Origin: a virus
Direction: 5' to 3' (one strand)
DNA length: 64,000 bases
IMG/VR virus record: IMGVR_UViG_3300031772_000007
Coordinates: 1 to 64,000 of that record
Shown: positions 1 to 64,000 of the stretch, piece by piece
Layout: the number at the start of each line of letters is the position of its first letter
Numbering within the stretch: the stretch's first letter is position 1
The notes under the pieces: model-generated
Told to the model about the DNA's origin: nothing
Database searches by the model: none
What the model saw: the letters and a program-made list of their open reading frames with translations, nothing else
Made by a program: the position numbers and the translations under genes

Positions 1-1027
1 CCTTCAGAGCCGCACCGACTCCGTTGATGGCGGTCTGGATGAGCGCAGCCATCGCCGCCGCCGTCTCGACGCCCGTGTAGACGACCGCGACGTTCCCAGG
101 AGTGACGCCGCCACCATTGAGGTCGAACTCGAAGATGGTGGGCGGGTTGATGGTGCCGTCGTCGATGGTGAAGGTGTCCCCGTCGTTCGTGCTCGCTCCG
201 GCGACAGCCGTGATGGAGCCCGTAGCAGCGACGCCCGTGCCAGCTTGGGTGCGACCGAAGACGCGCCAGCCCTTCTGCGGGCCAGCCGCCTGCACTTCGA
301 TTTCTGAGCCGTCCGCGCTCTTGGTCAGCTCAACGAAGACCGCCTCGTTCGCGCCCGCGTCCGCGCCGTCGTTGATGGGGATGCCGGTGCGGTTGGTCGC
401 GTCGGCGTGCCTCATGTTGCCTTCGGACACCAGCTCCTTGTGGGTGTTACCCGCGGCGAGCACCAGCCCGCGCCACGCCTTGTTGACGACCAGCGCTTGC
501 GCGTCGGTGGTCTTCCCCGCGATGTTGGCGAGGTTCGCCGGAACGGTGGTGTCGGTGGTGTCGGTGGGGCGGGTGTAGACCGGAATCGCCGCGTCGAACG
601 TCACGCCCTTGATGGCAGCGCGGTCGGTGCGGGCGTAGTTGATGTCGTCCTCCAGGGAGTACGGCTTGCGCTCATCCCAGGTGACGCCCGCGGTCGGCCC
701 CTCGGCGATGCCGGTGGCGTTGGCGACCTTCACGCTGGTCGCGCTGACGTAATCCGTGATGAGCCAGGTGCCGTCGTTGCTGGCAGACCCGCTGATGACC
801 AGGAAGTTGCCCGGCGAGGCGACGGTGAAGGAGCCGCCGGTCATGCCGGCGATGGTCTGGATGCCCGACACCAGCGCGCTGAAGGTGAGGCTCTGCGTCC
901 CGGTGTTCCCCATCGGAGCGCCCAACCCCGCAGGCTCATCGACGCGGTTGCGTGAGCCGGACTGGGTGTACGACCCGGCGACATCGAGGGATTGGTCGAG
1001 GGCGTTGCTGTGCGTGTAGGCTGCCAT
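1..1027 (-). CDS. virion structural protein (tail/fibre-associated), truncated at window edge
   Basis: ATG at 1027 with AGGAG RBS; frame open to position 1 (MAAYTHSNALDQSLDVAGSY...); G/T/A-rich beta-type sequence; lies downstream of the tail fibre; missing from the ORF track because it has no stop in the window. Confidence 0.7.
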   Translation of the reverse strand, partial: MAAYTHSNALDQSLDVAGSYTQSGSRNRVDEPAGLGAPMGNTGTQSLTFSALVSGIQTIAGMTGGSFTVASPGNFLVISGSASNDGTWLITDYVSATSVKVANATGIAEGPTAGVTWDERKPYSLEDDINYARTDRAAIKGVTFDAAIPVYTRPTDTTDTTVPANLANIAGKTTDAQALVVNKAWRGLVLAAGNTHKELVSEGNMRHADATNRTGIPINDGADAGANEAVFVELTKSADGSEIEVQAAGPQKGWRVFGRTQAGTGVAATGSITAVAGASTNDGDTFTIDDGTINPPTIFEFDLNGGGVTPGNVAVVYTGVETAAAMAALIQTAINGVGAALK

Positions 1028-1048
1028 TGGCGATGCTCCTGCTTGGGG

Positions 1049-1345
1049 TTAGGGGGCGATGACGTAGGAAGCTGAGAGGACGCTCTTGGGAATGGGGGCG
1101 AAGGTCAGGAAGGTGATGGTGTCGTAGCCGGTTCCCGGTCCTCCGCTCTCCGAGATGGTGAACTCCCCACCCGAGAGGAACATCTTGCGACCGTTGTGAT
1201 AGGCCGAGATGGCGATGGGGTCGAAGTGGTATGGCGTCGTGAACACGCGGTTCACCCCGTCCTTCACCCCCAGCAGCTCTGACTCGAAGAAGGTCCAGCC
1301 GGGCGTGAAGCTCGACGGGGCGTACCAGCCGAGCATCCTGGGCAC
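1049..1345 (-). CDS. small beta-rich virion protein
   Basis: 98 aa; GVKDGVNRVFT...YHNG...ITFLTFAP pattern typical of tail-associated beta modules. Confidence 0.6.
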   Translation of the reverse strand: MPRMLGWYAPSSFTPGWTFFESELLGVKDGVNRVFTTPYHFDPIAISAYHNGRKMFLSGGEFTISESGGPGTGYDTITFLTFAPIPKSVLSASYVIAP

Positions 1346-1348
1346 GAC

Positions 1349-1540
1349 CTACTTCCTCCAGTGCAGCACCACAAAGGCGCTCGTCACGAGCGCGGTGCCC
1401 CCTGCACAGGCCAACTGTACCGCTTCTGACCCCCTGTAGCCAAGGAAACCGAGGACGGCGACCGCAGCCAGCACTACCGGCCCCATGAAGCCGGAGCCCG
1501 GCGCTGCCTTCTTCTCCAAGCTCAACATGGACATCGCCAT
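1349..1540 (-). CDS. small two-TM membrane protein (possible holin-like)
   Basis: 63 aa with two hydrophobic segments and a basic C-terminus. Confidence 0.45.
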   Translation of the reverse strand: MAMSMLSLEKKAAPGSGFMGPVVLAAVAVLGFLGYRGSEAVQLACAGGTALVTSAFVVLHWRK

Positions 1541-1543
1541 GGG

Positions 1544-1837
1544 CTACCTCGTGACCGCGTAGACCTCGACGTTGCGCGCCCCCGACGTGGACGGGGTGGC
1601 ATCCCGCAACCAGACCCGTCGCCGCAGGTGGTCCGACCAGACGATGGCCTTGCTCGGCCCGCTCGACTGGAGCCGCGCGTGGACGTTCACTCCGTCCCAG
1701 GACAGCTCCAGCGTCCCGTTATTGGCGTCGTTGTGGACGAGCTGTTCCGTCGCGTCAAACAGGAACTCGAACTGCGCCCGTGGGTCTGCGTAGCTCGTGA
1801 CCCCCTTGAGGTCGCGCCGGTCGAAGAAGTCAGCCAC
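1544..1837 (-). CDS. hypothetical virion protein, paralog of 1848..2120
   Basis: 97 aa; GGAG RBS; shares S.DG.N and VW.R motifs with its neighbour. Confidence 0.6.
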   Translation of the reverse strand: MADFFDRRDLKGVTSYADPRAQFEFLFDATEQLVHNDANNGTLELSWDGVNVHARLQSSGPSKAIVWSDHLRRRVWLRDATPSTSGARNVEVYAVTR

Positions 1838-1847
1838 GGATGCGCTC

Positions 1848-2120
1848 CTACAGCGTGTAGGCTCCGACGTTCACGCTCGCGGCCGTCCCCGCCGCCGCGC
1901 GCCGCACCCAGACCTTCTTGCAGCGGGCGTCGAGCCGGGTGGGTGAGGTGTCCGCCGCCTTGATGAGCTTGGCGTCGTTGATGCCGTCGAGGGAGACGTA
2001 GGCATCCCCGCCGGAGGTGACTTCGAGAAGGAGGTACAGCGGCTCGAAGTTGCAGGCGAGGTCAGGAAGGGTCGGGTAGGTTGCCCCCGAGGGGCTGGCG
2101 ACGGTGCTCTGAAAGGACAT
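1848..2120 (-). CDS. hypothetical virion protein, paralog of 1544..1837
   Basis: 90 aa; GAGGAG RBS. Confidence 0.6.
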   Translation of the reverse strand: MSFQSTVASPSGATYPTLPDLACNFEPLYLLLEVTSGGDAYVSLDGINDAKLIKAADTSPTRLDARCKKVWVRRAAAGTAASVNVGAYTL

Positions 2121-2147
2121 GGGTTCTCCTCGTTGGGAAGGGTTCTA

Positions 2148-4397
2148 TCAGATTTCCGAGTCCGCAACCCAGTGGCCGCTCAGGTCGTCCCCGACCACCG
2201 GGGCACCCGCGGTGTTCAGCACCTCGAAGTTGCGGCGGGTGGGCTGGAACTCCGCGACGGCGATGAGCGTGACGGCGTTCTTGCGCCAGCTCCCCGTTCC
2301 ACCTGCCACGTTGTCGTAGAAGGTGAAGGTCGGAATGCGCCACTTCGGAGCACAGAACGCGATGCGCGGAGCGAACCGGGCGTTGTTGAGAGTCAGCGCA
2401 TCGACGCCCAGCGCTGTGACGGTCGCCGGGTCGGTGTCAACCTCGTAGGACTTCTCGAAGAAGCGCTGGCAGAGCGCCAGCTCGCCCTCGTAGCTTCCGC
2501 CTGCCCAGGCGAAGAAGCCCGTCGTCGCCCCGGCCCGCTGCACCTGGACGAGGGTGACGGAGAAGTTGTCCGTCGCCCCACCCACCCCGGTCGGGGTATG
2601 GACGAACAGGAGGCCGAGACAGGTGGCGTTGTTCGGCAAGGTGACACCTGCGGTGACGGTGAACACCCCGCCAGCCGACACGTCAGAATCGACGAGCACC
2701 GTGTTCCCGGTGGCGTAGGCCGCGCCGCCAGCGAACAGCGTCTCGCTGGTCGCCCCGGTGCCGTAGATGAGCTTGGCGTGCAGGGTGCCGGTGAAGCCCG
2801 CCCCCTTGCCGATGACGAAGGACGCCTGGAGGGTCTGCGTGAGCTGCGCGGAGCGGTGCAACAGGTCGCGGTCAATCTCTTGGCAGAGGTAGCGCGGAGC
2901 CGCCGATGCCTCTGCCGGACCGCGCTGCACCTGGAGGAAGTTGGTGCCCAGGACGGGGTACTTCGTGAGGACGCCCGCGCCCGCGGGGTCACTGTGCCAG
3001 GCGTGCCACCTGTCGGCCAAGAAGACCTGCGGGGTGTTACCGAAGTTGACCGGCCCGACCCCACGCTGCCAGAAGTCCATCTTGCCGTTGATGGCGAGGT
3101 TGGGCGACGCCATCGAGTCCACGTAGCCCTTGTTCGCCGCGTCGTGCCCGTCCACCGGGTCGGAGACTCCCTGAATGGCGCGGTAGTGGAAGAACGACAT
3201 CAGGTTGCCGGTCGTCGGGTCGATGCTCCACGTCGGCAGACCGTTGGCTACGAGGAGCAGCGGGTGGTTCGTCACCGAACCCATCAGCACGACGCCCGAG
3301 GGGTCGATGGGCTGCACCGTGGCGACGACCTGCCCGCCGCCAGCTCGGCTTTCGAGGAGGAGCGTTCCGTCCCCGTTGATGTAGCCGACCGTCTGCCCGG
3401 CTCCGTTCAGGATGTGAACCGCTCGCGTGGTCGCGTCAGGGGTTTGCAGCTTAAGGACGTGCCGACCAGGGACGGCGGACTTCAGGTACACCGTGTCAGG
3501 GATGGGGGTGGGACTCGCCGCGTCCACTCGAACGGCGTTGGGGAGCGCCCCAACTGGCGGACCGATGATGAGGTAGGGCTCGGCCAGCGTGCCGTCAGCT
3601 CCACCCACTCCGTCGAACCAGAGGTCGAAGCTGCCCGCGTAGGCTGCGCCCACCGCGCCAATCTGCCGCACGACGGTTCCAGGCGTCAGTGACGGGAGCG
3701 CGAGGTCGCTGACGTAGACCGCCTGCCCGAGCACCGCTCCGGGGATGGCGACGCCCTCGTACCGCCCGATGTAGCGCACTTGGATGAGGTCGCCCGGCGC
3801 GATGGCCCCGCCGCCCACCTTGCCGATGACGATGCACAGGGGTTGCTGCACGTCGAGCGCCGTCGTTGCGGTCGCCATGTCGAGGATGGGTAGGTTCTCC
3901 TGCCCCGGCAGGCCAATCTTGATGGCCTGCGTTCCAGTCATACGGACGATGTTGCCCGTTCCTGGGGTGCCTGCACCCGCGACGCCTACCATCACGCCGG
4001 GGTCGGCGAGCAGATGGTCGATGCGCTGGAGGTAGCCGTTGTTCGCCAGTGCCCAGCCTCGCGTCCCGTCCTCAACCGTCTCCCCCGCCGCCGGGATGCG
4101 CTCCCTCGTCTTGACTTGCCGCACCGCGCAGATGACTTGATTGCGCTGCTCGGTCGGCAGCGTGGCGTTGACCACCAGCTCGATGAGGTAGGTGCCCTCC
4201 TTCTTCGGCGTGAAGGTGGGATTCTGGAGCGTCGTCGAGGAAAGCGCGTCCGCCGTGCCCGCGGGCTGGTCGAGGACGCTCCACAGGTACGTCAGCTCCA
4301 ACCCGATGTTGGCGTTGTCGAGTTGGACGAGCAGGTTGATGGGCAGGTCGTTGTCGCTGCCCGGCGTGCCGTTCACAGTAATAAGAGCTTGGGGCAC
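2148..4397 (-). CDS. tail fibre / receptor-binding protein
   Basis: 749 aa; N-terminal PKD-like Ig domain (TYLWSV..QP...PTFTP..EGTY); DAANKGYVD fibre motif; C-terminal NLAING.MDFWQRG...DRW...GELALCQRFFEKS domain common in phage fibres. Confidence 0.85.
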   Translation of the reverse strand: MPQALITVNGTPGSDNDLPINLLVQLDNANIGLELTYLWSVLDQPAGTADALSSTTLQNPTFTPKKEGTYLIELVVNATLPTEQRNQVICAVRQVKTRERIPAAGETVEDGTRGWALANNGYLQRIDHLLADPGVMVGVAGAGTPGTGNIVRMTGTQAIKIGLPGQENLPILDMATATTALDVQQPLCIVIGKVGGGAIAPGDLIQVRYIGRYEGVAIPGAVLGQAVYVSDLALPSLTPGTVVRQIGAVGAAYAGSFDLWFDGVGGADGTLAEPYLIIGPPVGALPNAVRVDAASPTPIPDTVYLKSAVPGRHVLKLQTPDATTRAVHILNGAGQTVGYINGDGTLLLESRAGGGQVVATVQPIDPSGVVLMGSVTNHPLLLVANGLPTWSIDPTTGNLMSFFHYRAIQGVSDPVDGHDAANKGYVDSMASPNLAINGKMDFWQRGVGPVNFGNTPQVFLADRWHAWHSDPAGAGVLTKYPVLGTNFLQVQRGPAEASAAPRYLCQEIDRDLLHRSAQLTQTLQASFVIGKGAGFTGTLHAKLIYGTGATSETLFAGGAAYATGNTVLVDSDVSAGGVFTVTAGVTLPNNATCLGLLFVHTPTGVGGATDNFSVTLVQVQRAGATTGFFAWAGGSYEGELALCQRFFEKSYEVDTDPATVTALGVDALTLNNARFAPRIAFCAPKWRIPTFTFYDNVAGGTGSWRKNAVTLIAVAEFQPTRRNFEVLNTAGAPVVGDDLSGHWVADSEI

Positions 4398-4400
4398 TTG

Positions 4401-4928
4401 CTAGCCCTCCAGGTGTGCCCACCGAACGCCGGAGAGTATCCGGCTCACTGTGGACTGGTTGACTCCAAAGGAAGCAGCAACGCTGGCCTGCGTGGCTCCT
4501 CCAGCGACGGCGAGCTTGACCGCTAGAACCTCCCGAGCGCCAAGCCGCGCCATTCCGTTGCGCTCCCCGCGAGCGGCTACCTCGCGCATCTTGCTCCGAA
4601 GTGAATCACCGCGCGCCTGCCGCCCCTTACTAACGGCGTCCTCGGAATTATCCTTGTGCGAACCCAGGAACAGGTGAGTGTCATTCACGCACGAAGGGTT
4701 GTCGCAGCCGTGCAGCACAAGCCTTCCGGGCGGGATGGGACCGTGCTTTCGCTCCCACGCCCAACGGTGTGCGAGAACCTTCCCCCACCTTCCTCCAACC
4801 TCTACTGAGAACACGCCGTAACCATGACGGTTCCGAGCCGCAGTCCACTCGATACAACCGCGAGCGGAACCGTGCCGAGTTTTTGAGTTGAAGCGCTCTA
4901 CGTCTGAGGCAAATGACCATCTGGGCAT
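4401..4928 (-). CDS. HNH homing endonuclease with C-terminal HTH
   Basis: CIEWT...GYG...AHRWAW...VLHGCDNPSCVNDTHLFLGSHKDN motif; C-terminal QASVAASFGVNQSTVSRI HTH; start chosen just after an extended -10 (TGTGGCATAAT). Confidence 0.9.
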   Translation of the reverse strand: MPRWSFASDVERFNSKTRHGSARGCIEWTAARNRHGYGVFSVEVGGRWGKVLAHRWAWERKHGPIPPGRLVLHGCDNPSCVNDTHLFLGSHKDNSEDAVSKGRQARGDSLRSKMREVAARGERNGMARLGAREVLAVKLAVAGGATQASVAASFGVNQSTVSRILSGVRWAHLEG

Positions 4929-4994
4929 GGTTGCCATTATGCCACAGGTCATCACCGTTAGCGACCACCCCGCTTGGGGCATCGGAGCCTCCTG

Positions 4995-6188
4995 CTAGTA
5001 GTGGAAGTCCACTGAGAATCGGTATGCGGTCGGGTCTGGCCGGAAGGTGTCGGTCGTGGCCCCGTTCTGGTGAAACGTGTTCCAGAAGAGGAAGAAGCAC
5101 GGCTGCCCGAGGGCCACGTTCACCGTGGGTTGCGTCTTGGCCGGGTCCGCCAGGAATGTCTGCATCGCCGTGTTGACAGGGAAGTCGGCGCGGACCCCGA
5201 TGTTGGTGGGCACGAGGAAACCAGTCGAGGTGTAGAGAGGGTCAATCACTACCGAACCGAACCCTGCGGCAGACGCGGGAAGACCGCCGGCGAAGATGTA
5301 GATGCCGGTCGCGTCAGCGTTTATTGGGTTCTTGCGTGAGGCGACGACCATCACTCCCGGAGGGGCGGCCACTCCCGTCAGGGCAGGGGCGACCGTGGCG
5401 GGGAACGCGGGAAACTCAACCCGCCCCGCGGCGCGCCCCATCCCGCTCGGCAGCAGGAGGCTCCGCATGTCCCTGATGTACCCTTCAGCGACGGTGGTAG
5501 GCGACCCAGCCGGGAAGGCCACCTCTGCAACCTTCATGTAGCCCGCCGGAACCGTCGCCACCGCGCCGTCCGCCGCGTAGCGGTAGCTGATGCTCGCCGT
5601 GCTGCTTCCCGCGTCGCTGACGACCTCAGTGCTGCCGTCCATCAGGAAGGAGAGGGTCTTGTTCACCAGAGCCGGGTTGAACTTCTCGGTCCCCACGTCG
5701 AACACGTCCCGGCTGAGTAGGTCGCCGAGTGCTCGGCGATACTTCACGCACACGATGTCCGTCCGCCCGGTGGGGCCGCCGGTCGGGATGCCCGCCAGCT
5801 CGAACGATGGCGTCAGCGGGTTGGTCTGCTGATTCAGGATGAGAGGCTTGTACGCGGACGGATCGTTGAGACTCGGGACGCCGCCGATGTTCGAGGGCAC
5901 GTCGCCCGGCGCGTACATGAACCCGAAGCCGGGGTCCACCGTGACGGCGAGCGACACGGGACTGGTCGGTCGAACCTTGAACGCGCCTCCAATGACACCG
6001 TTCGGCGGGAGGGCGTTGTGGTCGTCAAAGTCGCCCGCCCGCGGGGAGAAGGAAGTCCCCAGCACGTCGCGCAGCGCGCGGTCCGTCTCCGTCTGGAGGT
6101 GCAGGATGTCGTCGGTGATGGGGCGCTCCAGCGGGTTGATGACGCTGCGGGCGAACGGGAAGTCCATCAGGGAGGCGGGAGTCGGCAT
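4995..6188 (-). CDS. baseplate/tail-fibre attachment structural protein
   Basis: 397 aa; lies between wedge and fibre genes; V.PG.G...R.DIV.V pattern seen in phage tail proteins. Confidence 0.6.
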   Translation of the reverse strand: MPTPASLMDFPFARSVINPLERPITDDILHLQTETDRALRDVLGTSFSPRAGDFDDHNALPPNGVIGGAFKVRPTSPVSLAVTVDPGFGFMYAPGDVPSNIGGVPSLNDPSAYKPLILNQQTNPLTPSFELAGIPTGGPTGRTDIVCVKYRRALGDLLSRDVFDVGTEKFNPALVNKTLSFLMDGSTEVVSDAGSSTASISYRYAADGAVATVPAGYMKVAEVAFPAGSPTTVAEGYIRDMRSLLLPSGMGRAAGRVEFPAFPATVAPALTGVAAPPGVMVVASRKNPINADATGIYIFAGGLPASAAGFGSVVIDPLYTSTGFLVPTNIGVRADFPVNTAMQTFLADPAKTQPTVNVALGQPCFFLFWNTFHQNGATTDTFRPDPTAYRFSVDFHY

Positions 6189-6190
6189 GG

Positions 6191-7648
6191 CTATTGTCCC
6201 TCAAGTTCCAGAACGGCGTTGATACCTGCCGCCTTCACATTCTGCAAGGTGGCGTAGAGGTTGGCGTACAGCGTGTTGAGCTTCTGGTCGTAGCCGTTCC
6301 AGCAACCCTGAAGGTAGCCGCCCGCCAAGGTGCTCGGGACGTTCCAGGCACAGAGCGCGCGCCGACCGTGCAGGTTGGCGAGCCCGCTCTCGTCGATGAA
6401 CGGATCAACGTAGGTGTCGTCGGGGTTCTTGTGGTTCCAAACCATCCCGAAGTCGGAGAGCGGGGAGAGCCCAGTGACCACCACGATGAAGCTCCCCCGC
6501 GCCAGGTTTTCACTCAACCAGCGGTTGCGGTACGGCACCGGGGGTCGCGGGTCGTTCCACACGAAGCAGTTGGGGTCGAAGTCCGTGCCGCCGTGAGTCT
6601 CGCCCGGCGCGTTCCAGCAGGTCTGAAGCCGGATGTCCCACGTCTCGATGAACACCGCGATGCCGTCCACCGGCTCCAGCAGCAGGCGCAGGTTCCGCAG
6701 CACGGCGTCCGGGCTGATGTTGTCCGGCAGCGCCCGGATGCGCGCCCGATAGGGGTCGTCCTGCTCACCGGGCTGCCGGAAGATGCCTCGGTCGGCCCCA
6801 TGCTGGTCGAGGGCCGCGTCGGAGCCGGGGGTGAAGCCAAGCGCCGGGGCTCCCGTCGCCTGAATCTGGAACACCGTGAAGGTGCGGTCCACCGAGTCGT
6901 AAGCAGGCTCGTAGACCGACCAGGCAACCACCGCCGGTCCGAACGCGCTGCCGGTCGGGTTCCGAACCTGCAACGTGCTCGTCGCTGAGTCGTACCCGGT
7001 GACGTAGAACGTCCCTGAGTCGTTCGGCCCAGCTCCGGTGAAGGAGATGAACTTGCCGATGAGCGCCTGCCCCGCCGCCGGAAGCCCGAGAACCGCCTGC
7101 GAGCCCAGCGAGGGAGCGGCGAAGGTCAGCGTGTTGCTCCCAGAGTTGGTCGGGGCGTCCGCTGGCGTGACTTCGACGGGGGTGACGAGGGTGTCGATCT
7201 CCCCCTCCAGCACCTCGCCGTCCGCCGCCGTTACCTGCCCTGGAACGTCGTACTCGTAGCCCTTGTAGAGCGCCACCACGTTCGCGGTGTGTCCGAGGTC
7301 AGCGGGCGTGAACACGGCGTCCGTCGTCGTCCGGTACTGCCGCCCGGACTTGCTCGCCTGCACGACGGTCCCCGCGCGCATGACGATGGGCACGGCGTTC
7401 GGTGCCTCCCGCGCGAAGGCCACCCGCCCCGTCGTGAACGCTCCCCCGGTGGCGGTAAGGATGAAGGCATCCTTCCCGAGCCGACTCACCGCCAGCGAGC
7501 CGCGCGCCGCGAGATTCGCGTAGGCTTGCAGCACCTCATATCCCGGTCCGGGGTCCTTGAGGGAGGACAGGTACTCGTCCGGCAGGAGCTTGGCGAACAG
7601 GTCCAGAACGTCCTGTTGCGTCAACGGCGTGATGAAGGGAGGGGGCAT
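6191..7648 (-). CDS. baseplate wedge protein (P2 gpI / gp7-like)
   Basis: 485 aa; follows baseplate J; LDQHGADRGIFRQPGEQDDPYRARI motif. Confidence 0.7.
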   Translation of the reverse strand: MPPPFITPLTQQDVLDLFAKLLPDEYLSSLKDPGPGYEVLQAYANLAARGSLAVSRLGKDAFILTATGGAFTTGRVAFAREAPNAVPIVMRAGTVVQASKSGRQYRTTTDAVFTPADLGHTANVVALYKGYEYDVPGQVTAADGEVLEGEIDTLVTPVEVTPADAPTNSGSNTLTFAAPSLGSQAVLGLPAAGQALIGKFISFTGAGPNDSGTFYVTGYDSATSTLQVRNPTGSAFGPAVVAWSVYEPAYDSVDRTFTVFQIQATGAPALGFTPGSDAALDQHGADRGIFRQPGEQDDPYRARIRALPDNISPDAVLRNLRLLLEPVDGIAVFIETWDIRLQTCWNAPGETHGGTDFDPNCFVWNDPRPPVPYRNRWLSENLARGSFIVVVTGLSPLSDFGMVWNHKNPDDTYVDPFIDESGLANLHGRRALCAWNVPSTLAGGYLQGCWNGYDQKLNTLYANLYATLQNVKAAGINAVLELEGQ

Positions 7649-7651
7649 GGG

Positions 7652-8869
7652 CTAGACCGCGGTGAAGGAATCCGGGTTTTGACCCGTCATCAAAGGTTGG
7701 TTGGTCTGCGCGGCGATAGCGGTGACGAGTCCCAGGCTCGTCCTGAGCACCTGAAGAGGCTTCGCCACGACGTTCCCGAGGGGGCTGACGATGCTCGCCG
7801 CTGCGAGCCCGGGGACGACCGCCAGAGCGTTCTGAAGGTCGATGAGGACGATGGGCTCGCCGGGGAACAGCGCGTTGACGTACCCCACTGCCGCTGCCCG
7901 TGCCTGGAGCGCAGCAGAGGACACGTCGATTCCCGCTTGGAAGGTCAGGGAGAGCTGGATGGCTTGGAGGACCGTGCTCGCCACGTAGACCTGCACGAAG
8001 ATACCCGCCGGTCGAACGTCCGCGAGGGCGTTGAACACCGTCTGCGCGAGGAGCTGACTCTGCGCCATGTACCTCGGGGGGATGGCACTCAGGTCCACGA
8101 ACTGCTCGGTGAAGGCGTCGCTGATGACGAGCTGCACGAGACGTGCAGGTCTACCCAGCGCGTCGATGACCTCGAAAGCCGTCGCCTTCTGCACCCCGGG
8201 TACACCCAGCGCTGCCTCTTCGATGGCCCCGATGGTGCCTCGCCGGACGGTCGTGAAGTACCGCCGCGCCCGATCCCGGAGGCTGTCGTCCGTCTCCGCA
8301 TCATCCCCACCGGAGGTGGCAAGGGGATTCGACACCGTGAGGTCCGACGGCGAGTTGGGAACGACCCCGAGGATGTTGATGAGGGTGTTCGCCTTCGCGT
8401 TCTGATTCGCCCCTGCCAGGACGCTTCGGACCGCCACCGTGACAGGTCCCGTCGTGCCCGTGGGGAAGGGTACGCTCTCCGTCGTGATGAACTGCACCCC
8501 GTCCGGTGTCTGGAGCTGGAGGTTCGCGGGGATGCTCAACAGGGGAGGCGCGGGAGCGATGGTCCTGAACTGCACGCTCCCAAGCGAGGCTGCCGCGGGC
8601 TTCCGCACGATGCCGTAGCGATCAAACACCACCCTGTCGAGCGCGGTGCTGTTCTGATCCGCACCCGGTGCGGAGTCGAGGTACACCCCCGCGGCCACCT
8701 CCGCGAGCTGTCCCATCACCTCGTCCGCCGCCGCCGATCCAGAGGCGACGAGGATGTTGGCGTCCGCCCCGTCCCGCTCCACCGCGTCACGGGACACCTG
8801 CGCGTTGCGCGTGAGAACTTCGTCCCGGGCGATGCGGAAGAGATCGTCGAAGTTGGGGAAATCCGGCAT
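7652..8869 (-). CDS. baseplate J-like protein
   Basis: 405 aa; LDR...YGI.RKPA, GGDDAETDDSLRDRA, RGT.GAIE.AALGVPGV motifs. Confidence 0.92.
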   Translation of the reverse strand: MPDFPNFDDLFRIARDEVLTRNAQVSRDAVERDGADANILVASGSAAADEVMGQLAEVAAGVYLDSAPGADQNSTALDRVVFDRYGIVRKPAAASLGSVQFRTIAPAPPLLSIPANLQLQTPDGVQFITTESVPFPTGTTGPVTVAVRSVLAGANQNAKANTLINILGVVPNSPSDLTVSNPLATSGGDDAETDDSLRDRARRYFTTVRRGTIGAIEEAALGVPGVQKATAFEVIDALGRPARLVQLVISDAFTEQFVDLSAIPPRYMAQSQLLAQTVFNALADVRPAGIFVQVYVASTVLQAIQLSLTFQAGIDVSSAALQARAAAVGYVNALFPGEPIVLIDLQNALAVVPGLAAASIVSPLGNVVAKPLQVLRTSLGLVTAIAAQTNQPLMTGQNPDSFTAV

Positions 8870-8878
8870 TTTCGTCTC

Positions 8879-9715
8879 CTACAGGCTCACCGGGAAGCGT
8901 CCCAGCGGGATGTTGAAGCTGAAGGACTGCCCGGAGGGCTTGAGCTGCACCTGAAGCTGCAACAGCAAGATACCCTCCCGGTCGATGGTCAGCGACGCCA
9001 GTGCGTCCTGCACCTCGGGCTCCAGCTTCACCTGATTCTCGATGTCCGCCTTCATCTTCGTCAGGTTGGCGATCCGAACGGGCATCTTCTCCTGAATGCC
9101 CGCCCCGTAGTTCGGCAGATGGAAGAAGTCTCCCGGTCCGGTGGTCAGCCGCCGGATGATGAGCTTCTTCACGAGGTCCGGTCCCGTCACCGTGGCGTAG
9201 TCGCCCGCGGTGACAACGAGAGTCCCGCCTACCGAGTCCGGTACGGAGAAGGGCGGGTTCGCCAAGTCCTGCGAGTAGAGCTTCCTCGCGGCCAGCCGGG
9301 TCGCGCTGCTTTGCGCGTGCTCGTCCAGTACCCCCCGGAAGTCTGCCGAGTAGGGCGGGTGGATGAGATTACCCGAGGCGTCGTGCAGCGTCGTCGAGCT
9401 GACACGGTGGACGACGGTGTACGGCCCGAACTCCTCCAGGCAGAGGATCCGATAGACGCTCGGATTCACCTGCGCCACCGTCGTCGGTGTGAAGGAGTCC
9501 CCGGTGTCGAGACGAACGATGCCCCAGGTTGCCGGATTGAGTGCGTCCCCCTCGAAGTAAGGGCTGTTGTCCTGCGCTAGCCCGTTCACGGTCACTTCCA
9601 CTTCGTGGGTGGAGATCGCCAACGCCGAGGCGATGGACCCTCCCACTCCCGCGGCGGCTGCGCCGTAGGGGGAAGTGCCGTAAGGGTCGTAGCCCCACCC
9701 AAGAGGAGTCGTCAT
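8879..9715 (-). CDS. baseplate wedge protein with C-terminal gp25/gpW-like domain
   Basis: IIRRLTT.PG.FFHLPNYGAG...EPEV motif; N-terminal GWGYDPYGTSPYG. Confidence 0.75.
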   Translation of the reverse strand: MTTPLGWGYDPYGTSPYGAAAAGVGGSIASALAISTHEVEVTVNGLAQDNSPYFEGDALNPATWGIVRLDTGDSFTPTTVAQVNPSVYRILCLEEFGPYTVVHRVSSTTLHDASGNLIHPPYSADFRGVLDEHAQSSATRLAARKLYSQDLANPPFSVPDSVGGTLVVTAGDYATVTGPDLVKKLIIRRLTTGPGDFFHLPNYGAGIQEKMPVRIANLTKMKADIENQVKLEPEVQDALASLTIDREGILLLQLQVQLKPSGQSFSFNIPLGRFPVSL

Positions 9716-10179
9716 AGGATCGGTGTCACCACTGGACCGGGTAGAGTAGCACTTCCGCCGATGTTCGCGACGTGCAGAACCGCCGCGATGGCATCGCAGG
9801 CGTCCTGGAGACTCAGGCTACCGACCGTGTTGGCAAGGAAGACCGGCACCAGCACCGCCGCGATGGTTGCCAGGTTCGGGGGTGGGGTGACGACCGTGGC
9901 AGTCGGGAAGTAGAGGGTTGGGCTCGCGGCGAGCGCGCCCCAGAACGCCGCGACGCCCGCCTGGATGGCCACCGCGCCCGTCACGCTCATCCCCACCAGC
10001 GCCGCAGCCATCGCCGCCTTCGCCGCAGGCACCGTCGAGACGAAGGGTACCGCCCCCGCCGCCGCATCGGAGAAGTAGGTCTGCCACGCCTGCGCCAGCC
10101 GCGTCACCGCCGTCACCTCGTCTCCCGTCGGGGCGAGGGTCTGGAGCTGCGTGGAGAGGGTGGCGGAGGACATCGGCAT
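9712..10179 (-). CDS. hypothetical baseplate-region protein
   Basis: 155 aa, Ala-rich, directly after the spike gene. Confidence 0.55.
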   Translation of the reverse strand: MPMSSATLSTQLQTLAPTGDEVTAVTRLAQAWQTYFSDAAAGAVPFVSTVPAAKAAMAAALVGMSVTGAVAIQAGVAAFWGALAASPTLYFPTATVVTPPPNLATIAAVLVPVFLANTVGSLSLQDACDAIAAVLHVANIGGSATLPGPVVTPIL

Positions 10180-10182
10180 GGC

Positions 10183-10881
10183 TTACCCGTCGGGGATGGT
10201 CACCTTGGAGGACTTCGCCAGCGTGCTCATGCTGGGGAGCGGGGTCGCGGTGTTGCCTGATGGCCCCACCCCGGTCGGGTGAATGTGCGCGTCGAAGATC
10301 GGCTTCGCCACGGTGTTCCAGAACGTCTCCAGAGCCTCGTAGATGGTGACGGACTTCGAGCCATCGAGCACCTTCAGCGTCCCCGCGTTGTCCCGCCCCA
10401 TCTCCACCGTCGGGCAGTTGACAATGACCTTCGTCTCGCTGTCCACCTGCACCTGCCCGCCACCGCTCACCTTGAGCCGCAGGTTGCGGTCCTTCTCGAC
10501 GACGAGCATCACCTCGGTCGGATCGCTGATGGCCTCCTGCGGCGGGAGGTCGGACGCGGAGTAGAGCCTCCGAGTGACAACGTACCCCTCCGCCGAATCT
10601 CCCGAAGGAGCCTCCACCAGCAGTTCGTCGTTCTTGTGGATCTGCCCCAGGTAGATGCCGAAGCCCGGACCCGAGTAGTCGAAGGCGACCCGCGCGGTGT
10701 GCTGTTCTCCGCTCGGAACGAGCGTCACGTCCACGAAGACCCCGTGCCACGGGTCCACCACCGACTCCCCACGGGCGTAGGCGAGCGAGATCCAGATGCG
10801 GGTGTCCATCCCCGGACGCGCGAGCATCTGCCCGAGCCGGTGCGCGTCCATCTGCCCGCTGACCCTGGAGCGTCGGAGCAT
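10183..10881 (-). CDS. baseplate central spike (gpV-like)
   Basis: 232 aa; OB-fold-like N-terminus; C-terminal HxH metal-binding motif FDAHIHPTGVGPSG. Confidence 0.85.
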   Translation of the reverse strand: MLRRSRVSGQMDAHRLGQMLARPGMDTRIWISLAYARGESVVDPWHGVFVDVTLVPSGEQHTARVAFDYSGPGFGIYLGQIHKNDELLVEAPSGDSAEGYVVTRRLYSASDLPPQEAISDPTEVMLVVEKDRNLRLKVSGGGQVQVDSETKVIVNCPTVEMGRDNAGTLKVLDGSKSVTIYEALETFWNTVAKPIFDAHIHPTGVGPSGNTATPLPSMSTLAKSSKVTIPDG

Positions 10882-12795
10882 CTATCCCCGCCCCTTCCCG
10901 AAGTGGATCTGACCCAGCGTTGCCGTGACCGTCTCCTCGCCCGTGCAGATCCCCAAGTCCGTCGGCGGGAAGTTGGGTGTCGGAATGCCTCGCGGGATGT
11001 CGATGTGGATCGGGTTCAGGACGAGCGCCTTGGGCGGTCCCTGCGTCGCGTCCTTCTGCACGTCGTACCGCGCCTCGACGTAATTCTGGAAGTCGAAGTC
11101 GATGGCGACGCCCGACTCTGCCCCCCAGGTGAACTTCACGTTGGACACCCGGAAGGTGCTCTGCAATCCTGTCACCGCTCCCCGTCCCGTCGCCGCTGCT
11201 ACCCGTGCCAGGTTCGCGTTCCCCAAGCGGGTCGTCAGCTCCTTCACGTCCTCTTGGAAGCTCCGTCCTTCGCGCGCGGTCAGAGCATGGACCGTCGGGG
11301 GGTAGCCTTCGGGGTCCATCGGCACCGTGCCGATGTTGATGGCGTCCCCCGGCTTCATCCTCACCAGATCGGGGTCCTGATTCCCCCCGCCGAAACTCGC
11401 CAAGTTCCGCGTCGAAATGGAGCCTCCCATCTCCTGCCGTCCGACCTCCTCGTAGATGCTCTTGGCGATCTGGAGGAGTTGCTTCTTGCTCCTGACGTTC
11501 GGAACCTTGATGACCGTGACATCCTGATGCGCCGACTGCCCGCTGGATGAAACGCTCGTCACCTTCGCTGCGTTCACCTTCTCGGTGTCGGTGTCTGAGG
11601 CTTGCGCGGGGTACGTCACGTCCAACAACTTGCCCGCTCCCCGCTGCTTAGAGCTGGAGTCCCAGCTCACACACTTCACCGCGGGGACCTTCTTGCCCCC
11701 CAGCTTGCGCTCAATCTTCAGGTTCAGGATGTCCCGCCCGAAAACGATGCGCCGGAAGGCGAACTTCAGCGGGTTCGACAGGAAGGGCTGCCCCACTTCG
11801 CGGTCCTTCCCGTTCTTGAACGGGGTGGGGAATCGCGCCTCTCGGTTGTTCGGGTTCTCCTGCATTCGGTAGTCGTACAGGTTCCGGGTCGGCTGGATGT
11901 GCAGCTCCTTCCCCACGAAGAAGGGGATGGCTCCGACGAGGAAGCAGTATTGGATGATGATGTCCCAGAAGCTCATCGTGTCCGCGCCGCCCGCGGTGGA
12001 GGTGGTCGGCTTCTGCCCCGCCGCATCCAAGGAGACGCGGGTCAGCCCATCCTTGTCCTTCGGGCTCGGGATGTACCCGTCCGGCCAGCTCGTCGGGTCC
12101 GCGGGGATGACGGGGATCTTCGCATCCGCCAGGAGTGGGTGCGCGCTGATGATCTGCTTCACCACCTCGGCGACGTTCTTCGACAGGTTCAACTTGGAAA
12201 GCATCGTCGGGGTCGTCGGGATGTCGAGGAGCACCCCTCGCAGGTCCCGCCCCTCCATGCGGACCTCAGAGCCCTTGTCGGTGTGGTCCACCGTGATGTC
12301 GTCCACCACCCCTGCAAGCACAAGGTTGTCCCGGCTGACCGCCAGGATGCTCTTGCGTGGAGGGTTGGTCCCCTTGAACGGGATGGCCCGCTCCAGCATT
12401 CCGTCCGCGAAGTCGTCGGCGGGAACCGCGTCGAGGTGGATCGCCACCGAGGCTGCGCGAATCGTCCGCGGGTCGAAGGGGAAGTCCCGGTACTCGTAGA
12501 GGAGGCTGAACTTCCCCGCCTGCCGGTAGCCGGACAACTCGACAGACGCCGACTTCGGCACCATCGCCAGGGTGTGCGTCAGCCCGTCTGCGCTCTCCCG
12601 GAAGACCAGGGGCTCCGTCGCCGGAGAGGTGGTCGGCGTCGTGCTCTGCGCCGCCGCATCGGTGGACAGCGGATCCGGGGTGTCCGGGTTGACCACCAGC
12701 GCCTCGTCGAAGCGGATCTCCACGAGCGCGGCGAGGCTCGGATAGTAGACCTGCGCCGTCTTCTTGATGTCGTAGATGGCTGGAGTCCGCGCCAT
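10882..12795 (-). CDS. baseplate hub protein (gp27/gpD-like)
   Basis: 637 aa; GVVDDI...VRMEGRD..G.LLD motif; lies between the LysM protein and the spike. Confidence 0.75.
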   Translation of the reverse strand: MARTPAIYDIKKTAQVYYPSLAALVEIRFDEALVVNPDTPDPLSTDAAAQSTTPTTSPATEPLVFRESADGLTHTLAMVPKSASVELSGYRQAGKFSLLYEYRDFPFDPRTIRAASVAIHLDAVPADDFADGMLERAIPFKGTNPPRKSILAVSRDNLVLAGVVDDITVDHTDKGSEVRMEGRDLRGVLLDIPTTPTMLSKLNLSKNVAEVVKQIISAHPLLADAKIPVIPADPTSWPDGYIPSPKDKDGLTRVSLDAAGQKPTTSTAGGADTMSFWDIIIQYCFLVGAIPFFVGKELHIQPTRNLYDYRMQENPNNREARFPTPFKNGKDREVGQPFLSNPLKFAFRRIVFGRDILNLKIERKLGGKKVPAVKCVSWDSSSKQRGAGKLLDVTYPAQASDTDTEKVNAAKVTSVSSSGQSAHQDVTVIKVPNVRSKKQLLQIAKSIYEEVGRQEMGGSISTRNLASFGGGNQDPDLVRMKPGDAINIGTVPMDPEGYPPTVHALTAREGRSFQEDVKELTTRLGNANLARVAAATGRGAVTGLQSTFRVSNVKFTWGAESGVAIDFDFQNYVEARYDVQKDATQGPPKALVLNPIHIDIPRGIPTPNFPPTDLGICTGEETVTATLGQIHFGKGRG

Positions 12796-12798
12796 GCT

Positions 12799-13935
12799 CT
12801 ACACCCCCGCCGCGCCGAACTTCGGCACGATGACCGTCGTGCCTGCCGTCAGCCTGCTCTGGTGAAGTCCGTTGAACTGCGCGAGGCGCTGCCACTCCGA
12901 CGGAGTGCCGTAGAACTGCGTGCTGATGTCCCGGAGGTTCTGCCCGTCCTTCGACACGATGATCGCCAGCACCGTCTGCCCGGGTTGCTGTGCGCTCATC
13001 TCCTGCGAGCGCCGGATGGCTGCCGCCCGAAGCTCCCGGAACTGCCGCTGGAGAGAGCGACTTCGGTGCGCCGAGTCCGTCAGCCGCCCGAGTCCCACCA
13101 CCGGCTGATTCGTGCCCTGCGTCACGAGAGTCTGAGCGGGTTGCTGGCGCAGCGAGGCAATCGCCTCCCCGGATTGCTGCCCCAACCGAAGGTAGATGCC
13201 GCCGAGCCGCTTCACCGTCGAGCCGGTGTCCACCACCGCCAGGTAGTTCCGCGACACGACATCCATGCTCTCCCCGACAAGGTTGGAGATCGCCGCCGTG
13301 TACCGAACCACCTCGTCCGCGACTCCCTTCACCACGTTGACCGCCGCCAGCCAGCTCGACGCGGTGGCGAGCGCCTTCAAGAACCAGTTGTTGATCTCCT
13401 CATTCGCTTGCGAGGGGTCGGTCGGCGCGTTGAAGGCGACGGCTTGCTGTGGCTCACCTTGCGACACCCACTCGAACTCCATCTCCCAATTCACGTCCTC
13501 GCGTCGGTCCCAGGCGTGCGAGAACTTGCGGAGGATGCCGTGGTACACCAGCTCGTCCCAAGTGACGCGGAGGAGCTGCCCGCGCCGCCTGATGCGGTCG
13601 GCCATCTTCACGAGATTCATCACATCGCGCACGTCTTGGTCGCAGAAGAGGGCGATGCCGGTATTCTGCACAAACTTGACGTTGCCTGCGGCGTCCGGGT
13701 CGGTGAGCTGCCGGATGAAGCGGTCCTTCCACATCCCCTGGAACGTCGTGCTCCCCTCGTTCGCTCCGAGAACCTGGACCGTGGCAACGGGGTTCCCGGG
13801 GTAGCGGGTGAACTCCGCGCGCATCTCCCCGGTGAACTTCGGGCCACGGTACGGCATCGCCCGCCCGAACAGCTCCAGGGAGAGGGGGTTGTTGCCGGTG
13901 ATCTCCTGAATCTTGAAGGAGGTGGGGTCGCCCAT
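12799..13935 (-). CDS. tail tube initiator with C-terminal LysM domain
   Basis: 378 aa; C-terminal GQNLRDISTQFYGTPSEWQRLAQFNGL...L.AG...IVP. Confidence 0.8.
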   Translation of the reverse strand: MGDPTSFKIQEITGNNPLSLELFGRAMPYRGPKFTGEMRAEFTRYPGNPVATVQVLGANEGSTTFQGMWKDRFIRQLTDPDAAGNVKFVQNTGIALFCDQDVRDVMNLVKMADRIRRRGQLLRVTWDELVYHGILRKFSHAWDRREDVNWEMEFEWVSQGEPQQAVAFNAPTDPSQANEEINNWFLKALATASSWLAAVNVVKGVADEVVRYTAAISNLVGESMDVVSRNYLAVVDTGSTVKRLGGIYLRLGQQSGEAIASLRQQPAQTLVTQGTNQPVVGLGRLTDSAHRSRSLQRQFRELRAAAIRRSQEMSAQQPGQTVLAIIVSKDGQNLRDISTQFYGTPSEWQRLAQFNGLHQSRLTAGTTVIVPKFGAAGV

Positions 13936-13939
13936 CGCT

Positions 13940-15694
13940 CTACCTCACAACCGGGACAGAGAAGGGGCTGATGCCCTGAACGCGCCGCTCCCCCAGCGTC
14001 GCCAGATCGTTCGTGAACGCCACCGCGATGCGGTCGGGATCGAAGCCTTCCGCGAATTTTTGAGATATGTCGAAGCGCGCGTTGGGAAAATTGAAGTTGG
14101 TTCCGCCCTTCGCCTTGTCCAGCGCCCCCTCTTTCCGTCGTCTAGCACCCTCTGCGAGCGCTTGCTCTCCCGCGCGCCTAGCGGCGGCCTCCTCCGCCTT
14201 CCGGTCGGCCTCGCGCCAGTAGTCCGTCTTGCGGAACTTGCCCCAATCCCCCGCAGAAACGTCGCGCAGCATCATCACGATGACCTGTACGACCTTAAAC
14301 ACCCAGTCGATGACATCCCCGACCTGCATCGCCATCGCGGCGATGCCCTTGGTTACGCCCTCAAGCGGTCCTCCGGTCCCGAACGTTTCGCCCAGCAAGT
14401 CCACGATGTAGGAAACGCGGTCGGACACCCGGTTCCAGGTGTCGATAAAGAAGTCGCGGATGCTGTAGGTGTTGTTCTTAATCATCACGAACACCGCGCC
14501 GACGGCAGCAGCTACGACGGCCAGCAGCGCTATAACGGAGGCGGCTATCGCGAGGGCGGGAAGTGCCGCCGCAATCTTGGCGAACAGCGCGGTAGCCGGG
14601 GCCGCCGCAGCGGGCGCTGCACCCGCGGCCGAAGAGGCGGCCAGCATTCCGGCCATCGGCGTCGCAGCCTTCGCGAATACTCCCTCCGAGACGTTGGCCG
14701 CGACCCCCTTCCGACCAAACCGCTTCATGACTGTTTCCGCAACCGACCCGGCAGCACCGAACCCCTTTCTTCCCGCGCCAATTACCAAGTCCCCGAGCCC
14801 CTTGCCCGTCAACCGCATGAGAGCGAAATTGAACAGGAGCACCTTGGAGATTTTCATAAGCGTCTCCAGATGGTCGCGCAGGTAGCTGCCAAGCGCCTTA
14901 CCGAACTTCTGCGCCTTCTCCGCCCACACGTCCAAGTTGTCGCGGACGTAGGTGAGCATCTTCTCGATGGCGGGCAGGAGCCTCACCGCTAGGAGCATCT
15001 GGATGTCGCCCCACTTGTTCTTGATTTGGAACTGAAGCTTGCGGATGCGGTCCACCATCGAGACATTTTCCTCGGTGGCGATGCCGAGCCTCTTGAACTC
15101 ATCGACGCTCTTTTTCAGCTCCACCGGCCCCTTGCTCAGCATGTCGATGAACTTGCGCGCCGTCTCCGGTTGCATTCGGTAGAGGTTCATCAACTGCTGC
15201 TGGGTAAGCTTGTTCTTCTCGGCCAGCTCCGCCATCTTGAAGATGGCCTTCTCCGGCCCCTTGTTGATGTCGATGCCCATCGCCTTGAACTGCGCGCGCA
15301 TCCCGCCGCCCATGCCGGAGACGCGGCCCATCGACATCTCCATGCGCGCGCCGACCTTGCTCATCATCGTCAGGGCGCGGGTGGCCTCGTGCCCCTCGAT
15401 GCCGAACGACTCCATCGCGTCGAGCATCCCGCCCGTGCTCTGCGTGGTCATGTGCGTCAGGTCACTGATGCGCTTGACGTTGGTGAGGAAGTCCATCGTC
15501 TCGCCGACGGCGTGCTTCAGCGAGAGCGCGCCCATCGCCGCGCCAGCGATGACGGACATCGTGCCAAGCGTGTTCGACATGCTGTTGAACAGCCCGTTGA
15601 CCTTGCTCGCCGCGCCGTGGATAGCGCGCAGCGGGCCGGTCGCCGCGTCGATGACGCGCAGGTAGGTGTTGACGTTCTGCTGTACGTCCGCCAC
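13940..15694 (-). CDS. tape measure protein
   Basis: 584 aa helical, Ala/Met/Lys-rich with a hydrophobic segment; follows the chaperone pair. Confidence 0.85.
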   Translation of the reverse strand: MADVQQNVNTYLRVIDAATGPLRAIHGAASKVNGLFNSMSNTLGTMSVIAGAAMGALSLKHAVGETMDFLTNVKRISDLTHMTTQSTGGMLDAMESFGIEGHEATRALTMMSKVGARMEMSMGRVSGMGGGMRAQFKAMGIDINKGPEKAIFKMAELAEKNKLTQQQLMNLYRMQPETARKFIDMLSKGPVELKKSVDEFKRLGIATEENVSMVDRIRKLQFQIKNKWGDIQMLLAVRLLPAIEKMLTYVRDNLDVWAEKAQKFGKALGSYLRDHLETLMKISKVLLFNFALMRLTGKGLGDLVIGAGRKGFGAAGSVAETVMKRFGRKGVAANVSEGVFAKAATPMAGMLAASSAAGAAPAAAAPATALFAKIAAALPALAIAASVIALLAVVAAAVGAVFVMIKNNTYSIRDFFIDTWNRVSDRVSYIVDLLGETFGTGGPLEGVTKGIAAMAMQVGDVIDWVFKVVQVIVMMLRDVSAGDWGKFRKTDYWREADRKAEEAAARRAGEQALAEGARRRKEGALDKAKGGTNFNFPNARFDISQKFAEGFDPDRIAVAFTNDLATLGERRVQGISPFSVPVVR

Positions 15695-15695
15695 G

Positions 15696-15953
15696 CTATC
15701 CTCCGCCGTTGGCGAGCCGCATCGCCTCGCCTTCCTTCTCCACCAACTCGGCCACCTTCACGGACAGCTTCCTCAAGTCCGCGACCGGCAGGCGCAGCAT
15801 CGCGTCCGCCGGTTGGTGGCCGTACCTGCCGAGGAAGGCCACCGTCTCCCAAATCTCGTCTTCGTGAGACTTTCCCTCGCCGAGCCGAGCGAACGCGAAG
15901 CAGAGCGACGCCAGCGCTAGGCCACGCGAACCTGTCGGCTGCGAAGAAAATCC
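15696..15953 (-). CDS. tail assembly chaperone extension (gpT-like), reached by -1 frameshift
   Basis: -1 frame open from slippery G GAT TTT (15947-15953) to TAG just before the tape measure gene; IWETVAFLGRYGHQP...MLRLP resembles gpT tails. Confidence 0.7.
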   Translation of the reverse strand, partial: GFSSQPTGSRGLALASLCFAFARLGEGKSHEDEIWETVAFLGRYGHQPADAMLRLPVADLRKLSVKVAELVEKEGEAMRLANGGG

Positions 15954-16285
15954 TCGGCAGCTCCCTCCGGCGGAGAGTGCAGCTCCGCGTAGGCCGACAG
16001 GACGAGGTTGCGGACCTTGGGGTTCATCTTGCCCCAAGCGGTGTCGGCGCTCCCGTCCGCAAGCTTGACCGGCTGACCGTTGACCTCGACGAGGCACTGC
16101 TTCGCCAGCTCGTAGGCGAGCCGGATGGGGTCGTTCTTGGCGCGCTTCGTCGCCAGGACTTCCTCCTCCGCCGTCAGCTCAACGAGCCCGACCACCGTCA
16201 CGTCGCCGCCCACGTTCTCAGGCACTTCGTAGACGTACACCGGCCTCGACGCCCTCTGTCCTGCTCTCTCCAGCTCGTTGCCCAT
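15917..16285 (-). CDS. tail assembly chaperone (gpG-like)
   Basis: 122 aa between tube and tape measure genes; ends AAEDFLRS at a slippery site. Confidence 0.8.
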   Translation of the reverse strand: MGNELERAGQRASRPVYVYEVPENVGGDVTVVGLVELTAEEEVLATKRAKNDPIRLAYELAKQCLVEVNGQPVKLADGSADTAWGKMNPKVRNLVLSAYAELHSPPEGAAEDFLRSRQVRVA

Positions 16286-16313
16286 GTTCTACCCCCTGCC
16301 TTTGGTGTTGGTG

Positions 16314-16742
16314 TTACAGCTTCTGGACGTCCGATCCCTCGAAGTCCAACGTGACCGCGCCGTAGTCCGCGCGTCCCGCGAAGTTCATCGGCAGCTCGCC
16401 GAAGAACACGTCCGGCAGGAAGACGCGAGGCGTCTCGCCGTTCGGGAAGTTGAGGGTCGCCTTGACGTTGATCTTCGTCCCCGGGGTGCGCCGCTTCGCG
16501 CGGTCGATGATGGCGAAGGCCAGGTCCAGGATGTCCTGATTCTCGAAGTGCAGCTCCATCCGTCCGCGGACCCCGTTGTAGATCTCGTCGTAGCGGTTGG
16601 TCTTCTCCCCGAGGTAGCCTTCCTCCTTCTTCTCCAGCTTCGCGGCGACCTCGAAGCTCCGAACGTCGGTGATGGTGTCCTGGATGACGCCGTCCGCCAC
16701 CAGGATAACTTCGACCTCTTGGCCCTTAATTCTTTGCGACAT
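16314..16742 (-). CDS. tail tube protein
   Basis: 142 aa acidic beta-type protein downstream of the sheath; GAAAGGTG RBS. Confidence 0.85.
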   Translation of the reverse strand: MSQRIKGQEVEVILVADGVIQDTITDVRSFEVAAKLEKKEEGYLGEKTNRYDEIYNGVRGRMELHFENQDILDLAFAIIDRAKRRTPGTKINVKATLNFPNGETPRVFLPDVFFGELPMNFAGRADYGAVTLDFEGSDVQKL

Positions 16743-16774
16743 ACCGTTTTCACCTTTCCTTTTCGGCCTTGTTT

Positions 16775-16784
16775 TGTTATGCTA
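16775..16784 (+). promoter_or_regulatory. extended -10 promoter (TGnTATGCT) for the + strand HNH gene, overlapping a minus-strand TAGCAT -10 upstream of the tube gene
   Basis: TGTTATGCTA in an AT-rich intergenic patch, followed by an AAGGAGG RBS. Confidence 0.45.
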
Positions 16785-16806
16785 CCCCGGCCAAGGAGGG
16801 CGCAGC

Positions 16807-17361
16807 ATGAGCTTGAAAATCAACCTGACTGGAGAGCGGTTCGGTAGATGGGTGGTACTGGAAATGGTGCAGGAGCGGCATCGAGGGCAGCTTTGCTGGC
16901 GCTGCCGCTGCGACTGCGGAACCGAGGAGATGCTGCCGGGATTCATCCTCCGCAGCGGCAAGTCGAAGTCCTGCGGCTGCCTGCGCCGAGAGATGGGTGT
17001 TGCGCGGGGTGGTGCAAGTAGGAGGCACGGTGAAGGGATGAACGGCAAGGAGACGCCTGAGTACCGAGCCTGGACGAACATGCTCAGTCGTTGTCGAAAT
17101 CCCAACCACAAGATGTACCCCGACTACGGTGGTCGAGGCATCTCGGTCTGCAAGCGCTGGGAGCTGGCCTACGAGAACTTCCTCACAGACGTTGGCCGCC
17201 GCCCTACCGAGTTCCACTCCATCGACCGCATCAACAACGATGGGAACTACGAGCCTGGAAATGTGCGCTGGGCCACCTACCAGGAGCAGAATCGAAATCA
17301 GCGTCGTCGAGGCGAAGGTTCCAAAGCTCGTCTGAAGTCGGTTCAGCATCCATCTCCTTAA
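16807..17361 (+). CDS. HNH homing endonuclease, inverted relative to the tail operon
   Basis: AAGGAGG RBS; LTGERFGRWVV...WRCRCDCG...SKSCGC...PEYRAW..M..RC.NP....YGGRGI.VC.RW...SIDRINNDGNYEPGNVRWAT..EQ.RN. Confidence 0.93.
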   Translation: MSLKINLTGERFGRWVVLEMVQERHRGQLCWRCRCDCGTEEMLPGFILRSGKSKSCGCLRREMGVARGGASRRHGEGMNGKETPEYRAWTNMLSRCRNPNHKMYPDYGGRGISVCKRWELAYENFLTDVGRRPTEFHSIDRINNDGNYEPGNVRWATYQEQNRNQRRRGEGSKARLKSVQHPSP

Positions 17362-17399
17362 ACACAAAACGCGCGAGTCCCGGGAGGGAAACTCGCGCG
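17360..17399 (-). terminator. rho-independent terminator (minus strand)
   Basis: 9-bp stem CGCGCGAGT/ACTCGCGCG followed on the minus strand by TTTTGTGTTT. Confidence 0.6.
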
Positions 17400-17488
17400 C
17401 CCTATTTCCAGGGGGCTCATTCCCTGGACGAAGCCGCTCACTACAGGAGGACCCAAGAATGCCTCGGGTCCTCCCCGCCCGTCAAGTG

Positions 17489-19708
17489 CTAGGTGGTCGT
17501 CACGCGGAGGCTGTTCAGGCCGACCTCGCACTGCGCCACGATGAAGTCCCCCGTGGCGAGCATCTGCACCTTGAAGATGATGACCCAGATGCCCTGCGCC
17601 GACAGGACCGTGGTGTTCCCGCTCTTGTCGTCCACGATGTAGTCCGCGATCCGCTGCGCCGGAGGGTTGTTCCGCGAGAGCAGAGTCTCGCCGAAGCCCA
17701 CCAGCTCACCCACCGCCGAGTCCTTGAGTTGCTTCGTCAGCGGCAGCTTGGTGAACGCCTGGAGCGCGCCCGCCACGCTGTCCTCGATGAAGTCCGCGAA
17801 GCGCCGCCGGTTGATGTTCTTCTTCCCGGAGATGAGCGAGGAGGTGATGCCCGACTGGAAGATGAACCCGCCGGTCGTCCGGTCGAAGTGCAGACCGCAG
17901 ATGCCGTTCGAGCGCATGGCGATGTAGTCGGACATCTTCAGGTTCGGCGCTCCCCGCTGGAGTCCGATGACCGAAGCCATCACGTCCGGCACAGGCGGAG
18001 CCGCCTGCCCGGGGTTGTTCTCCGGGGGCAGGTTGGACAGCACCGCGCCGAGCCAGTTGGCTCCCGACACGTCCAGGAGCCCGTCGGTGGTGGTGTGCCC
18101 GTCCGAGGTGCCGAGGGCGTACCCCACCGCCTCGGGCACGCTGGTCATCGCGCCCGGCCAGGAGTAGTCCACCCGCTCGTCGCGGGTAGCGCCCACGCCC
18201 GGATCGCTGCCGAGCAGCGCCGTGTTGAGGGCGAGAACCTTCAGGTTCGGCCACACCACGGTCGTCCGGCCCACGCCTTCGGAGCTGGACGTGAGGACGT
18301 GCGCCCGCTGCTTGTTGCGGATCGTCGCGCTCGTGCGCGCCACCAGCATCACGTTCGCGTCCCGGGCGGGTGCGGCGTCACCCAGAAGCCCGTCGATGGC
18401 GGCTTGGTACGCCGCATCGAGGGTGGCGTTGGCCGCGACGTTCGGATCCTGGAGGTTCGACACGTGCTTGAAGCCCACGACGTTCGGGTCTGCGTTTGTC
18501 GAGTGGGAGAGCAGCGTCAACCCGGACAGCGGATCCCAGAAGCTCGCGGAGCCCGCCGCAGCCGCCAACGTCGGCAAGCACTTGGTCGAAGCCGCGATGT
18601 CCGCGTCCAGCGGACGGCACGGGATGGAGAAGCCCGCGTCGTCCCCGTAGGCTGCCGGAGCGGTCGCCGTGTCGGCGTCGCTGCCCGGGTGGATGCGCCA
18701 CGGGAGCAGGGTCGCCGTGCTCCAATCGAAGCTGGAGCCGTCCATCTGCTCGACTTCCACGGAGTCCGCCGCGAGAGCGGTCGCTTGCACCCGGTAGGTG
18801 CCTGCGCTGCCCACGCCGAGGACGCCCAGTGCCAAAACGTCACCCTTCGTGACCGGCCCGCCGCCCTTCGCGGTGAGCAGGTTGAAGAGGCTGAAGGTCT
18901 GGATCGCGCCGCTCACCACGTCGCTGCCCGCCTCGTAGTAGGTGAACGTGGTCGTGCCAACGGTCGTGATGACCTTCTTCCCGTTGGCGAAGTTGGCCTC
19001 GCCCGCGGAGATCATCTCCACCACGTCCCCGACGTGGAAGTTGTGCGCGGAGACGGTCGCCGTGACGACGTTCGTGGACCGCGCGAGGCTGCCGATGGAG
19101 ACGGCCACGCCGACCTTGAACGCCTGATGCTCCGCCGGGGCTCCGGCGTTGGTGACCTTGCCCTCCGCGCTCGCGGCGTAGGCTCCGAAGCCCGTGAAGG
19201 CAACCGCCTTCGCGCTGCGGACCCGGCTCGCGCCGTTCTTGAACTCGGTGCCCGCGTCCACGCCCGCCGCTCCGACCGGGATGATCGGCTGCGGGGTGGT
19301 GCCGTTGAGGTTGGTCGGCAGCTCGCGCCACATGCGCCCCGCGCCGCCGGAGGCGATGTTGATGGGCACGCAGATGAGCCGGGAGAACCGCTTGTTCCGC
19401 AGCTCCGCGAAGGCGTTGCCGCCGGAGTTGCCGAACTCGCCCAGTGTCGGGTCGAACCCGCCGACCTTGGAGAGCATGTCCTGTGCGCTGAACACCTCGA
19501 CCGGCTGGACGTTGGTGGTGACGATGCCCGTGTTGCTCACCGCGACCGCGTTGGTGACATCGGGGTACTCACCTACCATCGCCACGGTCCCCGTGCCCAC
19601 GCCACTGATGACGCCCGGCGGAGGGAGGTCCACGATGATGATGCCTTCGATGAGGGTGATGACCTCGGTGCCCGGGAAATAGCCGTACCTGCGAACGAAG
19701 CCTGCCAA
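17489..19708 (-). CDS. tail sheath protein
   Basis: 739 aa; N-terminal PG.E.I...ISGVGTG.VAMVG; C-terminal GITSS......INRRRFADFIEDS; GGAGG RBS. Confidence 0.93.
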   Translation of the reverse strand: MAGFVRRYGYFPGTEVITLIEGIIIVDLPPPGVISGVGTGTVAMVGEYPDVTNAVAVSNTGIVTTNVQPVEVFSAQDMLSKVGGFDPTLGEFGNSGGNAFAELRNKRFSRLICVPINIASGGAGRMWRELPTNLNGTTPQPIIPVGAAGVDAGTEFKNGASRVRSAKAVAFTGFGAYAASAEGKVTNAGAPAEHQAFKVGVAVSIGSLARSTNVVTATVSAHNFHVGDVVEMISAGEANFANGKKVITTVGTTTFTYYEAGSDVVSGAIQTFSLFNLLTAKGGGPVTKGDVLALGVLGVGSAGTYRVQATALAADSVEVEQMDGSSFDWSTATLLPWRIHPGSDADTATAPAAYGDDAGFSIPCRPLDADIAASTKCLPTLAAAAGSASFWDPLSGLTLLSHSTNADPNVVGFKHVSNLQDPNVAANATLDAAYQAAIDGLLGDAAPARDANVMLVARTSATIRNKQRAHVLTSSSEGVGRTTVVWPNLKVLALNTALLGSDPGVGATRDERVDYSWPGAMTSVPEAVGYALGTSDGHTTTDGLLDVSGANWLGAVLSNLPPENNPGQAAPPVPDVMASVIGLQRGAPNLKMSDYIAMRSNGICGLHFDRTTGGFIFQSGITSSLISGKKNINRRRFADFIEDSVAGALQAFTKLPLTKQLKDSAVGELVGFGETLLSRNNPPAQRIADYIVDDKSGNTTVLSAQGIWVIIFKVQMLATGDFIVAQCEVGLNSLRVTTT

Positions 19709-19719
19709 GGGGGGACCTC

Positions 19720-20433
19720 CTATGGTTTGGTGGTAACGATTATCACATCAGACTCTGCGCTGACAGCGCCCAAGCCGACTTCCAGCTTCACCCTCGGCTG
19801 GAAGCCCGGCAGCTCGACGATCTTCGTCAGAGGAATGCGCCCCTCCAAGATGAAGGTCGCCTTGCGATGCCGTTGCAGCGCCTCCCCCTCGTTGTCCGTG
19901 TAGGTCAGCGACTTCATGGCGTAGACGGCCCGTTGGTTGAAGTAGAACGGCAGTTCCAACACGAACCCGAAACGGTACCCGACCGGGATGAAGGCGTCCT
20001 CCAAGACCGCCACCAGCGCCGCGCGCTCGCGGTGGTCGTTCGCCCACAACTCCACGGAGATGTCCTGCACGTACTCGCACGCCTTCTGGACGTAGCGCCC
20101 ATCCGGCTCCGGCACGCGCTCCTTCCTGTTGACCCCCGGCGTCAGGCTGCTTGCGTCGTAGGTGCCCTCTCCGATGGTGTAAATGGCGACGCTCGGGAAC
20201 TTGGCCTTCTCCTCGGGCTCCCCCCATTGCTGGAGCACCTTCTTGAACCGGAGCGCCCGCCCCCCTACCGCGTAGCCCTCCTGCTCCCGCAGGTACTCCG
20301 CCAGCCCGCGGGTCAGCGCCGAGCGAACATCGACCTCCCGGTTCGCCGTGTAGACCTGTGGCGTCGGTTCCGTGATGAGCTTGGTCGTCCCGGCGGGTGC
20401 CGCAGGGACTTCGGTTTCGCTCGTGTCGCTCAT
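19720..20433 (-). CDS. tail terminator / sheath stabiliser
   Basis: 237 aa directly upstream of the sheath; FPSVAI motif. Confidence 0.65.
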   Translation of the reverse strand: MSDTSETEVPAAPAGTTKLITEPTPQVYTANREVDVRSALTRGLAEYLREQEGYAVGGRALRFKKVLQQWGEPEEKAKFPSVAIYTIGEGTYDASSLTPGVNRKERVPEPDGRYVQKACEYVQDISVELWANDHRERAALVAVLEDAFIPVGYRFGFVLELPFYFNQRAVYAMKSLTYTDNEGEALQRHRKATFILEGRIPLTKIVELPGFQPRVKLEVGLGAVSAESDVIIVTTKP

Positions 20434-20939
20434 CGCTTCCCCGTCAGCGCCTTGCTCAACTCCGCGCGGACTTCCTCGTTCAAGAACCGCTGCACCTTTG
20501 GGAGCAGGTTGGTCATCACCTTGCGCGGCTTCAACCCTCGCCGCGCGATGGCCCGCGCGATGACGAAGGCGGCTCCCTGCGCCTCCTTCCGCGTCAGCCC
20601 CATCCGCCGCTGCGCCCAGCGGGCGATGGGCTCCGTCGGCGGGAACTTGCCCTTGCGCCGTCCGTGCTCGATGACCCCCGAGTAGGGAGCGATGTTGAAC
20701 ACCCGCGCGCCGAACTCCTCCGCCCGAGACTTCCAGCTCCGCTTGTAGTGCCCGGTGTTGTGCGCGCCCGGCTTCCCGTTGGGGCTCGCCGGAGGCGCGG
20801 TGTCGGTGGCGGACACCATCTCACGGACCGAGCGCGCCGCCGCGAGCACCGCTCCGCGCTTCGCCGCAGGCACGAAGTCCTTGCCCAACGCCGCGAGCCA
20901 GCCGTTCCACTGCGACATGGTGAGGGTGACGGTGGGCAT
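20430..20939 (-). CDS. neck / tail completion protein (HK97 gp10-like)
   Basis: TGHYKRSW...V.NIAPYSGVIEHGR...IARAIARRG..PR. Confidence 0.8.
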   Translation of the reverse strand: MPTVTLTMSQWNGWLAALGKDFVPAAKRGAVLAAARSVREMVSATDTAPPASPNGKPGAHNTGHYKRSWKSRAEEFGARVFNIAPYSGVIEHGRRKGKFPPTEPIARWAQRRMGLTRKEAQGAAFVIARAIARRGLKPRKVMTNLLPKVQRFLNEEVRAELSKALTGKR

Positions 20940-21469
20940 CAGCCGTGCGCCTCCCCATCGCGATCCCGGTCTTTGTGCTGCCGCTCCAGCCGCACTTCCC
21001 AGCTCAGTTTGCCGGGGTAGTAGGTGGGGACGCTCTTGGGGTAGAACCTGCGCTTCTCGCTCGGCCCGCCGTCCACCCGGGGGTACTCCACCTCGTAGAA
21101 CACCTCTTGGTCCTCGGGGATCTCCTCGCCGCGCTTCGACTGTCCCAGCAAGTCCTCCTCGGTGTAGGTGCCACTGATCTTCGACAGCTTGATGCCTCCC
21201 TCTTCGTGCTGCCCGATGGGCTGGATGATCTCGTCGATGCTTTCGAGGGTCGAAATCTTAGGCGTAGGCTGGAGGATCTTGACGGAGACAACCTCGGGCA
21301 CTCCCACGCCGCGCTCCCCGCCGCTCCAGCGCACCCGGATGACGCTGACCTTGTAGACGCGCAAGCCGAACTGGCTCAAGAGATCCCTGAGATTGTCGGC
21401 GAGGGGAACCAAACTACGTGCGAGGGTTCCCCGGATTTGCTGCGCGGTGATCTCGGTGAACTTCGCCAT
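20939..21469 (-). CDS. head closure / stopper protein
   Basis: 176 aa beta-rich, at the neck position. Confidence 0.6.
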   Translation of the reverse strand: MAKFTEITAQQIRGTLARSLVPLADNLRDLLSQFGLRVYKVSVIRVRWSGGERGVGVPEVVSVKILQPTPKISTLESIDEIIQPIGQHEEGGIKLSKISGTYTEEDLLGQSKRGEEIPEDQEVFYEVEYPRVDGGPSEKRRFYPKSVPTYYPGKLSWEVRLERQHKDRDRDGEAHG

Positions 21470-21472
21470 GGT

Positions 21473-21889
21473 TCAGAACCCGTTGCTGACTGGAATCATC
21501 CGCGCCTGATTGGCGCTCCCGCCGCGGTAGCGCATCGAGTACGGGTAGATGGGACAGCCGATGATGTCGGCCAGCCGGTAACCCCACCGCCGGTACTCCG
21601 CCTCCAGCATGTCGGGCTCGTTCTCCCGGAGGGTCAAGTCTTCCAGCTTGCTCGCGGCGAGGCGGTCCTGCGCCGAGATGAGCTTCAGGTCGATGCCGTC
21701 CATCACCCGAACGACCTGCCGCACAAGGTCGGTGGCGGAGTCGAGGAGCTTCCTCACGTTGTTGTCGAAGAGGAAGTTGGTCTGCGCCAGCGCGGGCACC
21801 CCGAACTGGATGGAGGCTGCCGTCGTCACCGCCGGGTAGCCGAGGTGGTATCTGGCTCGGTCGATCTCCTCAGTGGTCAATGCCGCCAT
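21473..21889 (-). CDS. head-tail adaptor protein
   Basis: 138 aa; LT.EE..R.RYHLGYP N-terminus; first neck gene. Confidence 0.7.
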   Translation of the reverse strand: MAALTTEEIDRARYHLGYPAVTTAASIQFGVPALAQTNFLFDNNVRKLLDSATDLVRQVVRVMDGIDLKLISAQDRLAASKLEDLTLRENEPDMLEAEYRRWGYRLADIIGCPIYPYSMRYRGGSANQARMIPVSNGF

Positions 21890-21901
21890 GCCCGCCTCCG
21901 G

Positions 21902-22201
21902 CTACTGCACCTTCTCCAGCTCTACGCCCGCGTCGATGATGCGCTGCACGCCCTCGTGCCCGTAGCTGTCCGCGCCCACGACGGTGTCCGGGGGCAGGTA
22001 GACGATCTGCCCGAACAGGCTGACCTGCTTGCCCACCTTCACGCGGTACTTCTGGGTGTGCGTCACCTTCGGCGGAGCGGGGGGCGGAGGAGGCGGAGCT
22101 GCCACAACCACCGGCTGCTTCGGGGTGGGAGGTGGAGGAGGCGGAGGATTGATGATCTTCGCGGACTCCAGGGGGTCAACCGACGCTTGCTTCCTTGACA
22201 T
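21902..22201 (-). CDS. proline-rich hypothetical protein
   Basis: AAGGAG RBS; 99 aa with poly-Pro tracts and a small C-terminal domain. Confidence 0.6.
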   Translation of the reverse strand: MSRKQASVDPLESAKIINPPPPPPPTPKQPVVVAAPPPPPPAPPKVTHTQKYRVKVGKQVSLFGQIVYLPPDTVVGADSYGHEGVQRIIDAGVELEKVQ

Positions 22202-22226
22202 GCTTGGACTCCTTTGCGGGTGGATG

Positions 22227-22892
22227 CTACGCCAACGCAGCGGACTTTGCACGAACCGCTGCTTCGTCAATCCGCCGCTCGGCGCAGAACTGCACGAGGG
22301 TCTTTCTCCACTTCTGCGCGTTGCACGGGCGGCACGCTGGAACGACGTTGCCGGGGACGTTGTGCCCACCCTGATCGATGGCGTCGAGGTGTTCCATGTC
22401 GAGCAGCGCGCCGGTCGCACCGCAGAAGGCGCAGGCGTGCCCGTAGTGCTCAAGTGTTCGCACCCAGTCGATGAACTGGAAGGTGCTCGGGACGCCGAGC
22501 CGCTTGCATCGCGCGCTGTTGTTGTGAATCTGATTCATCTGCCTGCGGCGCTCCGGGTCGCGTTGCTTGTACGCGAGCTGCCACGCGCGCTGCCTCGCCT
22601 TGTTTTCGGGGCTCTTGTTGACCCACTCTTTGAATTGCTCGTATCGCTTCTTGTGGAAGCGCAGCTTCTCATCCGCGGGCAAGTTCTTGATTCGCGCGTG
22701 GTCACGTTCATCCTTGGCCCGCCGAAGGTCCTCGGGAAGCGCACGCCGCCACTCCTTCGCCGCCTCGCGCGTGCAGTTGATGCAGTGCCCGGAGTAGCCG
22801 TCCGAACTCTGCCCCGACTTATAGAAGTTGCCCCCGGCCAGCTTGGTTTCGCTGCACCGGGGGCATCTCTTAGTTCCGTCTGGGTTGAGCAT
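22227..22892 (-). CDS. HNH endonuclease
   Basis: N-terminal KRCPRC...FY....DG...C..C zinc module; C-terminal CAFCG...MEHL.....GG.N..GNVVPACRPCNAQK. Confidence 0.9.
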   Translation of the reverse strand: MLNPDGTKRCPRCSETKLAGGNFYKSGQSSDGYSGHCINCTREAAKEWRRALPEDLRRAKDERDHARIKNLPADEKLRFHKKRYEQFKEWVNKSPENKARQRAWQLAYKQRDPERRRQMNQIHNNSARCKRLGVPSTFQFIDWVRTLEHYGHACAFCGATGALLDMEHLDAIDQGGHNVPGNVVPACRPCNAQKWRKTLVQFCAERRIDEAAVRAKSAALA

Positions 22893-22894
22893 GG

Positions 22895-22928
22895 GGCGCA
22901 GAGTGCTCTACTGCGCCTCAAAAGTCAA
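22895..22928 (-). promoter_or_regulatory. sigma70-like promoter overlapping an inverted repeat, upstream of the HNH gene
   Basis: TTGACT-17 nt-CACTCT; GGCGCAG/CTGCGCC inverted repeat at 22895-22917. Confidence 0.4.
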
Positions 22929-22936
22929 GCGATGCT

Positions 22937-24349
22937 TCACTCACCGTGCATAACAACGCAGGTGCGCTTGATACGCGCGGCGTCGCCGGTCGCGGAGTCG
23001 GTCCTCACCGGCCAATCTCCTATGAACTTCCAGGTAGTGCTCACCATGTCCTGGAGCCGGTTCAACGGCGCGCGGATGATGAGCTGGATGCGGTCGCTCA
23101 TCACCTCGATGCTGTTGTTGGTGATCTTCGGCTCGGCCACCCGACCCGTCACTCCGGCGTCGGTGATGAGGTTCATCAGGTCCTGGTAGTACTCGTGGAT
23201 GAGTCCCTGACCCACGAAGATCGCCCGGTGGACCTTCACGCCACCGACCGCGCCCGTGTTGTAGAGTTCCGGCGCGAACGGATCGTCCTGGGAGTACGTC
23301 GCGGTGAGCCCGCCGTCCACAGTTTCGGGAACGGGGCACTCGCTGTTGCGGAAGAAGATGGCTCCGAGCAGCTTGCCGATGGCGAACTCGCTGTAGATGA
23401 AGTAGTCGGGCAGCGAGGTCAGGAGGCGCTGGAACTCGGGGTCGGCGTAGATCTGCGCTTCCGAGGTGGGGTCCAGGTGGCAGTGGAAATACTTGTCCGG
23501 CTGCTCCGGGACGTTCTCCTGACGGAACCGCGCCATCGCGGAGCGGATGTCCGCGAGCCGCAGCAGGTCGGACGAGCCGATGTCGTCCACCTTGAGTCCG
23601 CCACCGACCCGCACGATGAAGGTGCGGTCCGCGGCGTACACGTAGTCGCGGTCGTTGACCGTGACGTTGCCGCCGGTCAGGGTGATGGTGCCGGGGCCAG
23701 ACTCGTCGCCCGGGGTGTCCGGCGTGAAGCCGACGATGTTCCGGGTGACCGGAGCCGGAGGACCCGTCCGGTCGAGGATGGTGACGACCAGCGGGTTGCC
23801 GCTGGACACGGGGTCGAACCGGACCGGCGAACCGGTCGGCAGGCTCGGGTTGCGCGCACGGGTGAAGCCGTTGAGGCGCTTCACGCGAAGCACGCTCACC
23901 GCGGTCTGCGCGGTGTCGGTCACGGTCCAGCCACTCTCCGCCGCGTTGTAGAGCTTGTTGCGGGTGATCCGGTTCATCGCCTGCGCCGCCGAGAGCCCGA
24001 GCTGCTGGGCGTTACGGAGGAACAGGTTGACGATGGACACGATGCTGTCCGGCATCCGGGTGTCGATGCTGTCCGCGTACTGCTGCAGCTGCGCGGACCA
24101 CTGCTCCGAGGTGTAGCTTGACGGCTCGGGGTCGGTGTTCGGCACCAGCGGGCGCATCTTCGGCTTGATGAGTCCCGCCCCGGTGAAGCTCATCGTGTCG
24201 CCCACGTTCGCGGGCCACAGGACCGGAGCTGCCTCGCCGCGGAAGAGCATGCGGGGGAACAGCGCATCGTGGAAAGCCCTCTCCAGCATGTTCTGCTGAA
24301 CCAGGGCACGCATCTGCGGGGTCTGGGTGATCGTTGAGAAGTCGGGCAT
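22937..24349 (-). CDS. major capsid protein
   Basis: 470 aa; follows the scaffold gene; HK97-fold-type features (GDTMSF, L.QY.D, Y.CHL.P); strongly biased codon usage. Confidence 0.85.
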   Translation of the reverse strand: MPDFSTITQTPQMRALVQQNMLERAFHDALFPRMLFRGEAAPVLWPANVGDTMSFTGAGLIKPKMRPLVPNTDPEPSSYTSEQWSAQLQQYADSIDTRMPDSIVSIVNLFLRNAQQLGLSAAQAMNRITRNKLYNAAESGWTVTDTAQTAVSVLRVKRLNGFTRARNPSLPTGSPVRFDPVSSGNPLVVTILDRTGPPAPVTRNIVGFTPDTPGDESGPGTITLTGGNVTVNDRDYVYAADRTFIVRVGGGLKVDDIGSSDLLRLADIRSAMARFRQENVPEQPDKYFHCHLDPTSEAQIYADPEFQRLLTSLPDYFIYSEFAIGKLLGAIFFRNSECPVPETVDGGLTATYSQDDPFAPELYNTGAVGGVKVHRAIFVGQGLIHEYYQDLMNLITDAGVTGRVAEPKITNNSIEVMSDRIQLIIRAPLNRLQDMVSTTWKFIGDWPVRTDSATGDAARIKRTCVVMHGE

Positions 24350-24350
24350 T

Positions 24351-24441
24351 TTGGCTACGTCCTCGCTGGTTAGGGTTTCCGGTACGGCATCCTCTCACAA
24401 AGCACTTCAAAAACTCCAGCCTGAAACGAGGACGTAGCCAA
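24351..24441 (-). promoter_or_regulatory. 15-bp perfect inverted repeat covering the major capsid RBS
   Basis: TTGGCTACGTCCTCG (24351-24365) / CGAGGACGTAGCCAA (24427-24441). Confidence 0.65.
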
Positions 24442-24451
24442 CCCCTCTCCG

Positions 24452-25303
24452 CTACAGCGTCGGGTTGAACCCCCACTTCGCCATCTCGCGTTGAACTTCG
24501 TCAGGCTTCGCGTTCCGTGCATCGAACGCTCCCGCCTTCGCTCCGTTCTGCGTGGTAGCGCCTGGCTTCGGCGCAGGTGGCGTTGCTACCGTTCCCGTTC
24601 CGGTGGTGATCGGCTGCGTGGCCTCGCCGAACAGGTAGGGCTTCTCCGCCTTCAGCGCGTCGAAGTACGCCCGCTCGTCGAAGTTTTGCAGCTCTGCCTC
24701 GGGCACAGTCTCCAGCTTGCGCGTGAGCAGCCGCAAGCAGTAGTCCACGTCCTTGGCTCCGCAGGCGACCGCGACCTCCCTGAGCGCCATTTCGGCGTCC
24801 TTCGCGTCGAGCTGCGCTTGCAGCTCCTTCACCTGCCGGGTCGCATCAGAAGCTCGCGCCACTGCGGCGTCCCGGTCCCTCTGGTACTTCTCCAGGTCAC
24901 GCTGATACTTCGCAGTCGCTCGCTGGTCGTCCTTGACGTTGCTGCCCGGCGCGGGTGGCGTCAGTGGCTCGGTCTTGGGCGGTTCCTGCCGGGGCTCCGC
25001 GGGTGCCTGCCCCGTCTTCAGCTTCTGGAGCGCCGCCACCATCTCGGTGTGCGAGCTGTACCCAGCCGCCTCGGCCAGAGCTTGCAGTGCCTCGTTCCTG
25101 CCCTTCTCGTACTCCTCCTGCCTGATGCGTGCCATCGCCGCATGCGGGATGGTGGTTACCTGCCCACGCGCCGTCTGCTCAACCTCACGCTGCGGGGGTG
25201 CCGCGGGCGAAGGGGGAGCAGCCGGTGGGGTCGCCGTGATGGGCGGCTCAACCGGAGCTTGAGGTGCGGGGATTGCTACGGGGTTGTTCGGGTCCACAGG
25301 CAT
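24452..25303 (-). CDS. capsid scaffolding protein
   Basis: Pro-rich N-terminus, coiled coil, GAKDVDY...LK.EKPYLF motif; directly upstream of the capsid gene; GAGGAG RBS. Confidence 0.85.
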   Translation of the reverse strand: MPVDPNNPVAIPAPQAPVEPPITATPPAAPPSPAAPPQREVEQTARGQVTTIPHAAMARIRQEEYEKGRNEALQALAEAAGYSSHTEMVAALQKLKTGQAPAEPRQEPPKTEPLTPPAPGSNVKDDQRATAKYQRDLEKYQRDRDAAVARASDATRQVKELQAQLDAKDAEMALREVAVACGAKDVDYCLRLLTRKLETVPEAELQNFDERAYFDALKAEKPYLFGEATQPITTGTGTVATPPAPKPGATTQNGAKAGAFDARNAKPDEVQREMAKWGFNPTL

Positions 25304-25506
25304 CGCTTCTTCTCCTCGTACTGTCTCCGACTCGTTCACCGCCTGTCGTCTGCGTGGTGAGGTGGTCGAAGCAGCCTGGCAATTCCCGGGGGTGCTCTCC
25401 CGGTACGGTTAAGGGGGCGGGTTGCCCCGCCCCCGGAAAGTGCCGCAACCTTCGTCGGCCCAGGTCCCTGCCGCGTGGACCAGCCGCCCCCGGCCTTGGC
25501 TTGAAC

Positions 25507-25914
25507 CTAGACCCGCTCGAACAGCGCGGTCAGCGCGGTCGCGGGGGCGGCGACGTACTCCACGACCACTTGGGTCGCGTCCGTCGCCTCGAAGGTGATC
25601 GTCTTGCCGTCCGCGCCGAGGGTGGCGATGCCGACCGCGCCGGAGGTCCCGGCGGTCAGCTTGGTCACGCCCAGATCAGGGGTCACCAGATAGGTGCCGA
25701 CCTTGCTCGCGGTGGTCGCGCTCACGATGCGAGCGCTGTGGACGAACAGAGCCGCCTCGGGCAGCACAACGTGGTCGGTGCCGCTGATGACGCCCGAGTC
25801 GTAGCTCTTGATCTTGAGCATGTTGCCCAGGTCCACCTGACGCAGCGCATCCGGCAGGGTGTCGGGGTCAGCGAGGGACAGCTCGGAACCGAGGGTCTTG
25901 GGGGCGATTGACAT
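25507..25914 (-). CDS. putative head decoration / virion protein
   Basis: 135 aa beta-rich; AAGGAG RBS; head region. Confidence 0.55.
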   Translation of the reverse strand: MSIAPKTLGSELSLADPDTLPDALRQVDLGNMLKIKSYDSGVISGTDHVVLPEAALFVHSARIVSATTASKVGTYLVTPDLGVTKLTAGTSGAVGIATLGADGKTITFEATDATQVVVEYVAAPATALTALFERV

Positions 25915-25946
25915 CGTGAAGCTCCTTGCTTCGAGGGGGTGAAGTG

Positions 25947-26327
25947 CTAGGCCAGCTCTCCGAGGAACACGCGGACGGTGGTTTCTACACCAGCCACGCG
26001 CGTCAGGTCCAGCGCCGTCACAGGCACGGACTCGGACATGAGGATGAAGTAGGTGTCGAAGGGGGCAGACTGCGCGACTCCGTCGGCGCTCGTGAGGCGC
26101 GCACGAACCTTCCCGCCGACTGCCTTGAGGATGATGACGTTCGCGTTGATGACTCCGCCGAACGGGACGACGACCGGCGTGTCCACCGTCAGTGTCACCT
26201 CGTCAACATGCTTCGCGCCGAGCGTCGCGCTCTCGTCGATCTGCGTCTCGACCATCTGCGCGAACGAGGTGGGCTGCCCCAGCGGAGTTGAGGTGTAGCC
26301 GCCTTGCAACACGAATTGGTCTGCCAT
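25947..26327 (-). CDS. hypothetical beta-rich virion protein
   Basis: 126 aa; GGAG RBS. Confidence 0.55.
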   Translation of the reverse strand: MADQFVLQGGYTSTPLGQPTSFAQMVETQIDESATLGAKHVDEVTLTVDTPVVVPFGGVINANVIILKAVGGKVRARLTSADGVAQSAPFDTYFILMSESVPVTALDLTRVAGVETTVRVFLGELA

Positions 26328-26403
26328 CGGCGCTCCAGAAAGAGCCAACCCGAGCGGGGGAGGGGGGTGGCCTCGCTCGGGTCAGCGGGAGGGGGCTTCG
26401 CTG

Positions 26404-26607
26404 TTAGCGTTGCCCGGTCGTCATCGGTCCCAGCTTGAACGGAGACGGATCCGGCGACTTGGGAAACTGCGCGGTCGGCAGCTTCTCGTCGGTGTTGGTG
26501 TTCTGCTCCACCGGATCGGCGTAGGTGCCGCCCTGCTTGGTCACCTGCTCCATGATGTTGGGGTTCTCACCAGCGGACTGCACCAGCTCGACGTTGCTCT
26601 GTGCCAT
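26404..26607 (-). CDS. small disordered protein (PxPF tail family)
   Basis: MAQSNVELV...DPSPFKLGPMTTGQR; GAGG RBS. Confidence 0.65.
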   Translation of the reverse strand: MAQSNVELVQSAGENPNIMEQVTKQGGTYADPVEQNTNTDEKLPTAQFPKSPDPSPFKLGPMTTGQR

Positions 26608-26641
26608 GTTCCTCGTCTCCTGAAGGCTTGCGCCGTGCGCG

Positions 26642-26821
26642 TTACTTCGGGCTCTGCATCGAGCCGAAGGGCTTGGGGTCGTGCTTCGACATCGGGTTGG
26701 TGGTCGGAGTGGCGGGCTTCTCCGTCTCCTTGTACGAGCCGTGCTTCGAGTCGTACTCCGGCGTGACGTGGGTATCGCCCTTCGAGGCGACCGCGTTGGC
26801 GTATTCAACGGCGCTGCACAT
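26642..26821 (-). CDS. small disordered protein (PxPF tail family), not in the ORF track
   Basis: 59 aa MCSAVEYAN...DPKPFGSMQSPK; GAGGAGGAG RBS. Confidence 0.65.
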   Translation of the reverse strand: MCSAVEYANAVASKGDTHVTPEYDSKHGSYKETEKPATPTTNPMSKHDPKPFGSMQSPK

Positions 26822-26833
26822 GGGACTCCTCCT

Positions 26834-27067
26834 CTACTTCTTGATGGTGAAGGGGGAAGGGTTGAACGTCGCGCCGCCGCTCGCCACCGGAGGCTTCGTG
26901 TTGTCCGCGTAGTTGCACACGGGATGGTCCTTGTCGATGGGATGCCCGCCCCGCGCGTCGTAGTTCGGCGCGTCCTTGAAGCCTGCGGAGTCGGTGCCGA
27001 TCTCCAGCGCCCGCTGCCGCGGGGTGCGGACTGCCGCCTGAGCAACACCCTTGAACGCTTCCGCCAT
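26834..27067 (-). CDS. small disordered protein (PxPF tail family)
   Basis: 77 aa ending NPSPFTIKK. Confidence 0.65.
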   Translation of the reverse strand: MAEAFKGVAQAAVRTPRQRALEIGTDSAGFKDAPNYDARGGHPIDKDHPVCNYADNTKPPVASGGATFNPSPFTIKK

Positions 27068-27070
27068 GAC

Positions 27071-27385
27071 CTACCGTCCCTTCTTCAGCCCGGTGAACGG
27101 GCGCTTGACGTTCTCCACCTCGTGCCCCTTGGGGTCCACCTGCATCGTGCCCTCGGCGTCGCGGATGTCCGGGGCGCGCGGGTCGGGCTGCGGAGTCGGT
27201 CCCCAAGGCGAGCTGTTACCCGTTGCCATCCTCGTCGGCGGCTCGATGTGGAAGTCAGCCTCCGAATCCGCGAACGGATGCCGAACCGGCGGAGGCGTCC
27301 AGGGTGTGGACACCACGCCGAAGGGCTCGGGGGATGCGTTCTTCTCGACCTCGACAGGCTCCGGGTCGTAGAGCTTGATGGGCAT
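27071..27385 (-). CDS. Pro-rich small protein (PF tail family)
   Basis: 104 aa ending KRPFTGLKKGR; TTGCGC-18-TAGTAT promoter-like sequence immediately upstream. Confidence 0.6.
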   Translation of the reverse strand: MPIKLYDPEPVEVEKNASPEPFGVVSTPWTPPPVRHPFADSEADFHIEPPTRMATGNSSPWGPTPQPDPRAPDIRDAEGTMQVDPKGHEVENVKRPFTGLKKGR

Positions 27386-27430
27386 GGGACGATACTACGT
27401 GTAGTGCCGTGTTGGGCGCAAGTGCCCGCT

Positions 27431-27697
27431 TCAGCGCTTCCGCTGGAAGTAGGTGACGTGCAGGATGCTCCCGCCTACCAGTCCCGCCGTGACGAGCAAG
27501 GCGAGCTTGACTCCCAGGAGCCCCAGGGGGTGACCAGCCATCCGGTCAGCGACACCGAGCGCCGCACACCCGAACGCCATGAGAGCGAGCGAGAAGCTGA
27601 CCAGGACTCTGGTGACGCGAAGAAAGCGGTCGAGGAAGTACGCGCCGATTGCCCCCCAAAAAATGAGCAGCGCGAGGTCAAGTAGGCTCTCCATCAT
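27431..27697 (-). CDS. three-TM membrane protein (possible class I holin-like)
   Basis: 88 aa, three hydrophobic segments, basic C-terminus. Confidence 0.45.
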   Translation of the reverse strand: MMESLLDLALLIFWGAIGAYFLDRFLRVTRVLVSFSLALMAFGCAALGVADRMAGHPLGLLGVKLALLVTAGLVGGSILHVTYFQRKR

Positions 27698-27887
27698 CGT
27701 CGGGGTCCTTCCCTTCCATCTCCAACTCCAGCGCAACGCGCTCGCGCCTGATGCCCTCGACCCCCCGACGCAACCTCTCGTGCAGCTCCTTCATCTTCTC
27801 CCGGTGCTCTTGCGTCCCTACCGGCTGGACTGCTTTCTTGCTCCCACGACCGATGTGCCCAAAAAGGAAGTGTGCCGTCATCGCCAC
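27678..27887 (-). CDS. hypothetical protein
   Basis: 69 aa charged coiled coil. Confidence 0.5.
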   Translation of the reverse strand: MAMTAHFLFGHIGRGSKKAVQPVGTQEHREKMKELHERLRRGVEGIRRERVALELEMEGKDPDDDGEPT

Positions 27888-27890
27888 TCG

Positions 27891-28199
27891 CTACCCCCTT
27901 GCCCTACTCGGTGGGCTCGTTCGGTTGCGGTAGTCCGCCATACGCGCCGTCAGCTTGATCATCTCGTCGCTCGCGTCGGTCATCGTCTGCGCCAGCGGGA
28001 GGACTTCCTTCAGGTCGTCCACGCGCGCCGTGTTCAGCTCCTTGATCTCCTTCTGCGAGGAGCGCGCGTCCAATCGCCAGATGGTGAAGATGCCCACGAG
28101 CCCCGCGATGGCGAGCGCCGCGATTGCGGTGACGGGCTCGGTGTCGAGGAACTTCTTCACCCAGGTGGGCGAGAGCTGTGCAAGGAAGAGGAGGTCCAC
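27891..28199 (-). CDS. single-TM membrane protein with coiled coil
   Basis: 102 aa; TM segment AIAALAIAGLVGIFTIW. Confidence 0.55.
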   Translation of the reverse strand: MDLLFLAQLSPTWVKKFLDTEPVTAIAALAIAGLVGIFTIWRLDARSSQKEIKELNTARVDDLKEVLPLAQTMTDASDEMIKLTARMADYRNRTSPPSRARG

Positions 28200-28208
28200 C
28201 TCTCCATG

Positions 28209-28409
28209 TTACCCGGAGAGCAGGTCGCTGTGAAGCCGGTAGAACTGAACACGAAGGTCCACCGGGCTCGCCAACTCCCTCGACGCTGTCGGCTCGGAGG
28301 GGATGCTCTCATCGTGCAACGTCACCCGTTCCTGCGGCGCAGCCTTGACAACGAGTTGCTGCGCGACCGGGTTCAGATTGTGAGTGGTGCCAACGGGTGC
28401 GACGCGCAT
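28209..28409 (-). CDS. hypothetical protein
   Basis: 66 aa; TGATG coupling to the upstream stop. Confidence 0.45.
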   Translation of the reverse strand: MRVAPVGTTHNLNPVAQQLVVKAAPQERVTLHDESIPSEPTASRELASPVDLRVQFYRLHSDLLSG

Positions 28410-28777
28410 CACTTCACGTAGACCTTCTCCCCCGTGCGAGAGCTGACGTAGTACCGCCCTCCCTTGGGACCTGTGAGAATGTCCGCGTCGCCGGGTGGAT
28501 CCTTGCGTGGCTCGACGCCCAACCGCTGCGCCATCAGAACTTCCGCGTTCGAGGGCTTGCGCGACTTCGTCGGCGGAGTGCCCTCGGGAGCTGGGTGGAA
28601 CACCTGCACGCCCCACGTCGAGGACTTCCCCGCGTAGAGCCCGCCACCTGTATGCGCCACGCGGTACTCCCGACCCGTCTCAGCAGTCAACGCTCGCCGC
28701 TCCTCATGCGCCGAGGAGTGATCGGAGTGCTCCTTTTCGGATGCCGGATACCACCCCCGCTTGCGTTGCTCCGCCAC
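28409..28777 (-). CDS. protein with C-terminal GPKGG basic adaptor-like module
   Basis: ends TGPKGGRYYVSSRTGEKVYVK. Confidence 0.6.
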   Translation of the reverse strand: MAEQRKRGWYPASEKEHSDHSSAHEERRALTAETGREYRVAHTGGGLYAGKSSTWGVQVFHPAPEGTPPTKSRKPSNAEVLMAQRLGVEPRKDPPGDADILTGPKGGRYYVSSRTGEKVYVK

Positions 28778-28789
28778 AGCCCGCGCTCC

Positions 28790-29032
28790 TTACTTGGACA
28801 GGTAGACCTTCTCGCCCGTCTTGGGGTTGACGTAGAAGCGCCCGCCCTTCGGTCCTACCTGCGCTTCGGGAACGCCCTCCGCCCGGTTGCGCGCCTGAAT
28901 CGCGGCCAACTTCGTCTGCGTCGCCGCCAGTCGCGCCTGCGCGGAGATGTGCCGATCCGCCGCTTGCGACAGCGCCTTCACCGCCTTGTCGGAGGGAGAG
29001 TGCCCTGGGAAGGGAATGACGGTTCCAGCCAT
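28790..29032 (-). CDS. protein with C-terminal GPKGG basic adaptor-like module
   Basis: ends VGPKGGRFYVNPKTGEKVYLSK. Confidence 0.6.
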   Translation of the reverse strand: MAGTVIPFPGHSPSDKAVKALSQAADRHISAQARLAATQTKLAAIQARNRAEGVPEAQVGPKGGRFYVNPKTGEKVYLSK

Positions 29033-29041
29033 CGAAGGCTC

Positions 29042-30025
29042 CTACTTCTCCGCCTTGCCCCCGCCCTTCCCGACTGTACCGCCAAGCGCCTTGTAGACGT
29101 GCGCGACGACGTGGTACGGCTTCGCGTGGCTCTCCCAATTGGGCTTCACCGCCGCCTCCGCCGCCGCCCACACGTCCGTGTCGGTGGCCCATGACGGAGG
29201 CTTGCCATCGGTGGCAGGGTCGTAGCTCTCCATCATCTTCTCCACCTCGGGATCCGGCTCCTCCTTCGCCTGCTGTGCCGCGCGCCCGACGATGTGACCT
29301 GTGAGGTTGCCGTCGTGCTGCGGAGCCGCGCCTTCCTCGGGCTTCGCGCCAGGAGCAGCGGGCGGCTTCTGCGCGCCCTGCTTCGCAGCCAGCAGCTTGC
29401 CCGCCGCTGCGCGGACGTGCTCGGGCTTGACACCGGAGGTGTCCTCGCCGGGAGCCGCCGGGGGCTTGGGCGGCTGCGCGCCCGGTTCGCCTTCTGCCGG
29501 AGGTGCCGCCGCGCCGGTCATCGCCCCGCCGAGCTTCTTGTAGAGGTACGCCGCGACGGCCACAGGCTCGTCGAAGGCATCAGCCTTCGGAGTCCCCAGG
29601 CCAACCGCTTCGGCGGCTTCCGCCCACTTGTCCTTGTCGGACGCGAACGCGGGAGGAGCATCAGCGGTCGCACCGGGGTCGTGCCCCACCAGCGCGTCCT
29701 CGACCTCGGAGTCCTGCGCGGCCTGAGCTTCCTTCGCGGCCTCGTCCACGAGGTCTTGGATGTGGACTTCCTGCCCGTCGTCTTCGGGCTTCGCGCCTAC
29801 CAGCGCCTTCAGTTTCGAGGCGAGGGGATTGACCTTCGCGGGAGCGGCGCCCGGTGCGCCTGGAGCTGCCGCCGGGGGGATGTGCGTCGCCGCTCCCGGA
29901 GGAGCCCCACCCGCGAGCTGCGGAGCCGCCGGAGGGAAGCCCGGCTTCTTCAGCTTGGCGAGGGGAAGGTTCACCGGAGACTGCTTCTTCACCATCACGC
30001 CGAGCTTCCGCTTGTCGAGGTTCAT
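29042..30025 (-). CDS. Pro/Ala-rich head-region protein with two internal helical repeats
   Basis: 327 aa; two copies of P..A.D.D.WA.A..AV...P..V.A..YK.LGG. Confidence 0.7.
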   Translation of the reverse strand: MNLDKRKLGVMVKKQSPVNLPLAKLKKPGFPPAAPQLAGGAPPGAATHIPPAAAPGAPGAAPAKVNPLASKLKALVGAKPEDDGQEVHIQDLVDEAAKEAQAAQDSEVEDALVGHDPGATADAPPAFASDKDKWAEAAEAVGLGTPKADAFDEPVAVAAYLYKKLGGAMTGAAAPPAEGEPGAQPPKPPAAPGEDTSGVKPEHVRAAAGKLLAAKQGAQKPPAAPGAKPEEGAAPQHDGNLTGHIVGRAAQQAKEEPDPEVEKMMESYDPATDGKPPSWATDTDVWAAAEAAVKPNWESHAKPYHVVAHVYKALGGTVGKGGGKAEK

Positions 30026-30052
30026 GGGTTCTCCAGAAGGGAATGGGGGATT

Positions 30053-30502
30053 CTATACCACAGGAGGGGTTGGTAGGGGACCGCGAGCTTCGTAGAGGCG
30101 CTTGGCCTTCGCCAGCGCCTCCACCTTCGGACGCTGATCCGGCGCGAGTCGCACCGTCTGCGAGTCGAGAGCCACGTCAGGGTTGAACGCCTTGAAGTCG
30201 TCCCCGTGTCCGATGCGAATGTGGCACTCGAACGCGCCCATGCAGAGCCCGATGAGGTTGCTCGGGTCCAGCTCTAGCGCCGGGAACAGGTGGAAGGGCT
30301 TGCGGTGGTGAACCTGGAGCCGTGTCGATCCGCCGCATGCCGCGCAGGAGGGGTGCTCCTTGACGTAGGCGTGCTGCACCTCGTCCCAATGCGGACTGCG
30401 CGCCGTGCGCTTCCGGCGCTCGCGGAGCAAGCTCTTGGCGACGCGGTAGGCGTGGCGTATCTTGTGGAACACCGACGGCTTCTTCTCTTCGGTCACTGCC
30501 AT
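30053..30502 (-). CDS. HNH endonuclease
   Basis: GGAGG RBS; CAACG....LQVHH..PF......NLI.LC....CH...GH. Confidence 0.85.
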   Translation of the reverse strand: MAVTEEKKPSVFHKIRHAYRVAKSLLRERRKRTARSPHWDEVQHAYVKEHPSCAACGGSTRLQVHHRKPFHLFPALELDPSNLIGLCMGAFECHIRIGHGDDFKAFNPDVALDSQTVRLAPDQRPKVEALAKAKRLYEARGPLPTPPVV

Positions 30503-31485
30503 ATCCTCCTCCCAGCTTCGTAGCGCCATCCCGGCACGCCCCACGACTTCATCCACGGCGAGAGCGTGCTCCGGTCGTTCGGTCGGTTCGGCGGGAAGTC
30601 CCAGCTCCGCCCGACCAGCTTGTGGTACACCGCCGTCTTGCCATCCTCCCCAGGGAACGGTGCGTGCGCGGGCATCGTGAAGTAGCCGCCCGCCGGAGCA
30701 ACCTGAAGGTGCATGGCGATGGAGTCGGTGCCCACCCGGTCGTCCAAGGGCATCCCATTCGGCAGGCAGTGCTCCACCCACTGCATCATCATCTCCGGCA
30801 CCTCGTCCGCGATCTCCAGAATCCCGTTCCGGTGCGCGAGGTTGTACGCAAAATTCATCTCCGTGCGGACGATGCGCTCGCCCTGCCACCACTCCCCGCT
30901 GATGGTGTCGGCCACGTCGTCGATGACCTCGCCCGTCGGCGTTCCCGCGAGCAGCGATACCGAGAGCTTCTGCTCCACGTCCCCGACGACGCGCGCCCCG
31001 TACCGCAACCACACCTTCCTCCGCGGCTGCGCCGTGGCGTCCTCGACGTTCGCGTACTCGCGCAGCAGGCTTCGCTTCCCCTTCTCGACAACACCCTGGA
31101 AGGTCGCCGCTTCCTCGATGGGCAGTGGTATCTCCGCCCCGGTGAAGTGGGTGTGCAGCCGCTGCACTTGATTGATGAGTCCCTTCAGCGCAGCCTCCTG
31201 CGCCTTGTGCGAGAGCGGTCCCATCTGTCCCGCCAGCGCCTGCGCCGCCGCCATCTGCCCGTGCCGCACCTGCGCCAGCACGATGCGCTGTTGATGCGCC
31301 GTGAAGGTGTCACCCTTCTGCGCCTTCAGCAGATGACTCAGCCGCCGGTTCACCTCGGCGTTCGCTTGGTCGTAGATGCGCTTGAGCCGCGCCGCGGAGG
31401 GTTTCGTCAGCACCTTCTCCAGCCGGTTGCGGTGCTCCGCGACCGCCTTCAGGAACTCCACCGGCACCTTGGGATGGCTCGCCAC
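30493..31485 (-). CDS. head morphogenesis protein (Mu gpF / SPP1 gp7-like)
   Basis: ERIVRTEMNFAYN...PPNRPNDRS motif. Confidence 0.88.
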   Translation of the reverse strand: MASHPKVPVEFLKAVAEHRNRLEKVLTKPSAARLKRIYDQANAEVNRRLSHLLKAQKGDTFTAHQQRIVLAQVRHGQMAAAQALAGQMGPLSHKAQEAALKGLINQVQRLHTHFTGAEIPLPIEEAATFQGVVEKGKRSLLREYANVEDATAQPRRKVWLRYGARVVGDVEQKLSVSLLAGTPTGEVIDDVADTISGEWWQGERIVRTEMNFAYNLAHRNGILEIADEVPEMMMQWVEHCLPNGMPLDDRVGTDSIAMHLQVAPAGGYFTMPAHAPFPGEDGKTAVYHKLVGRSWDFPPNRPNDRSTLSPWMKSWGVPGWRYEAGRRIWQ

Positions 31486-31489
31486 GGGC

Positions 31490-31651
31490 TCACTTTGGAG
31501 GGGGTGGGACCTGCTTGCCCGCTGCCCGCGCCTTGGAGAGCTTGATGGCTGTCTCCTGCGCCTCCGCCTTCACGTTGGACTCATGGACGCCGAGCCGCTT
31601 GCTGCCGTCGGCGCTGTAGAGGACGAACTTGCCCTTCTGCTTGCGGATCAC
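31490..31651 (-). CDS. small basic head-region protein
   Basis: MIRKQKGKFVLYSADGSKRLGVH...AQETAI; GTGA coupling. Confidence 0.6.
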   Translation of the reverse strand: MIRKQKGKFVLYSADGSKRLGVHESNVKAEAQETAIKLSKARAAGKQVPPPPK

Positions 31652-31866
31652 GTCGGCTTCTCCTTCCCGCTTGCCCCATTCGGAGGGGGTCCAAAGGTCG
31701 CACCATACTCCTTCATCGCAACCGTGAGGAAGTCCCTCGCGTCCGTCAACGCCTTCCTCGCCGATTTCGGCGTCTCGCCCGCCTCCACCCAACAGTTGAG
31801 CAAAGCGGAAGGAATCTCCGCCTCCCCGTGGTGCAGGTAGAGGTTCAACGTCAGCCTGATCCGCAC
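31648..31866 (-). CDS. hypothetical protein
   Basis: 72 aa ORF filling the gap between neighbours. Confidence 0.45.
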   Translation of the reverse strand: MRIRLTLNLYLHHGEAEIPSALLNCWVEAGETPKSARKALTDARDFLTVAMKEYGATFGPPPNGASGKEKPT

Positions 31867-31869
31867 TGG

Positions 31870-32304
31870 TCAGTTCACCGTGCCGGGAACCGCTGCCTGA
31901 ATGGTGTCCTTGATGTTGCGCTCGATCTCCACAAAGCACCTGTCGCTGTGCGGGCTTCGCGCCACAGTGACCTCTGCTTCCTTCTTGCAGAGCTTGCAGA
32001 AGCAGTTGTCCGAGATGCAGACCATCTCTCGCACGCTCCCGCCGAACTTCATCTTGGCGCTCGGAACGTAGGGTCCGTTCGGGTTCGTGCCCTTGATGAG
32101 CGCGATGATGTCCGGGCACTCCTGCTCCAGCTCATCGAGCCGCCGCCACACCTTGATGCGAATCTCCGGCGGTCCCTTGCAGATGGTGCAGCGCTTCCCG
32201 AGCGCGAGAGCCGCGTGGACCTCACTCGGCTTGAACTCGCCGTTCATGAACTTCTTGAGGTGGATGACCTCTCCCCCCTGCTTCAACCTGCCACGCTTCG
32301 ACAT
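31870..32304 (-). CDS. zinc-binding hypothetical protein
   Basis: CTIC and CKLC pairs; GGAGGAGG RBS. Confidence 0.6.
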   Translation of the reverse strand: MSKRGRLKQGGEVIHLKKFMNGEFKPSEVHAALALGKRCTICKGPPEIRIKVWRRLDELEQECPDIIALIKGTNPNGPYVPSAKMKFGGSVREMVCISDNCFCKLCKKEAEVTVARSPHSDRCFVEIERNIKDTIQAAVPGTVN

Positions 32305-32357
32305 CGTTCCCCTCCTCCGGTTGCCCGCAGCCTAACCACTCTGCGCTCCAACTCTAG

Positions 32358-34061
32358 CTACCCCACTCCACCGAAGCCTGCGTCCGCCGTGTTGTGGACG
32401 TAGCCCCCCAGCGCCATCGACTCCAATTCCGCCTGCTTCTTCGTCGTCTCCTGCTGAACCTTGAGGAGCATCGCCTGCACGTCCTCGACCTTGAAATAGG
32501 GTGCAACGAACTTCGCCCCACTCTCTTGGTCGATGAGCCCACCCGCGGTAGCACCTGCGGCAGCCTGGGCAGCCTGGAGGGAATCCTGAAGGGTCGGCTC
32601 GAAGTACGGGGGCCACTTCAACCGAATGGTCCCGCCCGTACCCGGCTTCCTATCGACATGCTGGTAGGTGCCGTCCGGGTTCTTGACGTGCCGTGGAGGC
32701 AGAGTCAGCGTGCCGCGCAACATCCCCGGCTGTCCAGGCTCCGTCGCCTGCGGGTTCGGCTGCGCCTGCGTCATCTTCTGAACCACGTCGAACATCATCC
32801 CGAGGAGCTTCTTGACCCCGTTCTCCCCGTACTGCTCGCGGAGCATGTCGCTCTTCGACATCATCGAGCTGTAGGCACGCAGAATCTCCGTCGCCGTCTT
32901 CAGCGCGTCGCCCGTGTGCTCCAGAACGCACTGTGCGCTCTCCAGCGCGTAGCGGCGCATCACCTCGATGAACTCCACCGCCGACTTCGGCGCGGACGCG
33001 CTCATTTCGAGGAAGGACGCGCTCCCCGTTTCGGTGAGCTTGATGCACTCCTCGTTGCCCTTGTGGACCTCGGAGAGATCGCTCTTGTCGGAAATGACCA
33101 ACGTAGCCGAGCAATTGTGCAGCAGGGTCTTGTTCGCCTGCGCCAGCAGCGCGTCGATGGCCTTCACCGTGTCGTAGATGCCGTCGCAGTCCGAGCGCCC
33201 GTCGATGTCGTCCTGCACCGGGAGATTCTGAATCCACACCACCGGGCAGAAGCCGAAGCCGTGGACGACTTCCTTCCTCTCCACCTCGTCCCAGTTGGGC
33301 TCCTCGCCCTTCCCGACAGGGCACGGTGCGAACAGGACATCCTTCTCCTGATCGATGATGCGCCTGTACCAGTACGACTCCTCCTTGATGACGCCCGTGA
33401 TCTGGTCCATCACCTCCATCGGGTACTGGTACCGCTTCTCGATGGACTCCAGGATGAGAGCGTGCCGGTCGATGAACTTCGGCGTCGTCCACAGCGGATC
33501 GTGAACCTCGATGACCGGCTTGCCGCCGAGGAACTGGAACCCAATGCAGGCGCTCCCGGTCGCCCCGCCGTACTGCCGCGCCAGAATCATCGCAGGCCAG
33601 AGCCGCGCCACGTCCGCTACGCAGTTGATGAAGTCCTCGGTGTCCGGGTCGCCGTCCACCTGAATCTGCGGCGACTGGCGCTCGCTGAACAACATCCCCG
33701 TGAAGCGGTCCACGATGACTTTGACCAGCGGGTAGGGAGCCGTCGGCTTGCGGAACTTCAACGGGACGTTCTGCTTGCTGGCGTCGTAGAAGCCCGGCGG
33801 GATGATGCCGGAGGTGGCGATGTTCTCCGTCGCAATCGGATCCGCTTCCTCCTGCGCGTTCCAGTCCAGCTTCCGAGTAGCGTAGGCTTCGCAGTTGTAC
33901 CAAGCCCACAGTCGGTTAAGGCGCTGCTGACGCGGGCTTATCCCCAGGCGCTTGACCTTATTCGTCGCTTGGTCAGGTCGGTCGCCCGAGCCCAGCTTCC
34001 CGACAACGCTTCCCAGCACCCGGCTGACGATGCTCGGGTTGGACGCCATGCCGCTTCCCAT
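32358..34061 (-). CDS. portal protein
   Basis: 567 aa; K.IVDR...LF, V.HGFGFCPVV.I.N motifs; upstream of the gpF-like gene. Confidence 0.9.
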   Translation of the reverse strand: MGSGMASNPSIVSRVLGSVVGKLGSGDRPDQATNKVKRLGISPRQQRLNRLWAWYNCEAYATRKLDWNAQEEADPIATENIATSGIIPPGFYDASKQNVPLKFRKPTAPYPLVKVIVDRFTGMLFSERQSPQIQVDGDPDTEDFINCVADVARLWPAMILARQYGGATGSACIGFQFLGGKPVIEVHDPLWTTPKFIDRHALILESIEKRYQYPMEVMDQITGVIKEESYWYRRIIDQEKDVLFAPCPVGKGEEPNWDEVERKEVVHGFGFCPVVWIQNLPVQDDIDGRSDCDGIYDTVKAIDALLAQANKTLLHNCSATLVISDKSDLSEVHKGNEECIKLTETGSASFLEMSASAPKSAVEFIEVMRRYALESAQCVLEHTGDALKTATEILRAYSSMMSKSDMLREQYGENGVKKLLGMMFDVVQKMTQAQPNPQATEPGQPGMLRGTLTLPPRHVKNPDGTYQHVDRKPGTGGTIRLKWPPYFEPTLQDSLQAAQAAAGATAGGLIDQESGAKFVAPYFKVEDVQAMLLKVQQETTKKQAELESMALGGYVHNTADAGFGGVG

Positions 34062-34088
34062 CCGAAGCTCCTTGGTTGAGGCGGCAGA

Positions 34089-34670
34089 CTACACCGCTGG
34101 AGGCGGCTGCGTGAAGTCCTTGGGCTCGGGGCGGTCGAAGTTGTACCGGAGCCCGCGCTTCTTCATCTTCACGTACTTCGCCTTCAGCATATCCCGCGCC
34201 ACCGGCCCGAGACGGTCGCTGATGAGCTTCCCATCCAGGTGGTCGATCTCGTGTTGGAGCGCGAGCGCCAGCAGCCCGTCGCCCTCGACCTCGATGGGGT
34301 TGCCGTTTTCGTCCAGCGCCTTCACCTTTACCCACTTCGCGCGCCCGACGACCTTCACCGCGGTTCCGGGGAAGGACAGACAGCCCTCACCGCCGGTCTG
34401 CTCTCCCTGCCGCTCGACGATCTCCGGGTTGACGAGCTTGATGACGGTCTTCTCGCCCTCCTTGCCGATGTCCTTCTGCTCCGCCAGCAGCACCACCAGT
34501 GGAAGAGGGTAGCCGAGCTGTGGAGCCGCGAGTCCCGCTCCCTTCGCCGCGAGCATCGCCTCCTCCATGTCGGCGAGGAGCCGCTTCACGTCCTCGGTGA
34601 TCGCGATCTTCGTCGGTGGCACCGGACGCGAGAGAATCGGGTCCGGCCAGATGATGATCTGTCGCTTCAT
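34089..34670 (-). CDS. def: peptide deformylase
   Basis: all three PDF motifs: GAGLAAPQLG, EGCLS, QHEIDHLDG. Confidence 0.96.
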   Translation of the reverse strand: MKRQIIIWPDPILSRPVPPTKIAITEDVKRLLADMEEAMLAAKGAGLAAPQLGYPLPLVVLLAEQKDIGKEGEKTVIKLVNPEIVERQGEQTGGEGCLSFPGTAVKVVGRAKWVKVKALDENGNPIEVEGDGLLALALQHEIDHLDGKLISDRLGPVARDMLKAKYVKMKKRGLRYNFDRPEPKDFTQPPPAV

Positions 34671-34692
34671 GGTGCTCTCCCCCTGCCTTTGC

Positions 34693-35193
34693 CTACTGCG
34701 TGTACGGCAGACCGGCCTTGTACGCCGTCTCCGCCTTGTCGAAGCCCCTCGCGGGCCAACTACCGTGGTCGGCATCCTCGTCACCGAGAACCAGCGCGCC
34801 GATGATGTGCTCCGGCTCGTGAACGAGGTTATGCAGCGCCGGGTCCACCCAGATGGTGCGGGTCGGAGCCCACGCACAGCCGGTCATCATCGTTCCGGTC
34901 CCAGCCACCGGGTCGGAGAAGGGTGAGGTCGGCATCACGATGACCGTCAACCCACGCAGAGCGCCGTCCACCTGCGCTTGTGTGCAGGAGGGGAGCGCGT
35001 GCAGCGCGTCCACTGCCGCATCCGCTGCCCGGAGAAGTTGGAACGGATTGCCCCCGCGGTACTTCCAGCCCAGGGTGTTGCCGAGCGGAATCGGCTCCGG
35101 CAGCGCCGGTCCCGGCTTGGTCTTGACGTAGGCGTCCCAGATGGCCCAGGCGATGAGCCCCGCGATAGGAAGTGAGAGGAGGATGGCGAGCAT
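34693..35193 (-). CDS. membrane-anchored HExxH metallopeptidase-like protein
   Basis: N-terminal TM; LVHEPEH followed by DADH. Confidence 0.55.
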   Translation of the reverse strand: MLAILLSLPIAGLIAWAIWDAYVKTKPGPALPEPIPLGNTLGWKYRGGNPFQLLRAADAAVDALHALPSCTQAQVDGALRGLTVIVMPTSPFSDPVAGTGTMMTGCAWAPTRTIWVDPALHNLVHEPEHIIGALVLGDEDADHGSWPARGFDKAETAYKAGLPYTQ

Positions 35194-35594
35194 CAGACCT
35201 TCTCCCCGGCTGCGCGCCGCGCGTCCTTCTCGAAGATGTTGCCGCGATAGATGCCCTGCCCCAGCGCCCACGACACCAGCGAGGCAACGCCGTAGCAGAT
35301 GAACCGGACAGGACCGAGCCACCAGCCCTGCCGGACGTGTCGCAGCTCGTGGACGACGAGTTGGCGCACCTGGATGTAGGTGCGCTCCTTGAGGAAGATG
35401 AACCCACCGCAGGTGATGCCCGCGAACTGGAAGCGGTCGAACCACCAGTTGAGCAGCCCACCCTTGTTCGAGGAGTAGAAGGCGATGCCGTCATTCCAGC
35501 AGATGAAGCTCGGCTTGCCGAGCAGGAGAATCAACGCCCCGAACAGGCTCTCCGGCAGGGTCCACAGCAGGTAGAGCGGCCACCACCACTTCAC
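35193..35594 (-). CDS. HExxH zinc metallopeptidase-like membrane protein
   Basis: GITCG..IF...VHELRHVRQ..WLG...Y..N.FE.DA. Confidence 0.7.
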   Translation of the reverse strand: MKWWWPLYLLWTLPESLFGALILLLGKPSFICWNDGIAFYSSNKGGLLNWWFDRFQFAGITCGGFIFLKERTYIQVRQLVVHELRHVRQGWWLGPVRFICYGVASLVSWALGQGIYRGNIFEKDARRAAGEKV

Positions 35595-36067
35595 GGCGTC
35601 ACCTGGCCTTCGAGCGGGTTGCAGTCCGCGTCGGTGACCTGCGCTTCGTGAATGCGCCGCTCGTGCTCCGCCCGGCGCTGCGCGGAGTCCACTTCCTCCT
35701 TGGCCCGCTTCGCCATCTCCTCGTCGAGCTTCGCCATGATGGCGTCGGCATACTCGATGGAGAGGTCGGCCACCTGCCGCGCCTCCATGCGCTTGCCCAC
35801 CGCGCCCTCGCCAATCCAGGCGGCTGCGACGCGCGAGATGAGGTCGTGCCGGAACCGGGTGCGCGAGTCCTCGACCTTCCACTTGTCGCGCTCCCGACGC
35901 TCCGCGTCCCACTTGAGCTGCATCCGGGCTTCGACCTTCTCCGCGGCGTCCTTCATCTGCCGGGAGACGTGCTCGACGAGCTGCCCAGGCAGGGCCAGCG
36001 CGGAGCCTGCGTCCACCGGCTGCGCTCCCTGCTCCAGCACCGCCTCGGTCGCCTTCTTCTTCGACAT
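35591..36067 (-). CDS. hypothetical coiled-coil protein
   Basis: 158 aa; GGAGG RBS. Confidence 0.55.
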   Translation of the reverse strand: MSKKKATEAVLEQGAQPVDAGSALALPGQLVEHVSRQMKDAAEKVEARMQLKWDAERRERDKWKVEDSRTRFRHDLISRVAAAWIGEGAVGKRMEARQVADLSIEYADAIMAKLDEEMAKRAKEEVDSAQRRAEHERRIHEAQVTDADCNPLEGQVTP

Positions 36068-36094
36068 GCGTTCCTCCCCTGCGAAGCCGCAGTT

Positions 36095-36316
36095 CTACGC
36101 CCGGCGAGGCTTGGTGTCGAGCGCGGCTCGCGCGGCGCAGGCAGCGTCAAGGGCTGCCTCGTCCTTGACGCTGGTGTAGAAGTACCGCTGGTCGTACCGC
36201 CAGCAAGCCATCGCCGCCCGCACGATAGCCTTGTCCGCGCGCCGGACGGCGTAGGCTCGCTCGGCGTGCAGCGCACAAGGACGGTTCGGTTCGCAGCAGC
36301 ACGAGCGGGCTTTCAC
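36095..36316 (-). CDS. hypothetical protein
   Basis: 73 aa; Cys cluster; GTGA coupling. Confidence 0.45.
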   Translation of the reverse strand: MKARSCCCEPNRPCALHAERAYAVRRADKAIVRAAMACWRYDQRYFYTSVKDEAALDAACAARAALDTKPRRA

Positions 36317-36516
36317 GGCCCCTCCTTCCGAACGTACTTCGCCACGCGGTACTTCCAGATGCTCGCCGTCACGCGGCGCATCTCGTGCGCGAGGAACTGC
36401 GCCTTCGCCTTCTTCACCGACGCCTGGCGAGAGCAGGGGTTCCACTCTCGCAGCTCGGGCTCCTGCGCGCTCGGCATCTTGGCCTCGACAACGTACAGCA
36501 CCGGGTTCTTCTTCAT
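36313..36516 (-). CDS. hypothetical protein, paralog of 37075..37290
   Basis: LYVVE..P...RV.KYVR. Confidence 0.55.
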   Translation of the reverse strand: MKKNPVLYVVEAKMPSAQEPELREWNPCSRQASVKKAKAQFLAHEMRRVTASIWKYRVAKYVRKEGP

Positions 36517-36526
36517 GGCGTTCTCC

Positions 36527-37075
36527 TCAGTCCAGCGGCGTCGTCAACGGCCCGCCGTTCTCCATCTCGGCTTGGTGCATCCCCTTGCACCGCCGCACGC
36601 CTTCCTTGAAGTCCTCATTGTAGAGCGGCAGCTTGAGCAAGCACTCGCAGGTTCGGATGCACTTGGCGTAGGTCTTCCGTTGGATGGACGCCACCTCCGC
36701 CCGCGCCTCGTTGAACTGCCGCGCCAAGTCCTTCGCGCTCGCGTGCTGAAGCGCAGCGTCGGCACGAGCCTTGGCAAGCTCCCTTCCAAGCCAGCTCCAC
36801 GGCGGACAGTTGACCTCCTCGCTCCAGCCTATCGCCAGCGCCTCCTGCTCGACACAGGTGTTGACGGTGGCGTAGGACTCCTGCGCCTTGGCAAGCCGCT
36901 CCCCCAAGCTCGCGCACTTCGCACCCAGCTCGCGGTAGCCGTCGAGCCGGTTGTTGGGCTGCTGCATCAGGAGGTCGCGCTCCCGTTCCGCCTCCGCCAG
37001 CTTCTTCCGCAGCCCCTCCGTCTCAACCCCGACGGCCGAAGGCGGCGCTCGGTGAACCATGCCGGTGCCTTCCAT
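36527..37075 (-). CDS. hypothetical coiled-coil protein
   Basis: 182 aa; TGATG coupling. Confidence 0.55.
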   Translation of the reverse strand: MEGTGMVHRAPPSAVGVETEGLRKKLAEAERERDLLMQQPNNRLDGYRELGAKCASLGERLAKAQESYATVNTCVEQEALAIGWSEEVNCPPWSWLGRELAKARADAALQHASAKDLARQFNEARAEVASIQRKTYAKCIRTCECLLKLPLYNEDFKEGVRRCKGMHQAEMENGGPLTTPLD

Positions 37076-37290
37076 CACTTGCCCTCCCGAACGTAGCGAA
37101 CCACGCGAGCTTGGACGTACTGGTCCCCGTCGTCCCGGCGAAGCTGCGCCGCCCACTCCCGCGCCTCTCGCAACGAGTAGCACGCCAAGTCCGTTTCGTC
37201 GTAGTGGGTGCTCCAATGGTGATACTGCATCCCGCGCGCATCCGGCCTTCGCGTCTCGACCATGTAAAGATACTGCCGAGTCATCGCCAC
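37075..37290 (-). CDS. hypothetical protein, paralog of 36313..36516
   Basis: LYMVE..P...RV.RYVR. Confidence 0.55.
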   Translation of the reverse strand: MAMTRQYLYMVETRRPDARGMQYHHWSTHYDETDLACYSLREAREWAAQLRRDDGDQYVQARVVRYVREGK

Positions 37291-37511
37291 TCCTCCAAAA
37301 TCGACAGCGCGCCCATCAGCTCTTGCTCAGCCTCGAACTCCCACTTCGGCGGGTTCGTCCGCGCGAGGTCTTTGCCGATGAAGCTGCGCGCCTTCGCCAC
37401 GCGCTCCCGCACCGTTCGCAGCGCCTTCTCCGCCCTTCGCAGCCGCGCCTCGGTCTTCGCTTCGCGGGCGCAGATGGCCTCGATGTCTTTGTTGTGCCAG
37501 TCGCTGCTCAC
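37281..37511 (-). CDS. hypothetical protein
   Basis: 76 aa; GTGA coupling; GGAGG RBS. Confidence 0.5.
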   Translation of the reverse strand: MSSDWHNKDIEAICAREAKTEARLRRAEKALRTVRERVAKARSFIGKDLARTNPPKWEFEAEQELMGALSILEEWR

Positions 37512-37729
37512 GGCTTCCTCCTGTGCTGCTCCCGAATTGCCCGAGCCCGAAGCTGCGCCGCCTCGCGGTCCATGTGCCCATCGTCTCCGTCGGTCTGCAT
37601 CCAGTCCCCGCGCCCGTTGTAGATGTCGCAGACCCAATTCCCGTGCTTGCCGCCGTACTCCCTCTCCAAGCGGTCGGACGGGCGCACCCGGACCTCCAGC
37701 TTGATTGGCCTGCCGCGCGAGTCGTTCAT
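37508..37729 (-). CDS. hypothetical protein
   Basis: 73 aa; GGAGGAGG RBS. Confidence 0.5.
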   Translation of the reverse strand: MNDSRGRPIKLEVRVRPSDRLEREYGGKHGNWVCDIYNGRGDWMQTDGDDGHMDREAAQLRARAIREQHRRKP

Positions 37730-37731
37730 CG

Positions 37732-37983
37732 TCAGTCCTCCTCCACCTCTACCTCGGGTCCTGCCGCCTCCAGAATCAGCTCTCCCGCGGCGAACAAGTC
37801 CTTGATGGCCTCGCGGAACGCCGTCAGGTCCAAGTCCGCCTTCGCCTTCTTCACCCGCTGCCCGACCTCCGCTCCCATCACCACCGCCTCGAAGAAGTTG
37901 CGGAGCTGCGGGTCCTTCACCGTCTTGAGCTTGGCCTTGGCCCGCTCCAGCTCCTCCAGCGTCAACGGCCCTTCGTCTGCCAT
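37732..37983 (-). CDS. hypothetical protein
   Basis: 83 aa acidic; GGAGG RBS. Confidence 0.55.
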   Translation of the reverse strand: MADEGPLTLEELERAKAKLKTVKDPQLRNFFEAVVMGAEVGQRVKKAKADLDLTAFREAIKDLFAAGELILEAAGPEVEVEED

Positions 37984-38390
37984 GCCTTCCTCCACCGCCG
38001 GTACTCCGCTTCCGCCGCCCGCCTCGCTCGGGATGCGCTGCTACGGCTCCCGCGGTACTCGCCCCCCACTGCGTCGATGAGGGTCCACTCCCACTTCCGG
38101 GTGTTGATCTGCTCAACCCAGGCGTGACAGAGCCCGAGTCGAACCTCATAGCCAAAGGGCTTCCACCTTGGCGCACTCACCGCTTTTCCGCCTTCCGCTT
38201 CGACGCTTCTTGGAGAATCAAACCCTCTATCTATCCACTCTAGGGCTTGTTGCGCTCCTCCGCAGCGCAAGGCGATGGTGTAGTTCTTCCCCGCGGCAGC
38301 GTCGTCCTCCATTCGCTTCCACTCCCTGCGCGCCTTCGCTACAAGCTTGGCGCACTCGACGAAGTGCTCCTGCCGCTTGGTCCGTCTCAT
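37962..38390 (-). CDS. hypothetical protein
   Basis: 142 aa MRRTKRQEHF...; GAAGG RBS. Confidence 0.5.
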   Translation of the reverse strand: MRRTKRQEHFVECAKLVAKARREWKRMEDDAAAGKNYTIALRCGGAQQALEWIDRGFDSPRSVEAEGGKAVSAPRWKPFGYEVRLGLCHAWVEQINTRKWEWTLIDAVGGEYRGSRSSASRARRAAEAEYRRWRKAWQTKGR

Positions 38391-38392
38391 AA

Positions 38393-38692
38393 CTACCTTC
38401 CAACGTCTCCGAACCCACCAACCACTCGCGCGTGCCCCCACCCGTCCCGCTCGGTGACGGTCCGTGCTTCTACTTTGCCCGGCAGGAGAGCTTTGTCCGC
38501 TTCCGCCAGCGCCTCCTCCATCACCCGCGCCGCGCGTTGGCAGAGGATGTGCTCCTTCCGATCCTCCTCGGCGATGTGCTTCTTCAGGCGGCACCGTTCG
38601 CAGACGAGCTTCCTGGCGTGGAGAGAGATGCGCCGGAGAGCCTGCTGAGTGCGATCCAGGTGCGCGCGTAGGAGATCGGCTTCCGGGTTCAC
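38393..38692 (-). CDS. hypothetical protein
   Basis: 99 aa; CxxC; GTGA coupling. Confidence 0.5.
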   Translation of the reverse strand: MNPEADLLRAHLDRTQQALRRISLHARKLVCERCRLKKHIAEEDRKEHILCQRAARVMEEALAEADKALLPGKVEARTVTERDGWGHARVVGGFGDVGR

Positions 38693-39249
38693 GACTTCCC
38701 CACCGCCTTCAGCAACCCGTCCGTCACTTCCAACGCCTTCGTCACCGCCGCGTCGATGTCACTCGCGGACCAATCCCAGCAGCTCGGCTTGCCCAGCCTG
38801 GAGGGGTCGGCGGAGAGCCCGCACATCGCGGCGAGGAGGTGGGAGGCGATGTCGGTGCGAAGCGCCTCCTTGCGCCGCTGGACAATCTGCTCGTCCGTCG
38901 GATGGCTCCCGTCACCCGGCCACTTCGGCTTCAACGGCTGCCGGTAGGCACCTGGCGGGAGCTTCGCTGCCTCCTCCGGCGTGATGAACTCGGGTGGCTC
39001 CCCGTAGATCGCCTGATGCCGTTCCTCTACCGCCTTCTGCTCCTCGACGGTCGGCGGGAGAACCACCGGCTTCAGTTTCGCGGGTGGCGGGACCGGCCTG
39101 GCAACCCGCTCCGGTACCGGAATCATGGAAGAGGTCAGCAGCTCCTTCGCCGCTGCGAACTTCTCCTTGTGCATCTCCAGCGTGTTCGCTTCCGCCTTCT
39201 TCCGTGCCTCGTCGTCCTTCAACGCCTGCTCCAGCTCCATGTCGGTCAT
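38689..39249 (-). CDS. hypothetical protein
   Basis: 186 aa; AGGAGAGGG RBS; downstream of the conserved promoter-like motif. Confidence 0.6.
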   Translation of the reverse strand: MTDMELEQALKDDEARKKAEANTLEMHKEKFAAAKELLTSSMIPVPERVARPVPPPAKLKPVVLPPTVEEQKAVEERHQAIYGEPPEFITPEEAAKLPPGAYRQPLKPKWPGDGSHPTDEQIVQRRKEALRTDIASHLLAAMCGLSADPSRLGKPSCWDWSASDIDAAVTKALEVTDGLLKAVGKS

Positions 39250-39268
39250 GTCCCTCTCCTTGGAAAGC

Positions 39269-39299
39269 TACTTTGCCCGGGGCTTACCCGGTTGTCCCC
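39269..39299 (-). promoter_or_regulatory. conserved phage promoter-like motif, copy 1
   Basis: GGGGACAA-CCGGGTAAGCCCC-GGGCAAAGTA; 26/31 identical to the copy at 63368-63398; both intergenic and just upstream of an RBS. Confidence 0.65.
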
Positions 39300-39311
39300 T
39301 TCGGTGTCCAA

Positions 39312-39671
39312 TCAGAAGCTCCCTGTGAGCCGTCGGGCCGCTTCCCGGGCTCGCATCACCTGCTCGACGTGCGCCAGCACGTCCCGGAAGCGCTTGAAGC
39401 ACACGCCCACCCCGAGCGTGAGGGTGTTCCCCGGTGGCGAGCGGTCGTAGAAGACGTATTCCGTCCGCGTTCGGAACCGATGCCCCACCCACTCGTGCCG
39501 GGAGATGCGGTAGAAGAAGATCGCCTCCCCCGATGTCTCCCACGGGTTCTTCACCAGAAGAAAGGCGTTTCCCTTCTCGCGGGTGAGCGCCATCCCGTTC
39601 GACAGCCGGACGTGGCAGCCCACTCGGAGCTTGGAGGGAGCGCAACGAATCTCTTGGGTGAGGTTGCCCAT
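39312..39671 (-). CDS. small protein with EAxxRLTG tag
   Basis: ends REAARRLTGSF. Confidence 0.6.
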   Translation of the reverse strand: MGNLTQEIRCAPSKLRVGCHVRLSNGMALTREKGNAFLLVKNPWETSGEAIFFYRISRHEWVGHRFRTRTEYVFYDRSPPGNTLTLGVGVCFKRFRDVLAHVEQVMRAREAARRLTGSF

Positions 39672-40111
39672 CAGTAATACCCCACGGACTCAGGCTTCCC
39701 GCCCAGCCGCGTTACCGCATCCCACCGGGTGAACAGCGCGTTAGCTTGGTCCAGACACGCCTCCGTGCTCCCCCGATAGAGCACCTTCCTCACTCGGCGC
39801 TTCCGAACCCTGTACCAGTGCGACGAGAGCCACCCGTCATGCAGCTCCGCTTCGTGGTAGTGGTAGTGCCACCTCGGGCGAACCCAGAGATCAAGCCTGT
39901 ATCCCTCTGCCAAGACGACCCAAGTGTTCCTGATGTGGTTCGGCTCCACGGTGAGCCCGAGCTGCGTCCCCACAAAGCGCGTCGCCCCGCCCAACGCGCA
40001 GATTTCGAGAAAGCGCCTGCGCGCCGTGCTCGCTCCCTGCTCCTTGAGCAAGTCCTGCCGCGCCCGCTCGCGCATCACCTGCCACTTCCTGTGCCCCTGC
40101 CAGTCGCTCAC
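39671..40111 (-). CDS. small protein with DAxxRLGG tag
   Basis: GTGA coupling; WDAVTRLGG near the C-terminus. Confidence 0.6.
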   Translation of the reverse strand: MSDWQGHRKWQVMRERARQDLLKEQGASTARRRFLEICALGGATRFVGTQLGLTVEPNHIRNTWVVLAEGYRLDLWVRPRWHYHYHEAELHDGWLSSHWYRVRKRRVRKVLYRGSTEACLDQANALFTRWDAVTRLGGKPESVGYY

Positions 40112-40461
40112 ACCACGAACCTTGCCCCGAGGCGCTTCCGCTGTCCCGTCAGCCGTGCAACCGTCTCCGCAGCCTGAAGGCACTGCCTTCCCACCGCGAA
40201 CGCTTCCTTCACCGTCAGGCAGGACTGCTCCCACCTGACGTGGACGCTTGTGGCTGTCTTCTCGAACACCCGGACAAACCACAGGTGCGAAAGCAATGGC
40301 TCCAGCATCTTCTGCACAACCACGTGATGACGGTCGGTGGTGAGCCCCCGCCACCAAAGCACGTAGAACTCCTTGCAGTACGAAACCGTAACCTCCCCCC
40401 AGTAGCACTGGCGGTCGGGAATGCCCCGCCCGTGGACCGGATCCAGCGGAACTCGCTGCAT
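40108..40461 (-). CDS. small protein with ExxxRLTG tag
   Basis: TGATG coupling; AETVARLTG. Confidence 0.6.
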   Translation of the reverse strand: MQRVPLDPVHGRGIPDRQCYWGEVTVSYCKEFYVLWWRGLTTDRHHVVVQKMLEPLLSHLWFVRVFEKTATSVHVRWEQSCLTVKEAFAVGRQCLQAAETVARLTGQRKRLGARFVV

Positions 40462-40556
40462 CACGCCCCCAACCGAAGTGCCGCGTCCTCGATTGCCAGC
40501 CACACGAGCGCCACCGCCGCCCAGGCTGCCCAGAACGCTGCTTCGAGGTGGCTCAC
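40461..40556 (-). CDS. 31-aa membrane peptide with DAxxRLG tag (not in the ORF track)
   Basis: MSHLEAAFWAAWAAVALVWLAIEDAALRLGA; coupled to genes on both sides. Confidence 0.5.
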   Translation of the reverse strand: MSHLEAAFWAAWAAVALVWLAIEDAALRLGA

Positions 40557-40669
40557 GTTCCCCCCGGGGCTCCCACCTTCACGTCGTAGTCCTTCCTGTA
40601 GAAGTCAACCCACTTGACCCCGTTGGGGACGTACACTCCTCGTGCTCGCATGATGTCGTGCAGGCGCAT
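40553..40669 (-). CDS. 38-aa hypothetical peptide
   Basis: GGAGGAG RBS; MRLHDIMRARGVYVPNG... Confidence 0.45.
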   Translation of the reverse strand: MRLHDIMRARGVYVPNGVKWVDFYRKDYDVKVGAPGGT

Positions 40670-40717
40670 GTCTCTCTCCTCCCCAGAACCTTGCCCGCCG
40701 CGCCGCCGGTTGTCCCG

Positions 40718-42274
40718 CTACCGGCGCACCACGTCCAAGTGGGTCTGCACCGCCTTGAGCGCGCCGAGGCGCACGCCCTCCCGCGCGAACCAGCTCGCCA
40801 TGAGGCGGTCCCCGGTGTGCGCCCGCGGGTCATAGAACAGCATCTCGTTCACCCACTCGTAGAGCTGCGGGTGGAGGCTGCCGTCCGTGTTGGGGATGAT
40901 CCACTTCCGCCCCGCCATCTCCGCCGCGATGGACTCAATGCCGAATTCAGGGTGCGCCTTGTTCCTGCCCGTCGTGAACGCCCTGATCGGCACCGCGAAG
41001 TCCCGCCGTGCGAACTGGATGATGAAGTCCTGCGCCGCGTTGTTCTCCACGATGCAGATGGAGAAGTAGCGCCGATGGTGGTCGATGATCTTCAGGATGA
41101 TTTCCGGCCCAGCCCAACGTCCCGCCTCGACGTTCAACACCTCGCGGTCGCCGTTCGGGTGCGCCGCGATGGTGAACAGGCAGGTGAGGTCCGCGCCGTC
41201 CTTCTGTTGCACCGCCAGGTCCACCCCGGTGTACGTCTTGATGCCGTTCGGTAGCGCCTGGAGCCCGTGGCAGAGCCGCTTCCCATTCCCGCGCTCCAAG
41301 CACCAGCCCACCCACTCCTTGCGGAAGCGCGCTTCCTCATCGCTTCGGGCGACGCAGAGCATCGTGCGCGCGAACTCCAACGGCCCCCGCTCCTCCTTCA
41401 CCCGCTGGATGCGCTCCATCGGCCACCGCTCGGGCCAACGCGGCTGCCCGTCGTCCCCCAGCACCGGGTAGCGCATCGCCACCCACCCTGGGAGCTTCGC
41501 CAGCCGGTGGAGGGCGTCATCTGGGTGGAAGGCGGTCCCAATCACCAGCACCCGCGCCTTCGCCGTGAGACGGGAGAAGAGGGACGCCTGAATCCACTGG
41601 AAGCAGTCCTCCCGCATCTTGGCGGAGCGGGTGTTCTCCGTGTCGAGGAGGTCGTCCACGATGAGGATGTCGATGCGGCTTCCCAGCACGTTGCCGTGGA
41701 CGCCGAGGGTCTGCACGCTCGGGTCCTTGCTCTGGTAGGGGCGCGCAATCGTGATGGCACGGCTGGTCCACTGCTCCTTGCCAGGACGAAGCTCGGGGAA
41801 GACGGCGTGCAGCTCCGGGCTCGCCTCGATGTACCGCTTGATGGTGCGGAGGATCTTGTCCGCCTGCCCCGCAGTGTTACTGACAACGGCCACGCGGAGC
41901 GTCGGGTCCTGCCCAAGAAGCCAGAGCGTCCGGGCAATCGCCACCTGCCACGTCTTGCCCGACTCGACCGAACTCCAGATGATAAGCCGGTCGTGCAGCT
42001 CCGCCAGCTCGTGCCAGGCGACGTGGCAGGAGGCTTGGTCCAGCGGGAGCCCCGTCTTCTCGTCCCGCATGACCGCGGTGGAGAAGGCGTCGATGTCAAT
42101 GCGCGCCGCTTCGACCAGCTCCCGGTTCAGGAAGGCGTCCGCCTCGGGGTCGAACTCCAGCTCGTCGGGGATGGCGGTCACGGTCGGAGGCATTCCAGCA
42201 GGCCAGCCCTGCGCGTCAGCTCTTCCCAGCCCCCGTTTGAGGATGTTGTTCAGCCCCAGATGTTGGACCAGCAC
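40718..42274 (-). CDS. terL: terminase large subunit
   Basis: Walker A-like VESGKT, Walker B ILIVDD, VIGT coupling motif, RuvC-like TGVDLA and D.LMA; AAGGAGG before the GTG (alternative start 42193). Confidence 0.95.
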   Translation of the reverse strand: MLVQHLGLNNILKRGLGRADAQGWPAGMPPTVTAIPDELEFDPEADAFLNRELVEAARIDIDAFSTAVMRDEKTGLPLDQASCHVAWHELAELHDRLIIWSSVESGKTWQVAIARTLWLLGQDPTLRVAVVSNTAGQADKILRTIKRYIEASPELHAVFPELRPGKEQWTSRAITIARPYQSKDPSVQTLGVHGNVLGSRIDILIVDDLLDTENTRSAKMREDCFQWIQASLFSRLTAKARVLVIGTAFHPDDALHRLAKLPGWVAMRYPVLGDDGQPRWPERWPMERIQRVKEERGPLEFARTMLCVARSDEEARFRKEWVGWCLERGNGKRLCHGLQALPNGIKTYTGVDLAVQQKDGADLTCLFTIAAHPNGDREVLNVEAGRWAGPEIILKIIDHHRRYFSICIVENNAAQDFIIQFARRDFAVPIRAFTTGRNKAHPEFGIESIAAEMAGRKWIIPNTDGSLHPQLYEWVNEMLFYDPRAHTGDRLMASWFAREGVRLGALKAVQTHLDVVRR

Positions 42275-43187
42275 CCGCCCCTCCTTGCACCAGAATCAAT
42301 CCCTTGGCCTTCGCCCGCTCCAGCGCCCGCGCAACCGCTTTCAGCTTGATTTCCCGCTCCTCGATGCTGGAGTCCATGCTCTGCACCCCGATGACCTCGG
42401 TGGGCTGCCCCACCCGGAGCCGTTCCCCTTGGAGAGCCAGGATGATCGTCCGCTCCCCCATCTCCGCCAGGTGCATCATGTCCCTCGCCGTCTTGATGGC
42501 TTCCCGCGGAGACAGCTTGGACAGGTCCCCGAGCGCGGTGTGGAGCTGAGCAGCGATGGTCTGCGCGTCCTTCAGGAGCAGCGCCACGATGGCAGCGGCG
42601 GACAGCGCCGCCTTCCGCCCGAACTTCGCCGCGTTCGCCTCATCCGCCAGCGTCTCCGCGGCGTCCACCTTCGCCTTCACCAGCAGGTCCGCCAGCCGCC
42701 GCTTGGCCTCAATCTCCGCCCCCTGGAGGGTCGCCTGCGCCGCCTTCTGCGCGTCATCCACCTTGGACCGTGCCAGCTCCTCCACCTTGGCGAGCTGCGC
42801 CTGCGCGGCATCCAGGGTCGCCATCGCCTTGGCTTCCGCCACCCGGGCGTTCTCCGCCGCCTTCACCAGCATGTCGGTGGCGTCGATGGCCTCCGTTCGC
42901 GCCTGCGCCAACGAGGTGGATAGAACGGACTCCACCACTTCCTTCTGCTCCTCAGTGGTGATACCCGCTCGCGCCGCCCGGGCGAGGAGACTGTCCATCT
43001 GGAGCTGATCGCGGACGGGAAGTGCGCCTTGAACGGTCGGCCAGCCCCGCTCGTACAACCGTTTCGCCGTGAGTCGGTCCATCTTGACCCTATCGGCGAC
43101 CAGTTGGTGATGCACCCCCAGCTCGCGGTACGCTGCAAGCACCGCGTTGTAGCGTTGGATGGTCCGCGCTCGGTTGCCCCTCGCCAT
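42216..43187 (-). CDS. putative terminase small subunit (HTH plus long coiled coil)
   Basis: directly upstream of terL; N-terminal HTH-like segment; ERL..G.PTE motif. Confidence 0.6.
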   Translation of the reverse strand: MARGNRARTIQRYNAVLAAYRELGVHHQLVADRVKMDRLTAKRLYERGWPTVQGALPVRDQLQMDSLLARAARAGITTEEQKEVVESVLSTSLAQARTEAIDATDMLVKAAENARVAEAKAMATLDAAQAQLAKVEELARSKVDDAQKAAQATLQGAEIEAKRRLADLLVKAKVDAAETLADEANAAKFGRKAALSAAAIVALLLKDAQTIAAQLHTALGDLSKLSPREAIKTARDMMHLAEMGERTIILALQGERLRVGQPTEVIGVQSMDSSIEEREIKLKAVARALERAKAKGLILVQGGAGAGPTSGAEQHPQTGAGKS

Positions 43188-43310
43188 GCTCAATACCCCC
43201 TCGCAACCCCTTCCGAATAGCACGAGGAGGCTCGCGCGGTCCAGCCTCCCTCGGGCAATACCCGGCGTCCGGTGCTCCCCGTGACCTAATACCCGGTGAA
43301 CCCCCGCGGG

Positions 43311-43646
43311 TTAATCCTCCGTGTTCCCGCGAAGACGCCCCGCCGCTTCTACTGCGCGCAGGTACACTTCCACGCCTTCCGCTGCTTCTCGAAGGTTCCG
43401 GTAGGGCGGGAGGGGGGATTCACCCTGGTTGAAGACCTCCAACCCTGACTGAACGAGCCACCAGCGTCGGACCCTCCTCTCGTTCCTCCCGGGAGGGTAA
43501 TACTCCGCGTCCACCTGCGCCTTCCGGTAACGGGTGCCACTGCCCCAAGAACCCGGTTCCCCCTGGACACACACTGTAACGACCCACATGCCCCTGCCGC
43601 GCACGGTTAGGCTCAGCCCGGGGCGGATTCGTTGCCAGCACCTCAT
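43311..43646 (-). CDS. small protein with EAxxRL.G tag
   Basis: ends VEAAGRLRGNTED; paralog of 43646..43978. Confidence 0.65.
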   Translation of the reverse strand: MRCWQRIRPGLSLTVRGRGMWVVTVCVQGEPGSWGSGTRYRKAQVDAEYYPPGRNERRVRRWWLVQSGLEVFNQGESPLPPYRNLREAAEGVEVYLRAVEAAGRLRGNTED

Positions 43647-43978
43647 CAGTCTTCCGTGTCCCCCTGGAGCATCCGTGCTGCCGCTCGGGCTCTCAGGTGC
43701 TCCTCTCCCTTCGCTGCCGCTACCTCCACCGTGCTAAACACCCCGAAGGGGAGATCCTGCCGATGGGTTCCTCGAAAGGCTCCGTTCGAGACGTACTCCA
43801 TCAACCGCCACCCGTGGACCTTCTTGGTCGCCGTCACCTCGGGGACGATGTAGACCGCCTCGTGCCGAACGAAGCCTGTCTCCTCCATGCTCCCTGCGGT
43901 GCAGACCGTGAGGAACCAGAAACCGTTGGCCTGCCGGGTGAGGTTCACCCCGGGACGGATGCCCTCCCACTTACGCAT
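43646..43978 (-). CDS. small protein with tag variant
   Basis: ends RAAARMLQGDTED; N-terminus W..IRPG..LT shared with its neighbour. Confidence 0.65.
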   Translation of the reverse strand: MRKWEGIRPGVNLTRQANGFWFLTVCTAGSMEETGFVRHEAVYIVPEVTATKKVHGWRLMEYVSNGAFRGTHRQDLPFGVFSTVEVAAAKGEEHLRARAAARMLQGDTED

Positions 43979-44294
43979 CCCCGCCCCCGAGCCGCCGGAC
44001 GGCTTCCCTCACCCTCAACAGCTTCTTCGCGCCAGCCACGGCTTGCCGAAGGTAATGGTAGCGCGGTCGCGGGTCCACGAGCACCCGCAACCTCCAATCC
44101 AAGATGTCACCCCGCTCCCGTAGCTCATACACCTCGTAAACACGCCAGAACCTTAGTTCTTTGCGGAGAGTGCAGCTCAACCCGCCGCACCGGACTATCC
44201 ACTCCCGGGGCTCGTCCTCGTGCCCCGTCTTGGCCGGATGAGAAGCGACAAAGAAGCCCTCTCCTTGGTCCCTGGTGACACCGCGGGCCATCAC
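43971..44294 (-). CDS. small protein with EAxxRLGG tag
   Basis: ends REAVRRLGGGDA. Confidence 0.6.
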   Translation of the reverse strand: MMARGVTRDQGEGFFVASHPAKTGHEDEPREWIVRCGGLSCTLRKELRFWRVYEVYELRERGDILDWRLRVLVDPRPRYHYLRQAVAGAKKLLRVREAVRRLGGGDA

Positions 44295-44590
44295 CCTACC
44301 CCTTTCAGCCGGTCCACCGCATCCATCGCTCTCAGGGCAGCCTCCGCCGCCTGGAAGGCTTCCCGGACCGTGCCCGTGGCGATCCGCCGGATACCTGGCG
44401 GGAAGACGGCAATCCAGGTCCCACCCAGCGTCCGGTACACCTCGGCGTCCCGCGTGACGTAGGGCTCGAAGTCCGTATGTCTTTGTAGACCCACCCCTGT
44501 ACCCAAGGACAGCAGGTAGTCGGGTGCGCCAACCTCGCTGGAAGGCGCGTTGTCGATGACCAGCCCGGTCTTGGTGACGACGCGCCTCAT
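44291..44590 (-). CDS. small protein with DAxxRL.G tag
   Basis: ATGA coupling; ends MDAVDRLKGVG. Confidence 0.6.
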   Translation of the reverse strand: MRRVVTKTGLVIDNAPSSEVGAPDYLLSLGTGVGLQRHTDFEPYVTRDAEVYRTLGGTWIAVFPPGIRRIATGTVREAFQAAEAALRAMDAVDRLKGVG

Positions 44591-44949
44591 CGCCGCCGCT
44601 CCCCCGCCGTCAGCCGGTAGATGGCGTCCGTTCGCTCCGCCCACCGCAGCACCCCCTCCGGGTGCAAGAACTTCATGCTCCGAACCCGAAAGGCTCCCCA
44701 GCGCAGGTTCCGGCGGTCCTCGATGATGGCGATCCGCCCCATCGCCGCTATCACCACCCGGAAGACGTAGTCCGGTCGCGTTCCGACGGACTCCGGGGTG
44801 TCCCCTCCGAACCGGATACCCAACGCCTCCACCCGCCATCTCCCGCTTTGCTCTACGAGCTGGTCGAACAGGGAATGGTAGACCTCCTGCATCGCCGACA
44901 CGGGCATCACCTTCTCCCACCGAAGCCCGCGTTGCGCTTCCAGCCTCAC
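44587..44949 (-). CDS. small protein with DAxxRLT tag
   Basis: ends TDAIYRLTAGERRR. Confidence 0.55.
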   Translation of the reverse strand: MRLEAQRGLRWEKVMPVSAMQEVYHSLFDQLVEQSGRWRVEALGIRFGGDTPESVGTRPDYVFRVVIAAMGRIAIIEDRRNLRWGAFRVRSMKFLHPEGVLRWAERTDAIYRLTAGERRR

Positions 44950-45218
44950 ACTTTCCAACCCGCCTTCCTGATGTCGTCCCAACTGTAAACCGCGACCGAT
45001 TCGTGCCCGTCCGGCTCGTGTCCACCCACGCTGAGGAACCAGTTGCCGGTGAGCCGATGCACTGCGTCAACCAGCGAGGCGTACTCGGCGTCGTGATCTG
45101 CCGCCGTATGCGGGCTGTCGAACCGCCGCACCCGCCCGTGGTGTACCTGCTCGTCGAGCCATCCCCGGGGGAGCTTGTGCTTCCGCCAGAGCTGCCCGTA
45201 GGTCAGCCATTCGCCCAA
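44946..45218 (-). CDS. winged-HTH/excisionase-like small protein with internal DAxxRLTG tag
   Basis: TTG start after GGAGGG; WLTYGQLW.....RGWLD..V..G.VR; DAVHRLTG. Confidence 0.5.
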   Translation of the reverse strand: MGEWLTYGQLWRKHKLPRGWLDEQVHHGRVRRFDSPHTAADHDAEYASLVDAVHRLTGNWFLSVGGHEPDGHESVAVYSWDDIRKAGWKV

Positions 45219-45568
45219 GGGTCTGCCCTCCCTCCCAACCGCCGCTGCGCGTCCCAAATCCTGAAGGCTCGCACCGACCGCCGCTGTGCTTCCTCGAAGG
45301 TCGGGAACCAGTGCTGCACGCCCGACGGTCCATCCACCCGCCACCGCACCTCCGCGAAGGTCGGCGGGAAGATGCTCATCTCGACCGGGTGGTAGAAGGC
45401 AATCTTCTCCGGGTTGCCGGGGTCCAGGTAGTCCCCTCCGACCGGAATGCTCAACCGGACGATGAAGTACGCCTGCCCCGACTTCCCCTTGTCGTCGAGT
45501 GGCATCACCCTCTGAAGGTCGATGCCTCCCCCCAGCTTCCGCTCCCACACGACGACCGGGACAGTCAT
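45203..45568 (-). CDS. small protein with DAxxRLGG tag
   Basis: TGATG coupling; FPTFEEAQ...WDAQRRLGG. Confidence 0.6.
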   Translation of the reverse strand: MTVPVVVWERKLGGGIDLQRVMPLDDKGKSGQAYFIVRLSIPVGGDYLDPGNPEKIAFYHPVEMSIFPPTFAEVRWRVDGPSGVQHWFPTFEEAQRRSVRAFRIWDAQRRLGGRADPWANG

Positions 45569-45792
45569 CAATGCCCCCCGGAGCGCCGAAGGTCCGCCCA
45601 AGCGGGCCAGACGTGGACCGTGCGCCCCTTTCCGGGGATGCCCGCCTCCCCCAGCTCCGCTCGACAGACGGCGCACTGCACCGCCGGTCCACACCGGCAG
45701 GTCTTGCTCTCCTCGTGCGCCGTGTCGAGCCCTTCCCGGTGGAGCACCACCAACCCATTCCGATGCCCACAGGTGTTCTTCGGCTGCGCCAT
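45568..45792 (-). CDS. small Cys/His-rich protein
   Basis: 74 aa; C.C and CxxC. Confidence 0.5.
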   Translation of the reverse strand: MAQPKNTCGHRNGLVVLHREGLDTAHEESKTCRCGPAVQCAVCRAELGEAGIPGKGRTVHVWPAWADLRRSGGH

Positions 45793-45793
45793 C

Positions 45794-46084
45794 CTAAGCC
45801 CCCAACCTTTCCGCCGCTTCCTCTGCGCGGACGTGCTGCCGGACCAACCGAAAAACCGCGAGCGGGCTCGGGCAGTAGACGTGCGGGCGCACATCGACGT
45901 GCCGCCCGTCCCGGAACCCCGTCAGCAGCACGTCGTAGCCCGCCAAGTGCCGGGTGACGATGGCGCGAATCTTCCAGCTCCCGCGGAGCGCGAGCCAGCA
46001 CACCCCGTACTTCTGCGGCATCACCACGAGCCCGGCGACCTCGCGGACCTTCCGATTCCGCAGCCTGTCCCAAATCAACCGCAC
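45794..46084 (-). CDS. small protein with EAxxRLG tag
   Basis: ends EEAAERLGA. Confidence 0.6.
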   Translation of the reverse strand: MRLIWDRLRNRKVREVAGLVVMPQKYGVCWLALRGSWKIRAIVTRHLAGYDVLLTGFRDGRHVDVRPHVYCPSPLAVFRLVRQHVRAEEAAERLGA

Positions 46085-46410
46085 GCCCCGAGCCTCCTCA
46101 CCGCGTCCCACAGGGTAAGAGCCCTCTCCGCCGCTGCCTGCGCTTCCTCCTCCTGCTCGTGCAAGGTCGTCGCCCGAAAGGGATGAAACCCGCTGTAGTG
46201 GCACACCCAATCTCCACCCGGCTCTCCCTTTGTCGCCCGCTCCTCGACCCAGGCATGAGGACGCTGTTCTATCGGAACGCCGTCGTAGGTCCGCAGTTCC
46301 ACCAGAACCATCCGGCGTTGATTGGGCTCCATGCCCACCCGGCTCTCACCTCGGCGAAAGAGCCCTTCCTCCCCCCGAGGAGCCGTCGTTCTTGTCCTGC
46401 GCGGCTTCAC
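46075..46410 (-). CDS. small protein with DAxxRLG tag
   Basis: ends LWDAVRRLGACG (alternative start 46332). Confidence 0.55.
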   Translation of the reverse strand: MKPRRTRTTAPRGEEGLFRRGESRVGMEPNQRRMVLVELRTYDGVPIEQRPHAWVEERATKGEPGGDWVCHYSGFHPFRATTLHEQEEEAQAAAERALTLWDAVRRLGACG

Positions 46411-46652
46411 GCCTTCTGCCACCGTGCCTTCTTCAGCACGCCCTTCTTCCGCCGCGGAATCATGTTCATGTAGAGCATGTCCTTCTCGTCGAAGCAGCCG
46501 GAGTGGGCCACCATCGCCCCAAGGGCGACGGACAGCGCCTCCTCGTGTTGCTCCTGCTCGAACGTCTGCGCCTTCCGCGACACGCACTGCATCAGCTCCA
46601 GCTTGCGCCGGAGGTTGTCGAATGCCCCTCGATACGTCAGCTTGCTTCTCAT
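46407..46652 (-). CDS. hypothetical protein
   Basis: 81 aa; ATGA coupling. Confidence 0.5.
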   Translation of the reverse strand: MRSKLTYRGAFDNLRRKLELMQCVSRKAQTFEQEQHEEALSVALGAMVAHSGCFDEKDMLYMNMIPRRKKGVLKKARWQKA

Positions 46653-48148
46653 GGCCCCTCCAAGTCGAACGCCTCGAACGTCTCCTTCAGCTTGCCCTTC
46701 TTCAGCGGACGGTACTGCTCCACGCGGCAGAACGAGGACGGCCCTACCTTCCCCGCCACCGCGTCCACGTACATCGAGAAGGCTCCGTCCTCGACAGTGT
46801 AGAACCACTTCGGAACGTGCGCTGCCTTCAGCGCCGACTCGCTCTCCCGAGCCAGCGCGGTGTCGATGCCGATGCTACGCGCCCGCGGATAGCCGCCGTC
46901 CAGCCGGTCCCCGGCGTCGAGCGCCAACACCTGCTTCACCCACTCGTCGTAGGAGTACGGCTGGAACGTCTCCGCCCGCCCCTGCCGCTTGAAGCCCAAC
47001 AGCTTCACCTGCACCTTGCACCGCTCCGCTTCGGTGAGGATGTCCCCCAGCACCTCCAACGGCGTCGAGCCCATGACGTACTGCGCCGTAAGCCGCCCCT
47101 CTAAAAGCCAATCCTGCCCCTTCTCGTGATAGCCCGCCGCATGGGAGAGAGCTGTGACCTCGTCCGGGCTCGCAACCGTGTACGCGCAGGAGGAGTAGTA
47201 CGCCATCGCCACTTTCATGTCCCCCGAGCCGAGATAGTGGATGTCCCGAGTGGTGAAGTTGGCGACCATGCCGTGCTCCCGGCACTCCCTCCCGATGTCG
47301 ATGAACTTCGGATGCGAGGTGGGCTCCCCGCCACCCACCGCGATCTCCAGCACGCCCACCCCCGCCAGCTCCTTGATGATGCCCTTGAGCTTCGGGAACG
47401 ATGCCGTCTCGCCGGTCGGGGTGCTCCCCTGGTAGCAGTAGGCGCACCCGTTCATGCAGCGGTCGGTGACCTTCAGGTCCACCAGCTCCGGCACCGATGC
47501 TCGCCACACCTTCGGGTGGCAGCCCTCGTCGGCGAACGAGAGGCGCGTCCGTGCGCCCGTCTCCCGGTTGAACAGGACCCAGTAGCCGTACTTAGGGTCC
47601 TTCCGCGCCACGATGTTCACCCCCCGTTGGAAGTCGCTGCCGAAGTCCACCGGAACCCTCTCAACACCCCCCGCCTCAAGGGTTGGGTGCGTGTCCCCGT
47701 TGTCGTTCCCCCCGAGAACGGCCACCCTGTCGCTCAACACGAAGTCTCGCAGGTCCCGCGCGAACTCCAGATTGGGCTCCTTCTGCGTGCCCACCTGCGC
47801 CGGTAGCTTGTCCATCAGGCTTTGGTGGTCCACGTAGCCCTCGGGCTCCGGCCCGTCCGCCTTCTGCTTCCACTCCAGCACGCCCGGCAGCAAGTCCTCG
47901 ACGAACCGCCGCGCCATTTCCCTGTCCGGGTGGAACTGCACCCTGAACACCTCCCAGAACTGGAGCGCCACGTACTTCGCCTTCTCCTCGCGCGACGTGA
48001 GCGTGAACATCTCCCACCCAAACTCGGGGCTGCACCACGCCTCCTCGCGCGCTTCGCCGGGGCGCAGGAAGATGAGGGTGTGATCCGAGCTGCTGTTGTT
48101 CGCAAAGCCCAGCCTGACGTTATGAATCCTCGCGGTCCTCAAGCCCAC
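46649..48148 (-). CDS. radical SAM protein with N-terminal F.NNSSS.H domain
   Basis: CMNGCAYC motif, GGGEPT, NFTT; N-terminal RLGFANNSSSDH. Confidence 0.85.
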   Translation of the reverse strand: MGLRTARIHNVRLGFANNSSSDHTLIFLRPGEAREEAWCSPEFGWEMFTLTSREEKAKYVALQFWEVFRVQFHPDREMARRFVEDLLPGVLEWKQKADGPEPEGYVDHQSLMDKLPAQVGTQKEPNLEFARDLRDFVLSDRVAVLGGNDNGDTHPTLEAGGVERVPVDFGSDFQRGVNIVARKDPKYGYWVLFNRETGARTRLSFADEGCHPKVWRASVPELVDLKVTDRCMNGCAYCYQGSTPTGETASFPKLKGIIKELAGVGVLEIAVGGGEPTSHPKFIDIGRECREHGMVANFTTRDIHYLGSGDMKVAMAYYSSCAYTVASPDEVTALSHAAGYHEKGQDWLLEGRLTAQYVMGSTPLEVLGDILTEAERCKVQVKLLGFKRQGRAETFQPYSYDEWVKQVLALDAGDRLDGGYPRARSIGIDTALARESESALKAAHVPKWFYTVEDGAFSMYVDAVAGKVGPSSFCRVEQYRPLKKGKLKETFEAFDLEGP

Positions 48149-48449
48149 CTCCCAGCCGGTAGGTGGATTCCCACCGGGCCATGATTTCCTCTGCGTCGTA
48201 GAGCGCCTGCACCAACGTCGGACGCCAGCGCCCCGTCTCCAGTTGGGACGCCCTCTGGTACTGGAGCATCCCCTGTGGCGTCCGTCGCGTCTCCTGCATC
48301 TCCACCGAGGCGAACCAGCCCCCGGCTCCCTTCCGCAGCCATCCCGTCATGCACCTTTCCTCGGGAGCCAACCTGACCACCCTCACGTAGCTGCCACGGG
48401 ATATGCTCCATCCCTTCTCGGTGAGTCCCGTGCCTTCCTCGTCCGTCAC
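48120..48449 (-). CDS. small protein with ExxxRLGG tag
   Basis: GTGA coupling; WESTYRLGG. Confidence 0.6.
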   Translation of the reverse strand: MTDEEGTGLTEKGWSISRGSYVRVVRLAPEERCMTGWLRKGAGGWFASVEMQETRRTPQGMLQYQRASQLETGRWRPTLVQALYDAEEIMARWESTYRLGGGLEDREDS

Positions 48450-48979
48450 GGGCCACTCCCGAACGTCTCGTAGCGCCGTGGCGCGCAGATGATGCAGCCC
48501 CGCGGCGTCAGTTGCTCGGTGGGGACCTCCGCGCCACAGTTGGGGCACCGGGACAGTTCCGCGTACAGCTTCACCTTCCCCGCTCCCGAGATGTTGACCC
48601 CCGACTGCTCGACCACCCGCTGCGCCGGAGATTCCTCCCCGGTGAGCCGCGCCGCCGCGTCGTTCACGATGAACTGCCCCACGTCGTAGTACGTCTCGCC
48701 GGGGCTCACCTTCGTCCCATCAGCCAACTCCGCCAAGACGATGCTGTTGTCCGGCTTGAACATCCACGCCTTCGAGCCGCCCGCCGGGAACTGCGCGATG
48801 TGCTTCAGCAGGCTCTCCCCCTGCACCCACCGGACCTCGCCACTTCGCACCAGCACGTCGAGCCCGCCCCGCGTCATCTTCAGGTCCCGCCAGATGTCCG
48901 TGTACGTGCGCCACTGGCGGTCGGCGTCCCCCGGCTGGAGGACGTACTCGCTCGACCCGACGTAGCCCCAGCGGTTCAT
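48446..48979 (-). CDS. HTH-like protein with internal DAxxRLTG tag and C-terminal zinc ribbon
   Basis: TY.DIW.....RGGLD.LV..G.VR (paralog of 44946..45218); NDAAARLTG; CPNCG...CIIC. Confidence 0.6.
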   Translation of the reverse strand: MNRWGYVGSSEYVLQPGDADRQWRTYTDIWRDLKMTRGGLDVLVRSGEVRWVQGESLLKHIAQFPAGGSKAWMFKPDNSIVLAELADGTKVSPGETYYDVGQFIVNDAAARLTGEESPAQRVVEQSGVNISGAGKVKLYAELSRCPNCGAEVPTEQLTPRGCIICAPRRYETFGSGP

Positions 48980-49212
48980 AGCTCCAGAGTTACCTCCAGC
49001 ACGTCGTACAACCTGCTCCCGAGTGCCCTGATGGTTTCCAAGTCGCCGTCCACCACGAGAAGCGCCTGCGCTCGTATCGGCTTCCCCGCCAGGACGCGCT
49101 CCGCCTTCATCGCCATGATCGCCTGCGCGCACTGCGTCAGAGATTCCGCAAGGCACTCGCCCGTCTCATCCACCACCGTTGCAACCGGCGTTGCCTTCGC
49201 TCGGAGCTTCAT
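48976..49212 (-). CDS. hypothetical protein
   Basis: 78 aa; ATGA coupling. Confidence 0.5.
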   Translation of the reverse strand: MKLRAKATPVATVVDETGECLAESLTQCAQAIMAMKAERVLAGKPIRAQALLVVDGDLETIRALGSRLYDVLEVTLEL

Positions 49213-49706
49213 AGGTGCCTCGGCTTCGGCGGTCGGGGCTCCCTCCCCTGAAGACGGTCCACCGATTCCCGAGAGGCCAACTCCATGCGCTTCGCCTCGT
49301 AGGCGTCGGCCAGCACCTTGCGACAGACCGGGTCCGCTACCCTGTAGACGTGCTCCCCCGCGGGGAACAGCTTGCCGAAGCGCCAAAGCTGCCCGTACTC
49401 CTCCACGAAGCCCGACCCGGCGAAGCGCTTCGTCTGCTCGAAGATGCCGAGCTGTAGGAGAGTCCGCTGGATGCGCCATCGGGCGGATCTGCCCTCCCGC
49501 GCCCCCGTCACCGGGATGAAGAACTCGTCAGGCTCCACCTTCTCGTCCACGAGGTTCACCGTCAGCTTGTCCAGCGCCTCCCCCGCGTCGGTGGTGACGT
49601 AGAGCGCCCCGTTCCCGTTGCTGTAACGCCCCCCGTGAAGAACACAGGGATCCTCATCGAGATAGAAGCGGAACCCGTCCGCCGCCTTGAAGGGGTCCAC
49701 CCTCAC
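49209..49706 (-). CDS. DUF4313-like protein with ExxxRL.G tag
   Basis: Y.NGN.AL....GE....LTVNL...FFI...L..GI.....SGF pattern; RESVDRLQG. Confidence 0.55.
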   Translation of the reverse strand: MRVDPFKAADGFRFYLDEDPCVLHGGRYSNGNGALYVTTDAGEALDKLTVNLVDEKVEPDEFFIPVTGAREGRSARWRIQRTLLQLGIFEQTKRFAGSGFVEEYGQLWRFGKLFPAGEHVYRVADPVCRKVLADAYEAKRMELASRESVDRLQGREPRPPKPRHL

Positions 49707-50197
49707 CGCCCGCCCCCGTACCAGATAACGAGGACGCTCGGGAAGCTGGCGGAGTCCCGCTTCACTCCCTCGGGGTTCCCGGGGCACCCGAAGGTGATGC
49801 GCCCTGGGAGGAACCGCGTCGTCACCGAATTCCACGGCTTGTCCCGCGAGTGCTCGATGTGCTCCTGCCACCACTTCCTGTCCGTCCAGCTCGGGAGCAA
49901 CGCGACCACCAGACAGCAGTGCGCCACAATCTCCTTCCGCGCCTTCTCCAGCCACGCCCCGATGTTGGAATAGGGCGGATTGAGGAACACCCGCGCACCC
50001 CTCCACGACTGGCGGAGCCCGTTCTTCTTCTTGGTGAAGTACCGGCGGCACTTCGCGCTCTCCCTGGAAGCGCACGGGTCCAGGGTGAAGTGGAACTCCG
50101 CGTCGAGCTTCTTGTAGAACTCCGTCGGCGTGAACTGATCGTCGAGCGACTTGGTAGGCGGAGCGTTCCGGCAGGCGTCCTCCGGCAGCCACCCCAT
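49703..50197 (-). CDS. phage DNA N6-adenine methyltransferase (Dam-like)
   Basis: TP..FY..L..EF.FTLDPCA...NGL.QSW....VFLNPPYS...LLP..TD..WW...GRI.F (alternative start 50302). Confidence 0.9.
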   Translation of the reverse strand: MGWLPEDACRNAPPTKSLDDQFTPTEFYKKLDAEFHFTLDPCASRESAKCRRYFTKKKNGLRQSWRGARVFLNPPYSNIGAWLEKARKEIVAHCCLVVALLPSWTDRKWWQEHIEHSRDKPWNSVTTRFLPGRITFGCPGNPEGVKRDSASFPSVLVIWYGGGR

Positions 50198-50213
50198 CTG
50201 CCCCGTCTCCGGG

Positions 50214-50432
50214 TCAACCGTCAAAGCCAAGCTGACGCGCCGCTTCGAGCGCAACCGCTTCTTCAACGTCCGCCGCTTCGTAACAGGCATAGAATTTCCC
50301 ATCGCGTTTCCTCGCCGCGCAGATAGCTGCCCCGCCCCGCCGCCGGGCAAGAGCGCCCAGCGCCAGGGCCAACGTCTCCTCGTCGATGTCGTACATGATG
50401 GAGGCTTCCAAGAGGGTGAGCAGCTTCTTCAC
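50214..50432 (-). CDS. small HTH-like protein with EAxxQLG tag variant
   Basis: MKKLLTLLEASIMYDI...LEAARQLGFDG. Confidence 0.5.
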   Translation of the reverse strand: MKKLLTLLEASIMYDIDEETLALALGALARRRGGAAICAARKRDGKFYACYEAADVEEAVALEAARQLGFDG

Positions 50433-50457
50433 CTGGAAACCTTGCCCGGACGCAGGC

Positions 50458-51867
50458 TCATTTTCCCTTCGGCAGCTCCGCGCCACCCGGAAGGGCTCCG
50501 GCCATCTGCCGCCCGAACTCCTCCAACCCACTCGCCGCAACCCCGAACTTCTCTAGCTCCGTGCGGGTTTCGTACAGTCCCCGCTTGTAGTCGAAGAAGT
50601 AGACGAGGTCGTTGTTGGAGTCCACCGCCGCCGGAACGAGAACCCGGTCGAAGAAGTTGTAGACCCCCATCGCGCTCTTGGTCGGGATGTTCCACGCCCC
50701 GCGCACCCGGTCGAAGACCGACTCCTGCCGGAGCTTCCGCATCAGGCGGTCCTTCCCGCGCACCCCGTCGTCCTGCAACGGGTCCAACGTCACCCGCGCG
50801 TCACCGCTAATGTCCGCGAAGCGCACGCTGCCCCGTCGGAAGGCGATTCGGATGGCCTCGGTGAATGTACCCCGCGTCACCTGCCCGCCCTCCAAGTCCT
50901 CCGGGGAAAGCCCACAGCAAGTGGAGGCGTTGGTCAGCTCCTTGTAGTCAGGGTCCGAGCAAGCGAACCGCACCCCGCGCTTCTCGCACTCCTCCCACAT
51001 CCCGTAGACGTAAGGCTTCTTCCAGTGCCGCGACAGGCGAGGCTGCCCGCGAGCGTGCCGAGACATCGCCTTGTAGATGGCCGTGAAGTCGAAGTCCGCC
51101 GCCTTGCCCATCCGGTCGAAGTACCGCCTGGAGAACTCGAAGTCCGGGAAGGGGATGCACAGAAACTCGGTGGACAGCGCCTTCGCTCCGGCGTCCGCCG
51201 CCGCCGTCAACAGCTCCCGCCAGGTTCCGGTCGAGATGCCGGGGCAGAAGGGGCGGAAGCGCAGAATCGTCCTGATTCCCCGCTTCGACAGCGCCTCCAC
51301 CGTTTTGATGCGGTCCTGCGGGCTCGGGGCGCTGACCTCGATCTTCCGCGCGATCTCCGGGTCGTAGGTGATGATGCTCGACTGGAAGCCCCATCTGCCC
51401 GCGTTCGCCGCGAACACCTCCAGAAGCTCCTCGTCCTGCCAGAACGCGCCCTTCGAGCTGAAAAGCACGGGCCATTTGATGTCGGTGAGGAAGCGGAGAA
51501 CTTCCAGCGTCTTCTCTCGGTACTTCCCGAGCGCGTAGTGATCGAAGGCGTCCGCCAGCCCGCCCCAGTGGAGGATGAGATGCTGGTCAACAAACGCCTG
51601 CCGGTGCGCCTTCTGGTCCTTCGACAAGTCCTCGGGCGCTCCCTGGAACAACCGCCTGAACCGGGGGATGTTGATGAACGACAGGTCCGGCAGCCCGCCG
51701 TAGTCCTGATCGTCCTCGCCGTGCGGAACGCGCGAGCTGTCCTTGATGGGTCCGGCAAAGCAGTAGAGGCACCCGTAGCTGCACCGGCTGATGGCGTCGA
51801 ACGTGAAGGGCAGCCCGCACTCGTAATACTCGCTGGAGAGGCGCGGGGAGTTGTAGCAATCAGCCAC
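50458..51867 (-). CDS. radical SAM enzyme (spore photoproduct lyase-like), DNA modification cluster
   Basis: CSYGCLYC; GG..D.F; IE..APSP..R; R.RPF.PG. Confidence 0.88.
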   Translation of the reverse strand: MADCYNSPRLSSEYYECGLPFTFDAISRCSYGCLYCFAGPIKDSSRVPHGEDDQDYGGLPDLSFINIPRFRRLFQGAPEDLSKDQKAHRQAFVDQHLILHWGGLADAFDHYALGKYREKTLEVLRFLTDIKWPVLFSSKGAFWQDEELLEVFAANAGRWGFQSSIITYDPEIARKIEVSAPSPQDRIKTVEALSKRGIRTILRFRPFCPGISTGTWRELLTAAADAGAKALSTEFLCIPFPDFEFSRRYFDRMGKAADFDFTAIYKAMSRHARGQPRLSRHWKKPYVYGMWEECEKRGVRFACSDPDYKELTNASTCCGLSPEDLEGGQVTRGTFTEAIRIAFRRGSVRFADISGDARVTLDPLQDDGVRGKDRLMRKLRQESVFDRVRGAWNIPTKSAMGVYNFFDRVLVPAAVDSNNDLVYFFDYKRGLYETRTELEKFGVAASGLEEFGRQMAGALPGGAELPKGK

Positions 51868-52507
51868 CGAGCACCACCCGCGCGAGCGCGCTGCCATCCA
51901 AGGTGGGCTCCTTCGCCGCCGCGTTGTCCAGCCGGTACTTCCCCAGCACCTCCAGCGCCGCCGTCGCCGTCGGGAAGACGACCGGAACGTTCAGCGGATC
52001 CGGGGCTGCCTCGGGCTCCGCTGGCGACAACCCCGCGCCCACCGCCTCCTCGACCCGCCCGAGCGATGTCTTGAGCACTTCGATCTCATCCGCAGAGAAG
52101 CCCGTCACCCCCTGGAACCACTTGCCGTCGTCCCCGTTCTCCGCCAGCCACGAGCTGACGTAGGAGGACAGAGCTTGCTGGTCCCAATCCGCGCTGATCT
52201 GATTCAGCGCGAGGACGAGAGCCCTCGCCTTCTGGTCGTCGGGGAGGTCCACGACAACAACCTCCGCCTTGGGCAGCCCAGCTTCCTTCATCACGTCGTA
52301 ACGGTGGTGCCCGTTGATGATCTCGTAGCGGTCCGGCGCTCCCGGGGATTCCCGAACGATGATGGGCTGCACCACCCCCAGCTCCTCCATCGAGGTACGC
52401 AGGTGCGCCCGCATCGCATCGCCCATGACCCTCGGGTTGCCGAACTTGAACGGGTCCAGGCTCGACACCGGGACCGTCTTCAACGCCTTCAGCCGTGACT
52501 GAATCAT
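51860..52507 (-). CDS. ParB/Srx-like nuclease-domain protein (paralog 2)
   Basis: NPR.M...L..S.EELG.VQPI.VR.....YEIINGHHR. Confidence 0.85.
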   Translation of the reverse strand: MIQSRLKALKTVPVSSLDPFKFGNPRVMGDAMRAHLRTSMEELGVVQPIIVRESPGAPDRYEIINGHHRYDVMKEAGLPKAEVVVVDLPDDQKARALVLALNQISADWDQQALSSYVSSWLAENGDDGKWFQGVTGFSADEIEVLKTSLGRVEEAVGAGLSPAEPEAAPDPLNVPVVFPTATAALEVLGKYRLDNAAAKEPTLDGSALARVVLGG

Positions 52508-53196
52508 TGCCCCTCCAGGAACTTCGCCAGAGCCCCGCCGTCGATGGCGTCCGCCCTCAGAGTCCCGAAGCGGGTGCCCAGCCTGAACTTCCCCAGCACC
52601 GCGTCCGCCTCCTCCCGGGTGGCGAACTGCGCCTTCAACACCTTCGGCTGGTTCGCGGCGACAGCCTCCTCCGCCATCTTCGCCACGAGATCGCTCGGGT
52701 CCTTCTCCGGTGCCTCCGAGAGCTGTTGATTCGTGGCGTCGATGGTCCCCGCCGACAGCACCTCGATCTCGTCCCCCGAGAAGCCTGTTACCCCCTTGAA
52801 CCACTCCCCGCCCGCCGTGTTGTCGTTGAGCCACGCCGAGACGTAGTTCGACAGCGCGCTGTAATCCCACTCCGCGCCGATCTGGTTCAGGGCCAGCACG
52901 AGCGCCCGTGCCTTCCGGTCGTCCGGCAGGTCCACCACCACCGCCTCGATCTCCGTCGCCCCCGAGTCCTTCAGCACCCCGTAGCGATGGTGCCCGTTCA
53001 GAATCTCGTAGCGCCCCTTCGTCCGGGGGCTCGGTCGGACGACGATGGGCTCCACCACCCCCATCTCGGTGAGAGACTGCTTCAGCGTCTCCGTCATCCG
53101 GTCCGTCATCTTGCGCGGGTTCCCGAACGCGAACGGGTCCACCGCGCCGATGGCGATGCGCTTCAACGCCTTCAGCTTCGACTCGATGTTGCTCAT
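52504..53196 (-). CDS. ParB/Srx-like nuclease-domain protein (paralog 1)
   Basis: NPR.M...L..S..EMG.VEPI.VR.....YEILNGHHR. Confidence 0.85.
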   Translation of the reverse strand: MSNIESKLKALKRIAIGAVDPFAFGNPRKMTDRMTETLKQSLTEMGVVEPIVVRPSPRTKGRYEILNGHHRYGVLKDSGATEIEAVVVDLPDDRKARALVLALNQIGAEWDYSALSNYVSAWLNDNTAGGEWFKGVTGFSGDEIEVLSAGTIDATNQQLSEAPEKDPSDLVAKMAEEAVAANQPKVLKAQFATREEADAVLGKFRLGTRFGTLRADAIDGGALAKFLEGQ

Positions 53197-53735
53197 GTCC
53201 CCTCCTGCCTCAGAAACTCCCTGAGCGACCGCTCCAGAACCTCGGGCACTCGCCGGGCATCCAGCTCGACCCTATCCCCTTCCGGGAAGGTTTCCCAGAA
53301 ACGGCGAGACTTCGTCTCCCGCCCCTTCACCCACGAGGCGTTCTGCTTGCTCCCACGGGTGTCCCTGCGCGCCTGCGCCTCCTCCGGTGGGAGCGTCAAC
53401 AGCGCGCACACCAGCCGGATGTTCGGGGCGTAGGGCAGCGAACGGAAGAAGCTCACCGGGAGCGCGTTGCTGAACCTGTCCCCGTCGAACAGCGTCAGCT
53501 CCGCGCGCATCGCCAGGTGCGTCGTCCAGAAGTTCAGCGCCTCCGCCGCCCCGTTGTAGGGCACGGTGTCCGCCCCATCGAACGGCCCGCCCGCGTAGTG
53601 CCCCGCGGCAACGATGCGCTGCCCGATGGTCCACTTCGGCTTCGGGTTGAGGCGACTGAGCGGTTCGAGGAGCCTCCGCGCCAGCGTCGTCTTGCCCACC
53701 CCCGGCGTCCCCACCAACCAAAGTACGGTCTTCAC
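53193..53735 (-). CDS. P-loop kinase, putative 5-hydroxymethyluracil DNA kinase
   Basis: GTPGVGKTT; G.Y....FDG.D; FDGDRF; R..RGS.Q..SW.KGR.TK; adjacent to aGPT-Pplase2. Confidence 0.8.
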   Translation of the reverse strand: MKTVLWLVGTPGVGKTTLARRLLEPLSRLNPKPKWTIGQRIVAAGHYAGGPFDGADTVPYNGAAEALNFWTTHLAMRAELTLFDGDRFSNALPVSFFRSLPYAPNIRLVCALLTLPPEEAQARRDTRGSKQNASWVKGRETKSRRFWETFPEGDRVELDARRVPEVLERSLREFLRQEGT

Positions 53736-54862
53736 TTCTGCGCCCTCCTCACCTCATCGTTGAAGTCGTTGGCAAAGCAGCCCCACTCCTTGTCCATCAT
53801 GATCACCTGTCCGGTCAGCCGGTAGTGGTTCATCTTGCGAGGACAGAGCCCCGGGTCCTTGGGGTTGTCCTCCAGCCGCAGGTGCTCCGGCAGGCATTCC
53901 TTCCGCGCGTCCCAGAACAGATGCAACCGTTCCCCCCATGCCTCCTCGGTCTTCTTCAGCCGGAGGTAGAGCATGTCGTTGTAGACGTTCGGGTAGCGTC
54001 GGTTGACCCGGTGCCAGCCCTTGTACGTACAGAGGGTGCTCTCCATCGTGAAGTAGCCCACGTCCCGGTAGAAGCTCTCCCCCGCCGCGCGGACCTTCAT
54101 CTCCTCCAACAGCTCCGCCGCCTCCTTCTCCAGCCAGCGCAGGACCGCGGGGCTGTAGGTGCCGTCAAAGCTCGTATTGTCGTCGTGCCAGTCCAGGTCG
54201 TCCCGGCCCAACACCTTGCAGAGCCCATTCCGGTGACTCTTGCTGCCCTGCATGTCGTCGAGAAAGAGCTGATCGCAGTCGATCCTCACCCCGTTGATGC
54301 GTAGGTACTCCGCGTAGCTGAACGAACTCAACCGCCCGAAGTAGACGAAGAAGGTGTTGATCGCCTGCCAGAGCTGTCGGAAGTTGGTGCGCTCGTCCGC
54401 CGGGGTCAGCCGATTGAAGAACTCCTCTTGCGAGCGCCCGCCCAACAGCGTGACGTAGTTCTGAACGCAGGTGAGGAACTTGGTCTTAAAGTACCGCCGG
54501 TCGGTGTCGAACTCCAACCGCGTGTAGTTCTCCGCGAACCACCGCTTCATCCGGTCGAAGTCCACCCCCACGAGAGGGAATTCCCGGAAGATGAGCCAGC
54601 TCGTCGGCGGGTGCTGCGTGTTCCCGTTGATGAAGGCGAACCACAGCCGTTGCTCCGTGCTCCACCCCAGCCGGTCTGCCAGGTAGGGAAGAACGTAATA
54701 CACCCCCCCTGGATGAGAACGGTAGCGAAGGTGAAACTCCCAGAACCGAAGGAAGACCTCCCGGCGGTAGCGGGACTCACGGAAGTCCGTGCCCACGCGG
54801 AGCGCCGTCTCCTCTGTCTGCCTGTGGAGGGCGCAGTAGCGCCCCGGTTCCGCCGTCTTCAT
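53732..54862 (-). CDS. aGPT-Pplase2 (amino acid:DNA transferase, thymidine hypermodification)
   Basis: YRREVFLRF..FHL.YRSHPG.VY, FDTDRRY, FGRLS.FSY.EYL, GSKSHRNGL, ESTLCTYK, RRYPNVY.DM. Confidence 0.85.
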   Translation of the reverse strand: MKTAEPGRYCALHRQTEETALRVGTDFRESRYRREVFLRFWEFHLRYRSHPGGVYYVLPYLADRLGWSTEQRLWFAFINGNTQHPPTSWLIFREFPLVGVDFDRMKRWFAENYTRLEFDTDRRYFKTKFLTCVQNYVTLLGGRSQEEFFNRLTPADERTNFRQLWQAINTFFVYFGRLSSFSYAEYLRINGVRIDCDQLFLDDMQGSKSHRNGLCKVLGRDDLDWHDDNTSFDGTYSPAVLRWLEKEAAELLEEMKVRAAGESFYRDVGYFTMESTLCTYKGWHRVNRRYPNVYNDMLYLRLKKTEEAWGERLHLFWDARKECLPEHLRLEDNPKDPGLCPRKMNHYRLTGQVIMMDKEWGCFANDFNDEVRRAQK

Positions 54863-55902
54863 GGTTCCCCCAAGGCTCCTCGCATCGCGGCGAGCGTCGG
54901 GCGCGACCCGACAATCCAGAACAGCGCCTTCCCGCTCCCCCAGAAGTGGACGAACTCCTTGGCGTGCTTCCGCAGGTACGTCATCACCTTGCCCTCGTAG
55001 GTGGGGTGGAAGTCGATGCCGCCGTAGGTGAAGGGCATCTCGTCCTGATAGCTGGCGAAGTGCGTCGCATGCAAGTCGTAGTGAACCAGCCGGTAGGGAG
55101 CGCGCTTCGTCGGTTGGAAGCTCGCCGCCTGATCCGGGTCGTTCTTGTAGTCCCGGTTGAACAACGCCCGAATCTGGATGCCCGAGAACTGCTCGATGGC
55201 GCGAAGCCGGTCCTCAATCCAGACCAGCTTCGTCGGCCCTACTCCAAACAGGACGACCTCCCGAAGCCGCGGGGGCAGCCTGCGCGCGATGCCGTACAGC
55301 ACCGAGACACAGCTATTGCAGCTCCCCGCGGGCATGTAGATGGCCTCCACGTCATCCGGGATGTTGAGAACCTGCTCGCTTCCGAGTCGGTGGAAGGCGT
55401 CAATCTCCGCAGGGTCGTCGTCCACCGTGATGCCGTACTTCAAGACGTAGTGCCCGGGGTGCTCCTTAGCCAGCTCCGCCACCGCCCGTTGCAGCGCCGG
55501 ATTGTAGGCCACCGGGTTGTACCTAAAGCGGGCTCCGAGCGCCCGAGCGATGGCGACGTTCTCATGCTTCCCCGCCGCCTTTTCCGTCGTCGCACCGATG
55601 ACCAACAGCGTCTCCAACCCAAAGTGCCGAGCAACCGCGGTGCCCATGCAGAGTTGCGGGCTCTTGACGCTCGCCCCGGAGAGCAACCCCTTCGCCCCCG
55701 CCGCCGCTGCCCGGCTCACAAGCCAGATGCACTGGCGGAGCTTCGCCCCGTTGATGCCTCCGTACCCGAGAGGCGCGAAGCGGTCCTCCCGCTTGAACCG
55801 GATCGCCCCCATTTCCTCCACCGGGGTCCGGGTAAGCAGGTGCTTCTCCCACCGCGACTGCTCCCGGTCCAAGCTCAACGTGTCGAAGACGGACCCTCTC
55901 AC
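54859..55902 (-). CDS. PLP-dependent enzyme (fold type II), putative decarboxylase for the modified base
   Basis: TPVE..FKRED.F.P.G.GGING.KLRQ; SPQ; PAGS.NS; FHPTYEGK. Confidence 0.85.
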   Translation of the reverse strand: MRGSVFDTLSLDREQSRWEKHLLTRTPVEEMGAIRFKREDRFAPLGYGGINGAKLRQCIWLVSRAAAAGAKGLLSGASVKSPQLCMGTAVARHFGLETLLVIGATTEKAAGKHENVAIARALGARFRYNPVAYNPALQRAVAELAKEHPGHYVLKYGITVDDDPAEIDAFHRLGSEQVLNIPDDVEAIYMPAGSCNSCVSVLYGIARRLPPRLREVVLFGVGPTKLVWIEDRLRAIEQFSGIQIRALFNRDYKNDPDQAASFQPTKRAPYRLVHYDLHATHFASYQDEMPFTYGGIDFHPTYEGKVMTYLRKHAKEFVHFWGSGKALFWIVGSRPTLAAMRGALGEP

Positions 55903-56171
55903 TTTCGCAGCTCCGCGTCGCGCACTCCACGAACCCCCAAGGACAGCAACGCCCTCCACACCTTCATCCTGCCCCACCGCTCCTCGTTGGTGATGGCGTA
56001 CCAGGCACCCCCACGGGGACCGAGGGGCTTGTAGGTGATCGCCCCGATGGAGAGCCCCTTCTTGATCATCGTGTACGAGAGACAGGGAACGTCATACCAC
56101 TCCTGCGCGGGGCGGTAGTTCCCCACCCCGAACTGCTTCAGAATGGCGTCGAAGTCGGGCTCGTACTCCAT
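55899..56171 (-). CDS. hypothetical protein
   Basis: 90 aa; coupled to genes on both sides. Confidence 0.55.
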   Translation of the reverse strand: MEYEPDFDAILKQFGVGNYRPAQEWYDVPCLSYTMIKKGLSIGAITYKPLGPRGGAWYAITNEERWGRMKVWRALLSLGVRGVRDAELRK

Positions 56172-57787
56172 CAGGCCACTTCCACCCGTCCTTCAGCCAC
56201 CTTCCACCGCTGCACGCACGGAACCCGCGCCGCCAGCTCCTCGTTGTGCGTGATGATGACGACCGCTCGTTCCCGGGCCAGATCGTCGAGCACACCCACA
56301 ACCGCCTCGATTCCAGCCGAGTCGAGCCCGTCCAGAATTTCGTCAAGGAACAGGGTTCCCCGCCCCGCGAAGGCAAGAAGTAGGGCCAGGTCTATCCTCC
56401 TCCGCTCCCCCGCAGAAGTGGCCTTGTAGCCGTAGCCACCGCCAGCTCCCTGCACCTGCAAACTGATGGCGTCCGACACCCCGCCAGTCTTCTTCTCGGA
56501 GTACGGCTTCAGCTCCAGCTTGAGCCCCTTCCCCGCGAGCCGCGGGAGCCAGGCGTTCGCCGCCGCCTCCAGCCCCCCAAGCAGCTTCGCCAGGATGCCA
56601 GCCCGCGCCCCGCGGAGCCCCAACACCATCTCCGCCGCCTTCAACACCTCAACCTCGTGCTCCTGCTTCGCCCGCGCTGCTTCCGCCTTGGCGATGTTGT
56701 CGGCGCAGACCTCCTCCGCCTTAGCCGCCAGCACCCGTACCTTCTCGGTGTTCGCCCTGAGAGCCGCCGAACGTTCGATGTTCCCCAGCTCCGCGTCGAG
56801 CGCCGTGGCCTTCTCCCGGAGCTTGCGGAGGGCTTCCTGTACGTCCCGCGCCTCGTCCCGGGTGTCCGACACCGCCTCGTTCGCCTGCGCCTGCTCTGCG
56901 CGGGTGTCGGTCTGAATCTTCTGGATCTGCTCCTTCAGCCCCTTCCGCAGTTCCTCCGGCACAGCCTGCCCGCAAGAGTCGCAGATGCCTGACTCCCCCA
57001 GCCGGTTGAGCCGCCGGGTCAACGCCGCCAGCTCCCGCTCCGCGCCGCCCGTGTTGACGCTGTGCTTGGCGATCTCGTCTTGGAGCGACGCCAGCTCGGT
57101 GTCCCCCTTCCTGATGTGCTCCCGTAGGTGGTCCCGCCGCTGCTTCAGCGCCCCCACCGCTTCCTCGGTCCCCATCGGCATCCCCGCGAGCGCCTGCTTC
57201 GCATCTTGCTGCCGCTGCCGCGCGTGCTCGATCTCCACCTCCGCTATGCGCTTTCGGTTCGCCGCGTCACCCAACTCCCGCTCCGCGGTGTGGAGCTGCG
57301 CCCGGCATTTCTCCAGCGCGGCATCAAAGCGACCAAGCCCCAACATCGACTCCAAGAACAGCTTGCGCTCCTTGTCGGTGGCCTGCGTGAAGTGCGCCGC
57401 GTCCGCCGAGCTGAAGACGTGAGTGCGCCTCCAAATCTCGAACGAGCCGATGATCTCCTCCAGCGCCTCCTGCGCCTTGGTCGTCGTCTCGTAGTCGCGC
57501 CCCTTCCCTTCGTAGGTGAAGGTCAGCGCGGTCTTGGCTCCCTTGCGCTCCCGCCGAGCCACCAGAGCCCCCGCGGTGAACTCCGCAAAGCCCTTCAGCG
57601 AGTCGATGGCGAACGGGAGGACGCCCCGAAGCGTCTCACCCCATCCTGGGTACGCCACCCCCTCGATGATGCTCGACTTGCCCGAGCCATTCGGCCCCAC
57701 AACCAAAACAACTCCTCTCTTGGGAAAGGCCAGCTCCGTCTTCTCGTGCGTCGTGAAATTCACCAGCTTGAGTGTCCCGAGATCCAT
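56171..57787 (-). CDS. sbcC: SbcC/Rad50-like ATPase (gp46-like)
   Basis: GPNGSGKSS, coiled coil with CDSC zinc hook, SAGERRR signature, LFLDE, ITH. Confidence 0.93.
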   Translation of the reverse strand: MDLGTLKLVNFTTHEKTELAFPKRGVVLVVGPNGSGKSSIIEGVAYPGWGETLRGVLPFAIDSLKGFAEFTAGALVARRERKGAKTALTFTYEGKGRDYETTTKAQEALEEIIGSFEIWRRTHVFSSADAAHFTQATDKERKLFLESMLGLGRFDAALEKCRAQLHTAERELGDAANRKRIAEVEIEHARQRQQDAKQALAGMPMGTEEAVGALKQRRDHLREHIRKGDTELASLQDEIAKHSVNTGGAERELAALTRRLNRLGESGICDSCGQAVPEELRKGLKEQIQKIQTDTRAEQAQANEAVSDTRDEARDVQEALRKLREKATALDAELGNIERSAALRANTEKVRVLAAKAEEVCADNIAKAEAARAKQEHEVEVLKAAEMVLGLRGARAGILAKLLGGLEAAANAWLPRLAGKGLKLELKPYSEKKTGGVSDAISLQVQGAGGGYGYKATSAGERRRIDLALLLAFAGRGTLFLDEILDGLDSAGIEAVVGVLDDLARERAVVIITHNEELAARVPCVQRWKVAEGRVEVA

Positions 57788-58000
57788 CTACTCGCCCTCC
57801 CCGAGCATCTGCTCCAGCGCCAACGCAACCTCCGCATGGGCATCCGCCCCTGTGTATTCAACAGAGCGCAATTGCTTTACTGCGTCCCAAGCTGTATCCA
57901 GCATCTCCGGCAAATGCCGCCTGACATTTCGATTCGCCGCTGCGAACGCCGCCGCCCAGACCATCTGCTCGCCCCTCGACATCTTCTTCCATGCACTCAT
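57788..58000 (-). CDS. hypothetical protein
   Basis: MSAWKKMSRGEQMVWAAAFAA...; ATGA coupling. Confidence 0.5.
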   Translation of the reverse strand: MSAWKKMSRGEQMVWAAAFAAANRNVRRHLPEMLDTAWDAVKQLRSVEYTGADAHAEVALALEQMLGEGE

Positions 58001-58224
58001 GGCCGGTCCCACCCCACTCGCTTGCTCGCTGCCGCCGGGTTGTCCGCGGGACCTCCCAGCCGTTCCGTCGCATCCATCGCCTGCTCCTTCTCGCGCATCC
58101 GCTTCAGGTAGTAGTCCCCGACCCCGCCTTGAAAGAGGGGATCTCCCATCGGCGCGAACCTCCAGCGCCGAAGCAGCTCCTCGTAGGAAGCGTTATCGAT
58201 CCACTGCTTCGTCGCGGCATCCAT
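57997..58224 (-). CDS. small protein with DAxxRLGG tag
   Basis: WIDNASYEELLRRWRFAP.GDP.FQG..G.YY domain plus MDATERLGG. Confidence 0.65.
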   Translation of the reverse strand: MDAATKQWIDNASYEELLRRWRFAPMGDPLFQGGVGDYYLKRMREKEQAMDATERLGGPADNPAAASKRVGWDRP

Positions 58225-58882
58225 CGTTCCAGACCTCCTCCTCCACCGGGGGTGCCGGTGGGAAGCCCTCCCTCTGAATCCAGATCAGCTTGAAGCCCTG
58301 CTCCCGAAGCCGCCCCAGCAACTTCGAGTAGGCGTGCTCCGCGTAAATCCACCAGACCTTCGCCTCCGGCCACCAGCCCGTGCGGACCAGAGACTCCTTC
58401 GCCGGGGTGTGCCCCCAGATGGCGTTGAACTGCTCCTTGAGCCTGTCCTTCATGTCGAAGTGCGTGCGGAAGGCCAGCGCCAGCCCCGGACACGAACGGT
58501 CCGGGACGAACGCCCAGAAGGCGTAGGCGGTCCGCTTCAACGGCTTCACGAAGGGAAGGTCCGCAGGGCTGTCCTCCGCCCCGAGCGCGACAGCCCCCAC
58601 CCGCGCGCTGTTCTCCTGCGCGTGGTCCAGCACCGCCCGGTAGATGCGCTCCATCAGCCTGCGCGCTTCTCGGTGCTCCAGGGGTTGCGCCAGCTCCAGG
58701 TACACCGTGTACGCGCTCTTGCCCGCCGCCGGGTAGTTCGTCCCCGCCGCGCACACCGCGCCACCAGGAAGACCATCGACCTTCAGCGCGTACATCGGAA
58801 CCCCAAGCTCCCAGCGAGCGATGCGCTTCTCCCTCGGGTCCTTGCGATTCCCGCGCGGGATGTCGCCGATGTCGTAAGGCAT
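58193..58882 (-). CDS. hypothetical protein
   Basis: 229 aa; GGAG RBS. Confidence 0.55.
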   Translation of the reverse strand: MPYDIGDIPRGNRKDPREKRIARWELGVPMYALKVDGLPGGAVCAAGTNYPAAGKSAYTVYLELAQPLEHREARRLMERIYRAVLDHAQENSARVGAVALGAEDSPADLPFVKPLKRTAYAFWAFVPDRSCPGLALAFRTHFDMKDRLKEQFNAIWGHTPAKESLVRTGWWPEAKVWWIYAEHAYSKLLGRLREQGFKLIWIQREGFPPAPPVEEEVWNDGCRDEAVDR

Positions 58883-58887
58883 GGCTC

Positions 58888-59526
58888 CTACCCCGCCCGG
58901 TGCTCACGAGCCGCCGCCACCGCTGCGTTGATCTGCGCCGCCGTCTCCTCCTGCGTCCCCCGGGCGTTCACCACCACCCATCGAGTGGGCTCCACCGCAC
59001 GCTGCCGGTCCCACAGCTCCCGATAGAACCCAGCCACTTGCGGCATGAAGCTCGCCGCCTTCTCGTAACGGTCCCGGCGGTCCGGTCGGCGCTCCGCAGA
59101 GTCCTTCTCGTCCACGTCGAGCAGGATGAACAAGTCCGGCTGCGGGAGCCATCGGTGCAACCCGATCAGGTAATCCCCGTCGAGCCCGTCCGCCCGCCCG
59201 TAGGCATAGCCGCTCGGCCAGTAGCGATCCAGCACCACGTTCCCGCGAGATGCCACCTCGAACAGCTCGGTGGCGACCTCCATCCGATTGGCGACCTGGA
59301 GAGCCTGAAACACGAGAGGGTCCAGCAGATTTCCGTACTGCGCCGACCACTCCCCCAATTTCGCCGGTTGCGCCCGCCAAAGCCTATCGAGGTGCGCGTA
59401 GATGAGCTTCCCAGTGATGGTTTCCTTGTTCGGGAACTTCCAGACCCGCGCGCCCATGCGCTTCGCCAGCAGCTCGGTGTGCGTCCCCTTGCCGCAGGCG
59501 TCGATGCCCTCAAGACAGATGATCAC
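58888..59526 (-). CDS. tmk: thymidylate / dNMP kinase
   Basis: IICLEGIDACGKGT, VVLDRYWPSG.AY, PQPDL..LLDV, RYE. Confidence 0.92.
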   Translation of the reverse strand: MIICLEGIDACGKGTHTELLAKRMGARVWKFPNKETITGKLIYAHLDRLWRAQPAKLGEWSAQYGNLLDPLVFQALQVANRMEVATELFEVASRGNVVLDRYWPSGYAYGRADGLDGDYLIGLHRWLPQPDLFILLDVDEKDSAERRPDRRDRYEKAASFMPQVAGFYRELWDRQRAVEPTRWVVVNARGTQEETAAQINAAVAAAREHRAG

Positions 59527-59543
59527 CTTCCCACCCTCCCCCT

Positions 59544-59858
59544 CTACGAGCGAAGCTCGCGTAAGTCGAATACCCCTGCCAAGTCCTTCTCCTGCTTCAT
59601 GATGAGGCGCGCGTACCGGCTCGGGTAGTTGTTGCACAGCTTGAACTCGCTGCCGTCGTCGGTCGTCTCCAACCACACGTTCCAGCGCAAGACCTCCCAG
59701 AGCATCTTGATACCGACCTTCCTCTTGCCCTTGCACACCGCCGCCCGGGCGAGCCTCACCAGCTCGTCGTAGACGTTTGGGTTCTCCCCGTGGAACTTCA
59801 GGAACGATCTCTGGATCTTCGAGGTGGGCTCCTCGAACAGTGGCAGTTGCGTCGTCAT
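59544..59858 (-). CDS. conserved phage protein
   Basis: F.KFH..NP.VY...WE.LRW...FKL.NN....YARL.M pattern. Confidence 0.7.
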   Translation of the reverse strand: MTTQLPLFEEPTSKIQRSFLKFHGENPNVYDELVRLARAAVCKGKRKVGIKMLWEVLRWNVWLETTDDGSEFKLCNNYPSRYARLIMKQEKDLAGVFDLRELRS

Positions 59859-60964
59859 GCCGCCCCCCCAAGTAGCTGCGTCACCCGCTCCTTGACCTCT
59901 GGGCGCAGAGCCTCGTTCTCCAGGGGCATCTGCGCGATGTAGTCGGACACCGCCTGCTCCGCCGTCTCCGCACTCCGCGTCACCCCCGCCGCCGTCCGCA
60001 GAGCCACCTCCGCCTCGGTCGTGTCCGGCACCACCTCGCCCACCACCCCCAACCGCTCCGCCAGCGCCTCCAGCTTCCCCTGCGCCGCCGCCACCGCCGT
60101 CGGCGTTCCGTCTGCCTTCAGCCGGAGGAACAGCTTGCACCCCTCGGGTGCCTTCAACACCTCCTCCTCGGTGGTGACGAACCGCGGACCGGAGATGGCC
60201 TTCTTCGTCCAGTTCCCCCTCTTGGAGTCCCAAACGAGAATGGTCCCGTATCCCTCCAACCCCGGGTTGCGCCAGTCGGTCGGCACGAGCGCCCCGATCT
60301 GCACGAGGTCCACCCCCTGCACCCCGTCGTGCCCCGACCAGCTCCGGTGAGGGTGCCAGTGCCCCGCCACCACCAGAGCGATGCCCAAAGAGGAACACTG
60401 CCCCGCTACGCTGTCCAGCGTCACCGCGTCCGAGGAACCCTTCAACCAAGGTGGCGTCGCCCCGTCTTGAAGACCAAGGTGTAGCGCAAGAACTCTCGGC
60501 GTAGGAGCCCCGTCCGTCGTGCCCCGAAGATCGTTCACAACCCGCGGGAGCCAGTCCTCCGCCTTCCCCGTGCGAAACGGAACCGCCCAGACCTCCCCGC
60601 CATCGACGTAGTACCGAAGCGGCTGGTCGAGAACGTGCGCCACCGGCACCAACGGTCCCAGTGCGTTGTCCCCCTCGGCGTCGCTCGTCATGTCGTGATT
60701 GCCCGAGAGGATGTACGTCGTCACCTTCTCCGCGTACCGGGCGATGATCTCCTGCACCGCCCGGATGACCTGCGGCTCGGGACGGGAGGAGTCGAACAGG
60801 TCCCCGCAGATGAACAGCGCGCCGCAGTCCTTGCTGATCTCCTCGTAGGCGCGCTTCAGGGCATCGAGCGTTAGGCGGCAACGGTCGTTGATGCCCGCCT
60901 TCGTCTGCCCGCCGTAGAGCTTCGAGTTCCCGATGTGACAGTCCGCTATGAAGGCAACGCGCAT
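59855..60964 (-). CDS. sbcD: SbcD/Mre11-like nuclease (gp47-like)
   Basis: AD.H, GDLFD, GNHD, GHWH metallophosphoesterase motifs. Confidence 0.92.
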   Translation of the reverse strand: MRVAFIADCHIGNSKLYGGQTKAGINDRCRLTLDALKRAYEEISKDCGALFICGDLFDSSRPEPQVIRAVQEIIARYAEKVTTYILSGNHDMTSDAEGDNALGPLVPVAHVLDQPLRYYVDGGEVWAVPFRTGKAEDWLPRVVNDLRGTTDGAPTPRVLALHLGLQDGATPPWLKGSSDAVTLDSVAGQCSSLGIALVVAGHWHPHRSWSGHDGVQGVDLVQIGALVPTDWRNPGLEGYGTILVWDSKRGNWTKKAISGPRFVTTEEEVLKAPEGCKLFLRLKADGTPTAVAAAQGKLEALAERLGVVGEVVPDTTEAEVALRTAAGVTRSAETAEQAVSDYIAQMPLENEALRPEVKERVTQLLGGAA

Positions 60965-61941
60965 GGTTCCTTCTCCTTCTTGCCGGTGATCTTCCCTTCC
61001 ATCACCGAGTCCTCCCCCTTCGGATCGGTGTCCGCCCACCCCAGCGCCTTCAGAGCCTCGGCGTGCCCCTTGTCGGTCGCCTTCGTACCCGCAGGTATCA
61101 GCTCGCGGTCCTTGGCGTGGTTCACCGTCGTCCAGCGGTCGTCCCACCCGCCCGCAACATGGAGGCGAGTGTCCAACTCGTGCTGCGCCTCCGCCACCTT
61201 GTTCTTCACGCACTTCATGTGAACCCCGATGAAGCTCCCATCCCTCTTGTCCGGGCGCATCCTCACGCGGACCGAGGAGTAGAACTTGATGGCGTTGCCC
61301 CCGGGGGTCGTCTCCGGGTTCCCGTAGACCACCCCGATCTTCATCCGTGTCTGGTTCACGAACATCATGTGCGCCCGCTTCTTCGGAAGGATCTTCACGA
61401 GGTACGTGCAGAGCTTCGAGTAGAACCTTGCCCGGATGCCCATGTATTCGTCTCCGGGGTCGCCCTCCAGCTCCTCCCTCGTTGGCAGAGCAGGTACCGA
61501 GTCGAGAACGATGAGCGTCGGAGGTCCATCGTCCGGCAACGACTTCAAGAACTGGATGAGCATGTTGCCTCCTTCCTGGAGATTCGGCGGGTCCAGCGCC
61601 AGCACCTCGTCCGGATCCACCCCGAAGGTCCGCGCCCGCGTCTCCGTGAAGGCGTGCTCCGCGTCGATGAGCGCGAAGATGCCCTTCATCTTCTGCACCG
61701 CCGCCCCTGCCGAAGCGACCAGACTGCTCTTGCCCGAGGACTCCGGCCCGAACCACTCGCTCATTCGACCGATGGGGAGCCCACCGACCCCGAGCAGGTG
61801 ATGGTCCACCGCCACAATGCCTGTGGGGATGGCCTCCTTCACGTCCGCGCCGCCGCCCCCCGAGAGGGTTGCGATGGAGCCCGCCCCATACTTCTTCTCG
61901 ATGCCCGCCTGAATCTTCGCCAGCAGTTGCAGCCTGTCCAT
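60946..61941 (-). CDS. recA: RecA/UvsX-like recombinase
   Basis: GPESSGKS, IDAEHA, IVLDSV, NQ.RMKIGVVYGNPETTPGGNA.KFY.S.R, KNKVA. Confidence 0.96.
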   Translation of the reverse strand: MDRLQLLAKIQAGIEKKYGAGSIATLSGGGGADVKEAIPTGIVAVDHHLLGVGGLPIGRMSEWFGPESSGKSSLVASAGAAVQKMKGIFALIDAEHAFTETRARTFGVDPDEVLALDPPNLQEGGNMLIQFLKSLPDDGPPTLIVLDSVPALPTREELEGDPGDEYMGIRARFYSKLCTYLVKILPKKRAHMMFVNQTRMKIGVVYGNPETTPGGNAIKFYSSVRVRMRPDKRDGSFIGVHMKCVKNKVAEAQHELDTRLHVAGGWDDRWTTVNHAKDRELIPAGTKATDKGHAEALKALGWADTDPKGEDSVMEGKITGKKEKEPCALPS

Positions 61942-61956
61942 GCGCTCCCCTCCGGT

Positions 61957-61995
61957 GGAAAAACCGGAGATCGGCCAGCTTCGACCGATCTCCGG
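61957..61995 (-). terminator. rho-independent terminator between SSB and recA
   Basis: 11-bp stem CCGGAGATCGG/CCGATCTCCGG followed by TTTTT on the minus strand. Confidence 0.7.
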
Positions 61996-62011
61996 TACTA
62001 CCCCCCTGCAC

Positions 62012-62797
62012 CTAGTAGTCGAAGTCCCCACCAGCCTCGCCGGACTTCGCCTTCCCACCACCCCGCGGCGTCACATCCTTCTCTCGCCGCTTCCCGCCGC
62101 CCGTCTTGTCCTCCCACTCGCCCTCCAGAGCCGCATCCTGATCCTCATCCGAGGGCGGTCCCTCCACCGCTTCCAGGTCCATCTGCGTCGGCATCAACTC
62201 CACCGCGCCCGGCAACGGCGACGGCTGCCGCGCCACCGCCACAGGGTCGTACTCGGTGTCGTTCGGTCCGGTCCCAGTGCGGTTGAACACGATGTTGTAG
62301 CCGCTCTGCGGATCGGTGAACACCTTGCCCACCTCGGCGATGTCGATGGCCTTGCGGACCTTCTTGAACAACCCCTGCGGAATGGTCCAGAGCTGAACCC
62401 CCTTCTCCGGGTTCTGCATGTCCACGATGTTCGCGTAGACGTGCGCGCTCGGCTCGAACGCCCGAGCCTTCTTCAAGTCCAGCTTGTTCCCCGAAGACCG
62501 GAGCCGAGCTGCCCGCTCGCAGATGGGGCAATGCTCGTTATACTGGTACTTGACGCAGACGATGTTCTTCTTCTCCCCGCCCGCGGAGAAGAAGTGCTTG
62601 TACCAGATTTTCACCGGGGGCTTGCCCGCGATGGGGGGCATGAACCGGACGACGTTCTTGCCCTCCTTGGGCTTGAAGAAGTTGCCACCGCCCGCGGGGA
62701 GAGCCTTCTCCGCCTCCTCCATCATCGTGAGGTCGAACTCCCCGTACTGCACCATGCCCTGCTGTCCTACCTTCTCGATCTCATTGCCAGTTGCCAT
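62012..62797 (-). CDS. single-stranded DNA-binding protein (T4 gp32-like)
   Basis: FFK...G.N..RF.P, H, C...CPIC, YANIV, D...G.......G.G..T.Y; acidic tail. Confidence 0.8.
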   Translation of the reverse strand: MATGNEIEKVGQQGMVQYGEFDLTMMEEAEKALPAGGGNFFKPKEGKNVVRFMPPIAGKPPVKIWYKHFFSAGGEKKNIVCVKYQYNEHCPICERAARLRSSGNKLDLKKARAFEPSAHVYANIVDMQNPEKGVQLWTIPQGLFKKVRKAIDIAEVGKVFTDPQSGYNIVFNRTGTGPNDTEYDPVAVARQPSPLPGAVELMPTQMDLEAVEGPPSDEDQDAALEGEWEDKTGGGKRREKDVTPRGGGKAKSGEAGGDFDY

Positions 62798-62875
62798 CTG
62801 TCTTCTTCCTTCTGTCGTTGTGAGTGCCCCCGAACAGCGCCGGGGCTCGCGCCTGCTCGTCCACCGAGCAGAAGT

Positions 62876-63340
62876 CTAGAAGCCTTCGCGCGCCACCCGG
62901 TCCGTGTTCACCCGATCCCGGATGAGAGGGTCGCCCTTCATCTCCTCACGAAGCTGTGCGCCCGCACTGACCAGCATCTCACGCTTCGTCCGCAGCGTTT
63001 CGAGGATGCCCTTCAGGTAGTCCCGCTCCGCCTGAAGCGAAATGACATCCAGGTGCGCCTGCTCATAGGCAGGGTCCGTCTTCACCATCGCGTCTACCGC
63101 CGCCTCGGTCGGCGGCTTCTTCCCCTCGGGCGCTTCCTTCTTCGCCAGGTAGAGCTGCGCCTGCACCTTCTCCTCGCGCCACTCCGCCTGGAGGAGCCCC
63201 CGGTTGGCCGCAGAGAACTTCTCGTTCCAGTAGGCGAAGTCCCCCGACATCCGCCCGTACTCCTCGTTGATGAACTCCGGCTTCAGGTCCACACAGTCCT
63301 TCAGGTAGTCGTCGATCTCCAAGTCCTTGAGCTTTGCCAC
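62876..63340 (-). CDS. recombination mediator (UvsY-like)
   Basis: 154 aa helical; TEAAVDAMV..DP.Y...L..K.EML; next to SSB and RecA. Confidence 0.6.
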   Translation of the reverse strand: MAKLKDLEIDDYLKDCVDLKPEFINEEYGRMSGDFAYWNEKFSAANRGLLQAEWREEKVQAQLYLAKKEAPEGKKPPTEAAVDAMVKTDPAYEQAHLDVISLQAERDYLKGILETLRTKREMLVSAGAQLREEMKGDPLIRDRVNTDRVAREGF

Positions 63341-63367
63341 GGTTCAACCTCCCTTTCGTGAGTCCCT

Positions 63368-63398
63368 TACTTTGCCCCGCCCTTCCCCGGTTATCCCC
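63368..63398 (-). promoter_or_regulatory. conserved phage promoter-like motif, copy 2
   Basis: GGGGATAA-CCGGGGAAGGGCG-GGGCAAAGTA, intergenic, upstream of a GGAGG RBS. Confidence 0.65.
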
Positions 63399-63406
63399 TC
63401 CCCCTC

Positions 63407-64000
63407 CTAATTCAGCTCCACCGTCTCCATGCTGCCCCACCGCGTACCCGCCTTGCAGTCCACTTCCAGAGGCACGAAACTTGTAGCCCACGGGTATGAC
63501 ACCATCTGCTCGCGCGCCGCTTGTGCCGTCTCCTTCCAAGTCTTCTCGGGACACAGCAGCATGATGGAGTCGTGAATCGGCAGGATGACCTCGGCGTCCA
63601 TCTTGCCCGCCTCAATCAGATTGACCAGACGCACGATACTCGACACGCAGAAGTCGCTCGCCGTGCCCTGAATGGGGCTGTTGATGGAACCGTTGCGCGC
63701 CGTGGATGCCGCGTGCGAGCCCTCCTCCGACTCGTCCGCGATCCTCCACAGAGGACGCCACCGCGCTCGCTGCCCTTCCCACTCGGTCCAACAGCCCCCG
63801 TTCGCCTTGGCGTAGGAGAGAGCCGTCTTGCTCCACCTGCCGAAGTTGATGAACGCGCCGAAGATGGCTGCCCGGATGGCTGCCGCCGCCTCGACCGGAA
63901 TGCCCAGCTCCCGAGCCAGAGTACGATCCGTCTTACCGTAAGCGAGCCCGAAGTTGAACGCCTTGGCTCCAGTCCGGTGAACCTTCGTGACCTGCTCCGG
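63407..64000 (-). CDS. polA: family A DNA polymerase, C-terminal part (truncated by the window)
   Basis: frame open from 64000: motif B R.GAKAFNFGLAYG, NSPIQGTASD, motif C IHDS. Confidence 0.95.
   Translation of the reverse strand, partial: PEQVTKVHRTGAKAFNFGLAYGKTDRTLARELGIPVEAAAAIRAAIFGAFINFGRWSKTALSYAKANGGCWTEWEGQRARWRPLWRIADESEEGSHAASTARNGSINSPIQGTASDFCVSSIVRLVNLIEAGKMDAEVILPIHDSIMLLCPEKTWKETAQAAREQMVSYPWATSFVPLEVDCKAGTRWGSMETVELN

Follow-up and report, generated by a model that had tools for sequence, protein, structure and literature searches.

A helix-end [D/E]-A-x-x-R-L-x-G motif in non-virion proteins of an uncultured phage clade, a possible recognition motif

Introduction

Shared docking peptides are the means by which replisomes and proteolytic machines choose their clients, and to our knowledge few are known in phages. 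Analysis of 64,000 nucleotides of viral DNA (IMGVR_UViG_3300031772_000007:1-64000, hereafter the window) raises the question of whether a short peptide recurring in many small, dissimilar proteins is such a label, or whether it reflects their ancestry, their processing or their nucleotide sequence. An eight-residue helix ending, [D/E]-A-x-x-R-L-x-G, is found in about 30 proteins outside the virion set of an uncultured phage of 94 kb, as well as in many proteins of its relatives. In its fuller form, [D/E]-A-(A/V)-x-R-L-(G/x)-G, the motif constitutes the end of an amphipathic helix.

Motif-bearing proteins in the window

The proteins concerned lie between positions 39312 and 58224 and are listed below together with the large terminase of the same region, and are referred to by their first coordinate.

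39312-39671, minus strand: 119-aa carrier, EAARRLTG at 39321-39344, 2 aa before the stop; no Pfam or PHROG match
39671-40111, minus strand: 146-aa carrier, W-DAVTRLGG, with DAVTRLGG at 39698-39721, 8 aa before the stop
40108-40461, minus strand: 117-aa carrier, ETVARLTG at 40144-40167, 11 aa before the stop
40461-40556, minus strand: putative 31-aa ORF, hydrophobic helix and DAALRLGA at 40464-40487, directly before the stop
40718-42274, minus strand: large terminase (Pfam Terminase_6N), without the motif
43311-43646, minus strand: 111-aa carrier, EAAGRLRG at 43326-43349
43646-43978, minus strand: 110-aa carrier, degenerate AAARMLQG followed by DTED and the stop
43971-44291, minus strand: 106-aa carrier, EAVRRLGG at 43983-44006
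44291-44590, minus strand: 99-aa carrier, DAVDRLKG at 44300-44323
44587-44910, minus strand: 107-aa carrier, DAIYRLTA-G at 44605-44628
44946-45218, minus strand: 90-aa protein, mid-protein DAVHRLTG at 45045-45068, followed by 32 aa
45203-45568, minus strand: 121-aa carrier, W-DAQRRLGG at 45230-45253
45794-46084, minus strand: 96-aa carrier, EAAERLGA at 45797-45820, directly before the stop
46075-46410, minus strand: 111-aa carrier, W-DAVRRLGA at 46084-46107
46649-48142, minus strand: 497-aa radical-SAM protein (Pfam Radical_SAM, 7e-10), internal DAGDRLDG at 46895-46918
48120-48449, minus strand: 109-aa carrier, W-ESTYRLGG at 48147-48170
48446-48979, minus strand: 177-aa protein, internal DAAARLTG at 48638-48661, followed by a zinc-ribbon-like tail
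49209-49706, minus strand: 165-aa carrier, ESVDRLQG at 49245-49268, 11 aa before the stop
50214-50405, minus strand: small ORF of uncertain gene call, degenerate EAARQLGF at 50223-50246
57997-58224, minus strand: 75-aa carrier, DATERLGG at 58051-58074, 17 aa before the stop

All 18 peptides reported in a first-pass annotation of this DNA were recovered on the minus strand in the genes to which they had been assigned, and 13 of the 18 fit the strict pattern used for counting, [DE][AST]xxRLxG. The degenerate copies make up five entries, namely 40461 (DAALRLGA), 43646 (AAARMLQG), 44587 (DAIYRLTA), the G-A endings of 45794 (EAAERLGA) and 46075 (DAVRRLGA), and 50214 (EAARQLGF). One copy in the window, that of the radical-SAM protein, had been missed. 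The putative 31-aa ORF at 40461 overlaps both of its neighbours (GTGA and TGATG) and has a weak coding score of 8.5. At the 48120 carrier, the Gly-Gly codons spell a GGAGG located 4-5 nt ahead of the start of the downstream gene.

The C-terminal placement described in the first-pass annotation holds for most of the proteins that it listed, but not for 44946, 48446 and 57997, in which the motif lies 32, 63 and 17 aa from the end, respectively. Copies in this phage are mostly C-terminal or internal. The idea of a specifically C-terminal tag fails across the clade, where N-terminal and internal copies are about as common (30 C-terminal, 26 N-terminal and 16 internal copies in eight genomes).

Enrichment of the motif outside the virion genes

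Strict matches in the proteins of the whole phage number 21, as compared with 0.3 ± 0.6 in residue shuffles; in the last 30 residues, 11 were counted against 0.1 in shuffles. The control patterns behaved differently, with 1 match against 0.4 for the reversed pattern, which is not enriched, and 15 against 14.6 for LR.G. The phage carries 7.2 strict matches per 10,000 aa, about 25 times the rate of 0.28 in 54 related phage loci and genomes, at which about 0.8 matches would be expected instead of 21. All strict matches are positioned between 39 and 78 kb: the virion and lysis arms, with 15,664 aa, contain none, and the 13,658 aa encoded at 38.7-81.1 kb contain 21 (Fisher p 1e-7). The phage clade selects this helix-end motif as a peptide.

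Independent gains in unrelated enzymes

The motif had not been seen at the ends of replication proteins, and inside the window these do lack it; beyond 64 kb, however, internal copies are present in the primase, in the DnaB-like helicase and in the SF2 helicase. The portability claimed for the motif is borne out by an exact 8-aa insert in the SF2 helicase, which 10 orthologs lack, one of them as close as 59% identity. An insert also bears the motif in the DnaB-like helicase, and another does so in the terminase of relatives. Alignment places the terminase insert, of about 23 aa, between the ATPase and nuclease parts in the relatives G002, G003 and G006, where the motif reads DAVARLGG, ASVTRLGG and EELLEMGG, respectively. 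An insert also carries the motif in a portal-like protein of G001, and the primase has a copy, specific to genome G000, in a variable linker. The enzymes bearing the motif belong to clearly unrelated families, and the large ones contain four strict matches in 1,804 aa, where the natural background rate would give about 0.05. Small insertions or substitutions have repeatedly created the motif in enzymes that are unrelated and otherwise conserved; such convergent gain at surface, linker or terminal positions is expected of a short linear docking motif with a common reader.

Since selection acts at the protein level and unrelated enzymes have each acquired the motif by a separate insertion, it resembles a recognition label. 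The best explanation, which we hold tentatively and at slightly less than an even chance, is that a single common partner reads it as a short recognition motif. Docking of this kind would let a single partner, of phage or host origin, handle many early and replication-stage proteins, and the arrays of small, fast-diverging beta-plus-helix proteins would represent variable bodies joined to a constant handle. The targeting or docking system of the first-pass annotation is likewise something we infer. The analysis found no partner, localisation or virion link for the motif.

Common descent of the small carriers

The strongest alternative, rather unlikely in our judgement, is that the motif is only a family signature. 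The small carriers would then form one expanded, hyper-divergent family in which the helix and RLGG cap or anchor the helix on a beta sheet, N- and C-terminal versions would be circular permutations arising from shifted gene boundaries in tandem arrays, and the copies in enzymes would be convergent caps with no shared reader. Several features are consistent with it. A 24-residue helix with a hydrophobic period of 3.5 residues is common to 61 copies, the conserved A and L of the motif extend the hydrophobic stripe of the helix that ends in it, and the C-terminal halves of the small carriers can be aligned. The tandem arrays have the motif at the C-terminus in G000 and G001 and at the N-terminus in G002 and G006.

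Models of two carriers likewise consist of beta strands and a long terminal helix ending at R-L-G-G. In the AF2 model of the 39671 carrier (pLDDT 83), the terminal helix spans residues 116-135, ends at R135 and reaches a pLDDT of about 94, so that it is predicted to belong to the folded body and not to form a free peptide. The 45203 carrier, which has one relative in G001, was modelled by AF2 from its family alignment with a low-confidence beta body and a helix (residues 91-110, pLDDT about 80) ending at R110. No significant match to a known fold was obtained, and one of the two models is of low confidence. These data suggest a common architecture, in which a beta body is followed by the 24-residue helix, for around a dozen of the small carriers, which may be one diverged family; the small beta-plus-helix carriers are probably a fast-diverging array, and part of the motif sharing may therefore be by descent.

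Searches among the carriers, on the other hand, uphold the statement that the motif sits on bodies that are not detectably related. Using phmmer, only three pairs were connected: 43311 and 43646, which are clear paralogs (E 8e-12), 44946 and the N-terminal part of 48446 (E 1.6e-5), also paralogs, and more weakly 45203 and 46075. The labels 'DUF4313-like' and 'HTH-like' previously given to some of these bodies are unconfirmed, because neither Pfam nor PHROGs returned a match for the small carriers. The only one with detectable homologs elsewhere is the 39671 carrier, for which 13 representatives were found in 1.84 billion proteins; in this family, whose members are 31-51% identical overall, conservation is highest in W-[DE]-A-x-x-R-L-G-G-x-P-E, R135 and L136 are invariant, and the tail following the motif is conserved as well. 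An invariant surface-type Arg and Gly-Gly at such identities exceeds the needs of a generic cap. Nor would a family signature explain the inserts in the SF2 helicase (exactly 8 aa), the DnaB-like helicase, the terminase and the portal-like protein, or the restriction of copies to non-virion genes.

Processing, degradation and a candidate reader

Viral protease/deubiquitinases cut at [K/R]-L-x-G-[G/A/S], as in KLNGA and RLLGS of TYMV, RLIGG of EAV and LXGG of coronaviruses, and ubiquitin itself ends in R-L-R-G-G (PMC5695851). The likeness of the motif to these sites raises the alternative, which we consider improbable, that R-L-x-G(-G) is cut, or marked for degradation, by a phage or host protease, such that tails are trimmed and linker copies split domains. 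The tails beyond the motif are short and variable (0-17 aa), several proteins of relatives end exactly in RLGG, and the copies in enzymes occupy linker positions. Genes for a MoxR ATPase and for a putative metallopeptidase-vWA protein are also present in the phage; in G003 and G005 the MoxR and vWA-peptidase genes flank a gene with the motif, and in G006 such a gene adjoins the MoxR gene.

Against processing, cuts in the linkers would probably inactivate the primase, helicases and terminase, the conserved positions continue as a helix for 8-24 residues upstream, whereas the tail of ubiquitin is extended, and the tail of the 39671 family is itself conserved. Six-frame searches of the phage returned no JAB, E1-like, C39, OTU or C48 domain. 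The MoxR/vWA-peptidase pair co-occurs with motif-rich genomes, as does the whole replication module, but the vWA-peptidase loci of other phages do not have the motif: no enrichment was seen at 63 phage loci with vWA-metallopeptidase homologs, so the vWA candidate reader is not sufficient, and MoxR/vWA is a weak candidate for the partner of the motif.

A broader proposal, which appears more doubtful still, is a clade-wide adaptor system. The variable beta bodies of diversifying small proteins would bind host, defence or phage targets, and the constant [D/E]AxxRLGG helix would plug them, along with the tagged replication enzymes, into one remodelling or degrading phage machine, for which the MoxR AAA+ ATPase and vWA-metallopeptidase are the candidate, making it a phage counterpart of viral F-box-type adaptor arrays.

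Protein-level and DNA-level signals

Copies of the motif vary synonymously in their codons, as had been noted. Codon identity between copies is 0.38, within the 0.30-0.43 expected from the codon usage of the genome, and the most alike pair shares 21 of 24 nt. A DNA repeat or mobile mini-element was rejected, since the DNA likeness of the copies does not go beyond what follows from the amino acids they share. Codon and start-distance tests together sustain the claim that the motif is conserved as protein, being neither a DNA repeat nor a Shine-Dalgarno by-product.

It is very improbable that the motif marks a short conserved junction that once aided recombination of mosaic phages, its protein form being secondary. 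Copies do lie at gene ends, gene starts and domain linkers, and the clade is strongly mosaic, one replication module being combined with different virion modules. The DNA likeness is nevertheless no greater than the amino acids demand, no repeats flank the copies, and the 8-aa helicase insert is away from a module boundary; the missing DNA conservation already suggests that breakpoints do not coincide with the motif. Least probable, to a vanishing degree, is a by-product of GC-rich codons and of G-rich ribosome-binding sites of overlapping downstream genes, which draws on the abundance of A, R, L and G in a genome of 66% GC and on the 7 of 30 copies whose last Gly codon is no more than 15 nt away from a downstream start (including 48120, 43971, 44291 and 40461), but which is refuted as a general explanation by the shuffles, by the distance of the other 23 copies from any start and by the many N-terminal and internal copies, while related phages of up to 72% GC have 0-2 matches, the motif also occurs in relatives spanning 56-70% GC, including some at 56-59%, and its [DE]-A-x-x-R-L part is unconnected to a ribosome-binding site.

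Comparison with known systems

Among known systems, a recognition motif invites comparison with clamp and polymerase docking tails, which include the gp45-binding C-terminal tails of T4, the bacterial QL[SD]LF motif and the acidic tails of T7 gp2.5 and gp4. In both cases one short peptide is common to many unrelated DNA-handling proteins and small regulators, occupies termini or linkers, does not occur in virion proteins and is easily gained or lost. The present motif differs in its sequence, in being helical and ending in Gly-Gly, and in occurring just as often at N-termini and in arrays of small uncharacterised proteins. A sliding-clamp binding motif was rejected, as the sequence is not of the QL[SD]LF type and no beta-clamp domain was found in the phage.

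The capsid-targeting sequence of T4 internal proteins sits at the N-terminus and sends proteins into the prohead, whose protease cuts it. It too is a portable short peptide on unrelated accessory proteins of one phage, whereas the carriers here are replication and early-region proteins and the position of the motif varies; the analogy drawn with it in the first-pass annotation is unsupported because no partner, localisation or virion link was found. Poxvirus ankyrin/PRANC (F-box-like) arrays belong to a eukaryotic ubiquitin-ligase setting and resemble the present arrays in that their paralogs diverge fast and have variable bodies, while a short element at the end stays constant and docks on one machine, but there is no sequence relation and the constant element here is also present in core enzymes.

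Similarity to ubiquitin and viral protease sites lies in the R-L-x-G-(G/A) core, the variable tails and the RLGG ends of some relatives' proteins. Here the motif follows a long amphipathic helix instead of an extended strand, the bodies do not appear to be beta-grasp in the models of two carriers, one of low confidence, and the six frames of the phage gave no match to PF00899, PF14464, PF02338 or PF02902 (E1-like, JAB, OTU and Ulp enzymes). The double-glycine leaders of bacteriocins, LSxxELxxIxGG, which are exclusively N-terminal and are cut by a C39 peptidase-transporter, similarly have an amphipathic helix ending in Gly-Gly and an acidic residue 8 positions upstream; their hydrophobic spacing is -4, -7 and -12 as opposed to -3 and -7 here. 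Export of this type was rejected, most copies in the phage being C-terminal or internal and no C39 domain (PF03412) having been matched in it.

Significance

One eight-residue element marks about one fifth of the non-virion genes throughout a clade of uncultured 90-120 kb phages, including arrays of orphan proteins whose rapid evolution puts them out of reach of homology searches. Should the motif be no more than a structural cap, it still defines a large new family of small proteins and shows how such a family can mimic a 'tag'. If a reader exists, pull-downs with one peptide would provide a handle on dozens of uncharacterised proteins at once, and the motif would be a clear case of short-motif evolution in bacterial viruses.

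Motif frequency and distribution

The octapeptide [D/E]-A-x-x-R-L-x-G had been proposed in the first-pass annotation as a portable tag at or near the C-terminus of about 18 small proteins, referred to here as carriers and named by their lower coordinates. All 18 of the listed peptides are present, 13 of them fitting the strict pattern [DE][AST]xxRLxG and five being degenerate, and C-terminal placement holds for most of the carriers but fails for 44946, 48446 and 57997. A copy that had been overlooked lies in the radical-SAM protein encoded at 46649-48142. Counted over all proteins of the phage, strict matches number 21, where residue shuffles give 0.3 +/- 0.6; within the last 30 residues of a protein they number 11, against 0.1. 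Control patterns showed no enrichment (reversed motif, 1 vs 0.4; LR.G, 15 vs 14.6). A natural control was deemed better than shuffles, and among related phages 54 loci and genomes, reaching 72% GC, gave seven strict matches in 254,147 aa, a rate of 0.28 per 10,000 aa, against 7.2 in the studied phage, with a similarly low background in 63 further loci.

The window covers the initial 64 kb of an IMG/VR record of 93,825 bp, with 66% GC and nearly all genes on the minus strand. Its layout was derived from our own, crude gene calls (143 genes) together with Pfam.

Gene layout of the phage
1-38 kb: virion genes
40.7-42.3 kb: large terminase (Pfam)
Both flanks of the terminase: small orphan genes
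46-56 kb: thymidine-modification cluster (two radical-SAM proteins, amino-acid:DNA transferase, PLP enzyme)
SbcC-like, SbcD-like, RecA, gp32-like and thymidylate-kinase-like genes
PolA gene with an intein and HNH domain
Primase, DnaB-like helicase, SF2 helicase, ParB-like proteins and a sigma-70-like factor
Up to 81 kb: DUF2201 metallopeptidase-vWA protein and MoxR-type AAA ATPase
Further along: amidase

Every one of the 30 copies of a looser pattern lies at 39.3-84.3 kb, and strict matches number 0 in the 15,664 aa of the virion and lysis arms against 21 in the 13,658 aa of the 38.7-81.1 kb region (Fisher p 1e-7).

The thymidine cluster is of the hypermodification type (window 46649-48142, 50458-51897, 53732-54862, 54859-55902 and 58888-59526), consisting of the two radical-SAM proteins, the amino-acid:DNA transferase (PF18724, 9e-22), the PLP-dependent enzyme and the thymidylate-kinase-like protein, with two ParB_N paralogs (51860-53196) inside it. 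The family A DNA polymerase (1,188 aa; window 63407-64000, continuing to record position 66973; L079:3407-6973, L079 being a stretch of the record) has a UDG-like N-terminal domain, and its intein carries the HNH endonuclease. Outside the window, a 100-aa carrier (record 74888-75190; L079:14888-15190) has a segment in common with a 470-aa virion-arm protein (window 22937-24349; phmmer 7e-7) and with the orthologs of the latter in seven relatives (phmmer); it resembles a short duplicated fragment of a structural gene, now located in the replication region. Nucleotide searches gave no DNA-level match for 43.0-50.5 kb among GenBank phages, and bacterial genomes searched for a host via terminase relatives yielded one weak Planctomycetota match and nothing else.

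The motif in related phages

Relatives of the terminase were collected from IMG/VR, and several of these genomes (G001-G011; the studied phage is G000) have the same motif habit.

Strict motif copies in related phage genomes
G001 (68 kb, 59% GC): 15 (coding strand, six frames); 9 in called genes
G002 (109 kb, 70% GC): 11
G003 (112 kb, 56% GC): 9
G005 (118 kb, 62% GC): 13
G004, G006, G007: 2-4 each
G009, G010, G011 (more distant): 0-1 each

The form in the relatives is [DE]-[AS]-x-x-R-L-G-G, with equally free synonymous variation. Over eight genomes, 30 copies are C-terminal, 26 N-terminal and 16 internal, and some proteins have RLGG as their exact end; the motif is no C-terminal speciality. 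Mosaicism among these phages is strong: the virion module of G000 is common to G001, G004 and G007, and its replication module to G002-G006, whose virion genes are unrelated, the terminase being the only part common to all relatives compared with the whole record.

Structural context and relationships among carriers

In 61 copies the 18 residues upstream of the motif are hydrophobic at intervals of 3-4 residues (-15, -12/-11, -8, -5/-4, -2/-1, +1/+2 and +5), a stripe that the Ala and Leu of the motif extend, with D/E and R one turn apart. Small carriers from G000 and from G001 align over a shared 24-residue end of the form [WY]-x-x-[ST]-x-x-E-A ... [DE]-A-x-x-R-L-x-G. AlphaFold2 models were made for two carriers only. 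That of 45203 (pLDDT 56), for which an ESM Atlas look-up gave no lead, has beta strands and a helix at 91-110 (pLDDT about 80) stopping at the Arg. That of 39671, built with 13 outside homologs (pLDDT 83, pTM 0.74), begins with three helices and contains a five-stranded sheet; its terminal helix, residues 116-135 at pLDDT about 94, stops at R135, beyond which come L136-G137-G138 and a poorly ordered tail. No solved structure matches the 39671 model (Foldseek best E 0.96; VIA best Z 5.6); scattered weak matches to E2 enzymes were not significant.

Sequence searches linked only the carrier pairs 43311-43646, 44946-48446 and, weakly, 45203-46075, and Pfam and PHROGs gave nothing usable for 20 small carriers and ten 45-aa C-terminal pieces. 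From their shared architecture, about a dozen small carriers may plausibly go back to one ancestor. A word-based homolog search with 39671 recovered only itself; its family, at 31-51% identity, numbers 13 representatives in a set of 1.84 billion proteins, and W-[DE]-A-x-x-R-L-G-G-x-P-E is its best conserved stretch, with R135 and L136 invariant. The tail beyond RLGG is likewise conserved, as x-P-E-x-x-x-[YFL]-[YL]-stop (window 39671-39697 and homologs P0002-P0013).

In the models the helix belongs to the fold, and the motif could be read as the signature of a structural family in which arrays with N- and C-terminal helices would be circular permutants. G002 has an array (93-109 kb; L071-L072) in which about 20 small proteins carry the motif near the N-terminus as L-P-x7-R-L-G followed by a beta-rich body, and which could be related to the C-terminal type of the window by circular permutation. 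We regard this reading as unlikely, if the most serious of the alternatives; it leaves the inserts found in enzymes unexplained.

Copies in conserved enzymes, aligned with their orthologs, provide the decisive evidence for portability. In the SF2 helicase of G000, EAVARLTG is an exact 8-residue insert directly upstream of the LRDYQ motif and is missing in ten orthologs, including the closest (59% identity). In the DnaB-like helicase, DAVSRLGG is an insert and another copy lies in a lineage-specific C-terminal extension, and the primase has a copy within the variable linker downstream of its zinc finger. A portal-like protein of G001 contains an insert beginning DAATRLQG, and the terminases of G002, G003 and G006, unlike those of G000 and G001, carry a motif-bearing insert of about 23 residues between the ATPase and nuclease parts. 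Large enzymes totalling 1,804 aa carry four strict copies, where the natural background rate would, by arithmetic, give about 0.05. Some of the remaining copies, namely AAMARLRG of the DnaB linker helix and those in the 16109 protein of G003 and PolA of G005, are ancestral helices with no more than a likeness to the motif.

The motif might instead be a processing site or degron, with R-L-x-G-(G/A) as the cut or degradation signal. The sequence is like the end of ubiquitin and resembles viral protease/deubiquitinase sites (PMC5695851), and the tails beyond it are short and variable. Against this, domain searches found no JAB, E1-like, C39, OTU or C48 domain encoded by the phage, enzymes cut at their linkers would be harmed, and the tail of the 39671 family is conserved; we consider such a role improbable.

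Conservation at the protein level

Codons differ among the motif copies, as the first-pass annotation had observed. Copies with the same amino acid use the same codon in 38% of cases, where genome codon usage predicts 30-43%, and the best-matching pair of 24-mers has 21 identical nucleotides and six of eight residues in common. The suggestion that the motif marks recombination junctions between modules is very hard to reconcile with this lack of conservation in its DNA. The sole codon bias seen among the copies in the window, a minor one, is GAA for Glu at position 1 (8/13 copies, against 16% of Glu codons genome-wide); an apparent DNA-level signal from Leu CTA in G003 was discarded, CTA being the commonest Leu codon of that genome.

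An artefact of GC-rich composition or of Shine-Dalgarno sequences, the outcome that the first-pass annotation had named as fatal to its proposal, is refuted as a general explanation and has almost no credence left: codon sharing is at background, and only 7/30 copies have a downstream start codon within 15 nt of their end. In a minority (48120, 43971, 44291 and 40461, for example) the G-rich codons for Gly serve at the same time as a ribosome-binding site, but this leaves [DE]-A-x-x-R-L and the other 23 copies unaccounted for.

A candidate recognition motif

Among known systems, the motif comes nearest in behaviour to the tails by which replication proteins dock to clamps and polymerases, in sequence to RLRGG-type sites, and in genome organisation to viral adaptor arrays whose terminal element is constant; it does not show the defining features of any of these. 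The earlier analogy with capsid targeting in T4 found no support, and the motif was not described in the literature searched on RLGG, DUF2201 and short linear motifs of phages.

For a partner recognising it, the MoxR ATPase and vWA-metallopeptidase pair may be considered, as a weak lead only. Both occur in all motif-rich complete genomes and are missing from motif-poor ones, but this co-occurrence is confounded because the whole co-inherited replication module has the same distribution in phylogenetic profiling, and G007, the only informative genome here, lacks sequence at the contig end concerned. Motif-bearing genes lie between the MoxR and vWA genes in G005 (67535-68335; L089:7535-8335) and G003 (39968-40702; L074:19968-20000, on into L075), these two being homologous with an alignment that begins exactly at the motif, and directly after the MoxR gene in G006 (105542-105976; L097:5542-5976). 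The 63 loci around vWA-metallopeptidase homologs in other phages showed no motif enrichment.

The peptide was gained repeatedly at the termini and linkers of unrelated proteins, with purifying selection acting on its amino acids alone and its occurrence restricted to non-virion genes. Such a combination is what marks a short recognition motif, and recognition by one common reader is, tentatively, the most likely explanation.

Follow-up and report, generated by a model that had tools for sequence, protein, structure and literature searches.

A phage operon that may hypermodify thymine in finished DNA by way of a ParB-assisted radical SAM enzyme

Six overlapping genes of a phage from a sediment metagenome may together build a ViI-type amino-alkyl hypermodified base from thymine in finished phage DNA, by a route that would bypass both known ways to 5-hydroxymethyl-dU (5-hmdU). 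Judging from family matches and gene context, it is on balance probable that 5-hmdU arises when a radical SAM enzyme, assisted by ParB, oxidizes thymine, and that phosphorylation, serylation, and decarboxylation follow. The wider proposal, that a radical SAM family resembling spore photoproduct lyase (SPL) acts with ParB-like partners as an oxygen-independent DNA thymine (5-methylpyrimidine) oxidase, has in our estimate an even chance of being right.

The phage is IMG/VR record IMGVR_UViG_3300031772_000007, a genome of 93.8 kb with a GC content of 66%; the window analyzed here is the stretch of 64,000 nt at positions 1 to 64,000. No terminal repeats were found in the 93.8-kb record, its completeness of 100% being a CheckV estimate. 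The six genes run along the minus strand from 55902 to 50458 and are listed with the gene that follows them:

54859..55902, minus strand: fold-type-II PLP enzyme (PALP, weak; phrog_3650; BLASTP to ViI gp226)
53732..54862, minus strand: amino acid:DNA transferase, AADT, aGPT-Pplase clade 2 (PF18724; BLASTP to ViI gp247)
53193..53735, minus strand: P-loop kinase, putative 5-hmdU DNA kinase (weak Pfam; phrog_800; hhalign to M6 gp54)
52504..53196, minus strand: ParB-like protein A, ParB-A (ParB_N; AF2 and Foldseek)
51860..52507, minus strand: ParB-like protein B, ParB-B (ParB_N; paralog of ParB-A)
50458..51897, minus strand: SPL-like radical SAM enzyme, rSAM1 (PF04055; NCBIfam; AF2 model)
49703..50350, minus strand: Dam-type N6-adenine DNA methyltransferase (PF05869, E 5e-26)

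A preliminary description of the window had seen the first six as contiguous and coupled, and all of them are present at these coordinates. Neighboring genes of the cluster overlap, either at stop/start codons (ATGA, GTGA) or over a few bases, indicating that the six form one operon. Each reading frame is backed by third-position GC per frame, and all six genes are intact with a strong coding signal.

Three of the genes encode predicted tailoring enzymes. The PLP enzyme matches Pfam PALP under the gathering score (E 2.3e-7) and phrog_3650 at E 6e-97; BLASTP aligns it over its full length with ViI gp226 (orf00226; 38% identity, E 6e-88), it is ~40% identical to the same gene throughout the Ackermannviridae, and it shows weak matches to ACC deaminase 1RQX and NCBIfam ACC_deam, with K53 in the motif NGAKLRQ as the candidate PLP lysine. 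By sequence it is an ortholog of gp226, the O-seryl-thymidine decarboxylase of ViI (PMC8989533). The AADT matches PF18724 at E 9.4e-22 (78 bits, cutoff 26), is 30% identical to ViI gp247 (BLASTP, E 2e-28), 46% to mycobacteriophage gene 3, and 49 to 62% to 80 IMG/VR loci, and is an ortholog of gp247, a clade-2 transferase. The kinase, whose Walker A motif is GTPGVGKT, scores under the cutoffs in weak matches to Pfam Ploopntkinase3/AAA_18 and belongs to phrog_800, a family name also given in annotation to M6 gp54. The profile of its family aligns with this proven M6 kinase at an hhalign probability of 93.9% (E 1.6e-7), and we predict it to be a homologous 5-hmdU DNA kinase. These family matches support the earlier reading of a thymidine hypermodification cluster of the named families.

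Which known system does the cluster resemble? The label "M6-like" holds insofar as four families are those of the M6 5-NedU cluster gp51-54 (clade-2 AADT, fold-type-II PLP enzyme, SPL-like radical SAM enzyme, and P-loop kinase) and fails in that the PLP enzyme and AADT are the ViI gp226 and gp247 orthologs. The comparison with gp51-54 yielded one BLAST-level similarity, a weak partial match of rSAM1 to gp53 (E 5e-5, 76 residues), and neither a gp51-type (glycine) transferase nor a gp52-type decarboxylase gave a BLASTP match at E <1 here, whereas the comparison with the ViI enzymes bore fruit. M6 also differs in having a thymidylate-synthase-like gp58 and no ParB. The ViI-type PLP enzyme and AADT and the missing gp51 and gp52 matches do not support a specifically M6-like cluster. 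Nor is the SPL-like radical SAM enzyme a departure from M6, as had been supposed, since M6 gp53 is itself an SPL-like radical SAM isomerase (PMC8989533). ViI, whose pathway was described by Lee et al. in 2018 and 2021 (PMC5889632, PMC8989533), makes 5-aminoethoxymethyl-dU (5-NeOmdU) without a radical SAM isomerase (PMC8989533). It shares the P-loop kinase as well, but its genes are dispersed and come without ParB or radical SAM, in contrast to the single operon here, and its dUMP hydroxymethylase, which makes 5-hmdUTP before replication, was not found in this phage.

The tailoring genes recur in a sister set, the 80 closest AADT loci in IMG/VR, with a PLP enzyme in 59 and a P-loop kinase beside the AADT in 57. 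TET is found in 55 of these loci, hydroxymethylase in 12, and rSAM1 in one (L152); the full ParB, TET, PLP, AADT, and kinase set is present in 32 of the 55 TET loci (phmmer), and phmmer with M6 gp51 and gp52 matched 0 of the 80. In the AADT tree, the three precursor-source types (TET, hydroxymethylase, and rSAM1) are intermixed, and the nearest neighbor of this phage's AADT is a TET-linked locus. With a ViI-type PLP enzyme and AADT, and 79 of 80 sister loci without a radical SAM enzyme, the tailoring arm would, by sequence, work without an isomerase.

Where does 5-hmdU come from in this phage? The dUMP hydroxymethylase, correctly reported as not in the window, did not turn up in the rest of the 93.8-kb genome either. 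When every ORF of at least ~180 aa in this genome was scanned with Pfam, no protein of the thymidylate-synthase-like or TET/JBP type came up, and tblastn of the genome with a mycobacteriophage TET and with the hydroxymethylases of M6 and Montesquieu returned nothing. Local HMMs built from sister loci (14 hydroxymethylases and 44 TETs) had no match in the genome; as a positive control, they matched 12/80 and 55/80 sister loci, respectively. Searching the whole record with PF00303 and PF12851 gave no hit for this genome, with positive controls detected. As both hydroxymethylase and TET/JBP are absent from the whole genome, the precursor source becomes the central question.

rSAM1 matches PF04055 (E 1e-5) and the NCBIfam PA0069/Rv2578c families. 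It consists of a radical SAM core (residues ~7-315) with CxxxCxxC at residues 39-46 and of a C-terminal domain specific to the family (316-479), and its conserved cysteines are C27, C39/C43/C46, C304, and C327/C328. The best PDB match of its AF2 model (pLDDT 87.6) is SPL, with a Z score of 18.3 and an rmsd of 3.5 Å over 262 residues; this match, to 4FHF, lies ~2 Z units over other radical SAM enzymes, and whole SPL chains (4FHC, 4FHF) are matched, with no match between rSAM1 and SPL detectable by sequence. The substrate group of SPL is the thymine methyl/methylene in DNA, where the enzyme handles a thymine-methyl radical; the modeled fold of rSAM1, which shares the cysteine motif, suits a reaction at the methyl group of thymine. 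We know of no radical SAM enzyme that hydroxylates a DNA base. Unlike SPL, whose context is sporulation, rSAM1 lies in a phage modification context with a ParB partner; it also has four additional conserved cysteines and, at the C terminus, an extra domain of 160 aa. M6 gp53 is a distant homolog (hhalign 96.9%, 19% identity over 237 columns) that differs in domain layout and gene neighborhood: its cluster motif starts at residue 125 rather than 39, and it has no counterpart of the extra C-terminal domain.

ParB adjoins rSAM1 in 75 of 80 IMG/VR loci (26 of 27 groups when these are clustered at 80% identity); among prokaryote species genomes, the count is 65 of 79. rSAM1 and ParB are a module of their own, traveling together and often located directly upstream of terminase. 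The ParB pair had been described as inserted genes, a view ruled out by this conserved neighborhood, in which ParB is the constant partner. Several further neighbors of rSAM1 are enzymes that use up 5-hydroxymethyl-pyrimidine, namely kinases (P-loop and APH), AADT (Pfam E 6.5e-9), TET-associated glycosyltransferase (TAGT; E 1.7e-10), and GNAT, and SAM synthetase is found there as well; modification enzymes recur beside it in >100 loci, and a TAGT-rSAM1 fusion ORF of 705 aa occurs in two samples. Some rSAM1 loci lack any AADT, the gene lying beside glycosyltransferases or ParB alone, and many have a kinase and no recognized transferase. No TET or hydroxymethylase is found near rSAM1 in the 80 viral loci or the 79 prokaryote genomes, and both are absent from three rSAM1 phage genomes that are 98 to 100% complete by CheckV. 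The hosts of the family are mostly strict anaerobes (Segatella, Selenomonas, Lachnospiraceae, and methanogens), in which an O2-dependent dioxygenase would not work.

ParB-A and ParB-B match ParB_N (E 3e-12 and 2e-12), are 52% identical paralogs, and are sisters in the ParB tree (SH-aLRT 99), with the start codon of ParB-B in an ATGA overlap with ParB-A. The ParB/Srx N-terminal domain of ParB-A has GHHR in place of the canonical GERR; a Pfam scan of this protein gave ParB_N only and no HTH family, and Foldseek with its AF2 model (pLDDT 80) matched the N-terminal regions of ParB, Noc, and KorB at E ~1e-7. An N-terminal ParB/Srx protein without a recognizable HTH characterizes the 5mYOX clusters, and two copies of such a protein are found here. 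Those clusters combine 5mYOX (TET/JBP clade C1) with ParB, kinase, and AADT, as in mycobacteriophage Prince/Zemanar genes 1-4 (O'Toole et al., PNAS 2026; PMC13229309), and activation of phage thymine dioxygenases by ParB on double-stranded DNA has been proven (PMC13229309). The present operon shares with them the lineage of AADT, PLP enzyme, and kinase (AADT 46 to 62% identity), a ParB-like partner, often a tandem pair, the site upstream of terminase, and a post-replicative logic. Unlike them, it has no 5mYOX/TET (PF12851 and the local TET HMM negative, controls positive), and the SPL-like radical SAM enzyme holds the place beside ParB; in the ParB tree, the pair falls outside the main TET-adjacent clade. 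The presence of rSAM1 and ParB in place of the TET/JBP oxidase of related phages suggests a possible oxygen-free oxidation of thymine in DNA.

In the proposed pathway, rSAM1, with the two ParB-like proteins on double-stranded DNA, would abstract a hydrogen from the C5-methyl group of thymine, and the radical would be oxidized and trapped by water to give 5-hmdU or an equivalent activated thymine. The P-loop kinase would convert this to 5-phosphomethyl-dU, the AADT would swap the phosphate for an amino acid, most likely serine via its oxygen, and the PLP enzyme would decarboxylate the adduct, the predicted product being 5-(2-aminoethoxy)methyl-dU or a close analog. We infer the first step and its chemistry from gene context only and the later three by analogy with the published enzymology of homologs (PMC8989533). 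The kinase-only rSAM1 loci are left unexplained by this model.

Could rSAM1 instead do tailoring, as the isomerase gp53 does in M6, acting on the appended group after the AADT, with 5-hmdU made by an unrecognized phage enzyme (a divergent hydroxymethylase or dioxygenase, for example) among the proteins without an assigned function? As a distant homolog of gp53, rSAM1 could by sequence have such a role, and the four families are those of M6. Many proteins of the phage have no recognizable family, with unannotated ones of 160 to 340 aa near the cluster (48446-49156, 49209-49700, and 58193-58882), and thousands of divergent 5mYOX-like sequences carry no Pfam TET/JBP annotation (PMC13229309), so that a cryptic oxidase is possible; two of these nearby proteins, however, gave no dioxygenase or TS lead in protein-atlas look-ups. 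We consider a tailoring role unlikely, given that ViI runs the same type of PLP enzyme and AADT without a radical SAM enzyme (PMC8989533), as do 79 of the 80 sister clusters, and that the architecture of rSAM1 is unlike that of gp53. Moreover, at the loci without AADT, rSAM1 cannot be acting on an amino-acid adduct.

Rather improbable, in our view, is that rSAM1 and ParB activate thymine directly to a product other than 5-hmdU, for example, by radical coupling or through a phosphorylated or thiol-linked intermediate, leaving the kinase with a substrate unlike that in M6 and ViI. The context evidence is identical to that for 5-hmdU formation, and both the four further cysteines and the kinase-only loci would agree with such chemistry. 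However, the 5-hmdU DNA kinase, AADT, and TET-associated glycosyltransferase families have 5-hydroxymethyl-pyrimidines or their phosphates as known substrates (PMC8989533, PMC13229309), and M6 gp54, a proven 5-hmdU DNA kinase, is homologous to the profile of the kinase found here. That rSAM1 and ParB serve a separate function (SPL-like repair, packaging control, or anti-defense) beside a hypermodification remnant inactive without precursor, as the SPL fold and the position upstream of terminase might suggest, is very improbable given the translational coupling of rSAM1 to the kinase, AADT, and PLP genes, its fusion to TAGT in other phages, its recurrence with modification enzymes, and the intactness and coding signal of all six genes.

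If thymine oxidation by rSAM1 and ParB is the true course, the rSAM1 family would be an anaerobic counterpart of the TET/JBP dioxygenases. In phages that infect anaerobes, it would supply the hypermodification of DNA with amino-acid, acetyl, and sugar groups, and this phage would be a case of rSAM1 coupled to enzymes whose function is already proven. The 66% GC phage itself may have a host other than an anaerobe. Counting against this reading, the 93.8-kb genome also has genes for a UDG-PolA fusion and for a protein resembling dTMP kinase, and such proteins occur too in phages making 5-hmdUTP before replication. The Dam-type methyltransferase gene, next downstream of rSAM1 after a gap of 107 nt, is probably an independent DNA modification gene.

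Six consecutive genes on the minus strand were defined by third-position GC per frame together with Pfam, PHROG and NCBIfam scans:

54859-55902 (-), fold-type-II PLP enzyme
53732-54862 (-), amino acid:DNA transferase (AADT; PF18724, E 9.4e-22)
53193-53735 (-), P-loop kinase
52504-53196 (-), ParB-like protein ParB-A
51860-52507 (-), ParB-like protein ParB-B
50458-51897 (-), radical SAM enzyme rSAM1, resembling spore photoproduct lyase (SPL)

At the first four junctions the stop and start codons overlap (ATGA or GTGA), and the overlap between ParB-B and rSAM1 is anywhere from a few bases to 38, according to which start is chosen; the cluster PLP-AADT-kinase-ParB-A-ParB-B-rSAM1 is one operon. The six-gene hypermodification cluster of the preliminary description is thereby confirmed, both in its families and in its compact arrangement. 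The window covers the opening 64 kb of a linear virus record of 93,825 bp with 66% GC, obtained from a sediment metagenome and 100% complete by CheckV estimate, in which nearly every gene lies on the minus strand. Megablast of the whole cluster against 50,697 deposited phage genomes gave no match. A Dam-type N6-adenine DNA methyltransferase gene (49703-50350, -) comes next after the operon, 107 nt downstream of it, and probably gives the phage another, independent DNA modification. Just upstream is a recombination/nucleotide block (56171-62797, -) with SbcC-like, dTMP-kinase-like, SbcD/Mre11-like, RecA and gp32-like SSB genes, among them:

58888 to about 59511 (-), dTMP-kinase-like
59855 to about 60950 (-), SbcD/Mre11-like

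In Pseudomonas phage M6, gp51 is an AADT, gp52 a PLP enzyme, gp53 an SPL-like radical SAM enzyme and gp54 a kinase (PMC8989533), a family composition equal to that of this operon, and the M6 radical SAM enzyme is itself SPL-like; a thymidylate-synthase-like gene, gp58, lies close to gp51-54. The label "M6-like" given earlier holds for the four families, but at the sequence level the only match to the M6 cluster is that of rSAM1 to gp53, and it is weak (E 5e-5 over 76 residues; profile comparison, probability 96.9%, identity 19%). The two enzymes differ in the position of the cluster motif, which is at residue 39 in rSAM1 and at 125 in gp53, and in an additional C-terminal domain of rSAM1 with conserved C304, C327, C328 and W402; together with C27, these three give rSAM1 four conserved cysteines beyond those of the cluster motif. 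The kinase family profile is homologous to gp54, a proven kinase. The suggested comparison with the enzymes of Salmonella phage ViI gave closer matches: the PLP enzyme is 38% identical to ViI orf00226 over its full length (E 6e-88), and the AADT is 30% identical to orf00247 (E 2e-28). These ViI proteins are the proven O-seryl-thymidine decarboxylase and clade-2 transferase of the 5-aminoethoxymethyl-dU (5-NeOmdU) pathway, in which no radical SAM enzyme takes part (PMC8989533).

The precursor base, 5-hydroxymethyl-dU (5-hmdU), has no recognizable source in this phage. As first described, a dUMP hydroxymethylase is absent from the window, and Pfam, tblastn and HMM searches of the rest of the genome likewise yielded none. 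To our knowledge, all routes to hydroxymethylated DNA pyrimidines use either a thymidylate-synthase-like enzyme acting on nucleotides or an O2-dependent TET/JBP dioxygenase acting on DNA. Pfam scans of all ORFs of at least about 180 aa in the genome detected neither a thymidylate-synthase-like nor a TET/JBP protein. Three reference proteins used as tblastn queries gave no hit. HMMs made from sister-locus sequences (14 hydroxymethylases, 44 TETs) had no match in the genome, but among the 80 sister loci they pick up 12 and 55, respectively. Whole-record searches with PF00303 and PF12851 were also negative for the phage genome, and found the positive controls M6, a hydroxymethylase-bearing contig, mycobacteriophage Prince and a TET-bearing contig. 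This type of search missed PF18724 in the phage's own genome despite the presence of the gene, and its negatives were counted only where positive controls were found. Protein-atlas look-ups of the unannotated neighbors at 58193-58882 and 48446-49156 gave no usable lead.

The sister loci come from an alignment-based IMG/VR scan with the AADT, which retrieved the 80 closest loci (49 to 62% identity). A TET/JBP gene is present in 55 of them, 32 of which have the full set of ParB, TET, PLP enzyme, AADT and kinase by phmmer, and a hydroxymethylase in 12. Neither is found in the remaining 13, six of which are on contigs that end beside the AADT; one of the 13, L152, carries PLP-AADT-kinase-rSAM1. 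The nearest neighbor of the phage in the AADT tree is a TET-linked locus (62% identity), and TET-, hydroxymethylase- and rSAM-linked sequences are mixed together. The gene for the precursor source has been swapped repeatedly on a conserved AADT cluster backbone. Of the 80 AADT loci, L152 alone shares rSAM1 with this phage; there a 310-aa ORF with weak matches to Vsr/DUF559-type endonucleases, probably a mobile insertion, splits the radical SAM gene (L152:5875-8468). A crude motif scan of all loci for C5-cytosine methyltransferases found none, which is weak evidence.

Homologs of rSAM1 number 45 in a large protein collection, including P0002 at 53% identity, and 457 relatives were found in IMG/VR. 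In the 50,697 deposited phage genomes, tblastn gave no match for rSAM1 and one marginal match for a gut-type family member. A related-locus search with the single rSAM1 protein returned nothing, but the alignment-based scan did find relatives. Among the best 80 viral loci, 75 have a ParB-like gene just upstream on the same strand, and ParB is present in 26 of the 27 groups that remain after collapsing at 80% identity. Between or beside ParB and rSAM1, these 27 groups encode a P-loop kinase (13), a TET-associated glycosyltransferase (14), an AADT (7), a SAM synthetase (8), an APH-type kinase (4) or a GNAT protein (3), with representatives of each family confirmed by Pfam. None of the best 80 loci has a TET or hydroxymethylase gene, and three rSAM1-bearing phage genomes estimated by CheckV to be 98 to 100% complete lack both. 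In two contigs from different samples, 98% identical to each other, glycosyltransferase and rSAM1 form a single 705-aa frame (L049:6114-8228 and L051:9176-11290), with a TET-associated glycosyltransferase-like domain at residues 5-246 and an rSAM1-family domain at 271-683; a search for longer fused forms found only intein-bearing proteins. The closest viral relative of rSAM1 (37% identity) is in L006 (IMGVR_UViG_3300037486_000582, 108.6 kb, 69% GC), where ParB-rSAM1 lies about 2.7 kb upstream of a large terminase gene whose product is 45% identical to the phage's; L006 yielded no AADT, PLP enzyme or kinase.

When a single genome for each prokaryote species was scanned as an independent repeat, the family turned up in 79 genomes. 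Almost all belong to strict anaerobes of gut, rumen or sediment, among them cultured strains that carry a ParB-ParB-kinase-rSAM1 module: Segatella copri HDE04 and H-2632 and Selenomonas ruminantium S137 (loci L176, L191 and L180). Beside rSAM1 are ParB in 65 of these genomes, kinase in 44, AADT in 29, GNAT in 24, SAM synthetase in 19 and glycosyltransferase in 18; TET and hydroxymethylase are found at none of these loci.

Experiments show that, on double-stranded DNA, ParB activates one subclass of phage thymine dioxygenases, whose gene clusters are associated with kinases and AADTs (PMC13229309). In this phage, and in well over a hundred other loci, the place of the dioxygenase is held by an SPL-like radical SAM enzyme. 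Around it lie the same consumers of a 5-hydroxymethyl-pyrimidine, in genomes without a known producer and in hosts mostly without usable O2-dependent chemistry. The most economical reading of this context is that rSAM1, with ParB, oxidizes the thymine methyl group. By analogy with SPL chemistry, its 5'-deoxyadenosyl radical could plausibly abstract a hydrogen from the methyl group, and the thymine radical would then lose one electron and be captured by water. Completion of a ViI-type base, the predicted product, would fall to the kinase, AADT and PLP enzyme. With oxidation by rSAM1/ParB and tailoring by the other three enzymes, every gene of the operon would have a role.

The closest structural match to the confident rSAM1 model (pLDDT 87.6) is SPL, aligned along its entire chain with Z 18.3 and an rmsd of 3.5 A for 262 residues; other radical SAM enzymes score about two Z units lower. 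Sequence searches of PDB chains with rSAM1 and AADT profiles gave no match. The chief rival reading, a less probable one, gives rSAM1 a tailoring role like that of M6 gp53, which the shared family composition would suit, and adds a cryptic precursor enzyme. The PLP enzyme occurs in 59 of the 80 sister loci, and a radical SAM enzyme is missing from 79 of the 80, so the PLP/AADT lineage needs no isomerase. Conversion of thymine to a different activated intermediate is another, still less likely rival, and a function of rSAM1 unrelated to the pathway is the least likely.

In searches of the literature, neither a radical SAM enzyme as the source of 5-hmdU nor a radical SAM and ParB pair in DNA modification was found described. 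If true, methyl oxidation by rSAM1 would be enzymology of a new kind and make rSAM1 the first radical SAM enzyme to install an oxidized base in DNA; it would explain how DNA is hypermodified by phages of strict anaerobes, among them abundant phages of gut Segatella/Prevotella and of the rumen, extend the newly found helper role of ParB for base-modifying enzymes, and possibly offer an oxygen-free tool for site-selective thymine functionalization. What this locus adds is a module directly coupled to orthologs of characterized ViI enzymes, in a genome estimated to be complete; since the downstream enzymes are such orthologs, a known nucleoside can serve as the readout for the pathway, which makes the idea directly testable.

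ParB-A and ParB-B are recent paralogs. The ParB-A model has a ParB/Srx N-terminal domain followed by short helices and matches ParB, Noc and KorB; no HTH family was detected in it. In the ParB tree, the pair groups loosely with rSAM-linked ParBs, outside the main TET-adjacent clade, and tandem ParB pairs are common beside TET too. A third ParB_N protein (genome 75432-76630, L001:12432-13630, -), far from the cluster and adjoining a sigma-70 region-2 protein, clusters with ParB-A/B in the tree (SH-aLRT 86).

The phage has another radical SAM protein (46649-48148, -; 499 aa), whose core starts near residue 226 and is preceded by an N-terminal domain of unknown type. Its own family is large, separate and uncharacterized, with at least 565 homologs, some with inteins, and does not co-occur with rSAM1 loci; membership of this protein in the pathway was provisionally rejected. 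The family-A DNA polymerase (63407-64000, continuing to genome position 67084; L001:407-4084, -) carries a uracil-DNA-glycosylase domain at its N-terminus and contains an intein that holds an HNH endonuclease; third-position GC is lower along the intein. UDG-PolA fusions have been reported from phages whose genomes are T-modified (PMC13697223). Among the structural genes is one for a peptide deformylase (34089-34877, -; PF01327, E 1e-40).
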